Positions 1-64,000 of a stretch of DNA of 64,000 nucleotides are shown one piece after another. Both the position numbers and the translations under genes were made by a program. Under the pieces are notes generated by a model, which made no database searches, was not told the origin of the DNA, and saw nothing but the letters and a program-made list of their open reading frames with translations. This DNA is from Mytilus trossulus (taxonomy: Eukaryota). The stretch is from NCBI RefSeq assembly GCF_036588685.1, contig NC_086386.1:40486001-40550000 (forward strand), read 5' to 3'. The first letter of the stretch is position 1; each line of letters begins with the position of its first letter.

Positions 1-137
1 CAATGTTAGATCTGTAAATATGCTTTCACAATTTTTTTTTCTTCCCTCGCCGGGATCCGAACCCATGCTACTGAGATATCGTGACACCAAATTGCCTGCA
101 CTGTAGCCGTCCCGCTAGACCACACGACCACCTGGGC
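1..137 (-). mobile_element. tRNA-derived SINE head
   Basis: Minus strand gcccaggTGGTCGTGTGGtctagc...GGTTCGGATCCcggcgagggaag gives Pol III A- and B-box-like motifs with no clean cloverleaf. Decayed relatives lie in intron 2 of paralogues A and B. Confidence 0.55.
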
Positions 138-2769
138 TTCACAAAGAATAAAGCTTTCGGTGGCCATGTGTTACCTTCCCTCGTCAGTTTTAATCTAGCG
201 GCGTACTACAGTACATGATATATAAGGCAAGGAGATGTTATTGTTACAGATCAGCTCAATTATCTATAGTAAAGGATCCTACAAGTTAATGCAAGATGCA
301 GTCACAGAAAATAATTATATTTATAAGTACGTCTGAGTCAGTGACAACTCTACAACATATATATACAATTATTTATAGTTTCTTTGCCTATAGTTTATGT
401 TCAAATAACTTGAACTCTTATAGTTCAATATATTAGATAATTTCTACTCATTATGTAATCGTAATTGTATATTCAATGTATAATTGGTGCTCCTGTAACG
501 CATTTACGGCGTCTGAGTTTGTTAAATATAGTAAAGAGCTTTGCTCATTGTTGAAGGCCGTACAGTGATCTATAGCTGTTAATGTCTGTGTCAGTTGGTC
601 TCTTGTGGTGAGTTGTCTCATTGGCAATCATATCATATCTTCTTTTTTATATCAATAAAATTAGATACTGCAGCATTTATGTATACCTGTTGAATAGCTT
701 TTATCTGTTGAATTATTTGAAATGCATCTGAAATGTCATAAAGACTATTCATTTGAGAGAATACTATGATCATCTCCTCGCTTATGTTTTGATTTTCAAA
801 CAAATCATTCAATCTGGTTTTTTTATAGTGTTCATCTCTTTCTATGGCATAGTTAGTAAAAAAAAAAATCATTTTTCAATTTGAATAACTTCATTAAATA
901 TATTATTTGTCATCAACAAATTTGCTGCAGATAGTTTTGATCCCACAGTGATTGTTTTACAAACACGCACATACAAGCTATTTTTCACTTTGTGAATTCA
1001 AATATAAAATAAATAAACTTCCTTCTTATGCCTAATTTAAATTCAAATTTGTTAAAAAATTTAGTCGTTTACTTAAACTTTTGGTTTTGTGAACATTTCT
1101 TTTATTTAGACAGACATGTTTAACTTTGTTGTTCATATATATTTTAGATAATTTGGAAGATCTGCTTTGCAAATGTATACTATTAATGTATGTTAAAATT
1201 GTTAATATTTTTAAATTTAAAACGCGGGGCTCGCTAAGTTTTCAAAATATTTAAAATTTGACTTCCGAGATTTGATAAATATGGTATTGGACGAGATTTT
1301 TGTCGTGGAATATGTTTCTCTCATGATTTTTAGCCAATATGCAGACAATCTTAACCATTTTTGCGATCGATCTGCAAATATGAAGCAAAAGTAGTTACAA
1401 ACTTAAATTCAGGGAAACACATCAAAACTAAGAGAAGAACTACGACACAACGGAAAAACACCACTAAATTGCAACACACAAAGAAACGATCTATAAAATA
1501 ACAATGACCATTTTCCTGACATGGTACAGGACATTTTAAGAAAAAAAAGGGGGGTTGACCCTGGTTTTGTGACTAACCAAACCTCCCGTTTGTATGTCAA
1601 TGTTAAATATAACATTAAAATGACAAAATTATATGAAAGGTCTACGATACAAATATATTGGAGAACATACATAACAGAGAAATTAAGCCAATAGTAGTAT
1701 ACCGCTGTTCAAAATTCATAAATCGATAGAGTAAAAACAAATCCGGGTTATAAACTTTAACTGAGGGAAACACATAAATAAAAGCTGTCAAAAGGTACAA
1801 AGGTAAGGTTATATGCCTGGGATAAGAAAAAAATTCTCAGTGTTTAGAATAATTCATACTTTTTCAAACTGAAAATTTATAAGAATGAATATATAATAGT
1901 TATACATGTTTACACCGAAATCCAAAAAAAAAGGGTTTCTGTTGAAAGCAATAAAACTTGACGTCTTTATCGGATATCAACCAATGGAAAACTAAAATAA
2001 ACCAAACCACAAGTCCATTAAATAAAAATAATAAACAGGTCAGGAAAAAGTAAAGTCACAAACAGTCTGCACTCCGAGGGAAATTCAAACGGAAAGCCCT
2101 TAATCAAATGGCAAAATCAAATGATAAAACACACCAAACGCATGGACAACAAATATCATATTCCCAACTTGGATAGGCATTTTTAAATGTAGAAAAATGG
2201 TGGATTGAACCTGATTTTAAAGCGCTAAACCGCTCACGTGTAGTACGACGGAATAAATCGAGTAATGATTAAAAACATTACGGTAACTAATATCCGGGTC
2301 TTTATGGTTTTGTTGATTAAATCATAGTTATAGTAAACTCTAATAGACGTCACTTACACACAGACTTCAAAGAGAAACTTTCACATTACAGTTTGCTCAA
2401 TATGAAAGTGGTGCACATGATACAGAAGACAAGTACAAATTATTTAACACATACATTTTCACAAAAGTAGTGTTATTTTTCCTGAAATGTTTTTTTTAAA
2501 GAAATATTTGATGCATTTCATAAAATATATTCGAAAAATACCAACGGGACATTTAAACCAATTTATTGAAATTGTATCTTGAACAGTTCACAAACCCACC
2601 CTACTTTCTCCTTGAATGCATGGCACTTGTCTACAAAACATACTCTCAAACAATGGATTTTAAATTCATGGTTAAAAGCTTTGATTCAAGTGGTCACTTT
2701 GTCCGTTCATTATCACTTGTATTATCTTCGACAAGTGTTCATCGGAGTTCTATTTAAATACATGTATGT

Positions 2770-2925
2770 ACAAAAAAGAAGATGTGGTATGATTTCATAT
2801 GAAACTTCTCTTCACAAGACCAAAAGACACAGAAATTGACAACTATAGGATATTGTACGGCCTTCAACAATGAGCAAAGCCAATACCACATTGTCAGTTA
2901 AAAAAGACCCTGAAATGACAATGTA
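2770..2925 (+). repeat. High-copy interspersed repeat (aagaagatgtggtatgatt...ggccttcaacaatgagc family)
   Basis: Related copies at about 535-650(-), 18225-18280, 20945-21020(-), 46755-46865 and 59100-59250(-). Confidence 0.7.
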
Positions 2926-3575
2926 TGTAGTTCACTGTATGTTACATGTCATCTGTGGTCTACACAACTGGTGATGTCAACATCCGCAAAGGATACACAA
3001 CTTAATAACAGAATGTGTTTGCATTTTTTTCTATTCATCTAATAAAAGAGGGACGAAAGATTCCAGAGAGACATACAAACTCACAGATTGAATATAAACT
3101 GAAAACGCCGTGACTAAATAAAATTACAAACAGACAAATAATAATACATAACACAATATAGAATATTGAACACTAAGCAACATGAACCCCCTTAAAAAAT
3201 GGAGAGGATATCAGGTACTAAGGAATGGTAAGAAGATCCTACACCATATGTCGCACCCGTCATGTTGCTGATTTTATAACAAAATCTTGTTTGTGAACCA
3301 ATCTTCTGAGCTTTATTTTATTTTATCTTATTGTATTACAAATTCATATCTTTATTATTATGGACTCTTGCAATGTGGTAAATATCAGGGAAACCAGATA
3401 TCTCGGTATAAAACGTTCAGTGATTATGTAATTCGCTAAACATTTTAATTCGTGATCAATTTTCACCCAAAAACTCCACTTAATCTTTTATCACAGTAAT
3501 CATAATGAATCCGAATCGCAGTATGTGTTCGTATGTTTATATTTTTTGTAATTATTATGAATTTCCTCGTTTCAG

Positions 3576-6119
3576 ATTGTAACACTTTACAACTATCAAC
3601 TCTGAATGCAGGTAATAAAGCTGCAAGTAACACCCCTCATGTGTATAAATACTTTACAAAACTAAGCTATTTTGGTGTTTCACGTGTATCTGGAACTTTT
3701 TTGAAATTTCAAGTAAAGGCATGTAGGTCCGCACTTGTTCTCCTGTCAGTTGCTAGTGATTTGTTGTCTTCTGACTTCTACGAAATATTCTATGGAGGAG
3801 GAGGGCCCACCTGGACATATGTATCTCGAAACTATGGCTCGAACGAAGCACAATTCAATACGCGAGAGATATTCGATTGTAATAATATGTTATCACTGTG
3901 GCTGAGCTGGAAAAATGGTCAACTCAAAAGTGGAACGGGTTCGATTCTGGGACAGGAAATAATCTTTGAATGGGATGATCCAAATCCTTTAACCATAAAA
4001 GGCATAGGAGTAATGTCGGCATATGGACAAAATGCTACATGGATAATATCTTCTGGAGGTAATTTAAGGCAACACATTATAATTTATAATATTCTTCTAA
4101 CATTGTGACAGATATTTCTCTCTCAGATATATATTTTGTCTCAAATTTAGCCCACATCTGTTAGATCTGTAAAATTGTGTTAAAACATTTTTGTTTCTCC
4201 TTCAGCGGGATTTAAACCCTTGCCTCTCTACAAGGACATGCATTACTTGACTTACAAAAGCTATGATTTTATAGAGCCAAGTTGAAGTATTCTAGGCATT
4301 AAACACGGTGTAAAAGGTAAAATAACAAAATTTCTGAACTCCCAGGAAAGTTCAAAAAGGAAAGTCCCTATCAGATGGCAAAATTAAAAGTTCAAGGACA
4401 TCAAACGAATGAATAACAAATGTCATTTTCCTGACTTGTTTCAGGCATTTTCTTATTTTAAAAAAATGTGGATTGAACCTGGTTTTATCGCTATCAAAAC
4501 ATCTCACTTGTATGACATTCGTTGTGGGTTGTCGAGATATATCCAATGCCTGGGTTTAAATCCCGCTGAGGGAGGACAAAGTATTATTTAATGTATTTGA
4601 AGCATCGAATTATTAGCAAGTTATATTCTAACATTCCGTGTTATGCAATAAAAAAATGTTTTAAAATACCATTTATTTTAAGGTCCACTAGCTGTCCAAT
4701 TTGTGTTCACCAACTTGACTCAAATTTTCATTTTTGATTTATTACAATGTAAAACATTTATCCAGATTATAAATAGTCTAAAATAATTAACAGGGCATGA
4801 GCTCGAGAATATGCAGCTTCGTTTTGTGTGTATTTTAGTATTGACGCCATCTAATTAATTATCGAGTTGACTTCCAAATACCTCCTATGGTCATATAAGC
4901 GATATAAATATAAATATTGATATCACTAGATAGGAAACTCGTGGAATTGGATTTTTCTAGTTTTGTTCAATTTCATATCATACATTTAAAATATATCTTA
5001 ATCGTCGGTCTACCATATATCAAAATTATTTATTGGATTGAACCTGTAAATCAAATGATTTACCTTTGTTTCACTTTCAATGTTGAAACTGCAAGTGAAT
5101 AGTTCATCATCAATTTATCATGTTTATCGTGACTTATTTTAACATTATTGGACCATACTTACAGCGAATTGTTAAAATACTATATCACTATCATAAATGA
5201 TTAAACAAAACGATTTTTTTTTAGATTTTTTATATATCTCGTAGAAAATGCACCTTAAACATGTAAAGGAAAAGTATGAATATTTTACTTGCATTAAGTA
5301 TTTGTATTTTTTAACAGTAGGAAATTATTTTAGTAATTTATGTTTCTCAAAATAGGAATATTCAAAGTTTATTGCTTGACGTCTATAACTCATTTTAATA
5401 ATCCTCATAAAATTTATACTTCAAGAAGTTCATTTCATACAACTTTTTTTTCTTATGGCGAATAGACGAGTTATTTGATTCCGTCGACACATGCTGTATG
5501 CAAGCAACGTATACTCACTATTAGAAACGTAAATGTTGTTTGCCTTAATTTCGTACAAATTTTAATTTTGTAATAAAACTCAATACAATTATTGGAATGA
5601 GGTGATCGATATTGTTTCTTTTTATTAATTGTGTTGCTTGCTGACGAACATGTATATATGTATGCCTATAAAAAAATTGAGTATTTATTCGTATACCGTC
5701 AAGAATACAGAAAAGAGTTTTAAACAAATGCAGTTTGATAAGATACCACAAAACTCTCAGATTTAATTACTGTTTGCTTTTTTAAAAGTACTTAACAAAA
5801 CAATGAACTAATACAATAGATGATATAGTGGCCAACTTTTGAAGTGTGATAAACTTTTTAAAACAAATTTTTGATATTTTCAGGTATCGAAGACAAAGGA
5901 ATTTTTTGTGGATCTGCAAGACAATCTCTAACCAATACAGGTGTTACCACGTACGGCCATTCATTATTTAGTTGTGCCATATCATGTATTTTCAATGTTT
6001 GCGCTGGTTTTGATTACAACAGTAAGATACAGAAATGCCATATTGTAGACGAAAAGGAATTTCTAACAAGCGCAAATGACCGTGACTCCGTAATGTTTAC
6101 TAAATGTTTATCTATTTAG
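3576..6119 (+). CDS. Secreted Methyltransf_FA (FAMeT-like) + PAN/Apple domain protein, paralogue A (5'-partial; exons 3576-4058, 5884-6119)
   Basis: Exon 2 is bounded by ttcag|attgt and ggag|gtaatt (483 nt, phase 1-1). It encodes FQVKACRSALVLLS...FYEIFYGGGG...DC...LWLSWKNG...WDDPNPL, a Methyltransf_FA-like pattern. Exon 3 (cag|gtatc...TAG) encodes a 6-Cys PAN/Apple module (FC..CAISCIFNVCAGFDYN..KC..KC). Splice sites match paralogues B and C. No signal-peptide exon found in the window. Confidence 0.85.
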
Positions 6120-7202
6120 GCAAAAAGTAATTCATGATTTCAAGATATTTCATATTTAGACAACCAACCTTTATATTACCGCAGATCCTATCGATGTTTA
6201 TAAGATAATTAATTGAAAAAAGTATCACTGTTCATGGTTATAGAATAATCATTATCGGAACGTACAAGGCATTCAACTTTGTCCTCGAAAAATGTTAGGC
6301 AATATCACGCTCATCCTCTCTCGTTATGACGACACAAACAAGCCAAAAAAAGTGACGTTCCCATGATACGGCATAATTTCACAGTTTTTAAATGTATAAA
6401 ATCATAGAACCCCAAAAAAAGTATAACTACTGTACTGTTTAATTGTGTAGTTATCTGTTTCTGAATGAAAAATCAATTTGGAAAGTCCATAATCAAATGG
6501 CAAAATCAAATAACAAAAAGCATCAAAAACAATTGGACAAGAACTGTCATTTCCCTGACTTGGTACAGGCATTTTCAAATGTAGAAAATGGTGGATTAAA
6601 CCTAGTTCTATAGCGCTAAACCTCACACTTTAATGACAGTTTCATCAAATTCCATGTAATATTGTTATTCAAATTGTATGCTCAACACTATCATAAACGC
6701 CTCAGGTTTGGCTAGCCACATGACCAGGTTCAATCCACCATTGTTTTCTTCAAATTTCCTGTACCAAGTCAGGAGAATGGCAGTTTATATCCTATAGTTC
6801 GTTATGTGTGCTTGCCTTGTCGTTTGTTTTTTGTTACAATTCAGTGATTCTGTTGTAGTCGACGTGTTCCCCCTGTTTTGGTTTGTAACACGTATTTGAT
6901 TTCTCTCAATATAACATGTGAACAGCGATATATCGCTTTTGCCTATATTTACCATACAACAAAGTAAAGATATTAGAAAAATATAATTTAAAATCTTTCA
7001 CACATTTGAAAAGTGAATTTCAGAAAATTTAAGACTTAAAACAAAATGTTATTTATTTTTTTTTTAAAACAAAAAATACCGAACTCCAAGGAATATTGTT
7101 AAGGTAAATAGCAAATGAAAAAAACTCAGACATATCAAGGGAATGATTAATAACTGCCATTTGGAAAATAGTGGTTTAACTCTGGTTTGACAGCTTATGT
7201 AA

Positions 7203-8110
7203 TTGAAAACAGAACGGGGAACCTGTCACAGAGACAACAACCCGACCATAGAGCAGACAACAGCCGAAGGTCAGCAATGGATCTTCAACGCAGCGAGAAA
7301 CTCCCGCACCCGGAGGCGTCCTTCAACCGGCCCATACAAGAATATATATACTAGTTCAGGGATAATGGCCGTTAAACTAAACTCCAAATTATACACAAGA
7401 AACTAAATTTTAAATTCAAACAAGACTAACAAAGACATGAGACATCAACCCTCCCTGTATATACCTCTAGCCAATGTAGAAAAAAATAAACACACAATAA
7501 TACACACAATTAAACTTTGTTTTACAGAAGACTGAGTCAGATGTCAGAATAGATAACGAAAGAAAATAATCAAAATGACAATAATATATAGATTAACATA
7601 AGACTACAAGCAGTTACTGACATGCCAGCTCAAGACCTCAATTAAACTGATTGAAAGATTATGTCTTCATTATATAGATATCAAGCACAATCCCTCCCGT
7701 CAGGGATATAGTATTATTATGAGAAGCACATAACCTGTGTCATGCCAACAACTGGTTTTAGAATAAATGTGTTTAATTCAGATGCAAAGACCCTTTGAGT
7801 GAATCAAAGTTAAAGCCAAAATATGCAATTTTTGACAACAGTATTATAACGTTATCCCTTCTTAGTAAGTCTGTTTAAAGGTTTTGTTAGTTTTCAAAAG
7901 AGGTGCATACTTATTTTTTGTGCTTTGTAAAGAAAATTACCATAAAAAATTGGATGTGAAATACACGAACGTATAAGATGTCTGGATGTAAGGTCATTTT
8001 GGCGAATGATGTCATTATACCAATGATCAAATTTAGTGAGGGTTTTGACAAGTTGGTGATATTGAAAACCCTGGTATAATATTTTTTTAGTCAAACATAC
8101 ATTTCTCTCG
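7203..8110 (-). mobile_element. 5'-truncated Penelope-like retroelement fragment (RT C-terminal/thumb region plus 3' tail)
   Basis: Minus strand encodes ERNVCLTKKILYQGFQYHQLVKTLTKF...ISHPIFYG, resembling the LTxKLLxQGF..KF region of bivalve Penelope-like RTs. Absent from the paralogous duplicated site at about 21585-21600. Confidence 0.6.
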
Positions 8111-10109
8111 CATGTTTAAGGGTAAATTTATCTGTGGATTGCGAGTTGTCTCATGAGTACTTTTACCACATCTTCTTATATCTATTTGCTTTGAAGGTAG
8201 AATAACCCGTTGCGGTAGTTTGTGATTAAAACATCGTTTAACGTCATATCATCCTGGTAAGAACGTTAACTTCGAGATTATTTTTTTAATAAAAACTAGA
8301 AATGTCTTTCATAAAATTTTGAGATATATCGATCCATAAATCTATAAAACTTGGTTCACCCATGCACTTTATACTATGAAAGGGTCTTTGATCATAACAA
8401 AAATAAGTTAACATGGAATCAGAAAAAGCGTTATGATGTACTATGAAAAACTAAAATTAAAATGTTGTAATAAAGCTACCACTTAATTGCGTTTTCTTTT
8501 TCTTTGTTTTAAAGATTTCAAACTTATTCATTTATTGATATTGCATTTTGATTGTTAATGCAAATTTTGCTTTTATCTTAAAATAGATATAACGATTCTA
8601 TGCGTTTTCGTTTCCGTCGTGTTTTAATTTCATTTATTAATTTTGCATCTGACAATTTTTTTGTACTTTGAGGTAGAGTGCTTCGTTTTAATAAATCTGG
8701 TGAATAAAAAGTTAAAGGGTTCTCAAATTTAAAGATAGATATTTTTCAATTAAACTACTCAAATATTTAGTTCGAAAAAAAACTATAGACAGGAAATGAC
8801 CAATTAAATTTCAAAACTCGAAATTTCGACAACACAGTTGTTTTCCTTAGATGTAATAAGAACAAAATTGAGTAAAAGTTACTTTTCGAGCCGATTTATT
8901 ACCCTTATCATGTTTATTTTTGATACATGCAGGAACTATTTCGTAGTTGCAATGCAAATAGAAGTTAGGAAATGTAAATGATGTGGCCAATGTATGTGAC
9001 TATCAAAATATATCCTAGTTAAAGGAGTGGAAATCTAGTGATCTTAAATATATATCAATTCTGTTGTAAACATTTCGTATTATATTATGAAAATTTGCGA
9101 ACGTGTTATTTTAAGCCAAAGTCAACGAGGGTTGATATGCCTTTTTTTTCTTTTTGATTTGTTTTTCTTTTTGCTGTTCATGTACTAATTAATTTTTTGT
9201 CATGAATGGATACCAAATATCCTTTTTTTTCTTTTACGCTATTATGTGTATGTACATATTGAGCAGTTTTTCAGATCCCTACAAAATTTTGAATACATTT
9301 ATAGCGCATCTGGTGCAAGAAAATTGGTACCGTTAATTTTATTATAATTCGTTGATCTGCATCTAAATACAGAATTTATAATGATGCATACATATAGACT
9401 TTATTTTTTTGTATTTATACAACCAGTTATAATACCTTTATAAAGTATATATTTAAATGTATATAATGTACATGTACGTACAAAAGGGTGGAAAAGACAG
9501 TTACTTAAATTTGATTGCAAATCTAGGAAATTTCATCAACAAAAAACATGTCTGAACAATTCTATGTTTTTGGTGTAATAATTTTTCGATTTAATGATTC
9601 AAACGTATTATGATAGTCGGTTTGAATAAAGAGCAATTTACAAAAACAGACAGTTTAGTCAGCTCTTTAATAATATATTAAAAATACTGAGTCCAAGGCA
9701 AAGTCAAAACTGGGAAGAAAAAAAAAAATTAAACGCTATGAATCAACGGAACAAATGAAAAAAGTGTTATATTCCTGACTTAGTACAGTCATTTTGCGAG
9801 GGAAATGATGGGTCAAAGTTGTTTTATAGCTAGCTTAACTTCCCACTTGTATGAACATTGTTTGTATATCCGTTAAATTGAATTCACTAGTAGTCCTATA
9901 ATATAACAGATTAAGGGTTCATTGTGTTTGCATTCAAGGTTTTTGATCGATTATTTATTTTACTATAATGCTAAAATCCATGGTTAATATATAAAAAATA
10001 TGTTGAATGAGTACAGATGAATTAATAGTTACAAAAATATATCCGATTTAAAACATTGAATGCAAACGATATGAACCTACAAAGTCTTATATCATAAAAC
10101 TAGATCAGC

Positions 10110-10430
10110 AGAGCCGTCACGTAGTGATCATCTCATCGGAATACATACGAAAAGGTTCCTGGTTAAATCCCCGGGGAGAAAAATTTTCGGCTATATGTTG
10201 ACACCTTTTGTGAGTATTGATTTTAGAAGCGATAATAGTCCATCGGAAGGGGACGATTAATGGAGATAGAGCCATATCTTTTTTACGTAAACGACACCCT
10301 TGTATATTTTGAAAAAGAGCATGTTAAAACAGCTACAAGGCAGCACTCACACCCGCAAAGTGAAAAGGGATTAGTATAAGTTTCAATATCTTAATAATTT
10401 ACTCCACTATAAATAAATATGTTTAAAGTA
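10110..10430 (+). mobile_element. tRNA-derived SINE with Deu/Nin-like central domain
   Basis: B-box-like ggttaaatcc, then agtccatcggaaggggacgattaa...gacacccttgtatattttgaaaaagag. Absent from the paralogous duplicated region near 23170. Confidence 0.45.
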
Positions 10431-11794
10431 GATCATTTAGGTATGCATCAGTTAGAATAAACAGATAGTACGCCAACTGAACGAAGTTGTTAATATAGTA
10501 CTAAGAGATTTTTTTTTCGATTAATCAATGAAGAAATGAACGTCGGTACTACAAATTTGTATCTTTGGTGTGATCGCGGAATAACCATTATTTTAACACT
10601 GTCCAAATCTTAACCTCTCCCAAACACTCAAAATTGATGTGTAATGGGTTTTGCATAAAGAAGGACGAGGGATACCAGAGGGACAATCAAACTCATACAT
10701 CGACAATAAACTGACAAAGCAATGGCTAAAAAAGAAAAAAACAAACAGACAAACAATATTACACATGACACAACATAGAAAACTAAAGACTAAAAACATG
10801 AAAGCTGGGAGTGATCTTAGTCGCTCTGGATGGTTAGGCATATCCTGCTCACCATATGACACCCGTCGTGTTGATCATGATATTTCAAATCCGCAAAATA
10901 TTTAAATGGTTGTGGAATATTCACTTACATCATAAACCCAATTGGCTGATATTGAACATGTTCTATCACTTTCATACATAGCAATTTAAAGTGGAAATGC
11001 AACTTAACTATAGTATGACAGCTCACTTAACTCCATATTTAAAGCAACTTTTAATGAAAAAATCTCTATTATACATACATATAGGATAATGTATCAATGA
11101 TTGGTATCCTGCATCCTGAAAAACTTATATCACAAATATATTACCTGACTTAAACTTTGAATCAAAAGTCAAAAAGTCAAAACACCAGATGGCAGGAAGT
11201 AAAAATACCCCACCTCGTGAAAAATCATATGACTAAAAGAAACATAAAGCACGCAGACATTCATAACTTCACCACGTGAAAGACTTGACATCATGTAAAA
11301 TAAAAAAAAAAAAAAAAAAAAAAACGGTCTGATTTATGTCTTAACAATAAACGTGAAAAAAGCATAAATCTGGCATTCACTGAATTCCAGGGTTCTATTT
11401 TGGGACAGGCCAACATAGAATGTGACGGGGTAAAATATATTTTATGAGCTGTCATCCCTCATTTAGCATTAACCAGGAGAAGAAAATCATTACATAAGAA
11501 CATCAGTTTGGCATGGCTTGACTCTTCATATGGCACGTATGTGATGTTCTTATATCTACAACATTTATACACTTATATACGAGTCAAGAGCCTTTTGTGT
11601 CAAATTTTTCCTTTGACACCAATGTTTTTAATAGAATAAAGAGTGTCTTTTATTTATCGAGGACATTGTTTCAAATATATTTCAGATTGATGACGATAGT
11701 TTGATCCTTTATTTCAAAAAATCTTGATAGGGTTCAAACGGTTTTCATAAATTTTCAAACGAAATCACATTTTAATGGACATTGTCAATACATG

Positions 11795-12640
11795 CAATAA
11801 AGACAACAGTACTTTACCGCTGTTCAAAATTCATAAATCGATTGAGTAAAATCAAATCAGGGTTAAAAACTAAAACTGAGGGAAATACATAAAGTATAAG
11901 AGAAGACCTACGACACAACAAAAACACAACTTTAAAATGTAACACACACAGAAACGAAGTAGAAGAAAAATATGGTCATTTTCCTGACTAGGTAAATGAC
12001 ATTTATTTAAAATAAATAATGTGTTGAACCTGGTTTTGTGGCATGCCAAACCTTCCGCCTTTGTGGCAATGTTAGATATGATTTTGAAATGACAACACTA
12101 AATGATAGGACCACAATACAAATAAATGGGAGAAAATATATTGTTATCAAAAGTACCAGGATTATAATTTTATACGCCAGACGCGCGTTTCGTCTACATA
12201 AGACTCATCAGTGACGCTCAGATCAAAATAGTTAAAAAGCCAAACAAATACAAAGTTGAAGAGCATTGAGGACCCAAAATTCCAAAAAGTTGTGCCAAAT
12301 ACGGCTAAGGTCAGAGGAACACACGAATAATAGCTAAAAAAAGGTTCCAGGTATAAGATTAAATACGCCAGACGCTCGTTTCGTCCACACACCAGTGACG
12401 CTCTGATGAAAAAAGTTCTGAAGCCAAAAAAGGTATATAGTTTAGCTTTGAGAACAAAAAAAATCGTAGAGTTGTGCCCAATGCGGCTAGGGTTTTCTGC
12501 GTGGGATAAGAACATCCTTATTATTTAGAAGAATTCATACTTTGCAAAAAGTATTTTTTTACAGATGACTATAAAATAGATATAAATGATAAAACCAGTG
12601 ACTTACTACAACATAAAAACGGATAGATAAATACCATGAA
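11795..12640 (-). mobile_element. Hammerhead-bearing interspersed repeat (Penelope terminal-repeat / non-autonomous retrozyme-like) with one intact and one degenerate hammerhead
   Basis: Colinear with 56517-57365 and 1410-1920 (caacagtagtataccgctgttcaaaa...ttcctgacttggtacagg...gggataagaa). Contains hammerheads at 12174-12217 and (degenerate) about 12364-12401. Boundaries approximate. Confidence 0.6.
12174..12217 (-). ncRNA. Type I minimal hammerhead ribozyme (intact core)
   Basis: Minus strand reads GCGUCA-CUGAUGA-GUCU(UAUGU)AGAC-GAAA-C(GCGC)G-UC^UGGCGU: CUGANGA and GAAA cores, GUC cleavage triplet, 4-bp stem II, stem I GCGUCA/UGGCGU, and a very short palindromic stem III. Confidence 0.85.
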
Positions 12641-13065
12641 CCAGCATATAAAAAATCTCAGCCGCGTTAGACAAATCGATAAACGCACAAATTTAAGTGA
12701 CGTCACATTTGAATTTACAAATAAATCCCAAAAATAGGATAGAATTCAAGATTAAGTTTGTAATGTTGATATAACATTTATTAATTAAAATGAAAATTAC
12801 AATAACAATTAATATCAAATTGTGGTTGTAGTTAGATAATTAATATATTATCTAGCTATGTCGGTATTTTTTTCTACTTCAAACTGTAAACCAAATATAT
12901 CGTATAAATTAAGTCAAACCAAATCAAAATCTAACAAATTAAATGGATTGTTAATTAGCCCTACCATAACCAAAGAATGCGACAGACAAATAACATGATT
13001 TACAACTACAAACGTTAAGACTTTTGACAAAATCCGATGAGAATAACAAATACAACATTAAAACT

Positions 13066-13190
13066 AAATACATAAATACATAAATACATAAAAACATAAA
13101 AACATAAAAACATAAAAACATAAATACATACATACATATTAAGTACATGAACACATATGAAATAAATGAATACATGTTTAATACATGAAT
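13066..13190. repeat. ACATAAA(T/A)-type microsatellite
   Basis: Tandem acataaat/acataaaaa/acat units. Confidence 0.85.
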
Positions 13191-13472
13191 TTGGGATAGG
13201 GTCATTTCCCTGACCAAAGTCCTGACCCTTTTAAGTAAAAAGTTTTTTTTAAAGCATCATTTTTGGGGAATTTTTTTTAAAGGAAACAATGACGACTGGC
13301 TTGTAGTTTCTACAAGATTCTTATTAGTTATACGTATGCTTGGACTCCACACTCATTAATATAATCCTACTATATGATGCTTTAATTGGAAGTATTGATT
13401 GTCAGCAGGCGTCTAATAAATATCGAAATCTGCAATCTTTACGTTAAAGATCTGCTCAATCACAGTCATAAA

Positions 13473-16400
13473 ATGGACCTAATTATTAACAAAAACATTC
13501 TGACACCGTTCATTGTGAATTTAATATTTTACATGATTAGTTTCAAAGGTAAGAATCATATCATTTTATTTTATTTTCAAATAATACATTTTTTGTATAA
13601 CCGAATTATATTGCCAATATATCCCTAAATAGTATAATTAAGGATGTTAGCTTTATTATTTTTGATTTTTTACAGATAGTTGGATATCCATGAAATGCCA
13701 TAAACACCATCTCCCTGCTTAACCAGACTGTTCTTTTCATTGTTTTATTTCATATAGTTTAAAAAAAAAATAAAAAAAATATTCCAAAATGCTATAAAAT
13801 ACATGAAATAGTTGTAATTAGTTTTCTTTATTTTCTTATAAAGCGTAGTGAGTATATATGTATTTCATATTTCCGGCAAAATATCTTTTTGAAATATTTT
13901 TTTTGTGCTGTATTTAGACCTCTCTACCACCAAATTTGTTTTACATGCGCACGTATTAAAATTGTTATCATACACAATCATAGGTTTGAACATTGTTCGC
14001 AATTTACACTTTTTTATATTTTTTAAATTTTGGAATTCTTTTATGTTTTTTCTCAGGTTTATATGATTCGTTCATCCTATTTCGACTCTTTCAAATTCAA
14101 GAGTCTATCCTTAATTGAGGTAAAATATATGGCATTCCAAATATCGTTTCGACACATAACCTGACTAAAAGGATATCAATTGTCGAAATCCGTACGAATG
14201 TTTGCACTTTATGTTTGTGGTAAACCATCTTTCCCGCTAGCTTTTTGCTTTCTGTATGGTATCAAATTGATATAAAGAACCATTTTGTTACAACAATTTA
14301 TTTGACCATCTTTAATTGCAGCCAACAGAGATTAAGAACATCAGTTGTTCGACCTGTTTGTGAAATGAGTTCTGTAAGAATACATGTGGAATATACGTTT
14401 TAACTTTCTTTAGACTTTTGGAAAATGTTTTTTTGTGCTGTATTTGTGCTATAACTTTTGGACTAGTTTAAATCTCGGTATATTTCTGTAATTTGTTCTT
14501 ACTTACTTTTGATTTTTTAACTCTATATGCTTACATTCCTATGTAAATTTTAAAACTGTTTGTATGCACATTGAACGACAAACTTATGTGACGTATACAA
14601 ATTTTATGACGTCAGACACTCAAGTCAATCCATGTGTTCGAAGATAGATGTTTTTGTGTTCTGTTTAATTGTCCCTTTTAAAATTGTTATTCGATGATGA
14701 CTGATGTACCCATATTTTGACTATTTTATTAATTGTGACTATTTATTTAACGCATCATGTTAATATAACGGAATTTGGTGAGACTGTTATTAAAGAGAGA
14801 GGGTTAGCGCTATAGAACCAGGTTTAATCCACCATTTTCTACATTTGAAAATGCCTGTACCAAGTCAGGAATATGACAGTTCTTGTCTATTCGTTTTTGA
14901 TGCGTTTTGTTATTTGATTTTGCCATGTGATTATGGACTTTCCGTATTGATTTTCCTCTGAGTTCAGTATTTTTGTGATTTTACTTTTTTTGTATTATGA
15001 CACCTCTCCTACAATTTTTTTTAAAGCATAACGCAGTTTTTATCCAACGCAATCACAAGTTTGAACGTTTGTTTTCTATTAAGACTAGATATATATATAG
15101 ATTAAAAAAATCTGCATTGATTATAATACGAAATTTATCCACTGGAGACCGATAGATTTTCAAATTTATGACGCGAGGCTTGCTGAGCGTTTGAAATAGT
15201 TAAATATAACTGGCGACAATTTTTATAAATCATATTCCACGACATTTGGTGTTGAAATAAGTTTCGCTAATGATTTTAAGCCGATATGCAGAAAATGTTA
15301 ACCCTTATATCCATCGATCTGCAAAAGAATATTTTTCTGAGGAGACGAATACAGTATAAAGTAATAATAAAAATTTGACTAATGAAGAACTAAAATGATA
15401 CGTACCACACGTTGATTTAAGAAAAATAATCAACGGGTTAAGAAAAGGATCAATCGGGTATAAATTATGGGAATTTTTTTATCGTGCAACTTATATTCTG
15501 GACTTAACGTTTTGGTTGCTTAAATAAATGAAATCGATTTAGCTTGAGCTCGGATTGCAAACAAGACCAATACTGAACTGTAACACAAAAAGAAATTTTA
15601 ACATTACAGTTCATTTAAGTATATCTAACAGGAGACCAGAACAAATGAAGTACACATTCATTTGTGAACGTGATATTTTAACAATTGAATTTTATTGCTA
15701 ATTATCGGATAAAAGCATTCAAATGACAGAGGAATTTAGCACAACTAGATTGAAAAGAATATTTTCACGTTTCAATGAATACTTAAAGTTTCATTAATCA
15801 CGTTCGAAATAAATCATTTCCTGATGTATCTTACGCTTTTAAGTTGTAATACAAAAAATAAAGAATCCAGTGTACCGTTATGATAAATGCAATACGTTTA
15901 TTAAGATCTCTATCAAAGAGTTTATTAAATATATAGAGATGAAAGAACACATTTCAAAATACATTTAATTCTTTAATGACATCTACATAAATTGCTGGTT
16001 GTAAAAAACTTTTTATCAAAGGTTTCTAATCCTTTATTCAAACACATTCTGTTATTGTAACTTTTCTAATTCTTCGTCAATTTATCCCTTTCTGCACCCG
16101 TTGTTTAAAAAAAATAATCAACGTGTGGTTGTTTTGATCTCAGTTTTTCGTTGGTTAAAATCCGAGTATGACGTTGAATTTTCTTGTTTTCCTCTGAATT
16201 TCCTATTGTGACGGCATGACAAAAGGCGACAGTGCCTGATGACGTCATATAAAAAGAACACATCTTTCTGCAGATCATTCGAAAAGAAGGAATACGTTTG
16301 CCTGCATATTATTAGAGAAACAGATTCTATCACCAAATCTCGTGTAATACGAAATTTAACCACTCTCGACAGTTAAGTTTCAAATATTTATAACGCTCGG

Positions 16401-19400
16401 CAAGACTCGCGATTTAAATTTGAAAATTTTACTGTCTCGAAGTATAAATATCGTATCACGCTTTATTACAACACATTAGTATATATTGAGCTAGTATAAC
16501 ATATCCGTTTGCAGACCAGAACAAAATTAATTATATTTATTTATATATTCATTTATGACGTTTGTTTTTAGTATTTGGCGTGCATTCGGCAAAGTTTTAT
16601 CGTAACTGATTTTTTACAAATTTAATGTTTACTAAGTGTTTGATCAGACTCAATTACCAAAAAATTTTTGTGAGAGACCTAATTTCTTGATTCAGCTTAA
16701 CACTATATTCAATAGAGTAACATAAAGGGCTCATATGTGGAAAAGGATCTATTAATCGATTGGAGCTCATGATATAAGCAGCGGTAATTAGAAGGATTCG
16801 AGTTCTTTAGACAATATTTACTGTGTTCAGCAAAAAGTAAATTCACAAAAATAATAATTGGAAGGTCCATAATTACATGATTAAATCAAATGACAAAACA
16901 CATCAAAAACGAATGGCTAAGAACTGTCATATTCTCGACTTGGTACAAGGATTTTCAAATGTAGAAATGGTGGATTAAACCTGGTTTTAAAGCGATGAAC
17001 CTCTTACTTTGATGACAGTCTCATCAAATTCCGTTATACTTACAATGATGCTTGAACTAAACAGACAAAATAAATAAAATAGTCAAAATATGGGTACTGC
17101 CGTCATCCTCGTGTAACAATTTAAAAGGACCAATTTAACAGAACACAAATATTTATTTACAATCACATTCGTAATGTTTCGTATTCGACGTCGTTTGTTA
17201 AAAAGTGCCAAGACGTAGCCAGTTTCTCTTTGAATGTATTTAAATGTCGTCTAGGTATTTTCTACCTGGTTTGTGTTATCTTAATTTAATCATAGAGAAC
17301 AATCACGAAATTCTAAGTTTAATTGCAAGTCAAGCCAATCAGAGTATACCAACTATGCATGTGTAGTCCTCCTTCAAAATTTAATTGGGGAAAGTATCGT
17401 CAGATCACTGAAGTCATATTTGATCATATTGTAAACAATGATATTATGGGGAGAAGCTGAGGAAATATTCAAACAACTTTCATGTTAATAAATGCATGAA
17501 TTTTCTTGATGTCCGCATATATAATCAAAAATTAATTTAATTGGTAATTTCTAGAATACGAAATTAACATCCAGTACTCACGACTGTTTTGAGTTCCTAT
17601 TCCTCTATTCCTCTGGAGGCCTATGTTCCACAGTTCATAGACCGACCCGCTTCTCTCATAAAATGCACGTTTGCTTGTCTGCAAAACATACAGAGACAGC
17701 TGTACACTTAAACCTCAGATTTTAAATGTAAAGTTAAGCAGTCATTTGAACCGTTCATTGTCACTTCTATTATCTTTCTTAGACAAGTTTTCAGTGCATT
17801 TCCATTTAAATTCGTGCATGTATATCACTGTATGTAACATGTCATCTTGTGCTCTACCAAACTATTGTGGTCTACATAAAAATCATACAAGTTATATACA
17901 AGAACTTTTTGCCTTTCTTTTATTTATTTGATAATATTTTAAGTGAAACGATTCCACCTTCGCAGCTTTATTTTACTTTATTGCATTTTCAATTCGTTTT
18001 CTTATTATAATAGACTCATTACTTTTTTAAAATAAGATAACTTTCATGGATACCAGTAGTTGAAGTCATAAAACTTTGCTCAGTGCTTGGAGCACAAAAG
18101 TCATGCTCGAAACATGAAATCAAGCAGTTTGATTGGTTGATTTTGTAGTATGACTACAAAAAACTGATTCGAAAGTTTTATAACCGCACGGCCAGATTTT
18201 TTGGTTTGTATATTACACATACGAAGATGTGTTATAAGATCCAATGAGACAACTCTCCACCCAAGTCACAATTTGTAAACCATTGTCTTGATAAAAACTT
18301 GACAAATTAATATGTACTTCGTTGAACATTTAAATTCGTGGTCTACATCCGACCACGAAATCCACGTAAACTGTTATGACAGCAGTTATAATAAATCAGT
18401 CAGCAATATGTGTTTGTATGCTTTTTTTTGGTATAGCAATTATTTTACTCGTTTCAGATTGTAACACTTTACAACTATCAACTCTGAATCAAGGAAGAAA
18501 AGATGCAGAAACAAACCGTGATGTGTATAAATACTATACAAAACTTAGCTATTTTGGGGTTTCTCATGTATCTGGAACTTTTTTTAAATTTCAAGTTAAG
18601 TCATGTAGGGCTGCAGTTGTTCTCTTGTCAGTTGCAAGTGATTTAATGTCTCCAGACTTCTACGAAATATTCTATGGAGGAGGAGGGAATCGCTGGACAT
18701 ATTTATCTCGAAACTATGGCAGGAACGAGGCAGCATTCAATACACCAAATCTATTAGACTGTAATGATAGGGTTTCACTGTGGCTGAGCTGGGAAAATGG
18801 TCAACTCCAAAGTGGAACTGGTTCGATCCTGGGACAGAATAGAATGATGAATTGGAATGATCCATATCCCTTACCCATTAAAGGCATAGGAATCATGTCG
18901 GCATATGGACATAATGCTACATGGATAATTCCCTCTGGAGGTAATTTAAGTCTAAACGATATCTATTCCAAACGAAATGATATATATGATTAGTCTAAAC
19001 ATATGTCGACTTTATGATAGACATTCTCTTTCAGATAATCGTTTATTATACAGGACTACAATCATAATATAGGTACATAATTTTTTTTTAATTAGCCCAA
19101 AAATGTAAGATCTGAAAATCTGCGTTAACAAGTTTGGGGTTTATTCCTCCGTGGTATATCGATTTGAAACCGCTTATGTGCGAGGAACGTTATAACTCGA
19201 TTACCGAACGCTTTATTATTATATAACCAAGTTGGTAGAGTGTTTTATGCGCTGGACACATTGTTTGCAGAATTACCAAGATTTCTCAGATGCAGAGGTT
19301 TGAACCCCTCTGAGGGAAGAACAGATGAAGTATATTGTATTGAAATATTGAATTACTCGCAAGTAATATACTACCAATCAGTTTTCTGCATAAATCAAAA

Positions 19401-20255
19401 CATAACAGTTGGATTTACTGAACGTTTATTTACAAGAAAAGTAAAAATATTTCAGTTGAGTTAAGTATTTTTATTCATTAACAGTAGGAAAACTGTCTTA
19501 GTACATTATGTTTAACAAAACTATTGTAATCGTAAGAATTTCTCAAATTATCATGGACGTCTATAACTTCAGAAGTTGTTCATTTTATGCAACTGCTTTT
19601 TCTTATCTTCTTTGTATAGAAACAGCACATGCTGTATGGTAGAAACTTCGACGATTTCTTCAAGACCTGCTTGAATTTCCTAAAAAAAAAAATCTGATAT
19701 GACACTCAATAAAATCATTGAAATGAGGGGATCGATATTGTTTCTTTTTTAATGGTCTGGTTTGAATACATTGATAGCAGTGCCTATAGAGTTTTATATT
19801 ATTTATTCGTTTAGCGTCAGGAATACAGTAAAGAGTTTTCAACAAATGCAGTTTACCTTATAATATAATTTTCCGTCAGTGTTTTGCTATCACAGAATCA
19901 TTCAATGTTTTATATTTTAAATGAAAATTACAAAGCAAGAAACAAATACAATAGATCATATGACTTCTTACTTTAAAAGTGTAATAAACTTTTATTCAAA
20001 TGTTTTGTATTTTCAGATATCCAAGACAACGGGAGATTCTGTGGATCCCCAGGACAAACTCTTACCAATGCGGGTGTTATTACATACGACCAATCACTCT
20101 TAAGTTGTACCTTAACATGTTTTACTTCTAATGTGTGTGCTAGTTTTGATTACAACAGTAAGCTACAGAAATGCCATATTGTAGATGAAAAGGAATTTCT
20201 TGCGAGCGCAAATGGCATTGACTCCGTAATGTTTACTAAATGTTTGACAATTTAG
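13473..20255 (+). CDS. Secreted Methyltransf_FA + PAN/Apple domain protein, paralogue B (exons 13473-13548, 18458-18940, 20017-20255; 265 aa)
   Basis: Exon 1 reads MDLIINKNILTPFIVNLIFYMISFK with a phase-1 donor aaag|gtaaga. It joins in frame to exon 2 (ttcag|attgt ... ggag|gtaatt, 483 nt) and exon 3 (ttcag|atatcc ... TAG; DIQDNGRFCGSPGQTLTNAGVITYDQSLLSCTLTCFTSNVCASFDYNSKLQKCHIV...KCLTI). All introns are GT-AG and the frame is intact. Confidence 0.88.
14590..14988 (-). repeat. High-copy interspersed repeat (aaaagtaaaatcacaaaaatactgaactc... family)
   Basis: Related copies at about 2045-2240, 4313-4515, 6455-6655, 16833-17160, 25130-25530, 28130-28475, 49435-49540 and 50495-50628, most containing the ttcctgacttggtacagg motif. 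Confidence 0.7.
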
Positions 20256-20830
20256 GAAAAAATATTTTCTGATAACAAGATGGTTTAAATGAAAACAAAC
20301 TATATATAATACGATCGAGTTTAAAGATGTCTATACGATAATCAATTGAAAAGAGTATGATTATTTAATGAAATACACTAATAATTATTGGAATGCACAG
20401 GGTACTTAGTTCTTGTCCCAGAAATTTGTTATACAATATCGCCTTCATCCTTTCCCGTTCAAGCAAAACTACAAATAAAGTTACGTTCCTATATTACGAC
20501 ATAATTTCATAGTTTTAATTTCTAAAACCATTAAAACTAAACAAAAATATTATAAAACAACAAAGTAAGGATCTTAAAAACGTATAATTTGGAGTTGTTC
20601 AGTCTGGTTTTAACATTGCACTACAATTTTCATTCCGGTATTGATACATCACAAATAATTGATAGATTATTCGTAGAATATTTTAGACTTAAATAAGTAC
20701 AATAACATACATACCGAACTCCAAGGATAATTTAAAAGCAAAGGCAAAATCAAACATCAAACACATCAAAAGAATGACAAACAACTGTCATTTGCTGACT
20801 TGGTACATGCATTTTCTTAAAAATAATTTA

Positions 20831-21564
20831 AACTAGATGTGTCAAAACTACACGAATGGTCCCGTCTCAAAAAATTGAAAAACTGCTATTTGAATAACAA
20901 ATATGGACACAAACATGATGGTAGTCTCACACACCAAAATTCAGCCTATAGTTGTTAATGTCCGTGTCATTTTGGTCTCTTGTGGACAGCTGTCTCATTG
21001 GCAATCATACTACATCTTCATAAACTGAAGGCGTTTAGAAAAAAGTGTGTATAACTGTGATTTTCAACAATTTATCAATCCAAAGCCTGTAATTTGAACT
21101 AAAATTAGGGGAACGAAACCTTACTTAAACTTGATATATAACTCAGCATGGTTAACTCATACCAAAAATCAGCCCAATATCTAAAGGCGTTTAGAAAAAA
21201 AAGTCTATATAACTATGATTTTCAACAATTTATCAAAGTCCAAAGCCCTTAATTTTTGCAAAATTAATCGGAGCGGAACGAAAATAAACTTGATCTGTTA
21301 CTCATCATGGTTAACTCACATACCATATATGAGCACAATATCTGAAGACATTTAGCAAAAAAACTCCGTATAACTATGATTTTCAACAATTTATCAAAGT
21401 CCAAAGCCCGTAATTTCAGCAAAAATTAGCGGAGCGGAACGAAACTTAAACTGACGGAATGACGGATTTACGGAATGACGGAATAACGGAATGACAGAAT
21501 GACGGAATAACGGACAAGGGTAAAACTATATGGCACCGACAACTTCGTTGCAGGGCCATAAAAA
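20831..21564. mobile_element. Non-autonomous Helentron/HINE (pearl-like) element with internal ~160-bp tandem repeats and ACGGAATG microsatellite
   Basis: Starts aactagatgtgtc, carries about 2.7 copies of a ~160-bp core (aaggcgtttagaaaaaa...), then (acggaatg)n at 21454-21513, and ends in a hairpin tatggcaccgacaacttcgttgcagggccata followed by an A-run. Absent from the paralogous site at about 7170. Confidence 0.7.
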
Positions 21565-24500
21565 TGATAAATAAAAACTGGTTTGACAGCTAGCATGTTT
21601 TGTATTAATTTGTCATTTGCATTCATTCTATATTTTCTTATATCTATTTATTTTGAAGGAAAAATAACCCGTTAAAATGTGTTTGTCAAATACATTGTTT
21701 AACCTAATTCTATTCTGCTACGGACTTTTACATCGAGATAATTATATAAATAAGAACTAGTAATGTGTTTCATACATGTTTTGAGATATACCGATCCATT
21801 AATCTATAACTATCACGCACTCACTATCAAAGGGTATTTTGTCATAACAAAAGTGTTATAGGCCATTGTTAAATATTTTATTATTGAATCCGGAAAAGCT
21901 TAATGATGTACAAGGAAGAACTACATTTCAAATTTTTTATAATACCTTCCTCCTAATTGCATTTTCTTAATCTTTGTTCACGTATATTTCAAGCTTATTC
22001 ATCACTTGATATTAAATGCACTTTTTGCTTTCATCTTAAAATTAATACAACAATTCAATGCATTTCGTTCCCGGTATGTTTAAATATAATTTTGTTTTTG
22101 TATCTTACAATGTGTTAATAGTACTTGAAGATAGAGTAATTCGTTTATGTGAATACGTTGAAAAATTTAAATGTTTTTAAATTTCAAATATGATATTCTT
22201 TAATTACAAAACTCAAATAGATAGTTCGAAAAAAAAATAGACAAAAAATTACCAAATAAATTTTAAAATTCGAACTTTCGAAAAGACCAACTGTCTCCAT
22301 TCGAGTTGAAAAAAAGCTTAGTGTATGTGACATATTTACTGATTAGTTTTGTGCAATGGATAGATACCCAATGTCCTTTGTTTTTCTATTATGTACATAA
22401 AGGGCAGTTTTTCAGATTCTACGAAATTTTGCATACATTGAGAATTCGTTGAACTGCATCTGAATAAAGAAGAGAAAATGAAACATACATATAACTTTTT
22501 TATCTTTACTAATAATCATTAAAATGTTTATTAATCAATTTTCTTATTTATGTAAGGTGTATAATTTACGTAAAAAGCGGCGACAAAACAGTTTTGTCAA
22601 GTTAATTGCAAGCCCGGAAAAAACATAAATATTTTGTTTATGTTTTTGCTGTAATAATTATTCGATTTAATGATACGAACGTATTTTTGAAGCCGGTTGA
22701 AACAAAGACCCGTGTACTTGTATATGAATGATTGCATATATTACAAAAAATACTTAATCAAATCTATAGACGAAACGGTTAAGTTAAAAAACAAAATCGA
22801 ACGTAATAAATCAACGGAACAAGTGAAAAATTACTGTCAGATTCCTGACTAAGTAGACATTTTTCGTGAAAATGGTGGGTTAAAGCAGATTTATAGATAG
22901 CTTAACCTCCCACTTGTATGAAAATTGTTTGTAGATCTGTTAAATTGATTATACTAGTAATCCTATATTATGACACTTCGTAAGTTCACATCGTTTGCAT
23001 TCAACGTTTTTATATAAAGAATATTGTTTTTACTATCAATGATGAAAACAAAATATGGTTAAAAGATATAGGAAGATGTGGTATAAATGCCAGTGTATTG
23101 ATGGTAAATCAAATGATATTCGATTAGAAAAGTTGAATGCAAACGATATGAACCTGCATAGTCTTACATTAAAGGAGGAGGTCAGATAGAAGCACATCAG
23201 TTGGACACAAATGTTCATCAACTGACCAAACTTGTTTATATAGTACCCGAAGAAATTTATCTCATTAATCAATAAAGTAATGAACATCGCTACTAAAATT
23301 GTGAATCTTTGACGTGATCGCTAAATTACCTGTATAAATATGTAAACGATTTGCCTTCTCAACACACTTTAAAGTAATCATTTGTAATGGATTTGCATAG
23401 CATGGTCATCTAATATTCTGAATGGAATGTTTACTTACATCATAAACATTGATTAACCCCATTGGCTAAATTTGTACATGTTCTATCAAATTCATACATA
23501 AACTAAAATATAACATTTTACTATACTCTAACCAACTTGTAAAGAAAATTCTCTTTACCACATACAGAATAAGACAATGCATCAATGATTGGGATCCAGC
23601 ATTCTGAAAAATCATTTATCACAGACATGCAACATGACTATCTATTTATTTCAAACCAAAGTCAAAAATCAAAAAACCAGATGGCGGAATGTATAAATAC
23701 CTAAAAATGTAAACATTCGTATGACCACTAAAAGAAACATAATAACACGAAGACATATAAAAAGATACCAAACTTCAACACATAAAAGGCATGACATTAT
23801 GTAAAAGAAAACAAAGAAAAGAAAAACGGACTGGTTTATGTGACTTTTCACTAATTGTCAATTTTTGGTTTCGCAGCATTATCATACGATACCCTCTGCC
23901 AAATCATATGTTGTTAACATATCTCATTTGATCAGTTGATACGTTGTGCTCCTGCATATTCCCACTATACCGAAGCGACTTCATACACAGGATTGTGTTC
24001 CTAACCAAGAAATTGATTTTCTACAAAAATCTTGATTTTTATGTTGTATCTTTACCCTAAGCCCGGGGTTCTCCAAGCTAAGAGCAGATAACTGACACAA
24101 GTGAAGCTCTTGATGAATAACGCTGAATACGGAGTCTGCGCACGCCTACACTGCGAGATGACGTAATCTAGAAGAGACAGTTTCAAAGCCCGAATAATAG
24201 ATGTCATTACAGTAAGATTGCATTACATCTTTATACAACCTAAGTCCAGGTCTGGTTCCTTCATGTTGAAATAGTCTTACCGGAGACGAACACCACATTA
24301 TTTAATCGCCACAAAGTCAACTTTTTCTATTAAATAGAATAAAACAATGAATAATTGCTGTTTGAAAAAATTATAGTTCACATGGCTTAAAACACGTATT
24401 TCATCCAAAACTTATTAGTATACTTCTTATGGTTTCCTGTGTTTCTGGAAATTATATTTTGTACATGTTAATGCTTGGTGAACATTTATGAACCTACCGA

Positions 24501-26613
24501 ATAAAAAAATGTTTTTCGGTAAAATGAATATGTTTATGAAACAAACCATTGCAAATAGTATTGATTTTGTTTAAATTTAATGTCTTCTTCACGTGCAAAA
24601 CAATTACAATACAAGATTATGAACTTTATTTAACTATAATCCTTGAAGCTTTTACACTATATTGCTCGTTAATGGAAGGTTAAAACATACAACTCTTGTT
24701 CAGGAACTCAATATTTACATTGTGAAGACTTGCAATGTTTCCGTTAAATTATAATTATAACTGAAAGAAACATGTTAGTTCACTGAGCTGTGACGTCATT
24801 AAAAAGTCAATATAAACATACATGTATATTCAATTGCATGTCTCATTTTGAGTTTATCGGGTATATAAGTCTAAATTAGTCATAGAATATGACTTTGAAA
24901 TGTTTGATTAGATGAATGTAAAATTGCCTTATAAACAATCGGACAAATTTAATTTTATAAATTTACTGTTTGCAAAAGTATGCTTTATTCGAAGTGATAA
25001 GGATTTTCTTGTCCCATACCTTGATCACCTTATTTGGCTTATATTTTTTTTTTAATTTTCGGTCCGCATTGATCTTATAGTTAACTAATTACATATTACG
25101 TGGCTCTGTACCTATTCATCCTGTCTTTTTTTTTCTGCTGGATTTTTTTTATTTTTTTTATTTTTGCATATATGCCTTTATGTGTTTCTTTCTTACATGT
25201 TTGTTTGTTTTATAGGAATTAAGATCATTATACAATGTTGACTGCTGTATCCCAATTTTTGACATTTTTTTATATTGTGTCAGTTTTGTTTTGTTCACAA
25301 ATCGTTATGAATATAATGGAATTCTATGTGACTGTCATACAAGTGAGAGGTTAGCTTGTTAAAACAAACAGGTTTAATTCACCACTTTCTACATAAAATA
25401 ATGTCAGGAGTATGACAGCTGTAATCTATTTGTTTGATATGTTTGAGTTATTGATTTTGCCATTCGTGTACGGATTTGTCGTCTTGAAATTTCTTCTTTG
25501 CAGTTCAGTATTTTTGTTATTCTAATTTCTCAAATGAACCACACACTTTAGAAAAATGACTTTTTACCTTTCCAAAAAGTGTTCTTGTTGGGTTTTTTTC
25601 ATAAAACTATGCAATGTAACTTCGTCCTGTTTGTTGTATACTTCCTATCTAACCTAGTAATAGACATTTGCGGAAACTAGGTCTTTACCTAGGATTACAC
25701 TTTAGACTTACGATTACAGGTGTGAAAAACAAAGGGTCATCTCAAAATGCAAAAACAAACCAACATTACATGAACAAAATAGCAGTTGGTGTCTTCCATA
25801 TACATAAATAAAGATGTAAGCAACACGTTAAATTTCATGTGTCCGAAGCGCTTTTCTGGAATTACCATAAGGACCGCACAAAGCCGAATATTTTAAGACA
25901 AGGATTTATAAGCACAGAATGTGTAGATAGATATATGATATATATTATCAGCCGGGGAAATAAGCTTTCCCCGCGAAACAAGGTACTTTTAATGCAATGG
26001 TTAGTATACGAAAACCAGCAAAAAATTGTTCAGATGATTCTCTAATGCACGATTGCAACTTTGTACCCGCAACTGTTGCGTTGTCGATTTAAATAGATTG
26101 TGGTTTTTTTCAACAATTTCTTCTGGCCGGCTACACTTTTGATTTTTATATCACAAACATAATAATTCTCTTTACAACAAAATAAAAGAGAGAATGTATG
26201 TCTTAGCATAAACATGCTAACATGCTCCATGGTTTATTGCACCTTTCCTAAAACAAAGTATCTATCAACTGTAACGACAATTGCGATATGTTGTGTGTCT
26301 CATGTTAAATTTAATTCTAAAATAATGTAAGTTGTAACACATTGTTGCAAATATATTTGAAAAAAAAATCATTGTTCAACTGCAGAAAAACATCCCTATC
26401 GTTACATTGTTTTGGATCGACGGTTTATTTTTACACTTTGAGAAAGCCCAAGATTTAAATGCTACTTGTGAGTGTAATTGTAATCCTAATCGTAGGTGTA
26501 TGACAGTTTTCCGCAAATGTCTAATAGAAACAGTCCATTTGAGTTATTTCCCATTGGTCGTATAATTATCATTCACAGATAATTGATTATACGTTATATT
26601 TCTATTATAAATA

Positions 26614-27949
26614 CTGTGAACGCACTTTAATTCGTGGGTATCAATTTTCGTGGTTTGAGCAATATTTACATGTTCGTGATTTTTTAAATTCGTGGATTTT
26701 AGTTTTATAAAAACAAAATTGAAAAATTAACGCCTTTATAAACGAAGGTTACAAATAGTCTGGTTTGACGGAAATTGCAAAGTAAACATTGAATCGTATA
26801 AATCGTTGTGACAACACTAATTAAGGGCATACGATACAGTTTTGATCCTGTATTTACAAGTTCATGAAAATTTGCATATAGGTTATTTTTTGCCTGATTA
26901 AATCAAATATGTAATAAAAAATATACCTTCATGTGCTACTTTTTGAGTAAAATTAGGTCGAAATTTTGTTCATTTGCTCAAAATTCAGATTTGTGGCCGT
27001 AGTTTCTTTTTCGAAAGAAGGACATAACTCTTTTGTTATAAAAGATAAACACAAGTAATTTTTTGTTAAATAATCGGTTATTCCTATGTTTTATAAATAT
27101 CCTTAAAAAATATGCAATTTTTTTATTCAGAAATAACTCATATTTATAAAATGTTCATGACTTGAGGAAAAAAACGTCATTTTTACTGCATGTTTATCAA
27201 AATTAAAAAAAATCCTCTATTTACAGTTTTATAGAATTTGGGTCACATAATCTCCCTGCAAAATGAAACAAAATGCCGTTTTGAAAAATAGGGGTCCATG
27301 AACTCGTTTTCAAATTAAATCAGTTTGAATGATAAAAATCAGTCGAAAAAGGCATCTTTTCCCGGTATATCACAGTTTGACGTCGCGGAAATAACAAATT
27401 ACGTTAGCAACGTCATTGCCTTCTCTGTAACTGTATCGTATGCCTTTAACCCAAGATAAAGTGATTAACAGATTAAGGACCATCAAAGGTGTTAACTAGG
27501 CCATAAATATGTCACCTAAAGAAATCAGTATCATAAACACATGCTAAAAACATATCTCGTATTGTCAAATAATTCTAATCAAAATCAAGCCCAGCATGAA
27601 ATTATTATTTCCCGTATGTACGAGAACTATGAGGATACAAAATGAACACTTTATCATACTAGCATTCCGGAAATCGGACTTTCATCGAAAACAAATATTT
27701 TCATGAGAATTGAAAGATTCAAAGTTGTACAGTTTAATTATTAATTATAAAGATTAAATGGGTATAATACTGCCTGCATGCAGTTGTAGATTCGAGGTTA
27801 TTCAATATGTTCTCTAAAATATATCAGATCGTTCCATGTCTTGATTTGGACAATGGTTGTTTTATTTCGTTCGACACTTACATTCGTGGATAAAGGCATC
27901 CACGAAAACCACGAAAATTGGTACCCCACGAATAAAAGTACAGTCACAG
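26614..27949. mobile_element. TA-flanked MITE with ~40-bp imperfect TIRs (host of a nested insertion)
   Basis: TA|ctgtgaacgcactttaattcgtgggtatcaattttcgtgg ... ccacgaaaattggtaccccacgaataaaagtacagtcacag|TA. Confidence 0.7.
26825..27445. mobile_element. TTAA-flanked MITE with RR...YY termini (Kolobok-type), nested in the TA MITE
   Basis: TTAA|gggcatacgatacagtt ... aactgtatcgtatgcct|TTAA; 17-bp TIR with one terminal mismatch. Confidence 0.8.
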
Positions 27950-29529
27950 TAAGACAATACGTGGAACAACAAACGTCAAAATAATTTAATTGCGTAGAAC
28001 TTTTGGACTATTTTAAGTAAATCTCGGTCTATTTCTGTAATACTTTTGAGTTTTTTAACTTGTATGCTAGCATTGCCCATGTGAAATTTTAGAGTTGTTT
28101 GTATACACTTTTAACGACAAAAATATATGACGTATAAATTTTCTGACTTCACACAGTCACGCGAAATTGTTTCTTTTAAAATTGTTACACGATGATAACT
28201 GCTTTACCCATATTATGACTATTTTATTTATTATGTCTGTTTAGTGGACGCATCATTGTAAATATAACGGAATTCGATGATACTGTCGTACAAAGTGTGA
28301 GGTTAAGTGCTATTAGACCAGGTTTAATCCACCAATTTTAACATTTGAAAATGCCTGTATCAAGTCAAGAATATGTTGCTGTCCTTTCGTTTTTGATGTA
28401 TTTGTCATTCGATTTTGCCATTTGATTAAGGACTTGATTTTCCTCTTCAGTTTAGTATTTTTGGGATTTTACTTTTCCAATAATAAAGTGCACGTCAGAT
28501 AAATTTGAAAATGATAAAAATCGTGTCTTTATTACCCTATAAAAATTTTATGCTTCTTTTTGGTAATTTTATAAGTTTGTTAAAGCGTTGACTGTGCCTA
28601 CATTTTTAAATTGAACCGCGGAAATACAAAATGTACTTCGGTCAACTATTTTTCATCTCAATGAATTTACAAAATAAAGCAAGTTAATTCATCAGAGTAT
28701 TAAGTAAATGACAACAATGTTTTGGACAAAACACATATTGGAACAATAAATATTTGATGTTGTAATATGTTTTTCTCGACCGTAAAATTTAATTTGTTAT
28801 ATCAAATTGATGATTTGTTGTTACAGTATCAAATTGTATGATTGTCTCATAATAGTGATAAATTAAGAGATTGCATAACCTAATTTTGCGCATTTAGTGT
28901 ATTAATTTATTTGTATTTGACGTTCAGTGATAAATATCAAATGCATATTCAAAACTCAATTGAAAAGTTTCATGTTTCAAAACCTACCCATTTCTCTTGA
29001 TTTGAGGCAGGTTTTGGGACTAGTTCTTCTATTTTGGTATATCGGACCTGAGGTCTTAGAACGAACAAATATTAGGAGAAAAGGAGGCATATTTGAATAA
29101 TTCATATTGCATATTTTCAATCAAACAAAACGAAGAGTTATATTTAGATATTAGTGTTTCTATGCATAAAGGAACAGAGATAAGAAAAAAATCTTTAACT
29201 TCTTTAAAAAAAGAAAGGATTTATTAAACATCCTGCAATTCATCATTGCATTTGTCTTGAATGAATTTTTTTCGAAATATATATTTGATTTGGATTTTTT
29301 CATAAAAAAAAAAGAAACATGCGCGATATTTTGAATGATTGTGGACTTTTTATTTCTGTTGAACACATCAAATGTGTTTAACCTAATCAGCTTTATTACG
29401 CTGTATATAAAGGTTAAGGATTTCAGATCATGAGCAATTCAAAAAAAACATTTTGGTCTATTTCTAGTTTTTAATCTATGTCTAAATAGAGAAGGGAAAA
29501 AACTCCGATCCATGCACAAATAATTTGAC

Positions 29530-29775
29530 CTATCAAATTTCCTTTTTTGTTATATCAAATTAATAAATGGTTATATAAATAATCATTATCTTTTCTATCA
29601 AATTTATAATATGTTATATCAAGTTATCATACTATATTTCATCAAATTGAAAATATGTTATATCAAATAAATATTTTTTATATCAAATTAATAATTTGTA
29701 ATATCAAATTAATAATTTGTTATATCAAATTAATGATATGTTATATCAAATTAATTATTTGTTATATCAAATTGT
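29530..29775. repeat. ~21-bp minisatellite (ttatatcaaattaataatttg)n
   Basis: About 10 degenerate copies; two more near 28795-28840. Confidence 0.85.
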
Positions 29776-32700
29776 AAAAAGTAAATTATCATGGCTTTAA
29801 AAGGCTTCCATAGAAAATGCGTTTTCCGAAAATCAAAAACCTAATAAATTCATGTTAATCAATTCTAGATAATACTGACGGATGTTATCAGGTCACATTG
29901 TTAAATCACATGGTAGCTAACTTCCTGATTAAACAGATCTTCAGGTATACGTACACACTTTTTTCAATTAATATTATAACTTATTTTTTTGACTAATGTT
30001 ATAACATCTAGCGATCTTAAAAAGTATACTAAGCTAGATATATGACTTTGTTTATTCCAAGGGTCAAGTACCCAAAGTAACAGAAAAACAGCAAATGTAA
30101 AGACAAACAACACACATTTTTGTTTGTACTCAAATGTAAATTTTGTGGTTTAGACACGGTCAAATATTTCAATTTCTTCTGTCGAACACTTATCTTGCTG
30201 TTACATCTAATACAACTTATCATCAAAATTATGTTATGAAATGTCCATATGCTTTTAAAACTGATTTGATCAACATTTTACACATTTCTAGTTTTACCTT
30301 CTTTGGTATGGTTAACAAACACCAAATTTAAATGTAGTTTAGCCATGGCGTTGTAAGTTTATTTTCGATTTATGAATTTGACTGCTCCTCCCTTATCTTT
30401 CGCCTCTCTTGTATTTTATTTCATTTGGGAAAAAAAACAATCAACAAAAAGGTGGACATATTCAATCTTCAAACAAATCTAAACTGACACTATGTCTTCC
30501 TTGTGAGACGTATATCGTAGGTGTTATGCAATAGCAATTACCTGTTTCAGATATTCGTGATGTTATCGATATCAGGCAAGGCTCCAAGGGATATATCGAA
30601 CCCCTAATCATTACAACATCATGCAACCGATTTCAGTCAAGGTTTCAAATATTTCGCTATGTCACACAATAATCCTTTACTTGAAGTTGCAGTGTAAAAT
30701 AGAGAGTAAACGAAATGGATTTTTTTGTATATAAAACATATATCTCAACCACTTTAATAGATTGAGTTAACAGGAATGTAATATTTAAAAACCAATTGAT
30801 ATTCTCTGTATAGCATATACCTAGCATATATGATTATTTCAGCGAATGTGTAACAGAAAGAAGTAGACTAGCCGTCAATTCACACCAAGGCTGATAACCA
30901 ATGTCAGCCTTTTTGACGTCCCTTGGTCGGGTTGATATTTGGTTGTTACCCCGGGAGCGTTCGTGCATCGGAATTATATTATAAAAAGACGAATACATGC
31001 CCTCTTCCATATTGGGCTAGGTATCCAGAGACGTTATCAACATGATCAAGGGATGACACATTAGCGATTTAGTATTGACCTTTTTTATTTCAAATTCGAT
31101 TTAATATCGAACAAGAGTATAAGTTAAAGTTCAACAAAAATCTGCTTGGTCAGATCAGCCCTAGTCTATTTGTTAAAATTTAGAACAACAATAATATTGT
31201 TTGATTTTGATTTTCAGAAGGGAGTACATGTAACATTTTGCAGTGTTCGAAAGAATTGCAATTATTTAAAATGTTTGGTCGACTTTATTTATAATCATAA
31301 AATCAAAATATTTACTACTTTTGTTAAATGCAAACATGACTATCTATATGTACATGCTTTGGTTTTGGTTTGTGACCCGGATTTGTCATAGTAAATAAAT
31401 TCTATCGATTTATGAGTTTTGAACATCAGTATACTACTATTGCCTTTATTTGGCGTAAGTGTTGTTCAAGATTATGACATTTGCTTCTACATTAGACAAC
31501 AGGTGGTCATATTGTTGTGGGCAGTTAATTTAAATTTAATATGATTGCTTTAATTAATCTAACGTTAAGTATATGAGACCAAAAGTAATGGTTACTGTTT
31601 AGACCAATTTTATTTGTGGCTTTGAGCTTTCTAAATGTATGTGCCTCTCATAAACAAAATTCTTTCTAAATGAAAATCACGTTCGTACTTGTATAAAAAG
31701 AATGTCTCTAATAAGATAGTTCAGGTTGTAACTTGGCGCTGAATAAAAACAGTTCCTCTTAGCCATTGAGTTTAATAGTGCAACATACATGACATTATAT
31801 ATCTTCTTTAAATAGATTTTGCGTTAAGGAAAACGTGTTTTTCACCCAAAAAAAATGGCATTCATTTGAGGATTTCTGTGCTAATCTTCTTGCTGACTTC
31901 AGAATTGATAAGAAATTTTAAACTGAAAGCATCCCTTTGAAAGTGTAACGGACGCCTCCTTAAATTAATTGATTTTTATTACATATCACAGACGACTGCT
32001 CATATCTTGTTTTTTTTTCTTTGAAACAATCCTTTGCTGCAGGTTCATTCTCGATTGTTTACACAACCGAATCTATATACTCTATGAACAAAACGAACGG
32101 TTTTGTCATTCATCTACTTCTGATTATAAGTGTTTTTGTGTTGCTTAGTATTATATTTTCTATCTAGTATTATGTTGAATTTAGTTTGTCTTTCGTCATT
32201 ATTTTTTAATTGTATTGCCGTGGTATTGTCGTTTTTTTTTCGATAATTTTTTGTCTATTTCCTATCTTCTACCCATTCGTATTAAATATTTATTTTTGAG
32301 TCTTTTATATAACTGATAATGTTTTCATGGTAAGACCACACACTGTTCATCTTAATGGGACCCGAAATGAATATCAAATTGTTTTGCTGTTCAAGGTATG
32401 TGCAAAAATAACATGATTACTTTTCCAGCAATTGAATTTAAATACACTTATAATTTATAATACGGGAATATAAAATTGGGTATACTTAATTATAAAGACT
32501 AAAAAGAGTAAAATAGGAGTATCTTTTAGTTGATATTACAGTATTTTGAAGTACCACATCGCATGTTCGATCTTTGTCCAGTACAATGGCAATGATAATT
32601 TTGTTACGAAGACAATGTTTACTGGCTAAACTTTTTTTAATTTTAAATGTTGAAATATTGCTCGTGTTCGTTGGAAAAAAACCTAAAAGACGGCTTTTGT

Positions 32701-33008
32701 ATTGGAAGAAAAGGGCGGTATTGGTTATGCGTGTTATTTCCCAAGTCATATTTTAAATGAATGTGATGATTTCAATTTGATTCAATAAAGTCCGTTCAAA
32801 AATTGAAAGACTAAGAGGCTTAGCACATAATCATCTAATTTTGCCGAAGTTAATTTTGAGTCATGCCTTCTTGTACGCATGGAACTAGTTTTATATTATT
32901 TTCTTCATTTGCAAAACGTTAAAGGAATGTGTATCTGACTCGCAACTAAATTGTTATCTTAATTATTGAAAAATACAGCTCTTAATTTATGCTATGTTTT
33001 ATTTCAGA

Positions 33009-34709
33009 ATGTCAAACCATTCGAAAAGTTGTAACATATGTGACGATAGACATATAACAAAACAAGCAACCCATTGGTGTTCAGAATGTGAACAAGCTTT
33101 TTGCAACGAATGCAAAGAATATCACGCATATTCAAGGTTATCCAAAAACCATACAACAATTTCGATGTCAGATTTTTTATCACTAGAGCCATCATTTTCC
33201 TCTATAACAAGTGTATGTGCTGAACATAATGACATTTATCAAATCTTTTGTCGTACCCATGATAAGCTTCTTTGCCATAATTGCTTAGCAAACCATGATG
33301 GGTGTAAGGGCATAGTTCCGCTGACTGAGATTACCAAAACTGTGAAATCATCATCCAATTTCCAAGAAACGCAACATGGTTTAACTGATATACATGAAAA
33401 CATAACTAAAATTCAGGATGCGTTTCTATTGTCTTTAAAATCGATAAAAGAGGAAGAACTTATACTTTTGTCAGAGATTGGTACGACAAGGAAGAAAATA
33501 GATGACCATTTAGACAAGCTCGAACACGACCTCAGAAAAAAAGTTTCAGAAGAAGCAGCCAAATCACGCGCAGCCATTGAAGTATTGTTACAGAAACTTG
33601 ATGATCGAAAATCGGAAATTACAAATCACTTGCAGCAAATGAAATATTTAGAAACTTACGCATCCAATTTTCAAACCTATCTTAGCCTCAGGCACCTTTC
33701 ATCTGCTGTCGATTCTGCTGAATTATTTGTTAACTCGATGGCTAACGATGGAAGTTTAGAAATAAATACATTAATTTTGAATTTTGATAAAAAGATAAAG
33801 ATAATAGTAAGCAATATACAGCAGTTCGGTATAGTACAGGTTCAGAAAAAGACGTTCAGCGTGCCACTTATACGACAGAAGGACAAACAAGCTCAGCTAG
33901 TCGGATTAGGACGACCACATGTTAAGTCGATAAATGACATTAAGCTTAGATTATTTAAAACGATTGAAACAACATGCCGAGCTATAAGAGGTTGTGAAAT
34001 CCTTCCAAATGAGAACATGCTCTTTAGCAATTATACCCTGACAGGCCGCGTACTTGTTTTTGATTCTAATGGAAAACGTTTGTTCGATGACTTAATGAAA
34101 CCTGATAGACCGTGTTTAGATATTACAGGTATGGGTGATAATTCGAAAGTAGCAATTACTTGTGGTTTCGTTCATGGTATAGAAATTGTAGATATTAGTA
34201 AATCTAAATTAAAACTACAAAAACGCATACCGACTAAAAACGGTTGCTTTGGAGTGGCATTTAATGATGATTCCTTATTTTGCTGTATTCACAAAGAGGG
34301 TATACAGAAAATTAATTTAGACAACTACAGTTTATCGCCCATTGTCAAATTTGATTTGACGTTCGGATACATCGCTGTAAACAACAACAAGATTTATTAC
34401 ACTGACCGCGACAAAAATACTGTTACGTGCTATGACATGCAAGGTCAATTATTGTGGAAATGTAAAGATGACACTTATTTGAAAGCCCCATGTAATATAT
34501 CAGTCGATAACAACGAATTTGTATACGTTGTAAGCGAGGAAAAGAATAGTATTACAGTTTTGTCACCTGATGGACAGGATAAAAGAATGTTGTTGACAAA
34601 TTCTGAAGGAGAAAACTTACCTCGTGCTTTACATTTTGACAGACTTAGAAATCGTCTACTTGTTGCTTTTGAAGAAGCAACAACATTTTTGTTTGACGTT
34701 TCGGTATAA
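33009..34709 (+). CDS. RING-less TRIM-like protein: B-box1, B-box2, coiled coil, NHL-type 6-bladed beta-propeller (566 aa, single coding exon)
   Basis: B-box1 CNIC...ATHWCSECEQAFCNECKEYH...H and B-box2 CAEH...FCRTHDKLLCHNCLANH, then a helical coiled-coil region and NHL-like repeats (KIYYTDRDKNTVTCYDMQG, PCNISVDNNEFVYVV, PRALHFD). An acceptor tttcag directly precedes the ATG at 33009, implying a non-coding upstream exon; the ORF-track start at 32994 is probably intronic. Confidence 0.92.
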   Translation: MSNHSKSCNICDDRHITKQATHWCSECEQAFCNECKEYHAYSRLSKNHTTISMSDFLSLEPSFSSITSVCAEHNDIYQIFCRTHDKLLCHNCLANHDGCKGIVPLTEITKTVKSSSNFQETQHGLTDIHENITKIQDAFLLSLKSIKEEELILLSEIGTTRKKIDDHLDKLEHDLRKKVSEEAAKSRAAIEVLLQKLDDRKSEITNHLQQMKYLETYASNFQTYLSLRHLSSAVDSAELFVNSMANDGSLEINTLILNFDKKIKIIVSNIQQFGIVQVQKKTFSVPLIRQKDKQAQLVGLGRPHVKSINDIKLRLFKTIETTCRAIRGCEILPNENMLFSNYTLTGRVLVFDSNGKRLFDDLMKPDRPCLDITGMGDNSKVAITCGFVHGIEIVDISKSKLKLQKRIPTKNGCFGVAFNDDSLFCCIHKEGIQKINLDNYSLSPIVKFDLTFGYIAVNNNKIYYTDRDKNTVTCYDMQGQLLWKCKDDTYLKAPCNISVDNNEFVYVVSEEKNSITVLSPDGQDKRMLLTNSEGENLPRALHFDRLRNRLLVAFEEATTFLFDVSV

Positions 34710-35254
34710 CAAAGAAAACGTTAAAACAAATAGCACTATCATGGACGAAGGGGTCGATCTGTTTAGTGTCTTTTGTGTGTTTTGTGTTTTGTTCTGTCGG
34801 ACCACTCTTGCATATACAAAGAAGAGGTTTGGGGAGCTGAAAAACTTGTTTAAACCCGCTTGTCATTCTGTAGTGGTCATGTGTTTTTATTCATAGTATT
34901 ACTTTTTTGTTTATTGCTGTGTACATACATCACATCGTTAATTAGTTATCTCGTTTGATTGCTTAACATTTTTATATCAAGGCTTTTTGTAACTTGTAAT
35001 TGCTAGTAAATATAGGGTTTGGGATTTTCTAATTATTGTAGTACGTTGACAAATTGAAATCATTGAATATGTATGGCCTCATCGGTGGGTTAAATGAGAA
35101 ACCCCTTGTTGAGTTTTCAAACGATCAAGTCCTTTCCTCGTTTGCATTTCTGTGTATTCATATGGTCAAAGCTACCATTATATTGCTCCTAAATGTTACG
35201 AAACTTAACGCGTTAGAGAGGTTTTGAATTATAGAATTGATTAAAATCTTAGAA

Positions 35255-35692
35255 AAATTTGATTATTTTCTTGATAGAGAGTTGCTGCTCACAAGGAAGC
35301 TATTAAACCAAGAGTTCCAATTGGTGAAGTTGAAGTTTTACAAACGCCATTACAAGTTGTTTGACGGTTATGGAATAACCGTTTCACAAATTATATCGGC
35401 TATGTTCCTTACGTCAATCCCTTTTCCTTTCATGAATGTGTCCTACCGATTTAGGCTATTTACCGGATTTGTTATAACATAAGCAACACGAAGGGTGCAA
35501 CATGCGGAGCATGATCTGTTTAATCTTCCGGAGCACCTGAAATCACCCCTAGATGGGATTAGTGTTGTTTATTCTTTAGTTTTCTATGTTGTGTGTACTA
35601 TTGTTTGTTTGTCTGTCTTTTTCATTTCTAGCCTTGGCGTTGTCGTTTTGTTTTCGATTTATGATATCTTTCGTCCCTCTTTTAAAAAAAAT
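35255..35692 (+). mobile_element. Penelope-like retroelement 3' fragment (RT C-terminus plus 3' tail)
   Basis: FLDRELLLTRKLLNQEFQLVKLKFYKRHYKLFDGYGITVSQ, followed by a tail (ccggagcacctg...atctttcgtccctctttt) that recurs alone at about 3045-3290, 10655-10900, 30340-30410, 43800-44020 and 50715-50800. Confidence 0.65.
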
Positions 35693-36289
35693 TGAAGGAT
35701 TCTTTTTTCTTATTTCCTTTTAGAGCGTTCTGAATGAATTATGCTTCATATGAGTACCTAATCAAATCGGTCAGTAGGGTGCACAATAAGTATACATTGG
35801 ATACCAACAGTCTGTTAAAATATCAATCTTCAAAACTCAACACATATGTTGTCGATCGAAAAAACAATCAGTTTGATAATATAATCCTCATTATATTTTC
35901 TGGTAGATTCAGTGTGGTTGTTCACAATATATGACCTATTGTAGCACAAAAACAAAAACAAATGTATTTATTTTTTATTTTTTATAGAAAAAAGCTCTAT
36001 TAAATGAGTTGTAATGTAAAGCGTGGAAAAGTCAAAAGTCTTCATGCTTCTGCAAAAATGCAAAGAGTGTGATAGAAGATTGATTATTTATAAGCAGTAG
36101 ATATTTCTATATTTTAAAATCCGTATCTGGTTAACATCACTAGTATAATATATATCATCACAATATTTTTGAAGCCCATCTTCATTTGTACAAAGAACAG
36201 TAGTCAGTTTTAGAAAGATCTTGAAACGAGCATTTTGATCACCTAGCTATGTATCGTTCTTTATCTTGAGTTGAGTGAAGTTTTAGTAT

Positions 36290-36810
36290 CCAGTATGTAC
36301 ATTTTTTTCGTTTTTCTTTGATGTTCATACAAAAAGAAAGAGCAGAATTGTGATGTTGTAAAAGAATATGCAGGGTTATAACTTGTTTTATTTATTCCAA
36401 GCTCTGTTTTTAGACATTGCAAATAATTGTTTTCAAATAAAAAGACAATTATATCGTAAGCTTTATCTGCTGGAACCGCGTAATATCTCTCATGCAAACA
36501 GTATAAAACATCCACAACCTCCGGATTCTTGAAAGGGTTATTTACTCTTGTGCTCATAGTACATCGTAGTTTCTGAATGCGCTTCTGAATGACTTTGATC
36601 TATTTAGACAAAGTGTCCAGTTCTGGTTCGTCTTGTTCGCGCTTTACCAGTTTTCTTGCAACCTCAACTGCGTCCATCAAAACATGAAGTTCTTTTTCCA
36701 GTTGATGGGCTGGGGGATTTAATATTTTGATCCCTTGGCTAACAACTCATTAAGTTGGTTTAAGTCCTCTCTACATTGGTAACGATGCCAAGGGAGCCAG
36801 TAATAACATA
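36290..36810 (-). mobile_element. Degenerate Penelope-like retroelement fragment (region upstream of the RT core)
   Basis: Minus strand reads NPFKNPEVVDVLYCLHERYYAVPADKAYDIIVF...YLQCLKTELGI (VPADKA.N.IVF-type motif), preceded by a frameshifted KGSKY..P..INWKKN-like segment. Confidence 0.6.
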
Positions 36811-38004
36811 ATAATACAATTAAGGATATAATTACAAACACAATTATATATCTATATTATTAGTCTTGTAATGGTTATAAAATACATCAAATAACATCAT
36901 TACAAACCTAATCTTGATTTATACAAAAAAATTCAAAATTCCCATGGGCGTTTTGCGTACAAGATGGCTCTTATAGTCCGAAAAAAAACTTCAAAGGGGC
37001 CATCAAATGTATATTACTGTTGTTTTTGGCTTCTTCATGCTTTAAAAAGTATAAAGCAGTTGAAAAAACTCTTTTGTTTACAACTTTAAACTTTATAGCT
37101 GCACTTACAAAATTACAATTTGGGAGCTTTCATGCAGTAAATCCCCCGCAAATAGTGAAATTGGCAGGATCGAATTAAATTCATATTTTTTAGAAACTTA
37201 TCTGTGACGTCACGTTTTGGGGCGTTGATATTTTCGTGTGACCCACATCTTGTAGTTTTATTATGCTGTGTTTGTGTACTGATCTAAATAATTTTAGGTA
37301 TTCGTTGTAATTCTGTAATTAACATGTCGTTTTGTTCTTTGATACTATTTATTTATGTTCTGATTGTTCTTGTATTTATTTGTACTGTATTCCTGTCATG
37401 TCATGTTGATATTGTAGCTGCTAAATTAACATTGCCATAAACTGCGAGATTTGGCAAGTCATTAATCCAGGTTCAACCCTCCATTTTTTCTTAAAATCTG
37501 CTAAACCAAGTCAGAAATCTGATATTTGTTTTCTAATAGTTCGTTTCTATGAATTTTGCAATGTCTTTTGTTTTTGTTGCATTTCAATGTTTATGTTGTT
37601 TGGTCGTTTTCCTCTTAAAACTGATGAGGTTTCCTCGGGTTTACTTTGTAACCAAGGATTTTTTTTCTTTCAATCAATATATGACTTTAAAACAGCGGTA
37701 TACAACTGTTCCCTATCTTTACTAGATCTTATCACCAAGACATCATTTGTATGTATTAATCAATGTGAAGACAGCTTAAGCATTCAGGCATTTCAGCTCT
37801 CAACTTTTATGGTAACATTCTATATAAAGAACAAAAATGTAGTCATTTATTCATCCACGCTAACAAAACTTTCATATTATCAGGTATGAGATGTGCATGA
37901 TTTCTTTCTATTTCATTTGGATACGATTTCGTGTCATTAGTGATTATTTAAACAAAATTATCAAACAATGTTTGTTTACTCATGCATCTTATGGTTACTT
38001 ACAC

Positions 38005-39085
38005 CCTGGTCACACAGAACCAACATCTATTCAGCTCCACGACATGAAAATCAGTCGAATCGCGGGTCATTTGTGATCGTCGTACGACAGTCGCACGATA
38101 TTTTGAGCATTGTGGCGATGTCGTGTATCGTGGAACGAAAATTGGACATGCACCTTTTTTGTTCTACTATTTTTTATCGTGTTACTGTCTTGTAACTGTC
38201 TCGAGAGCATCTTACCACAGTCTTGCGACTGTTTTGCGATTAAAAACATTGTCGTGGGTACCAACATAAACAGTTTTAATAAAAACAATCGTACGACTGT
38301 CGTACAACAATCTCACGAATGTCACAAGACATTCGTGATACAGTCGCACGATTGTCTCACGAATACTAAATTTCGTACGAAACAACATTGATTGTCTGTC
38401 CTACGGTAGTGGTACATTCGTCGTGCAACATATTTTACCTTTATTTAGAAGAAGATAACTCTTAGGGAGAAAAAGATGGTTCTTCCACCAGAACGATAAC
38501 GGTTGGTCCTACTGAATAGGCACCCTGCCGGACTCAAAAAAGAATATGGTCTTGTTAGCTTTGATTGGAGCCCTGGACAGTGTAGCAACCAGCGATACGC
38601 CAAAAATTGGTGGATCATGCCATGAATCGAACGGTTTAAACTCGCTGAAGAATTATAATATAAACTAATAGGAAAAAGTCGTTTACTTGGACTGAACTTT
38701 ATTGAAAACAAATGGCAAATGGCACGCAAAATATCGGGCCTTCTTTATATACTAATAGTTCGAAGTCAAAAATGCTAATGACCAACGACTGTTGTCAGAC
38801 AAATTACGATAGTGGCGCGACAATAACAAGACAGTAACACGCGCATCCAATAACATGTAAACCTGGAAAATAGCCCCAAACAACTCACGAGTGCCGTACG
38901 ACTGTCGCACGATCGACTTGCGACAAACCCACGACAGTACAATTACATTTTTTTCTGTCGCGTACCCATAGTGAAACCGTCGTGGACATGTTGAAGCTGA
39001 TATGACCACTTAAAATATTTTTAACATTTTGCACGACAGTGCCACGACAACGTTTTTATAGACCTCCCACGACAATCACAGTTCA
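38005..39085. mobile_element. Degenerate MITE-like repeat rich in ACGAC/GTCGT motifs
   Basis: CpG-rich island of repeated cacgac/gtcgt/gtcgcacga motifs in both orientations at each end, around a unique middle. Termini not resolved. Confidence 0.45.
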
Positions 39086-39167
39086 AAATCGGTATAGTTA
39101 TTTGCCCAAATCCAGATTTGCAATTTAGTGGTCATAGTTATCAAACGTACCAGGATTATAATTTAGT

Positions 39168-39211
39168 ACACTAGACGCGCGTTTCGTCTACATAAAACTC
39201 ATCAGTGACGC
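39168..39211 (-). ncRNA. Type I minimal hammerhead ribozyme (core intact, stem I weakened)
   Basis: Minus strand reads GCGUCA-CUGAUGA-GUUU(UAUGU)AGAC-GAAA-CGCGCG-UC^UAGUGU. Same flanking repeat (gtaccaggattataattt) as the 12174 copy. Confidence 0.7.
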
Positions 39212-42200
39212 TCATATCAAAATATTTATAAATATTGGTTAAACTGTTTATTCAAATAAAGAAAACTTAGTGATTTATTATGTTATTCCAAATATTTAAA
39301 CAAATATAATTTTTTTCAAATCCTTATTTTCAAATGAGCCATTTAAGGGGAGATTGCTTTTTTAGTAAAAAAAAATAATCTGAACTATAAGGGAAATAAA
39401 TGTTTTCCTTGTAGCAAGAAAACGAGTTCGGCAACACCATTTTTTATTTTTATTTTCCTAAAACATATAATAAAACCTATCTATCTTATTTAAAATTCTA
39501 TCTCATAGAATTTTTTTATGCACACAAATGTGTTTTTTTCATGGACAATCTAACCAAAAGGCAACTTTCAACGAATCATAGCTTGAAAAATAGCACGGTG
39601 ACCGATACTTTTTATTATTTTTTTTGGAAAAAGCATAGTAAAATCTTCATTTAATTATGATCTACCTGAAAACAAAATATTTGATTTTATAAATCAGTAT
39701 TTTAAAAAAAGAAGAGGTAAGTCATTTATAACTGCGTCGTTCTTTAAATAAATAAATATGTTATGGATGGCAAATAATCATCTTTTTCATAAATTGCATC
39801 AACCTACAATTCGTAATCAAAACTAATACTTCGAGATGTTGAAATGAAATATCCGAGTGAGTGCATCACCAACGGAAACTAGACAGGACTTGTAAAACCA
39901 TTATAGATCAACCGTGTTCCCACACTGTCGTTCTAAACCAAAGACTTGAAAATTGGTATCTGTTGTTTCTCAGCTAAACAAGTACCATTTATCAGTACGA
40001 AAAATACTGTTATTTTGTGAATTAGCATGTTACAAAATCATGTTCAGCGTGTCGGCCGGGTGTTTATTGATATCCTATTATTTGTGTACTAGTTTTTATT
40101 ATGCATTTAATTTGCAACTGGACGTAACAGAGCCATTTATCAATCCCATGTATCAGACAAATACAATTTTGGAATAAATAACATTGTACATGCTATTTTA
40201 TCCAAGTGTTTAAATCAGTAAAAAATAAAAGTACTTAAGGACCGTCTTGTGAACAGATATAACCCTTAAAAAATAGTCAATCAAAATTGAACTGGGATGT
40301 AGTAACATGAAGGCAACAGTAGTTAAACGCTGTTCGAACATATGACCCGTATTTACGTAACTTTTTTTAATAATAATTATCATACATGCTTGAAAAAAAG
40401 CTTTGTGTGGCAAAACATTTCTTAAAATAAAATGAAAGATACTATAATTTTTTTAAATGGAACTAGGTTGTATTAATTACGTGCATCAGAAGTGCTATTC
40501 TGGACTTACCTTCATCATAAATGCTCAAACCAACAAATCAAAGTGCAAATCAATGTTAGTATAACGATTTGAACGCATAGGTCCTTGTTGGACTGAAATC
40601 AAACGTTAATAATAGAATTATATCTTTATCTCTAGTCTGTTATTTTTGCAAATATTTCTCATTGACAAGATATATCTTTTAAATTACATAAATTATCAAC
40701 AATGATTAAAAAAAATGATTCATATAGTTTAGTTACATTCGAAATACCAAGCCATTAATCTTTTGCATTTTATTCGTAGCAAAAAATCGCAAACAATATG
40801 ACAAAACTTATCAAGTGCGTACTGTAAGGATGGCATAGGTAGGTATGTTTTGTATACTATGGTTGAAATCTGTGTTGGATACCTTCACGGGGATGGTAAG
40901 GTATGGCAAAGTTTAGTAGGATAAATATAATTTATCAAGCAAAATCAAACATACTTTAACCAGGTGTACCAGATCTAATACAACGTTAAATATGTACTCA
41001 ACAGAATACAAGACCAAATTTAACTTTTGTCTTGACTGAAGTGGTAACAATTAAGAAAAGCAGTTTAATCATTCAACACATATATATATCTAGCAGGACA
41101 ATTTGTTGAAACACATGGTGTTATTTTTATGACACAAGAATACTCAATTATTCAAATGAATAGCATCAACATCAAATGTAACCGCTACTATAACATGTTT
41201 TGTATAAACAATCATTATCGGTTAAAATGTATTACGTTGCCATGAAGACGATTAAATCAATCTAGCAAAGCAGAACCCAATATCAACTTATGAATAACAA
41301 GGTTCATGTGATACATTAAGACAAAAGTTTTTTTACCTAGTATGTGTATATATATTTCATTGTGTTCATGACAATCAATTGATTAAGCATACACAAACAA
41401 ATATTTTCTTAAAGCTGGACCTTTTAAAAAAGAAAGGGTTTGTTTTGTAGATTGTTGTTGGTCCTATAGTCGTTTATATGATATTGAATATCCCTTTGGT
41501 ATATTCCACCTCTTTTCCTACAATCTTTGGGATGTATCGTTTGCTAATATCATTTTTTTTTTTTTTTATTAAATCGAATTTTCATTTGTAATCAATTTAT
41601 TAAAATGATAAATTGAAAGAAAAGATCTTTCATTTACAGCTGATATATTATTGAGCGATCTCATTGTATCTGAAGGACGAATTTTGGGTCTTCTTCTGTA
41701 TTTTAGATTTATCGTGAAAATGTAAACACACTTTCACGTAGTCTAAACTTCAATCAAATACGAGTATTGCATGGTTTCAAAACTTTCTGCAGTTCAAGTT
41801 ATAACTTATGTCATCAGCTTAGTTTTTCCAATTTTTATTTAATTATAACATTGCTGAAAAAAGTTTTTTTCTTTAATGCTGTAATATTTGATTAAACCTT
41901 GTATGCTAAACACATGTTTCTATAGGGTTCAAGTTACGTTTCTTTAACATATTGACTACTTGTGATCGTTGTTAACTAGTATGTAATTACTCCTTGTAAT
42001 ACTAGTACTAAATTTTAAATAAAACGTAATGCCAGTAAACACACATTCGTTTTATTCTTTCAAATAGCATATATATAATTAGTCAAAACTGAAAATGGCA
42101 TCTGTGGAAATTCCTTTTACAAAGCAATTATGTAATAGCGAAAATATAACAATATACCTCGTTAAGAAATTCTATAATTGCTTTTTAAATTTATGTTATG

Positions 42201-43482
42201 CATCTTACTTATTTGTTTTTCAATAATACAAATTTATACTATCCACTATGCATATTGTTTAGTCGCCATGAGGTCAGATTTCTGGCATATTTTGTTTGAA
42301 ATTATGTAGTGGATCATTATCTAATGATAAGCTTATATAGCATGTTGTTTGTCTTTACTTTTGTTCATTTCCTTTGATTTGCCGCGTTTTTCCCTGGGGA
42401 ATGACCATTTGATATTTCACGAGGGGGAGGTAAGGGAAGGATGATAATTTGAAAGTAAATAGACCTGGTAAGAACTGATAAGTAAAAACTTTACTGTCAA
42501 TAAACGATCTAAATTAAATATGTTCAGAAGTGAAAATAAGGTAAAAAGCGGCCAAAAGGCACGCGTAGCAACAGTAGGAAAGTAATGAATCCCGGAAATC
42601 GTAATTCACACTGTTTTACGCGGGAAAACCAAATGGCCACATCCTTTCCATGTTGTTGAATGATTAAATGATATTCTTAAGCTTAATGCACAAACAATGT
42701 TAAAATTTGACTTTATTTTTTTATTTTTTTTATTTCCTTGTCCTGAATATGCATTTTATTTTACTTTGGCCGTTAAACAATCCGTCAGCATCAACGTTTT
42801 TCCTCAAATATATAGATTAAAAGATAATTTGATTGCAAACGAGATAAATCTCCAGTAGAAACCAATAGCGAAAATTAAGTACGTTTGGAAAAATATAATC
42901 TTTGGACAATATAAAATGCATTTCTAAAAACGCATTTCGTAATAGTATATAGGAATACAGCCTAATTGTCAGTATTTCGTTATCTACGAAATAAAATATT
43001 ATCACAGCAATATGAGACAGCGAAGACAGATATTATTAGTTACATAGTTTGTTAGTTACCTAATATTTCGTCTCTCCACGCGGATGCTTTTAACCAATCA
43101 TATTCCTAGAAATGTTTAGGAGGTAAGATTTAATGCAATATAGGAAAGTGGATAAGGCCTTGTGAAATGGAATTAAGTCATTGCTCTATGTAAAAATCAG
43201 GTATTTTTAATGAGTCTTTATGTACATAATACTTTAACCAAAGTGCATAAATATGTTAGGTTCACAATACATATCTAAAATTAAATGGAAAAAAATCAAT
43301 TGGCTGATGCTTTTATCGGATGTTTGTGACAAGCACGTTTTTCAAAAGGTATATTTGTATATGAAGTATTGAATTGTTGGCTTGCTTGTCACATTTATCC
43401 AATACGCGCGAAAGCTAATCGAGATTTTTTTTCCATTTTATTTCATATTTTGTTTTACACTTACCTTAATTCGACTCATAAA

Positions 43483-46400
43483 ATGGATGTTATGTTTTAC
43501 CAAATCAAACTGATGCATTTAAGTATTAATATGATTTTATTATTCGATGGTAAGTGCTTTTCTATTTTTTTATTATTGATATCTTAGCGAGAAAATGGTG
43601 CTTTTTTCGATGCATACTGTATTTAGAGGGAGGAGTGTTTGATTTAATAATTTTAGTAATGTATTTACTTTGTTGACAGATTTTTCTGTGGACTGTTACT
43701 TTAATAGATATAGGAAGATGTGGTGTGAGTGCTTTATTTGAAAATCATCAATACCACATAAAAAAACTGGCGAATTTATCTATCGAATTCGACATATCAC
43801 CGGCTCTGTATTTATATGAGCAGCACGATAGGTGTCACATGTATAACAGGATCAGTTTAACCCTCTGGAGCACATTTGAGCCCCTCCCCATGTTTTGTTA
43901 GTGATCGGTTTTTGTCTTAGGTTATGTGTGTCGTTTTGTGAGCTGTTTGTTTTTCTTTTATATTTTAGCCTTGACGTTGACAGTTAATTTAGTTTAAATG
44001 CCTCGTTAATATTCTTCTCTATTTTATATAAGTATCGCTTTCTTATCAAATTATCAACAAATACTAAGATAATGCAAATAACACAATTTTCGTATCTGTG
44101 GAAAAGAAAATCGTTCATTTCATAACTTTAAGGCATGTTACGTTACATTGATTTAAACTGTGATTTGATTAACCTGATCATCAGTTTCAATATATACCTG
44201 ATTTAGACGGCAGCTCCACGGCTGTTCCTATATACATTAATGATTATGAAATTTTATCAGAAGCAAACATATAATCATTTTAAATGCATTTAATCAACTT
44301 TAGCTAACATCTTGTGCTCATTTAGGATTGTATTCAAGATCTGTATAATATAAAAACAAAAATATGTTCTGACCCTTGAAATTGCAAATATTGCGTTTTT
44401 CTTCAAAATAAAGATAAAAAAAGGCAACATGAGTAAACCGCTGTTCAATAATCAAAGTTAGAAAATATAATATGAAATGTATTGCCTTTCCGTATCTGAT
44501 TAGTCTGGAAAAACGGAAATCGACCTAATATTCACCTTTGAGTTAGCACCTTAGACTTTTTGATAGTTTCTTATTTTATCAAGGATATTTAAGCAATGTG
44601 AAGATGACTTGCTAATTATATCCTTAGTGAATATCAATCTGTAGCGGTATCAACCGAGTAACACAAAATTAAGAGAAAACAAATTGAAAACCTTTAACAA
44701 TATCATTTCATGAAAACTGTGAATTAGAATATAATTTACACAGTTAAGTATAATCATGTTTAGATATAAGATATTTATTTTTATCAAAATAGGTTTTGTA
44801 ATTTTGTTTCGTCTAATATTTTGTATACAAATGATATTTATTGTTGCAGTTTGCAACTCTTTAAGACTATCAACTACTAATCAAGGAAACATAGATGCCG
44901 AAACAATTCCAAATGTGTATGAATTTTATACCAAACTGACCACTTTTGGTGTATCTCGCGTAACTGGAACTTTTCTGACGTTTCAAGTTAAGTCATGTAG
45001 AGATGCAGCTGTCCTCTTGTCCACTTCGGCTGATTTAATATCAACCGATTTTTACGAAATATTCTACGGAGGAGGAGGAAATTCCCAAATATTCTTATCT
45101 CGTAACTTCGGCACCAATGTTGCACAATCAAATGCAAGAAATCTTTTGGATTGTAACAATATGGTAACACTGTGGGTCAGTTGGGCAAATGGTATACTCA
45201 AAACTGGAACAGGGTCGATCAAAGGACAGAATCAAATCATGGAATGGAATGATCCAAACTCATCCTTAGATGTTGCAGGCATTGGCATCATGTCTGCATG
45301 GGGAAGTAATGCTGAATGGATATTTTCATCTGGAGGTAATTAAGAAAATAATTTTACGGTATATATTTTACAATGACCAATGAAAGTAATGCATGTTTAT
45401 AATATCCATATTGAGAGTTTACTAATATAAAGCAATATGGTAAAAAACAGATACCAGAATTTATCGATGCTCAAATCTCGTAATTACCTCTAGAGCATAC
45501 AAATCAAGATAAAGGAATTGCATAAATCCCCCATTATTAGTTTTACTGCGTTCGTGAACAAGATAACCACAAGAAGATTTATGATTCAAGATAAGACAAC
45601 CAATTAATGATGGTGCTAGTAAATTTGAAAAAGTGCCAATTTTAGTCCTTTTTCATTAAATCCCTGTTGAACCAGTTTTTATACTTTGGATTCATTATTA
45701 TTCGTAATTCGGATATCAATTTTCATGGATACAAGTGAGCCACGAAATTAAATGTTCAACGAATAACCAAAACTTCTATATACTTGTAAACACACTTTTT
45801 TGAAAAACCATGAAATTTAATATCCACGAAAAGTTTTCCTTAATCCACGACATTTCATTTTCAGTCACTTAGTTCATTTTCAGAATTATCCATGTTATCA
45901 ACTGTCGATAATTCAGTACTATTCAGAAAATTCGCACACCTGCAGTTATGAACTGCTCTTTCTGATCGACATCATACCTATTCTTTAAAAGTACGCAACT
46001 GAATGAAGTAGGTTTGTAAAAAACATGACAGAAAGACTGAAATGGATAAATATTTTAATAAACTTTTGAGACAAAAATTCATTTACTAGTTGGTTGAAAA
46101 CCACATACCATAAGTAAAACGGTCAAATAATGTTGCGTGCTATTTCCTTTCGTGCACACTCCTTGTCATAATTTGTTATAACGTGCATAAGCAATCACGT
46201 ACCATATTGAGATGTGAAAATCCCGTTAAAACATGCGGAAGACATACGTTTTTGTATAACCGCTTAAATAGAAATGAAGCAAAAAAACAAAAAAACTGCA
46301 TTTGTAAGTGTGTCATTTATTATCAATTAAAATTGTCTTTATGTTGCAAAATGATACAGACTATGACAAAGATACAGAACTCATAGTTTAATAGTACAAG

Positions 46401-47333
46401 AAGTGTACATAATTAAAATCTTACTTTATGAAGAAATAGAACTAGTAAAAAAAACTGACTTGGTAAATTATTTTTTTTAAAGAAAACGGTCAGCTTAACT
46501 GGTTTTTAGCTAAACTCTCACTTGTTTGATAGTTGTTTTACTTTATTGTTCTGTTTAATTGTTAGCGTTGGCAGAAATATGGGTTAGTCAGTGACCAGGT
46601 TTCATTGATTATCTAACAGTGTTATTATGAACATGTCTAGATGATTTTGTTAGATTTTGCTTAAATTTGCTTTAGATGTTTTACATTTATTCTGCTTTAT
46701 ATGAGGACAGATAAAGTCTGGGAGTATATAAAGGTGTGTTCAATAATACTAATTAAAAAAAAGAAGATGTGGTATGATTGACAATGAGACAACCCTCCAC
46801 AGGAGACGAAAGTGACACAGAAATTAACAAATAAAGGTCACGGTGCGGCCTTCAACAATGAGTAAAGGACTAATCGAGATACCGACTGGTTTTTCAAATA
46901 TCACAAAACTCTACAAAAATGCCAGGAAAAATTCATATATGTTGCGTGCTATAATATTTGAAATCAATATATTTTAGGTAATGCAGTAAAAAATGTTGGA
47001 ACAAAAAAAAACATTACTATAAGTTAAATGATTTTTTTTTAAATAATAATAGTATCTTAGGTTTCATCGTAGATGACTTAATCTTTCATTTCAGATATCG
47101 GATATGATATAAAGTTTTGTGGATCTGCAGGAAAAAAATTCACTAATACAGGTGTTACCATGTACAACCTAACGGAATTAAAGTGTGCTTTCAGATGTAT
47201 TGGGTCTGATTCTTGTGTGGGCTTTGATTACAACGACAAACTACAGAAATGCCATATGGTTACAGACAATGGCTTTCTTCAAAACGGACATGACAATGAC
47301 TCCATATTGTATACTAAATGTTGGTCAATTTAA
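43483..47333 (+). CDS. Secreted Methyltransf_FA + PAN/Apple domain protein, paralogue C (exons 43483-43549, 44850-45335, 47095-47333; 263 aa)
   Basis: Exon 1 reads MDVMFYQIKLMHLSINMILLFD with a phase-1 donor gatg|gtaagt and the same start context as paralogue B (tcataaaATGga). Exon 2 is ttgcag|tttgc ... ggag|gtaatt. Exon 3 is ttcag|atatcg ... TAA, encoding KFCGSAG...KCAFRCIGSDSCVGFDYNDKLQKCHM...KCWSI. Confidence 0.88.
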
Positions 47334-47885
47334 AAAGAAAAAGATACATATACATCAAATGTATATGAACCATTACCACTGAACGTTCCTAACAGATAGT
47401 CTTTGTAACCCTTAAAATTTAAAACCGTAAAAGCAAAAACGTTTGTTGCCTGTGTTATTTGTAGAAAATTCAATAATCCATATTCGCCATCCCCCACTCG
47501 GCTGGTGCTCTCGATTCAAATCTTAATTGAGTAGGATTGTCAGTTTTCCTATCGAAGGTCGGTGGTTTTCTCCGGGCACTCCGGCATCTTCCACCAATAT
47601 AAACTGGCCGCTACGAATTGACTGTCCCTCTGGTATATTTCGCCCCCTCCTTTATCTTATCACGAATTAGCCAGTTCCATTATGTTGTTCTAAATTTTCT
47701 GCGTTTCAAGTGGAATAATCTTACTCTTGTGTCTTTTGTTGGATTGTTATAAACACGTATTTAATAGGTTTTAATGATGGATGCGATTGCTTTATGGTTT
47801 CAAATCATAAAATTGAGGTATTCCTTGAGAATTTTTAGAAATGCCATCAAAGTGTAGTTCAACATAATGCAATATCTGCCACATA

Positions 47886-48142
47886 CACAGGAAAAATTGC
47901 AACACTGTTTTTCATATGTTTTCAAAATATATGAAAACCATATGATTTTTGTATGTTTTTATATATGTCAGTCCCAAACAAATAAAAAACATATGTTTAC
48001 ATATGTTTTAAAACATATGAAAACATATAGAAGCACACATATTTTCATATATTTTATAGAATATGTTTACAGATTTTTGTAAACATATGAAAAACATAAT
48101 TATGTTAAACATATGAAAACATATGATGCAATTTTTCCTATG
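47886..48142. mobile_element. Short TA-flanked MITE with CAC/CAT termini and CATATG subterminal repeats
   Basis: TA|cacaggaaaaattgca ... tgcaatttttcctatg|TA; the interior is built from aaaacatatg/catatgtttt repeats. Confidence 0.7.
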
Positions 48143-48185
48143 TATAATTAAGATATATTTGTTGGCGTTTTGTCAGATCTGTTTT

Positions 48186-48299
48186 ATGTTTGTTAGAAAA
48201 AAAATTTAATCAGTTTTGTTCTATGGCTGTGAAATATGTTTAATGTTTGTTAGAAAAAAAATTTAATCAGTTTTGTTCTATGGCTGTGAAATATGTTTA
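48186..48299. repeat. Perfect 57-bp tandem duplication
   Basis: atgtttgttagaaaaaaaatttaatcag...gaaatatgttta occurs twice (starts 48186 and 48243). Confidence 0.9.
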
Positions 48300-50804
48300 G
48301 ACAGTTTTACTGCAGTATTATTGAAAGGTAAACCATGTATGTCTATTTGGCTTGCCCAACAAACAGACTTTTTACATTTTATCGACTTTTGACAGGATAC
48401 CTTTTCCGCGAAAAGTTATTTTTTTCCTAGTTCCTAGTTTTCCTAGTTCCCATGCAGTTAAGTGTTTGTGTGGAAATTTTTTTATATTCTCTTTGAATCT
48501 TTTCTTTTTCCCTCCAAATTTTGTCACCTGATGTACTCAATGAAACAATATCTGATTTCATGACTCTTTTTAAACGTTCTCTATTAATATAGCAAAATCT
48601 GATGACTAATCCAGCATTGACGTTTGATATATCTAGATTTAAATTTGACTCTTAGGGGTGTTTTCAGATGTTTTAAAAGTTTACTTGGGTTTTTTTTGTC
48701 GTATTTCTGGGAGGGTGAAACAATGTCATTGGCAGTCCGTGAACTATATATGAATTTAATTATCCCTTTGGCAATTTCTCACCTCATTCCCAAGCTGTCT
48801 ATAGAATAAAATGTTTTCTTCTTCTTGAATTTGAAAGTGGGTTGCTATCCTTTTCCAACTGAGTTCTAACAAAGAAGGTAAATCATACCTTAACAATGTT
48901 TTTGGAAACGCCCACACTCAATATAAAGAAGCAACCGATAAAAATAAATTAATTACTCCAATTTCTGTTTTGTTTTACTTTTTTTTTTATAGCAATAGCA
49001 ATGCTCAATAATAATTATCGCTTAATAGCATCTTCGGAACTGTGCATGCTCCTTCATTTAAACTCTTTTCAATTGAGGATGCATGTACAAAATCTACCTA
49101 GTTTGGGTACATAACACTCGGTTTCCTTTAACAGTATTTACATTCGAACATTATACTTATTATAATCTGAGTATCAATTACATATTTTAAATTGAATTTT
49201 GCTGGAAATGCAAACAACAGCTTCCATTAATAATGTCATAATTTTGATTCATAAAACACTTTTCTAAATATCAATTAAAATTATTATGTTAAAGATACAT
49301 ACCAACCGATCTCATACGTATAGATTGTTGCCATCACAATCCGTTAATTTGTTTTTGGAAGAAATGCGAACATCGATGAGGAATCAAAACTGTTAATTTA
49401 ACAGTTGTTTTACATTAATGACTGTTCGTAGATAAAAAGTGAAATCACAAAAATACTGAACTCTGAGAAAATTCAAAACGGAAAGTCTCTAATAAAAATG
49501 GCATAATTGAAAGCTCATACATATCAAACGAATGTTTAACAAAATCTAATAAAGGGATATTTAAAAGAAAACACGGTAGAAATGCATAGCCTAAATTTCG
49601 TCAGAACTGAAGTAGTGAAGAATGATTTTTTTTTATTTTATTCACTAATGGCAATTTTACACAATGTTCTAGGTACGGTTAAAACGTGACATTTCCTTTT
49701 ATCATACAAGTCGATATAGGAAGTGTTTCCTTCCTGTATCATATCTTTTATTTTCAGCAGCTGATAATTTTATTGTGATTATGTAAATACGGTTTAGATT
49801 ATTGTAAAATGCTGTAGTAACATCAGGATTAATTGATTCTCAACTCAAATATTAAATTCTCACGAATAATTATTCAAATGATCTCCCCGAAATAATATAG
49901 AAATAGTAGTTTTGTTGTGTTTTAAATGCTAATTTGATCGTGTATTTTAAAACTATTTTTTATATTTTCCGTCCTTCATTCAATGTTCAATTTTTTATTT
50001 TGGCTTTTTATATAAAGCCTTTAAGTTGTTTCAATATTAATATCTGTTAATAAAAATTTAAATTCGTCTCGACTACTGATTTTTGCAATGCATCATGACA
50101 TCTACTTAAATGTGAATTAATGCTGACCACTTACAGGTGGTAAACATTCGCATTTATTTTTTCTAGATGCACGTATCCTATTGATAAATTGATTTGCTAG
50201 TGATATCTGGGAATGCCGGCATCCGAATTATCCAGATGATCACGTCCCAAATAATGTTCCTATACATCTATCTTTGGACATCAATGCGCATGATCTATTT
50301 ACTCCTTTACCTACTGTAGAACTAAAACTACTAGAATCTTACGTATGGCACGTTGTAATAACTAATTGCAAATAAAATTACATATTATATCATGTATAGA
50401 CACTATAGCATTGGATTTGTAGATACAATAAATGGATCTGTTCTTTGTCAAATAATCAATTATATCATCAGTTTAACTAGAAAATAGCAAATTCCTGTAC
50501 CAAGTCAGGAATATGACAGTTCTTGTCCATTCGTTTTTGATGCGTTTTGTTTTTTGATTTTGCCATGTGATTATGGACTTTCCAAATTGATTTTCCTCTG
50601 AGTTCAGTATTTTTGTGATTTTACTTTTTAGTGTTACAATACTAAATATAAAACTATCCTCGACTAGAACAAAACAATACGAAATACAGTCATGGACATG
50701 TTGAATTGAAGATAAGGAGGGGGCGAAAGATACCAGAGGGACAGTCAAACTCATAGATCGAAAATAAACTAACTACGCCATGGCTAAAAATGAAAACGAC
50801 AAAT

Positions 50805-51010
50805 ACGGGGCCGAGTGATCTTATTGGTCGAACTACAGTATCACTAACATGTCAACTTTACAGTTGTAAGTTCGCATCCCGCAATTGGATTATCAATTCG
50901 CATACTGAAGGTCGGTGATTCTTTCCGGCTTTCTCTGCCATTTAAAACTTTCCGCCACAAAATAGCACAATAGTGATCAATGTGGCATTAAACACCATTC
51001 AATCAATCAT
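50805..51010 (+). mobile_element. V-domain-like SINE (tRNA head, V core, ATCA tail)
   Basis: ggccgagtg...agttcgcatcc head, gaaggtcggtgattctttccggctttctc core and ttaaacaccattcaatcaatca tail. A related core lies at 47500-47617 (ggtcggtggttttctccgggcactccggc). Confidence 0.5.
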
Positions 51011-51543
51011 TTTATTCATGCCAAACATATTTCTTTTTATTTCAGTGCTTCGTTAATATTTTAAAATGAAACATGTTGAGATAATATCACTTAAAGGTTT
51101 TTTTCTAGATAATGTAACTAGATTATTTGTTTTGACTTATATTGATTTATGGGGGGCGGGGGTCTTTTCTTTTTCTTCATTTAGCAATAATAGCGATGAG
51201 CACTTAGACTTTACTTATGAACATATGATATGCAAGTGGGCGGTTTACCTTGATAAAATTACTTCATTTGCCCACCATTATGTACTTATTTAGGAACATT
51301 ACAGTTGTTTTCATTTTTGTTCGGTTGGTTAATATAGTATACCACTTTACAGTCTTTCTCAGTTTTTAATTCATCTTGGACTTCGGTATTTCTATTGACA
51401 TAATTAAGTATATGGTCATAAGTACTTGAAATTGGAAACAAGTACAAAAATGAAAATACTTATCTTTGTATATTGTATTGAATCTTATGATTATTGAATA
51501 AAAAAAATTACAACAACTGTATGAAGCTTTTAAGAATATATTT

Positions 51544-54500
51544 CTAATATTTCTTTCTTTCTGTAATTGTGTTTTCATCTGCTCTTTCGTCAATAATTGA
51601 TCGGTTGTAGCTGTCTTTGAACATAAACATAAGTGGGATGCAGATACATATCACACTTAATAGGCACCAATTCTCCCAATCTGTTCCTGAAAAACACAAT
51701 TTTTACACAATTTTTGACAATTCTACCTAAGGAAAAGATTATCTTAGCTGTATTCGGCAATTTATTTAGGAACTTTGGTCCTCAATGCTCTTCCACTTCG
51801 TACTTTATTTGAAATGTTTATACTTTTTTGGATTCGAGCGCCACTGACGAGTCTTTTGTAGACGAAACGCGCGTCTTGCGTAAATACAAAATTTTAATTC
51901 TGGTATTTATAATGAGTTTATTTGAGAAATCAAAATACACAGTAATATGCAGTTACTGTATCAGAATCATTTTTTCACGTTATCGATTTTATGTTACTTT
52001 TACAGATCTTGACTTTCCTATGGGTTTGTTTGTTTTCTAGTACTGATGTCAATTATCATAGGACCAAGGGTTAACTGATGTATTGAAATATAGTCACAGC
52101 GAGTTCTCTAATCGGGCAGTATTATTTAGCTATGCAGGATGAATAAATACTCATCTACGTCAAGCATAATATTGATATTAAATGGTTATGTCTCCATGGT
52201 AAGATCGTGTAATTCAGGAAAAATATTTTAATTGTTTACCTATACTTGGAATCATCTGTAGTAGCAAAAATATAAAACTACCAACATTACACATGGTTGT
52301 TAGAAGCACGTTAGTTAGACCTTCTGACACTGGATAACACACTTCACAGGCCATTTCAAAATATAATGGTGTCGCTGCTTGTAAGCATATCGTTCCAAGA
52401 ATAATGGCAGCATACAAGGATACTGTAAAATATAGAAGGCAGTAAACTATTAGAAAAGGACATTTAAATCAGAGTTTCAACTTTATATCAACATAACCAC
52501 GATCGAAATCGACCTTTCATTTTGTCTTAAGGATGTTTGCTAGACAAAAATAAACCACTGGTTTACCCATGTAGTAAAATTACATTTATTTTCCCCACTA
52601 ATCCCTACAGTTTTCATAATTTTATTTACATAGAGTTTGAAAACCCATTTTCGAAAATGCTATAGAGTCCTTGTTAAGAAAAAGGGTTCCAATGTCAAAT
52701 GAATGAAAAGTCTAGAGAAAATTATTTCCCGATATATTTTCAATGGTTTATTTCCAAAACACTGACACGGACCTTTCCTTTTTTCTGCATTCAGTTCCAT
52801 TATTGATATGCTATCAATTTAAAACAGTATTTATAAAGCTTGTTATTTTTAAACAGAGTATCAAATGTCCTTAAATATAAACAGTACTCACCTCTTTAAA
52901 AATGTATTATTTATATCAGGAAATTGAATTTACATGTTTTTCGTTTGTTGTTTTGTCTTTAAACAGGACGTTAATGTTATGGTTTAAATTGTTTCACGTT
53001 TTTTCAAGTCGGGTCTTTTTTACTGACTATACGAGGTTTTTTTAAAAGCAGGTTTCAACATTCTCCCAAATAAAACAAAATGGAGGGATTGCATTCTAGT
53101 TATCTTTCTCGCTGTTTATATTCTTCGTGTTATCCGGGGGCATATAGAGGAATTCTTCAATGTCTACACTTGACATAAAACGGATATTTGATTAATGTAG
53201 TAATTGTTTTATTAACTTAGAAGGACGAAACATGTTTCCAACCAGGAACTTATTTGATTTTACCTGTCGAATTCGGAAGGATGTCGTTGACTAGAAGTGT
53301 AAACCATAAAAATCCAATGAAACTTCCAAAATAAATACATATCAGGAACATGCGCAAATGTTTGTTGAACATATCAGCAAATCTAAAAATAATTGAAATA
53401 ATTTTCAAATGCAGTAATTCAGAACTATATATTATATACATGATACAATACAAGTCTTTCATTTGGCAAAATATATCTTGTTATTTTTTTTTCTTGTGGC
53501 TTCTCGTTTAAGGAATGTTTGAATGTTATCCTAGTATTTAGTTTTGAACGTCATTGGAAAGATAAAAAGAAAACGTTTACCCGTTCAAATATCTTAATTT
53601 GCCAGTGTCAGTCCAAATTTCCCCGATCGTTATCCCGGAGAGCCTCGATTACAATACCTACCTATTGTGTATATTGTTAACTCGTTTGCCTCTTGAACAT
53701 GGATGAAATATTGACACTGGCTTAGATTATATGACAATGGGAAGGAACAAAACGTTACATCAAATCAAAGAACATGTATATCTGTCACAAACGCTCTTCA
53801 AAGAATCAGTCGAAAATTAAAATTTCTTCTAAATTGTTTCTTCCCTGAAAACGCATCCACTGAAACACAAAACTATCTTCCGTATCGTCTACGTAATCCT
53901 GACGAAATTGTCAGAACAAGGCCCGTCAAAAGTTATCTCATATATTTTATATCTACATTTGTATGATTTTTTCTTTGTATACGTAAGATTTCCTAATATT
54001 CAATAGTTGTAACAAGACTTTAGTTTTGGATGCGTTTCCGAATAAAAAGAAATTATATCTGACACTCAACAACACAGCTATAGTCAAATGTGCAATGTTT
54101 ATGAGAAATGCACACGGGAAATAACTATAAAGAACAGAAACTATTGAACATTTTCGATAAAAGTACTTTTATTCTACGTTATAGTGAGTACTGCGGTCTA
54201 TATTTATTTGTGGGTTTTTCTTCTGATTTTGATGATTTTTCCATATTCTATTGGCCCGAGACCACAATTAATTCCTCTATCATTTCTTTATAACGTTTTG
54301 TCGCATTAAAAAAAATTTGCCTATTCTTTTTGTCTAATTTTTTGTGTGTAGTAGTGTACAGTACAAGTCCAAAAATATATGCAATTTTCAGAAAAATTGC
54401 ATGATTACATCATACAAATTTGGCCAATACACATCCATACCCCTATAGGCAAGTCAAGAGATGTTCCGAAAAGTGTAAATATAACCTTTTTGCACCTGGC

Positions 54501-57500
54501 CTAATCATTCTTTCCTTATTAAAATCAGTTAAAATAAAACATCCATAAGTTTAGTTCAGCTCTCTTCTTTCATTTCCACCCCAGAAAAGTTAACAAATGA
54601 ATGAGAAAGGGAAAGAAAAAAAATATAGAAAAATACACTATAATTAAAGGGAACTATATTCGTGAACAACGAAAAGCGGGGTCATTAATTGTGGTCTTGG
54701 GCCTATTAGGGTCCAAAAACTTGACCAATTCCAATATAACTTGACATGATTTAAGCTTAGTGTATTATGAGTCAGTTTTCAAAGTTTCAAAGCCATGTGA
54801 TATATATTATAAAAAATGTGGCATTTTTTATACCTCAACTTTGGTTGCTGAATTGTGACGTTGAAATAGAAAAATTTCAACTTTCAAATTTTGGCTTCAA
54901 AAATTCCCCAAAAACACCAAATTGCACTTTTTTATGTCACAATGTATAAGATATTATCTATTCAAAGTAAATGATAGCATACTTAAGGTATGAGACTTAT
55001 AAAAATTTGACAAAAGTTAATTTTATATGTTCTAATGCCAAAAAATAGAGGTTTTCAAATGAAGCGAGCCCTTATATGAAATGTAATATTTTCCACTTAC
55101 AACAATTTTCTGAAGTTGTTAAGTTAAAACAAAACATTTAACATATCATAAATGTTATTTTCATGTAAATATAAGTTTCAAATAGCATAACACATGAGTT
55201 TTATATGGTCTTAAGCAATGTCAAGCTTAAAATAACAAGTTGTCAATTTAGGACGTTCCCTATATTTCCATATTTAATTGCATATAAATGATATTGGAGA
55301 TGGAAATATGCTTATTTTTGCCCAAATCCTTGCTGAGATATGATCAAATATGAAGCCTGAATGTAACAAGACTGTTGCTTTTCACCATATATGTAGACAG
55401 TATGGTCTGATGCAAAGTTTTTTCAATTTACAGTTTAAAACCTGCATGAAATTTCAGTCTTAAAATGCCAACATTTTAACCACCAGCCATCCAACAGAAG
55501 AAAATAAAGGTATTCTGTGAAACAGACAAGTTTAAACAACCAGTAATAAGTGCTTTTGATATAGATTCAACGCAATCTGTTTAAAGAAATACTATTTTTA
55601 AGTGCATAGAACTTCATATTTCACTTGCTTCGTACGGACCGCTAGACCTAGACTATTAAAACAGCACATTTTGCACTCTCTTTATGCTTTTATCCACTTT
55701 TCTTTGTGTTCAGAGTTTAAAAATGAGTAAAACACATGAAATAAATACCACAAACACAAATAGATATCAGAAAAAAAATGTCAGAGAAAAATTAAGGATG
55801 CTGCTTTTGCAAAAATATTGAAAAAAGTGAAAAAGCTACTTTTTGGGCATATCAGCTGAAAAGTGACTTTTTTTTTTTACAAATTTCTATCAAATAAAAG
55901 TGGAAATCATTTCATCTCATATAGTTTGGCAAATCAATACCAATAGATCATTCAGAGAAGCTGTCAAAGTATAAATTCAAAATTTGCTGAAATGCACCTC
56001 TTAGGCCCGAGACCACAATTAATTCCTCTATCATTTCTTTATAACGTTTTGTCGCATTAAACAATTTTGCCTATTCTTTTTGTCTAATTTTGTGTGTGTG
56101 TAGTGTACAGTACAAGTCCAAAAATATATGCAATTTTCAGAAAAATTGCATGATTACATCATACAAATTTGGCCAATACACATCCATACCCCTATAGGCA
56201 AGTCAAGAGATGTTCCGAAAAGTGTAAATATAACCTTTTTGCACCTGGCCCAATTATTCTTTCCTTATCAGTTAAAATAAAACATCCAAAAGTTTATTTC
56301 AGCTCTATTCTTTCATTTCCACCCCAGAAAAGTTAAGAAATGAATGAGAAAGGGAAAGAAAAAAAATATAGAAAAAATACACTATAATTAAAGGGAACTA
56401 TATTCATGAACAACGAAAAGCGGGGTCATTAATTGTGGTCTTGGGCCTATTATTGGATTGTACTCGCACTTAAACATAAATTTTTTTTCGCTTTACAAAT
56501 GTTATTGTAACAAATTAAGGCAACAGTAGTATACCGCTGTTCAAAACTCATAAATCCATGGACAAAAAAAAAATCGGGGTAACAAACTAAAACCGAGGAA
56601 AACGCATTAAATATAAGAGGAGAACAACGACACAACACCGAAACGCAATACACACAGAAACGGACCAAGCATCAGACAAATCTCCACGAGAATAACAAAT
56701 ATAACATGAAAACCAAATACATGAATTTTGGGATAGACAAGTACCGTGCCACGTCTTATCTCAATATCTCAAATATAAGCGAAAACACAAACGACTCAAC
56801 GTTAAAATGCAACACACACAGAAACGAACAATAATATAACAATGGCCATCTTCCTGACTTGGTACAGGACACTTTTAAAGGGGAATAAAAGTGGTGGGTT
56901 GAACCTGGTTTTGTGGCATACCAAACCTCGCACTTTAATGGCAAAGTTAAATATAACATTGAAATGACAACCTTATATTACAGGACTACAATACAAATAA
57001 ATAGGAGAACATATTAGACAAAGAAGAACATGATTAATAGATAACATAAAGCATCAGGTTTAAAATTCAATACGCCAAAAACGCGCCTTGTCCACACAAG
57101 ACTCACCAGTGACGCCCAGGTATAAAAGATCGAAAGTGAAAAAAGTACAAAGTTGTACAGCACTGAAGATCAAAAGTTGATAAGGTTTCGCCAAATACGG
57201 CATTGTTTTTATGCCTGGGATAAGAACATTCTTATTATATCGAACAATTCATGCTATTGCAAACAGTAAATTTTATCAAATGAATATGAAAGAGATATAC
57301 ATAAAGAAACTGAAGTATTAACTAACTACAGAAAACTAAACCCGAATACATAACGTCCAGATAGAAAATCGTCATACACATTTTATAATTATTTTCCTTC
57401 TCATCCTTTTGTTTCATAGTTTGTTGCCATCCTTACAATTTACTTAAGGTGAACAAACTTAGACATTATGCAGAAATCTAATGAACCATTACTTATAATT

Positions 57501-60500
57501 TAGAAAATTATTGAAGTTGGATGTCTTTAGACGGACAACATGTCTGTACTTGGTCTTGACAATTGATTTAAGGTCATACGCATGGATCAAAGCGCTCAAC
57601 ATTTACAGACGCTTACACTCACATTCCATTGTTTATCTATTTATTTTTTACAAAAGCTGCTATTCACTACATCTTAGGATACGGCAAATGCAAAGTTTAT
57701 CTTTTTCAAGTTCATGGACATCTTCCACATTCGTATGAGTTGAAATTTAAGGTATAGACATCAACAACAATATTGTTTAACAGAATTAAATACAAATCCA
57801 TTGACAGGAATTTAAATACAAATATATTGAATAGAACTAATACTATGTATATATTGAAACGAATATTATGCATATATAAATGTTGAGTTGATGAAAAAAT
57901 AGATAAACAATAGAATGTGAGTTTAATTAGGTTACTCTTAATGTCCAGTGCTTTGATCCATGTGTATGGCCTTGAATGAATTGCCAAGACCGAGTACAGA
58001 TAGGTGGTCATTCCAAAGACATTAAACTTTAATAAGTTTATATATCAATGATAGTTATCCTAACAGGACCCAAACGGTCTGGTTGCTTATAAAGCTTACT
58101 GTAAGCATATGATTTTAGATAAATTATATACTTTGACTTTAATCATAACCTTACATTTCCTACCTATGGAAATGCAAGTACCCAACAGTCGTTTTCCATT
58201 CATTTAATGTGTTTGAGCTTAAACAAAATGATTTTGCCATTTTGAATTGTTCTCGGAGGTTTTTTTTTTATCTCTTTGTAGGGGTGGTTGTTTAAATGGT
58301 AATCATACCATACTTCCTTTATATTCTATATCAAATAAATACTGATTTAAAATAGTTCTTATAAACTATTGCTTTGTTTACCTCGATATTATCACACTGG
58401 AGATACATCCAGCTATTATAGATGAAAATCCCAGCCAACCAGCTTCTTCCTGCAAATACAATATACATATACAAAAGTTAACGTTATTCTCTTTATTTGA
58501 ACATGTTGAAATTACTATTCAAAATAGTGTTTTGCAGGTACCAATCTTGATTACAACTTTAGTGTTCTAATTGAGCTTACATCACAAGTAGATAGACGGG
58601 TGTCAGGGTTGATGGTTATATCTGTGAAAGATTTATTTCTTCGTCATTTTTAAATAAAACGAATTCAAAAGCCTTTCGTTCAAATTCCGTTCGACACAAT
58701 AATATGAAAATATAGCATGTTCTTACCTGACTGAACCCGTGTGCTTTTAGGTTGACATCAAGGACACCTTGCCAAACATTGAACACGCCTAACGAGATAA
58801 TATAGATCAATGATATCAACCAAAATGGTTTTGATCTGAAATATAAAATATGTTAAACTAATGGGCAAATGTAGGGATACATCGACAAAAGGAAGGAAAA
58901 AAGTGAACGCAAACAGGCATATCGACGGTCAAAATTTAACAGTAGAATTTGAACTAATTGTATAGGTTGTACAAAATACTAAGTACATTCTGTATGTGTC
59001 TTTCCCAAGTTTGTAGACCGTAATTCAGTGATGTATCATATTGCTTTTCATTCATTGATTTGTACATAAATCAGACTATTAGTTTTTACGTTTGGTTGTG
59101 TTTTAACTTGTCATTTCGGGGCCATTTCTGACTCAACGATATTTGGTTTGCTGATTGCTGAAGTCGTACGGTGACCTATAGTTGTTAACTTTTAATTCAT
59201 TTTGTCTGTACTGAATTGTTGTCACATTGGCAATTATACTCATCTTATTTTAAAAGGTCTTATATAAATTTCAAATACTTATTTACATTCAAACAACAGT
59301 ATTGATTAAATATATAAGAAAAGTCACATGAAAACTGATTTTGGTAGGGGCAATTATTTTGGAAAATGAAGATTTATATTTATCAATATCCTTGAAATAA
59401 CAACAGAAACATTAAAACAAATAATCGGATTTGTTTCGCATTAAATTGCATTTCTATCCTCGCAAACTTTACTTTAAGGAAAAATAAGGTACTTATAATC
59501 TAGTCGTGAAAGCTGATAGTCGGGTTGACCATTGCAATTCAAATAGGTTGGATGTAATGTTAAACGTTGATTTTTAAACTATGAAAAATTCACAGTTTAT
59601 AGGTTTATGGGAAAGACACTGACCTGACAAAAAAGACTCAAGTATTTCCTTGTGCAAAATATTACCTAAAAATGGCTTGTATCCCTGTTTTGAAGGCAAT
59701 TCGTTTTATACCAGCAGTCTTAGATGGGGGTAATGTCGGTTTTGCAGGAAAATATAATAACATCAGCAAAAATAAAAACACAGCCCAACCACATTCTGCA
59801 ATGAATAATAACCGTTACACACATTTATATCAATTCCAAGAAAACCTAATTAAGATTCGATATTGTAATTAGGGAAACAGGTGTAGTGTTAATGTCGTAT
59901 TTTAAGCGTATGAAACAGGGCCCAGTTTCACGAAGCTGTCTTAGGACAAAGACGTGTCTTAGAATGGTCTTACGACATATCTTAGTCCTAAGTGGGTTTC
60001 ACAAAGCGGTTCTATATTAGACAGCTCTTAAAGTTGGTCATAAAGTTAGTTCAACGCGAGAGGTCTTATGATAGTTATACGTTTATCTATATAAATTACA
60101 CTCATCGTAAGGGCTCTTAGAGTTGGTCATAAAGCTAGGACAACGCGAGAGGTGTCTTATGATGGTCTTGGATAGTTATACGTTTATTTATATAAATAAC
60201 ACTCATTTTTTTATATTAATTTTGAAAAAAATATCTTCTTATCATCTAATTATCTATTCTCCTGTTCCTGCTTATAACGTTATCTTTCTAGATTGACGGA
60301 TTATCATTATTTGTCAACAATGAAAAGTCGATGTATAGATATCAAGATTGCACGATGTTATCCCTTAACCTTTTATAATCAATAAAGTCGAAATTGAATT
60401 CAACTCACTTGTACCAAAAATGTCATCATTTCATATTCTTTTTTCTTAATTTTGCATTAAAATTTCATATTTATATTGGTGTTTAAAGATAATTTATATA

Positions 60501-63210
60501 TAAATTACTTTTATTTTTTTATATTTATTTTGCAAATTATGTCATTATATTAATAAATGCGTTTAGAATAGTTTATGTATGGTAAGACATAATACATTTA
60601 CATGATATTTTTTTCGTAAATTATATTTATATTTGAAAATTTAAAGAACTTGCGACTGGTTTGGGATGTCTTAGCTAAGATCATTCTAAGACAGGTTCGA
60701 GACGAGGTCTGAGATATGTTCTAGTATAGTCATAAGAGGATCATACGACATGTCCTGAAATATATCTTATGACACGTCTTAAGATAGCTTCGTGAATCCG
60801 GCCCCAGATTCCCAAGCAAACAATATGTGTTTTTGAGAAAGAAAAAAGCAATCGTCAGTTTCACTCGAGATCATCATTTTAAGAAAGCCACAAATCTACA
60901 ACAATGCTTTAAATATAGCTTTAAAATCTTTCATAACCAAAATTATAAAATACTTTTTTTGATATAAATCTTTTACATGACGCGCATAAAACAACGAGTC
61001 TGATTTGATGAGAATGGTCTTCAGCAAAATGTATCGCTTACCAATGTACATCAAGAGCATTATTTGTCCTCGTTCCGTCTTTCTATTTTCTTCTATTATA
61101 ACAGAATTATGCATGGTTATATTCATTGATTCTGTCGTATTATCTGTGTAATTCCTATAAAGATACAGGCAGATAAATTATATATAATAAAAAGTATACA
61201 TACAAAACCTTTATCTGTAGAAAAAGGGGGATTGGAAAAAAGAAAGTTTTTTTAAATAAAATTTTAAACGGATCTATTTCAATGATAACATAACAGATAT
61301 ATTAACCTAAAATTTAAAAGGTTTAACTGAATTTTGACTAAGTAAAAACATATTGATAGATTATTCAATAACTTAAATTTTTAATACAAGATACAATACC
61401 AGGTATATTTTTTTTGTATACCAATACTTAAACTAAATGTAGCTATTTTGATGTAGAACTTATACCTGTTTGCTGTCTCCTTAAAAGACGTGTTTGATAC
61501 AACATGTGGACCTAAAATAGATATATTTATTAACAATCTTATTAGTGCTGTAAAATTGAAAAACTTTTAAAAATGGAAAATCATATTCATTGACACAAAA
61601 TTGAAAAAAAAATCGACCTTTAATCAGAATTCAATTTACCGGAATAATATGTTAAAAGTTTATGTCTACAATACACTCATCGCAAATGAGTGTTTTAAAA
61701 ATATATTTTGAAAAACATCATACTTTTTTAATAATGCTATCGATTTTACCATTAGTCTGAAATTTGAAAAATCAAAACGGATGAACCTCTTTAACGCTTA
61801 TCGTTTCATCGCGGACTTTATGAATGCGTTTTGCACATTGTAAATATCATACATTGACATATAGTTACTAATGCCAACAATGCATGTTGGAGAGCCTAAT
61901 CGTATCCAATCATCGTGTTTTTCCTTAACGGAACCTCCTCATCACATGATATTGTTTTCATTATATAGTATTTTTGAAGATGATGATGAAATTATCTCTT
62001 AATGCCGCGTTCTTAGCGGAGATGCTGTAAATATCATTGTTAAAGTCTTTGATTTGATCCAGCCGGGGTTCGAACCCACGACCTCTCGCACTCAAGGCGA
62101 GACCACCGAGATGGTTAATACATCGAAGGCATAATAACAGTGAAGATTAATGTGACACTTTAGTTAACCTTATTGCATTACAATTTACAAGGACGACAAT
62201 ACCTAACAAGAATGATACTGCAATTCCTATGAGGTTCATGCAGAATCCAAGACTGGTAGCCGTAGTCCTCTCGTGCAGTGGGAACCAGGTCGCAGAAACA
62301 AGAGGTGGTCCACCCATAGCAATCGGTCCAGCCAATCCATTTAAACATTGGCCTATATTTATGGTCCTTGAAAATAGATTGTTTGCAGTAATATCGGAAG
62401 GTATGAATAAAAGGAAATGGTGAAAAGAAGTCAATAAGACCGAGACCAAACGACGACTACAGGTCAAAATACATTCGGTTTCTAGTGTTGGTATTCAATT
62501 AAAAAAAAGCAGTATACTTGAAAAGATTTAGAATGGGGTTTGATGCACTGAAAATAAAAAGAAAGTTGATTTAAAATAAACAATAAAAAAAAATTAAACT
62601 ATCTAAGGAGTATTAAATATGTCAAATCAATTCGAGTTCGTACTTTTAGCAGCAACAATCAAGATTAAAAGTACAATTATGCCTTATTAATGTGTTTGAC
62701 TTTTTCAACATAAAAGTAAACATAGAAAAACAACAAATATCATTATAATTATTTAGTGCATTAAGGTCTCATTTTCCTGTTAACAATTCTTCGAAATGAG
62801 GCAGACAAAAAAAAATCATCTCGCCTGAAACATTATACCATAACATTGCATCAATCACGCATGGAGCGATTATATGTTCAAGGAAACGGAAGTGCAAAAA
62901 CATCTGTTCTCGTCTTTTTAATCTTATTTTCCAAATTATTTTCAAACTAATCGTCCATGAAGGGTTTAAATCATAGTTATATATGTCTTTTTAAAATTGT
63001 TATGTTTCACATACAATTTGTAGATTTTCTATCCATTTATTTCTTTAATCGAATTTTATATCTTTTGATTTGTTACATTTTGTCTATCGACTTTCGATTC
63101 TTTTTATATCATTTCTTACCATTTGACATATTTAATTTCACTTGTAATGCATCGTATTCCAGTTCCTATAACAATCAGAAATGACCAAAGCAGACAGCTA
63201 AATCGTAGAC
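51544..63210 (-). CDS. SLC49A4: SLC49A4/DIRC2-like major facilitator superfamily transporter, 5'-partial (exons 63120-63210, 62203-62366, 61466-61511, 61042-61154, 59666-59795, 58727-58835, 58382-58449, 53264-53382, 52240-52422, 51544-51686)
   Basis: Ten GT-AG exons join in frame: GLRFSCLLWSFLIVIGTGIRCI..W|TINIGQCLNGLAGPIAMGGPPLVSATWFPLHERTTATS..G|PHVV..|..IMLLMYI|ECGWAV..YFPAKPTLPPS..|..WQGVLDVNL..|EEAGWLGF..|RFAD..|..PLYFEMACEVCYPVSEGLT..|GTDWENWCL..FKDSYNR..stop. The motifs match SLC49/DIRC2 (GQ.LNGLAGP, WF..ER.TAT, YFP..P..PPS, YPV.EG). N-terminal exons lie beyond 64000. Confidence 0.93.
51838..51881 (+). ncRNA. Type I minimal hammerhead ribozyme (core intact), antisense within the last SLC49A4 intron
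   Basis: Plus strand reads GCGCCA-CUGACGA-GUCU(UUUGU)AGAC-GAAA-CGCGCG-UC^UUGCGU, with one stem I mismatch. Confidence 0.75.
54253..54703. mobile_element. ~450-bp MITE, copy 1 (TIR GGCCCRAGACCACAATTAAT)
   Basis: ggcccgagaccacaattaat ... attaattgtggtcttgggcc; near-identical to 56004-56447. Confidence 0.8.
56004..56447. mobile_element. ~445-bp MITE, copy 2, direct repeat of 54253-54703
   Basis: Same TIRs and interior as copy 1, with only scattered substitutions and small indels. Confidence 0.8.
56517..57365 (-). mobile_element. Hammerhead-bearing interspersed repeat, copy with inactivated ribozyme core, in SLC49A4 intron
   Basis: Same family as 11795-12640. The hammerhead position (about 57072-57115) reads CUGGUGA...ACAAGGC instead of CUGAUGA...ACGAAAC. 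Confidence 0.6.
57511..58030. repeat. Imperfect ~135-bp inverted repeat with ~250-bp spacer (old MITE/foldback)
   Basis: 57511-57645 matches the reverse complement of 57895-58030 (tctgtactyggtcttgrcaatt...catggatcaaagc...ctcacattcyattgtttatctattt). Confidence 0.7.
59919..60804. mobile_element. PIF/Harbinger-type MITE with CAG target-site duplication, in SLC49A4 intron
   Basis: CAG|ggcccagtttcacgaagctgtctta ... taagatagcttcgtgaatccggccc|CAG; many subterminal gtctta/taagac repeats around an AT-rich middle. Confidence 0.75.
62000..62116 (-). mobile_element. Meta-domain-like tRNA-derived SINE fragment
   Basis: Minus strand gtgggttcgaaccccggctggatcaaatcaaagactttaacaatgatatttacagcatctccgctaag: a B box followed by a Meta-SINE-like body. 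Confidence 0.55.
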
Positions 63211-64000
63211 CTGAAATAACAAGAACTATCTTTAAAAAAAATATCCGACGTATTTAAATTTGAGTATATATTTAAAACTATCATTCGATAACCTTTCTGT
63301 TAGCATTCACCAAAACACCGCGGAAATCTCACATGCGTAACTGCGTTCTAAAAGTCATGTACGTTCGTGCAACAAAGTTTAAATAATTGTCCCGAATAAA
63401 CAGCTGTCATGGATGCAAAGAGCTATTGGAGAAACAATTATTTTGATAAAAATATAAATCTTTGTAAAATCTAGCTCAAATATTTATAGTTTTTCACTTG
63501 CTTTCCATCACGATATAATTAACGAGACGTTTTTTTTCAAACACAACCAAATCATCCACGTCTTTACTTATCTTGTAATGTACAGCATGTGTATAAGTGT
63601 GATTTAGAGATCACCTGCACACAGGCACTTGTCTCTGGATATTTATTCCTATAAATCTACATATATGTTATATCTGTTAAAAAGGACTCAACTCATCAGA
63701 TCGATACAAACCAGGACATTTACCAAAAACACAGACCAAATGTGACAGGGTATTTATTCCTCCCTTACAACAAAAAAGACACATAGTATAACTCAGAATA
63801 ATGGCAGTTACTGATAGTTATTATTAGGCCAATAACTACTAATAATTTAATTTTGGATGTAACGCGTCTTCTATTTGGCTGACATTATTTTGTTATCAGC
63901 CCATAGATATAATTAAGTCATGTGACCATGACGTCATCATCGTTTTTTCGTAGTTTTCTACTGTTTAAAATGGAATTTAGAATTAAAATATAAGAATTTC

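What the first reader, a model, noticed from the sequence alone, without database searches (positions are those of the whole stretch)
3576..47333. Tandem family of small secreted 'FAMeT domain + PAN/Apple' proteins, one module per exon
Seen: three paralogues share the same phase-1 exon layout (signal peptide / Methyltransf_FA-like domain / six-Cys PAN-Apple domain), about 265 aa, with no transmembrane segment or catalytic partner. Known: the Methyltransf_FA domain lacks a canonical SAM-binding motif, also occurs in extracellular proteins such as CPAMD8, and its methyltransferase role is disputed; PAN/Apple domains bind proteins or glycans. Inference: these are two-domain secreted binding proteins (lectin-like immune recognition, or mucus/shell/byssus matrix) built by phase-1 exon shuffling, likely to be mis-annotated as enzymes. 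I do not know of a functional description of this architecture.
Basis: partly seen in the sequence, partly recalled or inferred. Interest (0 to 1): 0.8.

Follow-up and report, generated by a model that had tools for sequence, protein, structure and literature searches.

The report
Secreted lectin-like FAMeT plus apple proteins
Three neighbouring mussel genes each encode a small, probably secreted protein made of a galectin-shaped "FAMeT" domain and an apple domain; they belong to a very large mussel gene family that databases name after an enzyme or after CPAMD8, although the fold points to a binding role.

Summary
Three same-strand genes sit at the stated coordinates. Each has a Methyltransf_FA (PF12248) exon, followed 1.1-1.8 kb downstream by a six-Cys PAN/apple exon. 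All junctions are phase 1.

I also found a homologous short ATG-to-donor leader exon for each gene. That of gene 1 lies 5.9 kb outside the window. The models come to 261, 265 and 263 aa.

The genome is very probably the Mytilus trossulus RefSeq assembly. All exons are intact in a second collinear copy on contig C26, and dN/dS is below 1.

An AlphaFold model of the M. galloprovincialis orthologue shows a galectin/ConA-like beta-sandwich and no Rossmann fold. A model of gene 3's own PAN exon matches only PAN/apple structures.

The trio is a small part of a much larger family:
- The genome holds at least 150 FAMeT exons.
- At least 13 further FAMeT-then-PAN pairs lie elsewhere in the genome.
- Two other first-reader notes on other pieces of this genome describe similar arrays.
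- Relatives occur in Mytilus and Haliotis. Public records name them "FAMeT domain-containing" or "CPAMD8".

Three things are not shown: splicing, secretion and ligand. No RNA run was listed, no protein model of these three genes is in the database, and SignalP was not available.

Verdict: a real family of non-enzymatic, probably secreted binding proteins whose function is unknown. Interest is moderate.

The parts
3576..4058 (+). Gene 1, FAMeT-like (PF12248) exon. Phase 1 at both ends, 483 nt.
   Evidence: Boundaries. PF12248 scores 70.1 bits. 85% identical to M. galloprovincialis P0001.
5884..6119 (+). Gene 1, six-Cys PAN/apple exon with its stop codon.
   Evidence: Boundaries. PAN_1 scores 20.6 bits, just under the 21.4 cut-off. 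88% identical to the C-terminal part of P0001.
13473..13548 (+). Gene 2, candidate exon 1: ATG, 25 codons of hydrophobic leader, then G|gtaaga (phase 1).
   Evidence: Found. Homologous to gene 1's candidate outside the window. Unique to these loci. The exon has two substitutions and no indel in the C26 copy.
18458..18940 (+). Gene 2, FAMeT-like exon. Phase 1 at both ends.
   Evidence: Boundaries. PF12248 scores 70.0 bits. 96% identical to the M. galloprovincialis fragment P0003.
20017..20255 (+). Gene 2, PAN/apple exon with its stop codon.
   Evidence: Boundaries. PAN_1 scores 26.4 bits.
43483..43549 (+). Gene 3, candidate exon 1: ATG, 22 codons, then G|gtaagt (phase 1).
   Evidence: Found. 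Aligns with gene 2's candidate with an in-frame 9-nt gap. Recovered by a gene 1 + gene 2 exon-1 profile as the second-best non-self hit in the window, at a marginal E of 0.1. Three substitutions and no indel in the C26 copy.
44850..45335 (+). Gene 3, FAMeT-like exon. Phase 1 at both ends.
   Evidence: Boundaries. PF12248 scores 79.8 bits. 81% identical to M. coruscus P0002.
47095..47333 (+). Gene 3, PAN/apple exon with its stop codon.
   Evidence: Boundaries. PAN_1 scores 29.0 bits. Its own AlphaFold model has pLDDT 83.4. Nearly all chains listed for it are PAN/apple-type domains.

Best explanation
Each of the three genes encodes a protein of about 29 kDa with no catalytic domain that most likely acts outside the cell. 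It has three parts:
1. A short hydrophobic N-terminal leader, most likely on a separate upstream exon.
2. A galectin/ConA-like beta-sandwich, which is the domain Pfam calls Methyltransf_FA.
3. A six-Cys PAN/apple domain.

The proposed mechanism is as follows. The leader sends the protein into the secretory pathway. The two compact modules then each bind a glycan or protein ligand. The molecule therefore works as a small two-site binder or cross-linker, in microbe or particle recognition or in assembling an extracellular matrix such as mucus, shell or byssus.

The trio arose by tandem duplication within a very large, lineage-expanded mussel family whose domain exons are phase-1 symmetric.

Shown here: the gene anatomy, the domains, the folds, sequence constraint and the family context. 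Inferred: splicing of exon 1, secretion, ligand binding and the biological role.
For: Fold of the FAMeT-like domain, from a model of P0001 (orthologue of gene 1; mean pLDDT 83.4; block means 88-96 over residues 11-160 apart from one block of 78):
- VIA-align gives Z 12.0 to CBM66 and Z 11.9 to galectin-11 and LEC-6, with rmsd 2.7-3.8 A over 122-137 residues.
- Foldseek finds GH16 glucanases and galectin CRDs from E 2e-5.
- The domain has almost no helix.

PAN/apple module:
- In the P0001 model it gives Z 9.8 to the HGF N domain and Z 9.4 to the TgMIC4 apple domain.
- Gene 3's own exon model has TM 0.72-0.74 to HGF and plasminogen PAN, and also matches the lectin SML-2 and factor XI apple domains.
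- At sequence level it hits TgMIC4 at E 3e-5.

Leader:
- Candidate exon 1 is homologous in all three genes, with the ATG context, open frame and G|GTAAG donor in the same phase.
- Its DNA occurs at only 4 places in the genome, these loci and their C26 copies.
- P0104, a RefSeq model of a paralogue in the same genome, has 16 N-terminal residues that are not encoded in the FAMeT exon, which it enters in phase 1.
- Relatives of 265-282 aa have ordinary N-terminal signal-like leaders. Some are encoded whole on Logan contigs of about 1 kb, which I read as spliced transcripts.

Constraint:
- dN/dS is 0.30-0.71 between paralogues.
- It is 0.14-0.26 between the C14 and C26 copies for five of six exons. 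The sixth had no synonymous difference.
- All 12 domain exons are intact.

Literature passages: FAMeT is doubted as an enzyme (PMC10015273). Secreted FAMeT-domain proteins occur in shell matrix and adhesives.
Against: - No RNA run was listed for gene 1's locus, so no junction has been seen in RNA.
- The search of 5.8 billion proteins found no model of these three genes among proteins of 88-280 aa. RefSeq proteins of paralogues from this same assembly are in that collection. The genes may therefore be unannotated or weakly expressed.
- The leaders are atypical. They have a Lys at position 7-9, a very short polar end, and 10-residue hydrophobicity of 1.76-2.42 against 2.32-3.64 in relatives. SignalP was not available.
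- A rival start exists. All three genes, in both genome copies, keep an in-frame ATG followed by hydrophobic residues directly upstream of the FAMeT exon. This weakens my earlier argument from indels in that region.
- Gene 1's PAN_1 score is under the cut-off.
- Fold likeness does not show function. The galectin family was not hit by Pfam.
- If the leader is removed before the first Cys, the mature protein would have nine Cys, an odd number.
Confidence: 0.6

Rival explanations
1. The proteins are the same, but their role is specifically shell-matrix or biomineralisation (or adhesive) structural components secreted by the mantle, not immune lectins.
For: From passages read:
- Haliotis nacre protein UP5 is 'SSP, methyltransf_FA' and is called a major shell-matrix protein (PMC6003135).
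- FaMeT-domain genes are up-regulated in M. edulis shell repair (PMC8194122).
- Six sea-star footprint proteins carry FAMeT domains (PMC9382459).

The FAMeT+PAN architecture also exists in Haliotis (P0125).
Against: None of those papers' main-text passages links a FAMeT+PAN protein, or this subfamily, to shell. There are no expression data for these three genes. The window proteins have no acidic, repetitive or disordered regions typical of matrix proteins, on reading the alignments.
Confidence: 0.2
2. A gene-structure rival. There is no upstream exon 1. Transcription starts just before the FAMeT exon and translation starts at the in-frame ATG that adjoins it, giving two-exon genes with a 13-33 residue hydrophobic leader.
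For: In-frame ATG plus hydrophobic read-back is present in all three genes and in both genome copies. The M. galloprovincialis model P0001 starts at such an ATG.
Against: - A perfect pyrimidine tract plus CAG acceptor sits at the same codon position in all three genes.
- Gene 3's read-back differs at 10 of the 35 positions the two copies share.
- Most paralogous FAMeT exons in this genome have no ATG in the short read-back.
- P0104's first 16 residues are not encoded next to its FAMeT exon, which it enters in phase 1.
- P0001's leader would be only 6 residues long.
- A conserved, locus-specific exon-1 candidate exists.
Confidence: 0.25
3. The three genes are silent or decaying copies of a birth-and-death family and make no protein.
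For: No RNA run was listed. No protein model of 88-280 aa exists for them in the database. A degenerate exon-1-like copy with an early stop lies at 17654-17738. Several family exons elsewhere carry stops.
Against: - All 12 domain exons are intact in both genome copies.
- dN/dS between the copies is 0.14-0.26 where it could be computed.
- Splice sites are intact.
- Orthologues are kept in M. galloprovincialis and M. coruscus at 81-96% identity.
Confidence: 0.12
4. They are farnesoic acid O-methyltransferase enzymes, as the Pfam name implies.
For: The only support is the family name PF12248, plus a Gly-rich 'YEIFYGGGG' stretch that superficially recalls a SAM-binding motif. The form of that motif is recalled, not taken from any call.
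Against: - The predicted fold is an all-beta sandwich with almost no helix, and the Gly-rich stretch lies in the strand region E74-81/E86-91 of the P0001 model (residue mapping by hand). The listed structural neighbours are mainly lectins, carbohydrate-binding modules and glycosidases; no methyltransferase is among them.
- No methyltransferase family was hit by Pfam.
Confidence: 0.03

Closest known systems
Arthropod FAMeT proteins (PF12248 once to four times, usually followed by DUF3421/DM9)
   Same: They share the PF12248 domain. Their function is also unclear and they are doubted as enzymes (PMC10015273 passages).
   Different: The passages read for the arthropod proteins describe PF12248 in tandem or with DUF3421, with no PAN partner. 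The window proteins have a hydrophobic leader and a PAN/apple domain, and Pfam finds no DUF3421.
Molluscan shell-matrix and shell-repair FAMeT-domain proteins (Haliotis UP5; M. edulis repair-induced genes)
   Same: They are mollusc proteins with a secretion signal and a Methyltransf_FA domain (PMC6003135 and PMC8194122 passages).
   Different: No PAN domain is mentioned for them in the passages read. I could not compare sequences because the supplements were closed. These three genes have no expression data.
Sea-star footprint (adhesive) proteins Sfp1, 3, 4a, 5, 7 and 8
   Same: They are extracellular secreted proteins carrying FAMeT domains of unknown role (PMC9382459 passages).
   Different: They are large multi-domain proteins with EGF, hyalin, WAP or vWF domains, from an echinoderm. 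They are not small two-domain proteins.
CPAMD8 (the name RefSeq gives to several family members)
   Same: CPAMD8 contains a Methyltransf_FA domain in an extracellular protein (PMC9363628 passage). RefSeq transfers its name to small mussel and abalone FAMeT+PAN proteins.
   Different: Nothing else is shared. The window proteins are 261-265 aa, and Pfam finds no A2M, thioester or Kazal domain.
Galectins and other ConA-like lectin or carbohydrate-binding modules
   Same: The fold of the FAMeT-like domain is similar. Z is 11-12 with rmsd 2.6-3.8 A over about 120-137 residues.
   Different: Sequence identity is only 5-12%. Pfam finds no galectin hit. I did not see the canonical galectin sugar-binding motif in the alignment; the motif itself is recalled and was not formally tested.
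PAN/apple domains (HGF N domain, plasminogen PAp, TgMIC4 and SML-2 lectins, factor XI apple)
   Same: The matches include Pfam PAN_1 hits, six Cys, the fold and a sequence-level hit to TgMIC4. TgMIC4-A5 and SML-2 are listed in complex with galactose-type sugars (entry titles).
   Different: The ligand here is unknown. Fusion to a FAMeT-like domain appeared in none of the passages shown by five of my literature searches.

Membership tests
Pfam PF12248 Methyltransf_FA | Profile HMM score above the gathering cut-off of 24.2 bits. | tested here: met
   Scores are 70.1, 70.0 and 79.8 bits for the three exon frames.
PAN/apple (Pfam PAN_1 PF00024) | Profile HMM score above the gathering cut-off of 21.4 bits. 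| tested here: inconclusive
   Gene 2 scores 26.4 and gene 3 scores 29.0, both above. Gene 1 scores 20.6, just below.
PAN/apple | Apple-type pattern of six conserved Cys (three disulfides; pattern recalled) and a beta-sheet-plus-helix fold. | tested here: met
   Six Cys are invariant in the three exons, and five of them are invariant or nearly so across 17 family exons. Gene 3's exon model has pLDDT 83.4. Its listed matches are nearly all PAN/apple-type, with TM 0.7 or more to HGF and plasminogen. Disulfide pairing was not examined.
Class I SAM-dependent methyltransferases | Rossmann-like alpha/beta fold with a SAM-binding motif. | tested here: not met
   The model of orthologue P0001 is an all-beta sandwich. 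Its neighbours are lectins and glucanases. Pfam finds no methyltransferase family.
Galectins | Galectin CRD profile match and the canonical sugar-binding residues. | tested here: not met
   Only the fold is shared, at Z about 11-12 and 5-12% identity. Pfam gives no galectin hit at E<=0.1. Binding residues were not examined in the model.
Secreted proteins with a cleavable signal peptide | N-terminal signal peptide predicted by a trained method, or shown by experiment. | tested here: inconclusive
   Hydrophobic leaders exist under both gene models, but they are atypical. SignalP was not available, and there are no RNA or protein data.
CPAMD8 / alpha-2-macroglobulin family (the RefSeq name of relatives) | A2M, thioester and receptor-binding domains in a protein of well over 1000 residues (domain set from the PMC9363628 passage; size recalled). 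| tested here: not met
   The models are 261-265 aa, and Pfam finds only PF12248 and PAN.
Molluscan small FAMeT+PAN two-domain family | A protein of about 250-285 aa with a leader, then PF12248, then a PAN-like domain, the domain exons being joined in phase 1. | tested here: met
   Of 10 relatives tested, 10 have PF12248 and 10 have PAN_1 at E<=0.1, with 5 of 10 above the cut-off. RefSeq models P0104 and P0153 map exactly onto this genome with phase-1 junctions. The window genes match this layout.

The most novel reading that the evidence does not exclude
The domain that Pfam calls a farnesoic-acid methyltransferase is really a galectin-fold glycan-binding module. On this reading, the mussel's 150 or more FAMeT exons form a large, rapidly diversifying repertoire of secreted recognition lectins, comparable in logic to the expanded C1q or FREP families. 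The PAN/apple-coupled members, including these three genes, would be two-site glycan binders used in immunity or particle sorting.
Probability: 0.3. Interest if true: 0.7.

Novelty: new variant of a known kind. Interest (0 to 1): 0.45.

Why it matters
If these proteins are lectin-like binders, a whole Pfam family name and the RefSeq 'CPAMD8' labels on many mollusc proteins are misleading. One of the larger lineage-specific gene expansions in mussels would then gain a testable function in glycan or matrix binding.

It would also give a structural rationale for why FAMeT domains keep appearing in shell matrices and marine adhesives, where papers currently list their role as unknown.

For these three genes alone the gain is modest. 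They are ordinary members of that family, and nothing yet shows that they are expressed.

Tried and rejected
1. RNA evidence. The look-up of sequencing runs on window 2800-6200 listed no RNA run. Its single search was then spent, so read laying was never called.

2. The look-up of encoding contigs for the M. galloprovincialis locus was closed. I could therefore not compare orthologous upstream DNA.

3. My first signal-exon scan used strict thresholds and found nothing shared. A conserved 46-nt island (2922-2967 and 17815-17860) looked like a candidate but has no usable open frame plus donor. A search for the 'MHGE' start of the M. coruscus model found nothing in the window.

4. I first argued that non-3n indels in the C26 copy of gene 2 proved the stretch before the FAMeT exon to be intron. 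One search showed that an in-frame ATG survives in both copies, so I withdrew that argument as decisive.

5. A sequence search of the PDB with the FAMeT exons gave 0 hits at E<=1. No solved structure of this domain exists at sequence level.

6. Literature. Searches for Methyltransf_FA+PAN, Methyltransf_FA, FAMeT+mollusc+secreted, farnesoic acid O-methyl+bivalve+expan and FAMeT+galectin+fold returned nothing, in the listings and the passages I read, that describes a FAMeT+PAN protein or a galectin-like fold for this domain. Only this held library was searched, and supplements were closed. The supplementary gene lists of PMC8194122 and the sequences of PMC6003135 may hold such proteins.

7. The FAMeT exon 75 kb upstream (C14:40411382) is a distant family member. 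No PAN exon lies within the 3.3 kb downstream that I held.

8. The joined step was left out. I never spliced the exons into one protein for any search, fold or note. I searched exon by exon and used the database protein P0001 as the two-domain stand-in.


Full report
WHAT IS THERE

The window has no N and is 27-35% G+C. Three open frames on the + strand match Pfam PF12248 (Methyltransf_FA) at 70.1, 70.0 and 79.8 bits, against a cut-off of 24.2. Each is followed 1.1-1.8 kb downstream by an open frame with six Cys. These match PAN_1 at 20.6, 26.4 and 29.0 bits against a cut-off of 21.4, so two of three pass.

Reading the junctions gives these exons:
- FAMeT exons at 3576-4058, 18458-18940 and 44850-45335. 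Each follows a pyrimidine tract plus CAG and ends G|GTAAT.
- PAN exons at 5884-6119, 20017-20255 and 47095-47333. Each follows ...CAG and ends at a stop codon.

All junctions are phase 1, so the FAMeT exon is a symmetric 1-1 exon. The finding's start and end are exactly the first and last of these coordinates.

The three FAMeT exons are 63-74% identical in protein to gene 1, and the PAN exons 51-71%.

THE LEADER EXON

A scan for ATG, hydrophobic stretch and a phase-1 donor found one candidate per gene:
- Gene 2 at 13473-13548 (25 codons, then G|GTAAGA).
- Gene 3 at 43483-43549 (22 codons, then G|GTAAGT).
- Gene 1 outside the window, 5909-5843 bases before its first base (22 codons, then G|GTAAGA; locus L035).

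The gene 1 and gene 2 candidates are plainly homologous. DNA identity is 71% at E 1e-12, and this DNA occurs at only four places in the 1.30-Gb genome: these two loci and their copies on contig C26.

Gene 3's candidate aligns with gene 2's. They share the same 'TCATAAAATGGA' start context, the gap is an in-frame 9 nt, and the donor is aligned. A profile of the gene 1 and gene 2 candidates recovers gene 3's candidate as the second-best non-self hit in both strands of the window, but only at E 0.1.

In the C26 copies the candidate exons have two and three substitutions respectively. They have no indel, whereas gene 3's 5' flank has two.

With these exons the coding lengths are 786, 798 and 792 nt, giving 261, 265 and 263 aa.

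Against this model, one search shows that in all three genes, and in both genome copies, the frame of the FAMeT exon stays open upstream to an in-frame ATG through hydrophobic codons. A two-exon model therefore cannot be excluded. My earlier indel argument is not decisive.

In favour of the three-exon model:
- Most paralogous FAMeT exons in the genome have no ATG in their short read-back.
- The RefSeq model P0104 maps exactly, with residues 17-186 in one exon flanked by phase-1 junctions. Its first 16 residues are encoded elsewhere.
- P0153 shows the FAMeT-to-PAN junction in phase 1.

Under either model the protein starts with a hydrophobic leader. The leaders are atypical, with 10-residue hydrophobicity of 1.76-2.42 against 2.32-3.64 in relatives. 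No trained predictor was available.

WHOSE GENOME, AND IS THE TRIO ALIVE

Two lines of evidence identify the genome:
- RefSeq proteins named Mytilus trossulus sit on contigs of 81,773,519 and 88,129,055 bases. These are the lengths of C14 and C5 of this genome.
- Two such proteins map exactly onto the genome.

The genome is therefore very probably the M. trossulus RefSeq assembly.

A second collinear copy of the region lies on contig C26, at 80-99% DNA identity. It is either a haplotig or a recent duplication.

All 12 domain exons are intact in both copies. dN/dS is 0.14-0.26 between copies for five exons, and the sixth had no synonymous change. Between paralogues dN/dS is 0.30-0.71.

Orthologue-like proteins exist in M. 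galloprovincialis and M. coruscus:
- P0001 is 85-88% identical to gene 1.
- The fragment P0003 is 96% identical to gene 2.
- P0002 is 81% identical to gene 3's FAMeT exon and 65% to its PAN exon.

Against expression: no RNA run was listed. The word-indexed search of 5.8 billion proteins found only those three proteins (3 at E<=0.001 among 62 candidates). It found no model from M. trossulus itself within 88-280 aa.

THE FAMILY

PF12248 matches at least 150 exon-sized places in this genome, all above the cut-off. The tool scored 150 of 200 candidates, so this is a lower bound. The same search found 0 of 14 control genomes. Fifty of the matches are on C8 and 24 on C14.

A profile of the three PAN exons finds 25 places at E<=0.01:
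- Six are the window genes and their C26 copies.
- Of the other 19, 15 lie 0.5-11 kb downstream of a listed FAMeT exon on the same strand, involving 13 distinct FAMeT exons.
- The remaining 4 have no listed FAMeT exon nearby.

A further array of such pairs lies at C14:60.08-60.14 Mb. Two other first-reader notes on other pieces of this genome describe similar arrays. I tested that claim only through these genome-wide searches.

In the library of 1.84 billion representatives the FAMeT profile finds 1470 clusters at E<=0.001. My local PAN profile hit 12 of the 152 proteins then on file, including P0001 and P0002.

Ten relatives of 251-282 aa were scanned:
- 10 of 10 have PF12248.
- 10 of 10 have PAN_1 at E<=0.1.
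- 5 of 10 are above the PAN_1 cut-off.

Of 86 small members (300 aa or less, one FAMeT stretch), 84 match PF12248 and 26 match PAN_1 at E<=0.01. I had dropped 15 proteins before that count: 12 with two FAMeT stretches, and P0039, P0088 and P0146. The set also includes members of the clusters I had looked up, which inflates the PAN share.

Named members come from M. edulis, M. galloprovincialis, M. trossulus, Haliotis rufescens and H. cracherodii. Their names are 'Farnesoic acid O-methyl transferase domain-containing protein', 'C3 and PZP-like alpha-2-macroglobulin domain-containing protein 8' or 'uncharacterized'.

Three clusters are known only from Logan contigs of about 1 kb that encode whole 251-267 aa proteins. 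I read these as spliced transcripts of relatives. Several relatives have ordinary signal-like N-termini.

The window subfamily is distinct. The next relatives are 34-39% identical, and they carry a C-terminal Cys-rich tail that the window proteins lack.

FOLD

As the two-domain stand-in I folded the database protein P0001 with 85 relatives. Mean pLDDT was 83.4, with 10-residue block means of 88-96 over residues 11-160 apart from one block of 78.

The FAMeT part is an all-beta sandwich:
- VIA-align gives Z 12.0 to CBM66, Z 11.9 to galectin-11 and LEC-6, and Z 11-12 to several galectin CRDs, with rmsd 2.6-3.8 A.
- Foldseek lists GH16 beta-glucanases and galectins from E 2e-5.
- No methyltransferase appears in either list.

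The tool notes that Z under 8 is common by chance. These values are above that, but the tool also says that a shared fold shows no function.

For the PAN part:
- In the P0001 model it gives Z 9.8 to the HGF N domain and Z 9.4 to TgMIC4 apple domain 5.
- Gene 3's own PAN exon, folded with 16 family exons from this genome, has pLDDT 83.4.
- The chains listed for that model are nearly all PAN/apple-type: HGF, plasminogen, TgMIC4, SML-2, factor XI and prekallikrein, AMA1 and MANEC. They also include four entries of a fungal copper oxidase, which I did not examine. TM to the query is 0.6-0.78. Only 2 matches have E<=0.001.
- At sequence level the PAN exons hit TgMIC4 at E 3e-5.

The FAMeT exons hit nothing in the PDB at E<=1.

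READING

The best-supported reading is a secreted protein with no catalytic domain, built from a galectin-fold module and an apple module. It is one small clade of a large mussel expansion of phase-1 FAMeT exons.

I could not decide among immune recognition, particle or mucus binding, and shell or byssus matrix. The shell and adhesive literature makes a matrix role a serious rival. That literature comprises passages of PMC6003135, PMC8194122 and PMC9382459.

The enzyme reading is very unlikely given the fold and passages of PMC10015273.

NOVELTY

- The domain, its extracellular occurrence and its doubtful enzymology are in print.
- The FAMeT+PAN architecture is in public protein sets without a functional description.
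- Five library searches showed me no paper describing this architecture or a galectin-like fold for the domain. Supplements were closed.

I therefore rate this a new variant of a known kind, of moderate interest.

Noticed in passing
window 32994-34709 (+): A single-exon 571-aa open frame lies between genes 2 and 3. It has a B-box zinc finger (27.6 bits, above the cut-off) and a weak beta-propeller-like C-terminus. It looks like a TRIM-like gene.
   Followed up: partly
window 17654-17738 (+): A degenerate second copy of the exon-1 sequence lies only 0.7 kb before gene 2's FAMeT exon. It has the same 'CTCATAAAATG' start context, but its frame stops after 20 codons. It may be the relic of an older, closer exon 1.
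   Followed up: partly
window 2922-2967 and 17815-17860 (+): A 46-nt island is 85% identical between the introns (or upstream regions) of genes 1 and 2, at the same distance of about 0.6 kb before the FAMeT exon. It has no usable open frame plus donor. It could be a regulatory element or a relic.
   Followed up: partly
G000 contig C26:1.30-1.45 Mb (L031-L033): This is a second collinear copy of the whole cluster at 80-99% identity, with all domain exons intact. It is either a retained haplotig or a recent segmental duplication.
   Followed up: partly
G000 genome-wide, especially C8:54-57 Mb: At least 150 PF12248 exon matches occur in this genome, 50 of them on C8. No paper in my searches describes this expansion.
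   Followed up: partly
Public protein names (P0104, P0153, P0154, P0164, P0165): RefSeq names small FAMeT+PAN proteins of Mytilus and Haliotis (183-281 aa) 'C3 and PZP-like alpha-2-macroglobulin domain-containing protein 8'. The name seems to be transferred through the shared FAMeT domain alone.
   Followed up: partly
window 62147-62467 (-): An open frame has a weak MFS_1 transporter match, at 20.4 bits against a cut-off of 33.4. It is probably one exon of a neighbouring transporter gene.
   Followed up: partly
G000 C14:40411382-40411741 (L034), 75 kb before the window: A more distant FAMeT exon lies here, with no PAN-like exon in the 3.3 kb downstream that I held.
   Followed up: partly
window 12174-12217: Another first-stage note (s1-830109) reports a minimal hammerhead ribozyme here. 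It lies 1.3 kb before gene 2's candidate exon 1. I did not examine it.
   Followed up: no

Follow-up and report, generated by a model that had tools for sequence, protein, structure and literature searches.

What is a self-cleaving RNA motif doing in the spacer between two mussel genes, and what put it there? The motif lies on the minus strand of the window, the 64,000-nt stretch of Mytilus trossulus DNA analyzed here. An earlier note had assigned it to a type I hammerhead ribozyme in a non-coding repeat, at home among the retrozymes and Penelope-like elements (PLEs) of mussels, and this assignment holds as far as tested. Mussel retrozymes have a published precedent. In M. galloprovincialis, 350-390-bp repeats (represented by a 353-nt construct) contain some 5000 type I hammerheads, which belong to two families; a cloned repeat self-cleaves at ~0.1/min, and ligation by RtcB as well as abundant circles, in vitro and in tissues, have been described (PMC7229834). 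PLEs or LINEs were named there just as candidate helpers, and the identity of the autonomous element behind the movement of animal retrozymes was left open in PMC7229834 and PMC7761336. A 2026 preprint, in which animal retrozymes are proposed to derive from PLEs as non-autonomous forms with many solo monomers, asks for the mechanism (Li, Clavereau and Pollet 2026, 10.64898/2026.07.22.740005).

We are highly confident that the hammerhead is already known and its repeat family in print, and a single copy is on its own ordinary; the value of the locus lies in a by-product, a link to Naiads. We posit, as a reasonably probable reading, that the motif is a canonical hammerhead in a truncated copy of the likely Mytilus retrozyme, likely retrotransposed by Naiads via a stem-loop in the unit. 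The features on which this reading draws are collected in Table 1.

Table 1. Retrozyme-family, repeat A and Naiad-like features of the window (unit positions are counted from the predicted cut)
Feature	Position	Strand	Remarks
Type I hammerhead motif, canonical animal layout	12174..12217	minus	predicted cut 12180/12179
Young 5'-truncated retrozyme copy, 172 nt	12140..12311	minus	unit about -132 to +41 from cut
Tail of ~40 nt, from cut to the 3' end common to dispersed copies	12140..12179	minus	
Old diverged family copy, 71-77% identity	12329..12609	minus	directly upstream of young copy in RNA sense
Abundant flanking repeat A	11796..12136	minus	junction with old copy is the likely insertion site of the young copy
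Second young copy, 5' truncation at about -59	39134..39232	minus	two helix I mismatches
Second-subfamily copy	51724..51908	plus	one helix I mismatch
Old copy, decayed core	57036..57302	minus	joined to repeat A (56513-57030), no young insertion
Family fragment without hammerhead	1797..1919	minus	
Family fragment without hammerhead	24953..25076	plus	
Near-identical (by eye) to the Naiad_Mgal consensus 3' end	14770..14989	plus	
Decayed Naiad reverse-transcriptase piece, DKA motif	36261..36599	minus	by eye against published Naiads

The motif is surrounded by animal sequence rich in A and T, in which three Methyltransf_FA exons, one PAN exon and a B-box protein are encoded. Mollusc and gill metagenomes are among the public runs that contain the stretch, and together with the Naiad_Mgal-like 3' end at 14770-14989 they point to a Mytilus mussel. 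Three paralogous genes (3509-6126, 18370-20262 and 44735-47340) each combine a Methyltransf_FA exon with a second common exon, shown to be PAN for the middle one, and the motif falls between two of these genes, one of them the Methyltransf_FA gene at 18370. The earlier note had put the motif about 1.25 kb upstream of, and divergent from, one paralogue; a candidate first exon, ATG-led and GT-ended, does lie at 13473-13549, 1.26 kb off and in the opposite orientation. It may belong to the gene at 18370, but neither of the other two paralogues has a homologue of it, and we found no tie between the hammerhead and the neighboring gene. Elsewhere in the window, a single 579-aa frame at 32970-34709 (plus), which encodes B-box fingers and a likely C-terminal propeller, is presumably TRIM-like; an exon at 62147-62494 (minus) has a weak MFS_1 transporter match; and a 21-bp minisatellite (29580-29773), an 8-bp tandem run (13070-13140) and a 169-nt duplication at 99% identity (54351-56268) are also present.

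Layout and conservation of the hammerhead

Every element that the earlier note had named, from the stems through CUGAUGA, GAAA and the palindrome to the GUC triplet and the cut between 12180 and 12179, is present on the minus strand. Helix I has six pairs (GCGUCA/UGGCGU, two of them G-U) and is open; the core string CUGAUGA leads into helix II, with four pairs (GUCU/AGAC) closed by a UAUGU loop, followed by GAAA; helix III has two pairs and a GCGC loop within the palindrome ACGCGCGU and is followed by the GUC triplet. Three helices with an open helix I and the order CUGANGA/GAAA/NUH define a type I hammerhead. The "minimal" class to which the motif had been referred, however, does not fit. In minimal PLE hammerheads, helix III is absent or nearly so, helix II is long and helix I short, and position 10.1 is preceded by an extra base, whereas the 6/4/2-bp layout found here, without that base, is canonical in the terms of the same study (Cervera and de la Pena 2014, PMC4209133). 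What the motif has in common with the minimal PLE form is its type I topology, a palindromic helix III region and the possibility of dimerization. By its sequence, the motif belongs with the canonical type I hammerheads, and self-cleavage is predicted.

The Infernal search that had been proposed as a check gave a divided answer. In a 1.5-kb search, the Rfam model Hammerhead_1 (RF00163) matches the motif from end to end with an E-value of 5.5e-6, but its score of 33.0 bits is one bit below the gathering score of 34, which is why a scan of the whole 64-kb window at gathering scores comes back empty; the copy in the tandem contig L002 scores a similar 33.3 bits. A loose hammerhead descriptor picks out the motif and nothing else in the window; in 200 random windows drawn from a dinucleotide model, the mean was 0.06 sites, and 12 of these windows had one site. 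The 120-aa stop-to-stop frame that overlaps the motif has no Pfam match.

Constrained to the hammerhead form, an 86-nt segment folds at -6.7 kcal/mol against a minimum of -11.9 kcal/mol for the same nucleotides, and the hammerhead is thus not the predicted lowest-energy form of the isolated motif, whose 44-mer has a folding z-score of +0.85. Action as a dimer, which the earlier note had mentioned for minimal hammerheads, is feasible in silico for the palindromic motif (-31.5 kcal/mol) but may be unneeded, given that the cloned mussel repeat self-cleaved (PMC7229834). Over 12 copies of the family, 93.8% of the cells in the hammerhead pairing scheme are paired versus 21-49% in slid controls; eight of the 12 pairs vary on one side and none on both, and two-sided covariation among these copies is nil, no better than in a shuffle control. 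Within the repeat family, the hammerhead is the best-kept part, and in tandem it comes back once in every unit.

A young copy at a junction of repeats

The motif sits in a short, 5'-truncated copy. Positions 12137-12311 match the L002 tandem unit at 96% identity over 175 nt, half of the unit; no target-site duplication is visible around 12140-12311. On one side lies repeat A and on the other an old family copy whose hammerhead (12351-12424) has lost 7 nt across the core and helix II and has an altered loop 3. The pair of repeat A and old copy also occurs without the young copy, at 56513-57310, and the same joint is found in run X1; the young copy therefore likely came later. On this sequence comparison, it was likely inserted into the junction between repeat A and the old copy.

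Repeat A has an indirect relation to Naiads, in that its sister copy at 56847-56939 matches a Naiad-like 3' end (76% over 93 nt). Its copies have one end in common, on the GGCAACAG side (plus strand). Repeat A and retrozyme pieces form head-to-tail chains in one orientation at 11796-12609, 56513-57310 and 1394-1919, with joints close to a single site in repeat A; this could reflect an insertion hot spot or a PLE-style partial tandem.

A role of this locus as a source of circular RNA, suggested earlier, does not hold up: it is half a unit, and the core of the neighboring copy is deleted. It has one intact hammerhead rather than two consecutive ones and for that reason cannot release a monomer or a circle. 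If this copy were read through on the minus strand, one cut would be possible and no circularization would follow. We regard 12140-12311 as likely an inert, dead fragment.

The repeat family

The full unit of the family is seen in L002, a head-to-tail array with a 355-nt period, 38.6% GC and no coding sequence between units. Both of its units have a hammerhead match, the second with a core change. At the level of the family, the array thus shows the type I hammerheads in tandem units of 150-450 bp that mark a retrozyme, and its low GC content (38.6%) and the overlapping frame devoid of a Pfam match are retrozyme traits as well. The unit as a whole circle is predicted to be no more stable than shuffled sequences (z -0.67).

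Copy number and copy ends were mapped over the window, six outside contigs and two DNA runs. The outside contigs comprise five from a metagenome scan and L054 from a scan of prokaryote genomes. A model built from 12 copies finds five hammerhead-type copies in the window (four of the five were in its training set), and the motif at 12174-12217 is the only one of them with all helices intact. Among the copies, two young subfamilies and one old subfamily can be told apart. We saw no ORF flanking any family copy. A second-subfamily copy at L001:2093-2203 passes without a gap into the final 23 bases of repeat A; L001 also has a long coding stretch that is open.

Searches beyond the mussel returned next to nothing. 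Viral contigs gave no matches to the hammerhead and stem patterns and four to an 18-letter word, none homologous to the unit; phage records gave no match. Prokaryote genomes gave no match to the long pattern and 120 loci with a 16-letter word, of which one, L054, is a true family piece; a 25-letter match in this set (L021) was treated as chance. The L054 piece (L054:202-275, G001:C550), a retrozyme fragment with the common 3' end in a cyanobacterial genome bin, is likely mussel contamination; no further family copy was found in that bin. A sigma-70 promoter scan of the unit stayed at chance level, and a bacterial-type signal is in any case not apt for an animal.

The family is very probably the published Mytilus retrozyme (PMC7229834), with the caveat that the comparison was made by description, from host, size and the presence of two subfamilies. 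The two agree in a mussel host, type I hammerheads, unit length (355 nt here), low GC, two subfamilies, tandem arrangement and very high copy number. Unlike the Mytilus retrozyme as described there, 12140-12311 is half a unit, of the dispersed kind, and has a single intact ribozyme; neither a fixed 3' end nor a Naiad-type stem, as found in the window/L002 family, is mentioned in the portions of PMC7229834 consulted.

A common 3' end

Dispersed copies of the family mostly have one 3' end in common. Among 11 non-tandem copies, seven end +41 to +44 past the cut; of the other four, one aligns to +48 and three belong to the second subfamily, whose diverged tail the reference cannot score. The 5' ends that lie inside contigs vary from -30 to -252. 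The loci had been selected for the hammerhead pattern, without regard to where they end. Assembled contigs of public runs repeat the picture: at least 825 in X1, 446 in X2 and 33 in X19 part from the stretch at 12143 and go on as dissimilar sequence, with agreement before 12143 of just 0.44-0.46, whereas contigs that leave at 12311 continue as the unit does.

A fixed 3' end combined with variable 5' ends is the pattern expected of 5'-truncated retrotransposition from one start site, and it is what a Naiad-dependent element should show. Because each such copy spans the cleavage site, its template would have been a circle or an uncut multimer. Insertions of PLEs can be marked by an optional tail of 30-40 bp and by an inverted 5'-truncated partner; none of the copies seen extends clearly into the stem described below or has such a partner.

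A stem-loop in common with Naiads

A few bases past the common 3' end, the L002 unit encodes a GC-rich bulged stem-loop (L002:553-608, minus, within 548-612) with a predicted energy of -28.5 kcal/mol (z -2.7). A second copy in the same contig is degraded: it has seven changes within the stem and is predicted to be no more stable than shuffled sequences (z -0.95). These two copies, on one contig, are the evidence for the stem, and its comparison with Naiads was made by eye rather than by alignment.

The comparison begins with the 11-letter word CTGCTGGTGGA. The supplement of Craig et al. (2021, PMC8557442) contains it 11 times, in all 11 cases near the start of a Naiad consensus, against an expected count of about 0.05 in that file at even base use. 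The word was picked after the match had been noticed by eye; allowing for that, the chance for one entry is ~2e-8, again at even base use. In the Naiad entries, as in the unit, it is followed by a CCCCGAG-like word. Shorter words add five entries, for a total of 16 of 54 Naiad consensus sequences, both Mytilus ones included: nine of the 11 bivalve entries, three coral, three acorn-worm and one fish. The remaining 38 entries were probed with those exact words only. Across the Naiad entries, the outer and middle helices show, by eye, compensatory changes that keep the pairing, and most Naiad consensus sequences start a few bases before the stem, the very register in which retrozyme copies end. 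An inserted hairpin is optional in the Naiad 5' stem (Mytilus, Modiolus and Saccoglossus entries).

Terminal sequence and structure in common with Naiads can thus be claimed at the family level, from one contig and by eye. The family resembles Naiads in that its unit carries their 5'-end motif, with helices nested alike, and in that its copies are truncated at the 5' end and fixed at the 3' end; it differs from them in being a retrozyme unit without an ORF and with a canonical hammerhead, which Naiads are reported to lack (PMC8557442). Neither a 5' stem nor a non-autonomous mollusc partner of Naiads is described in the available parts of that paper. Two hammerhead core words match no bivalve Naiad consensus, and four motifs taken from the hammerhead and repeat A are absent from the Naiad supplement of PMC8557442; two nematode Naiad consensus sequences, by contrast, end in a hammerhead core.

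The stem has no Rfam match, and its assignment to a twister or HDV-like ribozyme was rejected as a misfit to the consensus features of these classes. The stem is absent from the window, both by pattern and upstream of four old or partial copies (p 0.09-0.87), since it belongs to a portion of the unit that the window lacks; further scans yielded no more copies.

Naiads themselves are present in the same genome, as judged by eye against published sequences. A Naiad-like 3' end gives 17 BLAST matches in the window (query included), with those at 6469-6663, 16860-17149, 28165-28476 and 50489-50629 among the 17, and eight of ten such 3' ends among the matches listed stop at the same T-rich end. The reverse-transcriptase piece at 36261-36599 found no relatives by Pfam, in viral contigs or by protein search. 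A second decayed Naiad-like reverse-transcriptase piece lies in opposite orientation at about 35230-35480 (plus), and the two may, by eye, reflect an inverted PLE arrangement. Sequence resemblance thus suggests that a Naiad_Mgal-like family is likely the helper family in this genome.

RNA evidence

Two RNA runs contain sequence of the family. The depth of the hammerhead relative to repeat A is 11.2 and 17.8 in RNA versus 14.7 and 11.6 in DNA, and no RNA enrichment of the hammerhead over repeat A is evident in these two RNA and two DNA runs. No RNA contigs cover the single-copy flanks, in itself weak evidence. The summed contig depth in X1 reaches 13.4 million at the motif versus 22-25 on single-copy flanks, a figure not to be read as a copy number.

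A model for mobilization and its alternatives

We posit that tandem arrays would be transcribed, cut by their hammerheads to ~355-nt monomers and ligated into circles, as reported for the Mytilus retrozyme (PMC7229834). Beginning ~48 nt past the cut, the unit is predicted to fold into the bulged stem-loop, whose match to Naiad 5' ends is seen directly. A Naiad protein would then bind this structure and nick AT-rich DNA, and reverse transcription would begin 4-8 nt upstream of the stem, a position inferred from the common 3' end and from the analogy with an anole PLE (Frangieh et al. 2024, PMC11167929). In that system, AT-rich DNA is nicked by a Poseidon protein, which initiates reverse transcription internally in the RNA, on a stem-loop that lies downstream of the hammerhead; the genomic ends of the element fall on the start sites of reverse transcription, and ribozyme cleavage is not needed for insertion (PMC11167929). 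The anole element differs in belonging to another PLE clade, in being autonomous and in having an AC-rich stem inside the ORF; mussel copies end just before their stem. Copying would proceed backward over the tail and past the cleavage site, with a ligated circle or an uncleaved multimer as template; a cut linear monomer is ruled out because it gives only ~43 nt. An early stop of copying would produce the end pattern that is observed, a fixed 3' end with variable 5' ends. We lean, if only somewhat, toward the view that the mussel retrozyme is a parasite of Naiads, in which a hammerhead is combined with a previously undescribed, covarying 5'-Naiad stem, conserved in Naiads of corals through fish, that sets the start of reverse transcription, and circularization brings the ribozyme and the remainder of the unit within reach of that start.

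The same retrozyme could carry the stem for other reasons, as a relic, an internal promoter or an RNA-stability element, and be copied by another PLE or a LINE. PLE promoters at the boundary of pLTR and 5'-UTR (PMC8557442) and the hammerhead-bearing PLEs of mussels, the helper candidates named in PMC7229834, speak for this possibility, which we consider unlikely though far from negligible. It is doubtful that the copy is instead the truncated 3' end of an autonomous hammerhead PLE, possibly of Naiad lineage, with L002 as its tandem junction or pLTR and the retrozyme as an offshoot. Such an element would explain why the fixed 3' end and 5' truncation resemble PLE ends, why old copies are joined twice in the window to a Naiad-related repeat and why two nematode Naiads end in a hammerhead core, and it has a parallel in Xenopus, where retrozymes match the pLTRs of PLEs (10.64898/2026.07.22.740005); yet no ORF flanks the copies seen, L002 runs from unit to unit without coding sequence, the two core words match no bivalve Naiad consensus and the layout is canonical rather than the minimal form of PLEs.

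A function for the host, in which the ribozyme was recruited to trim an antisense or divergent transcript and so regulate the neighboring Methyltransf_FA/PAN gene, strikes us as very improbable. The motif is the sole fully intact copy of five in the window and has a candidate first exon 1.26 kb away, but its 96% identity to a mobile unit explains its intactness by youth, no matching copy was seen at a comparable distance from the other paralogues and, for what this weak evidence is worth, no RNA contig was found on the single-copy flanks. That the motif matches the hammerhead consensus by chance is hardly credible: a score short of the Rfam gathering value, a fold that is not the lowest in energy and a single loose match in 12 of 200 random windows would allow it, but the E-value of 5.5e-6, conservation of the motif as the best-kept part of the family, its recurrence once per tandem unit and pairing of 93.8% versus 21-49% all argue against it.

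Implications for retrozymes and Naiads

In Xenopus, for which a PLE origin of retrozymes has been argued, 24 of 57 retrozyme families match known elements, with PLEs making up 21 of 22 (10.64898/2026.07.22.740005). That preprint, as far as its consulted text goes, covers vertebrates, three insects and a coral, with no mollusc and no RNA signal identified; it draws links to pLTRs in Xenopus and notes Naiads only as present in coral. The literature searched gives no account of the Naiad link, the stem or the fixed 3' end, which Repbase and the supplements of papers may contain.

With its position right at the 3' end of insertions, the stem provides three things: a named helper, a signal of 60 nt and a start site that can be predicted. 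It further suggests that Naiads have a conserved RNA element without an Rfam match. If the reading is true, both a helper and a cis-acting signal would be named for an animal retrozyme, and an RNA signal would be in hand for Naiads, the dominant retroelement of bivalve genomes.
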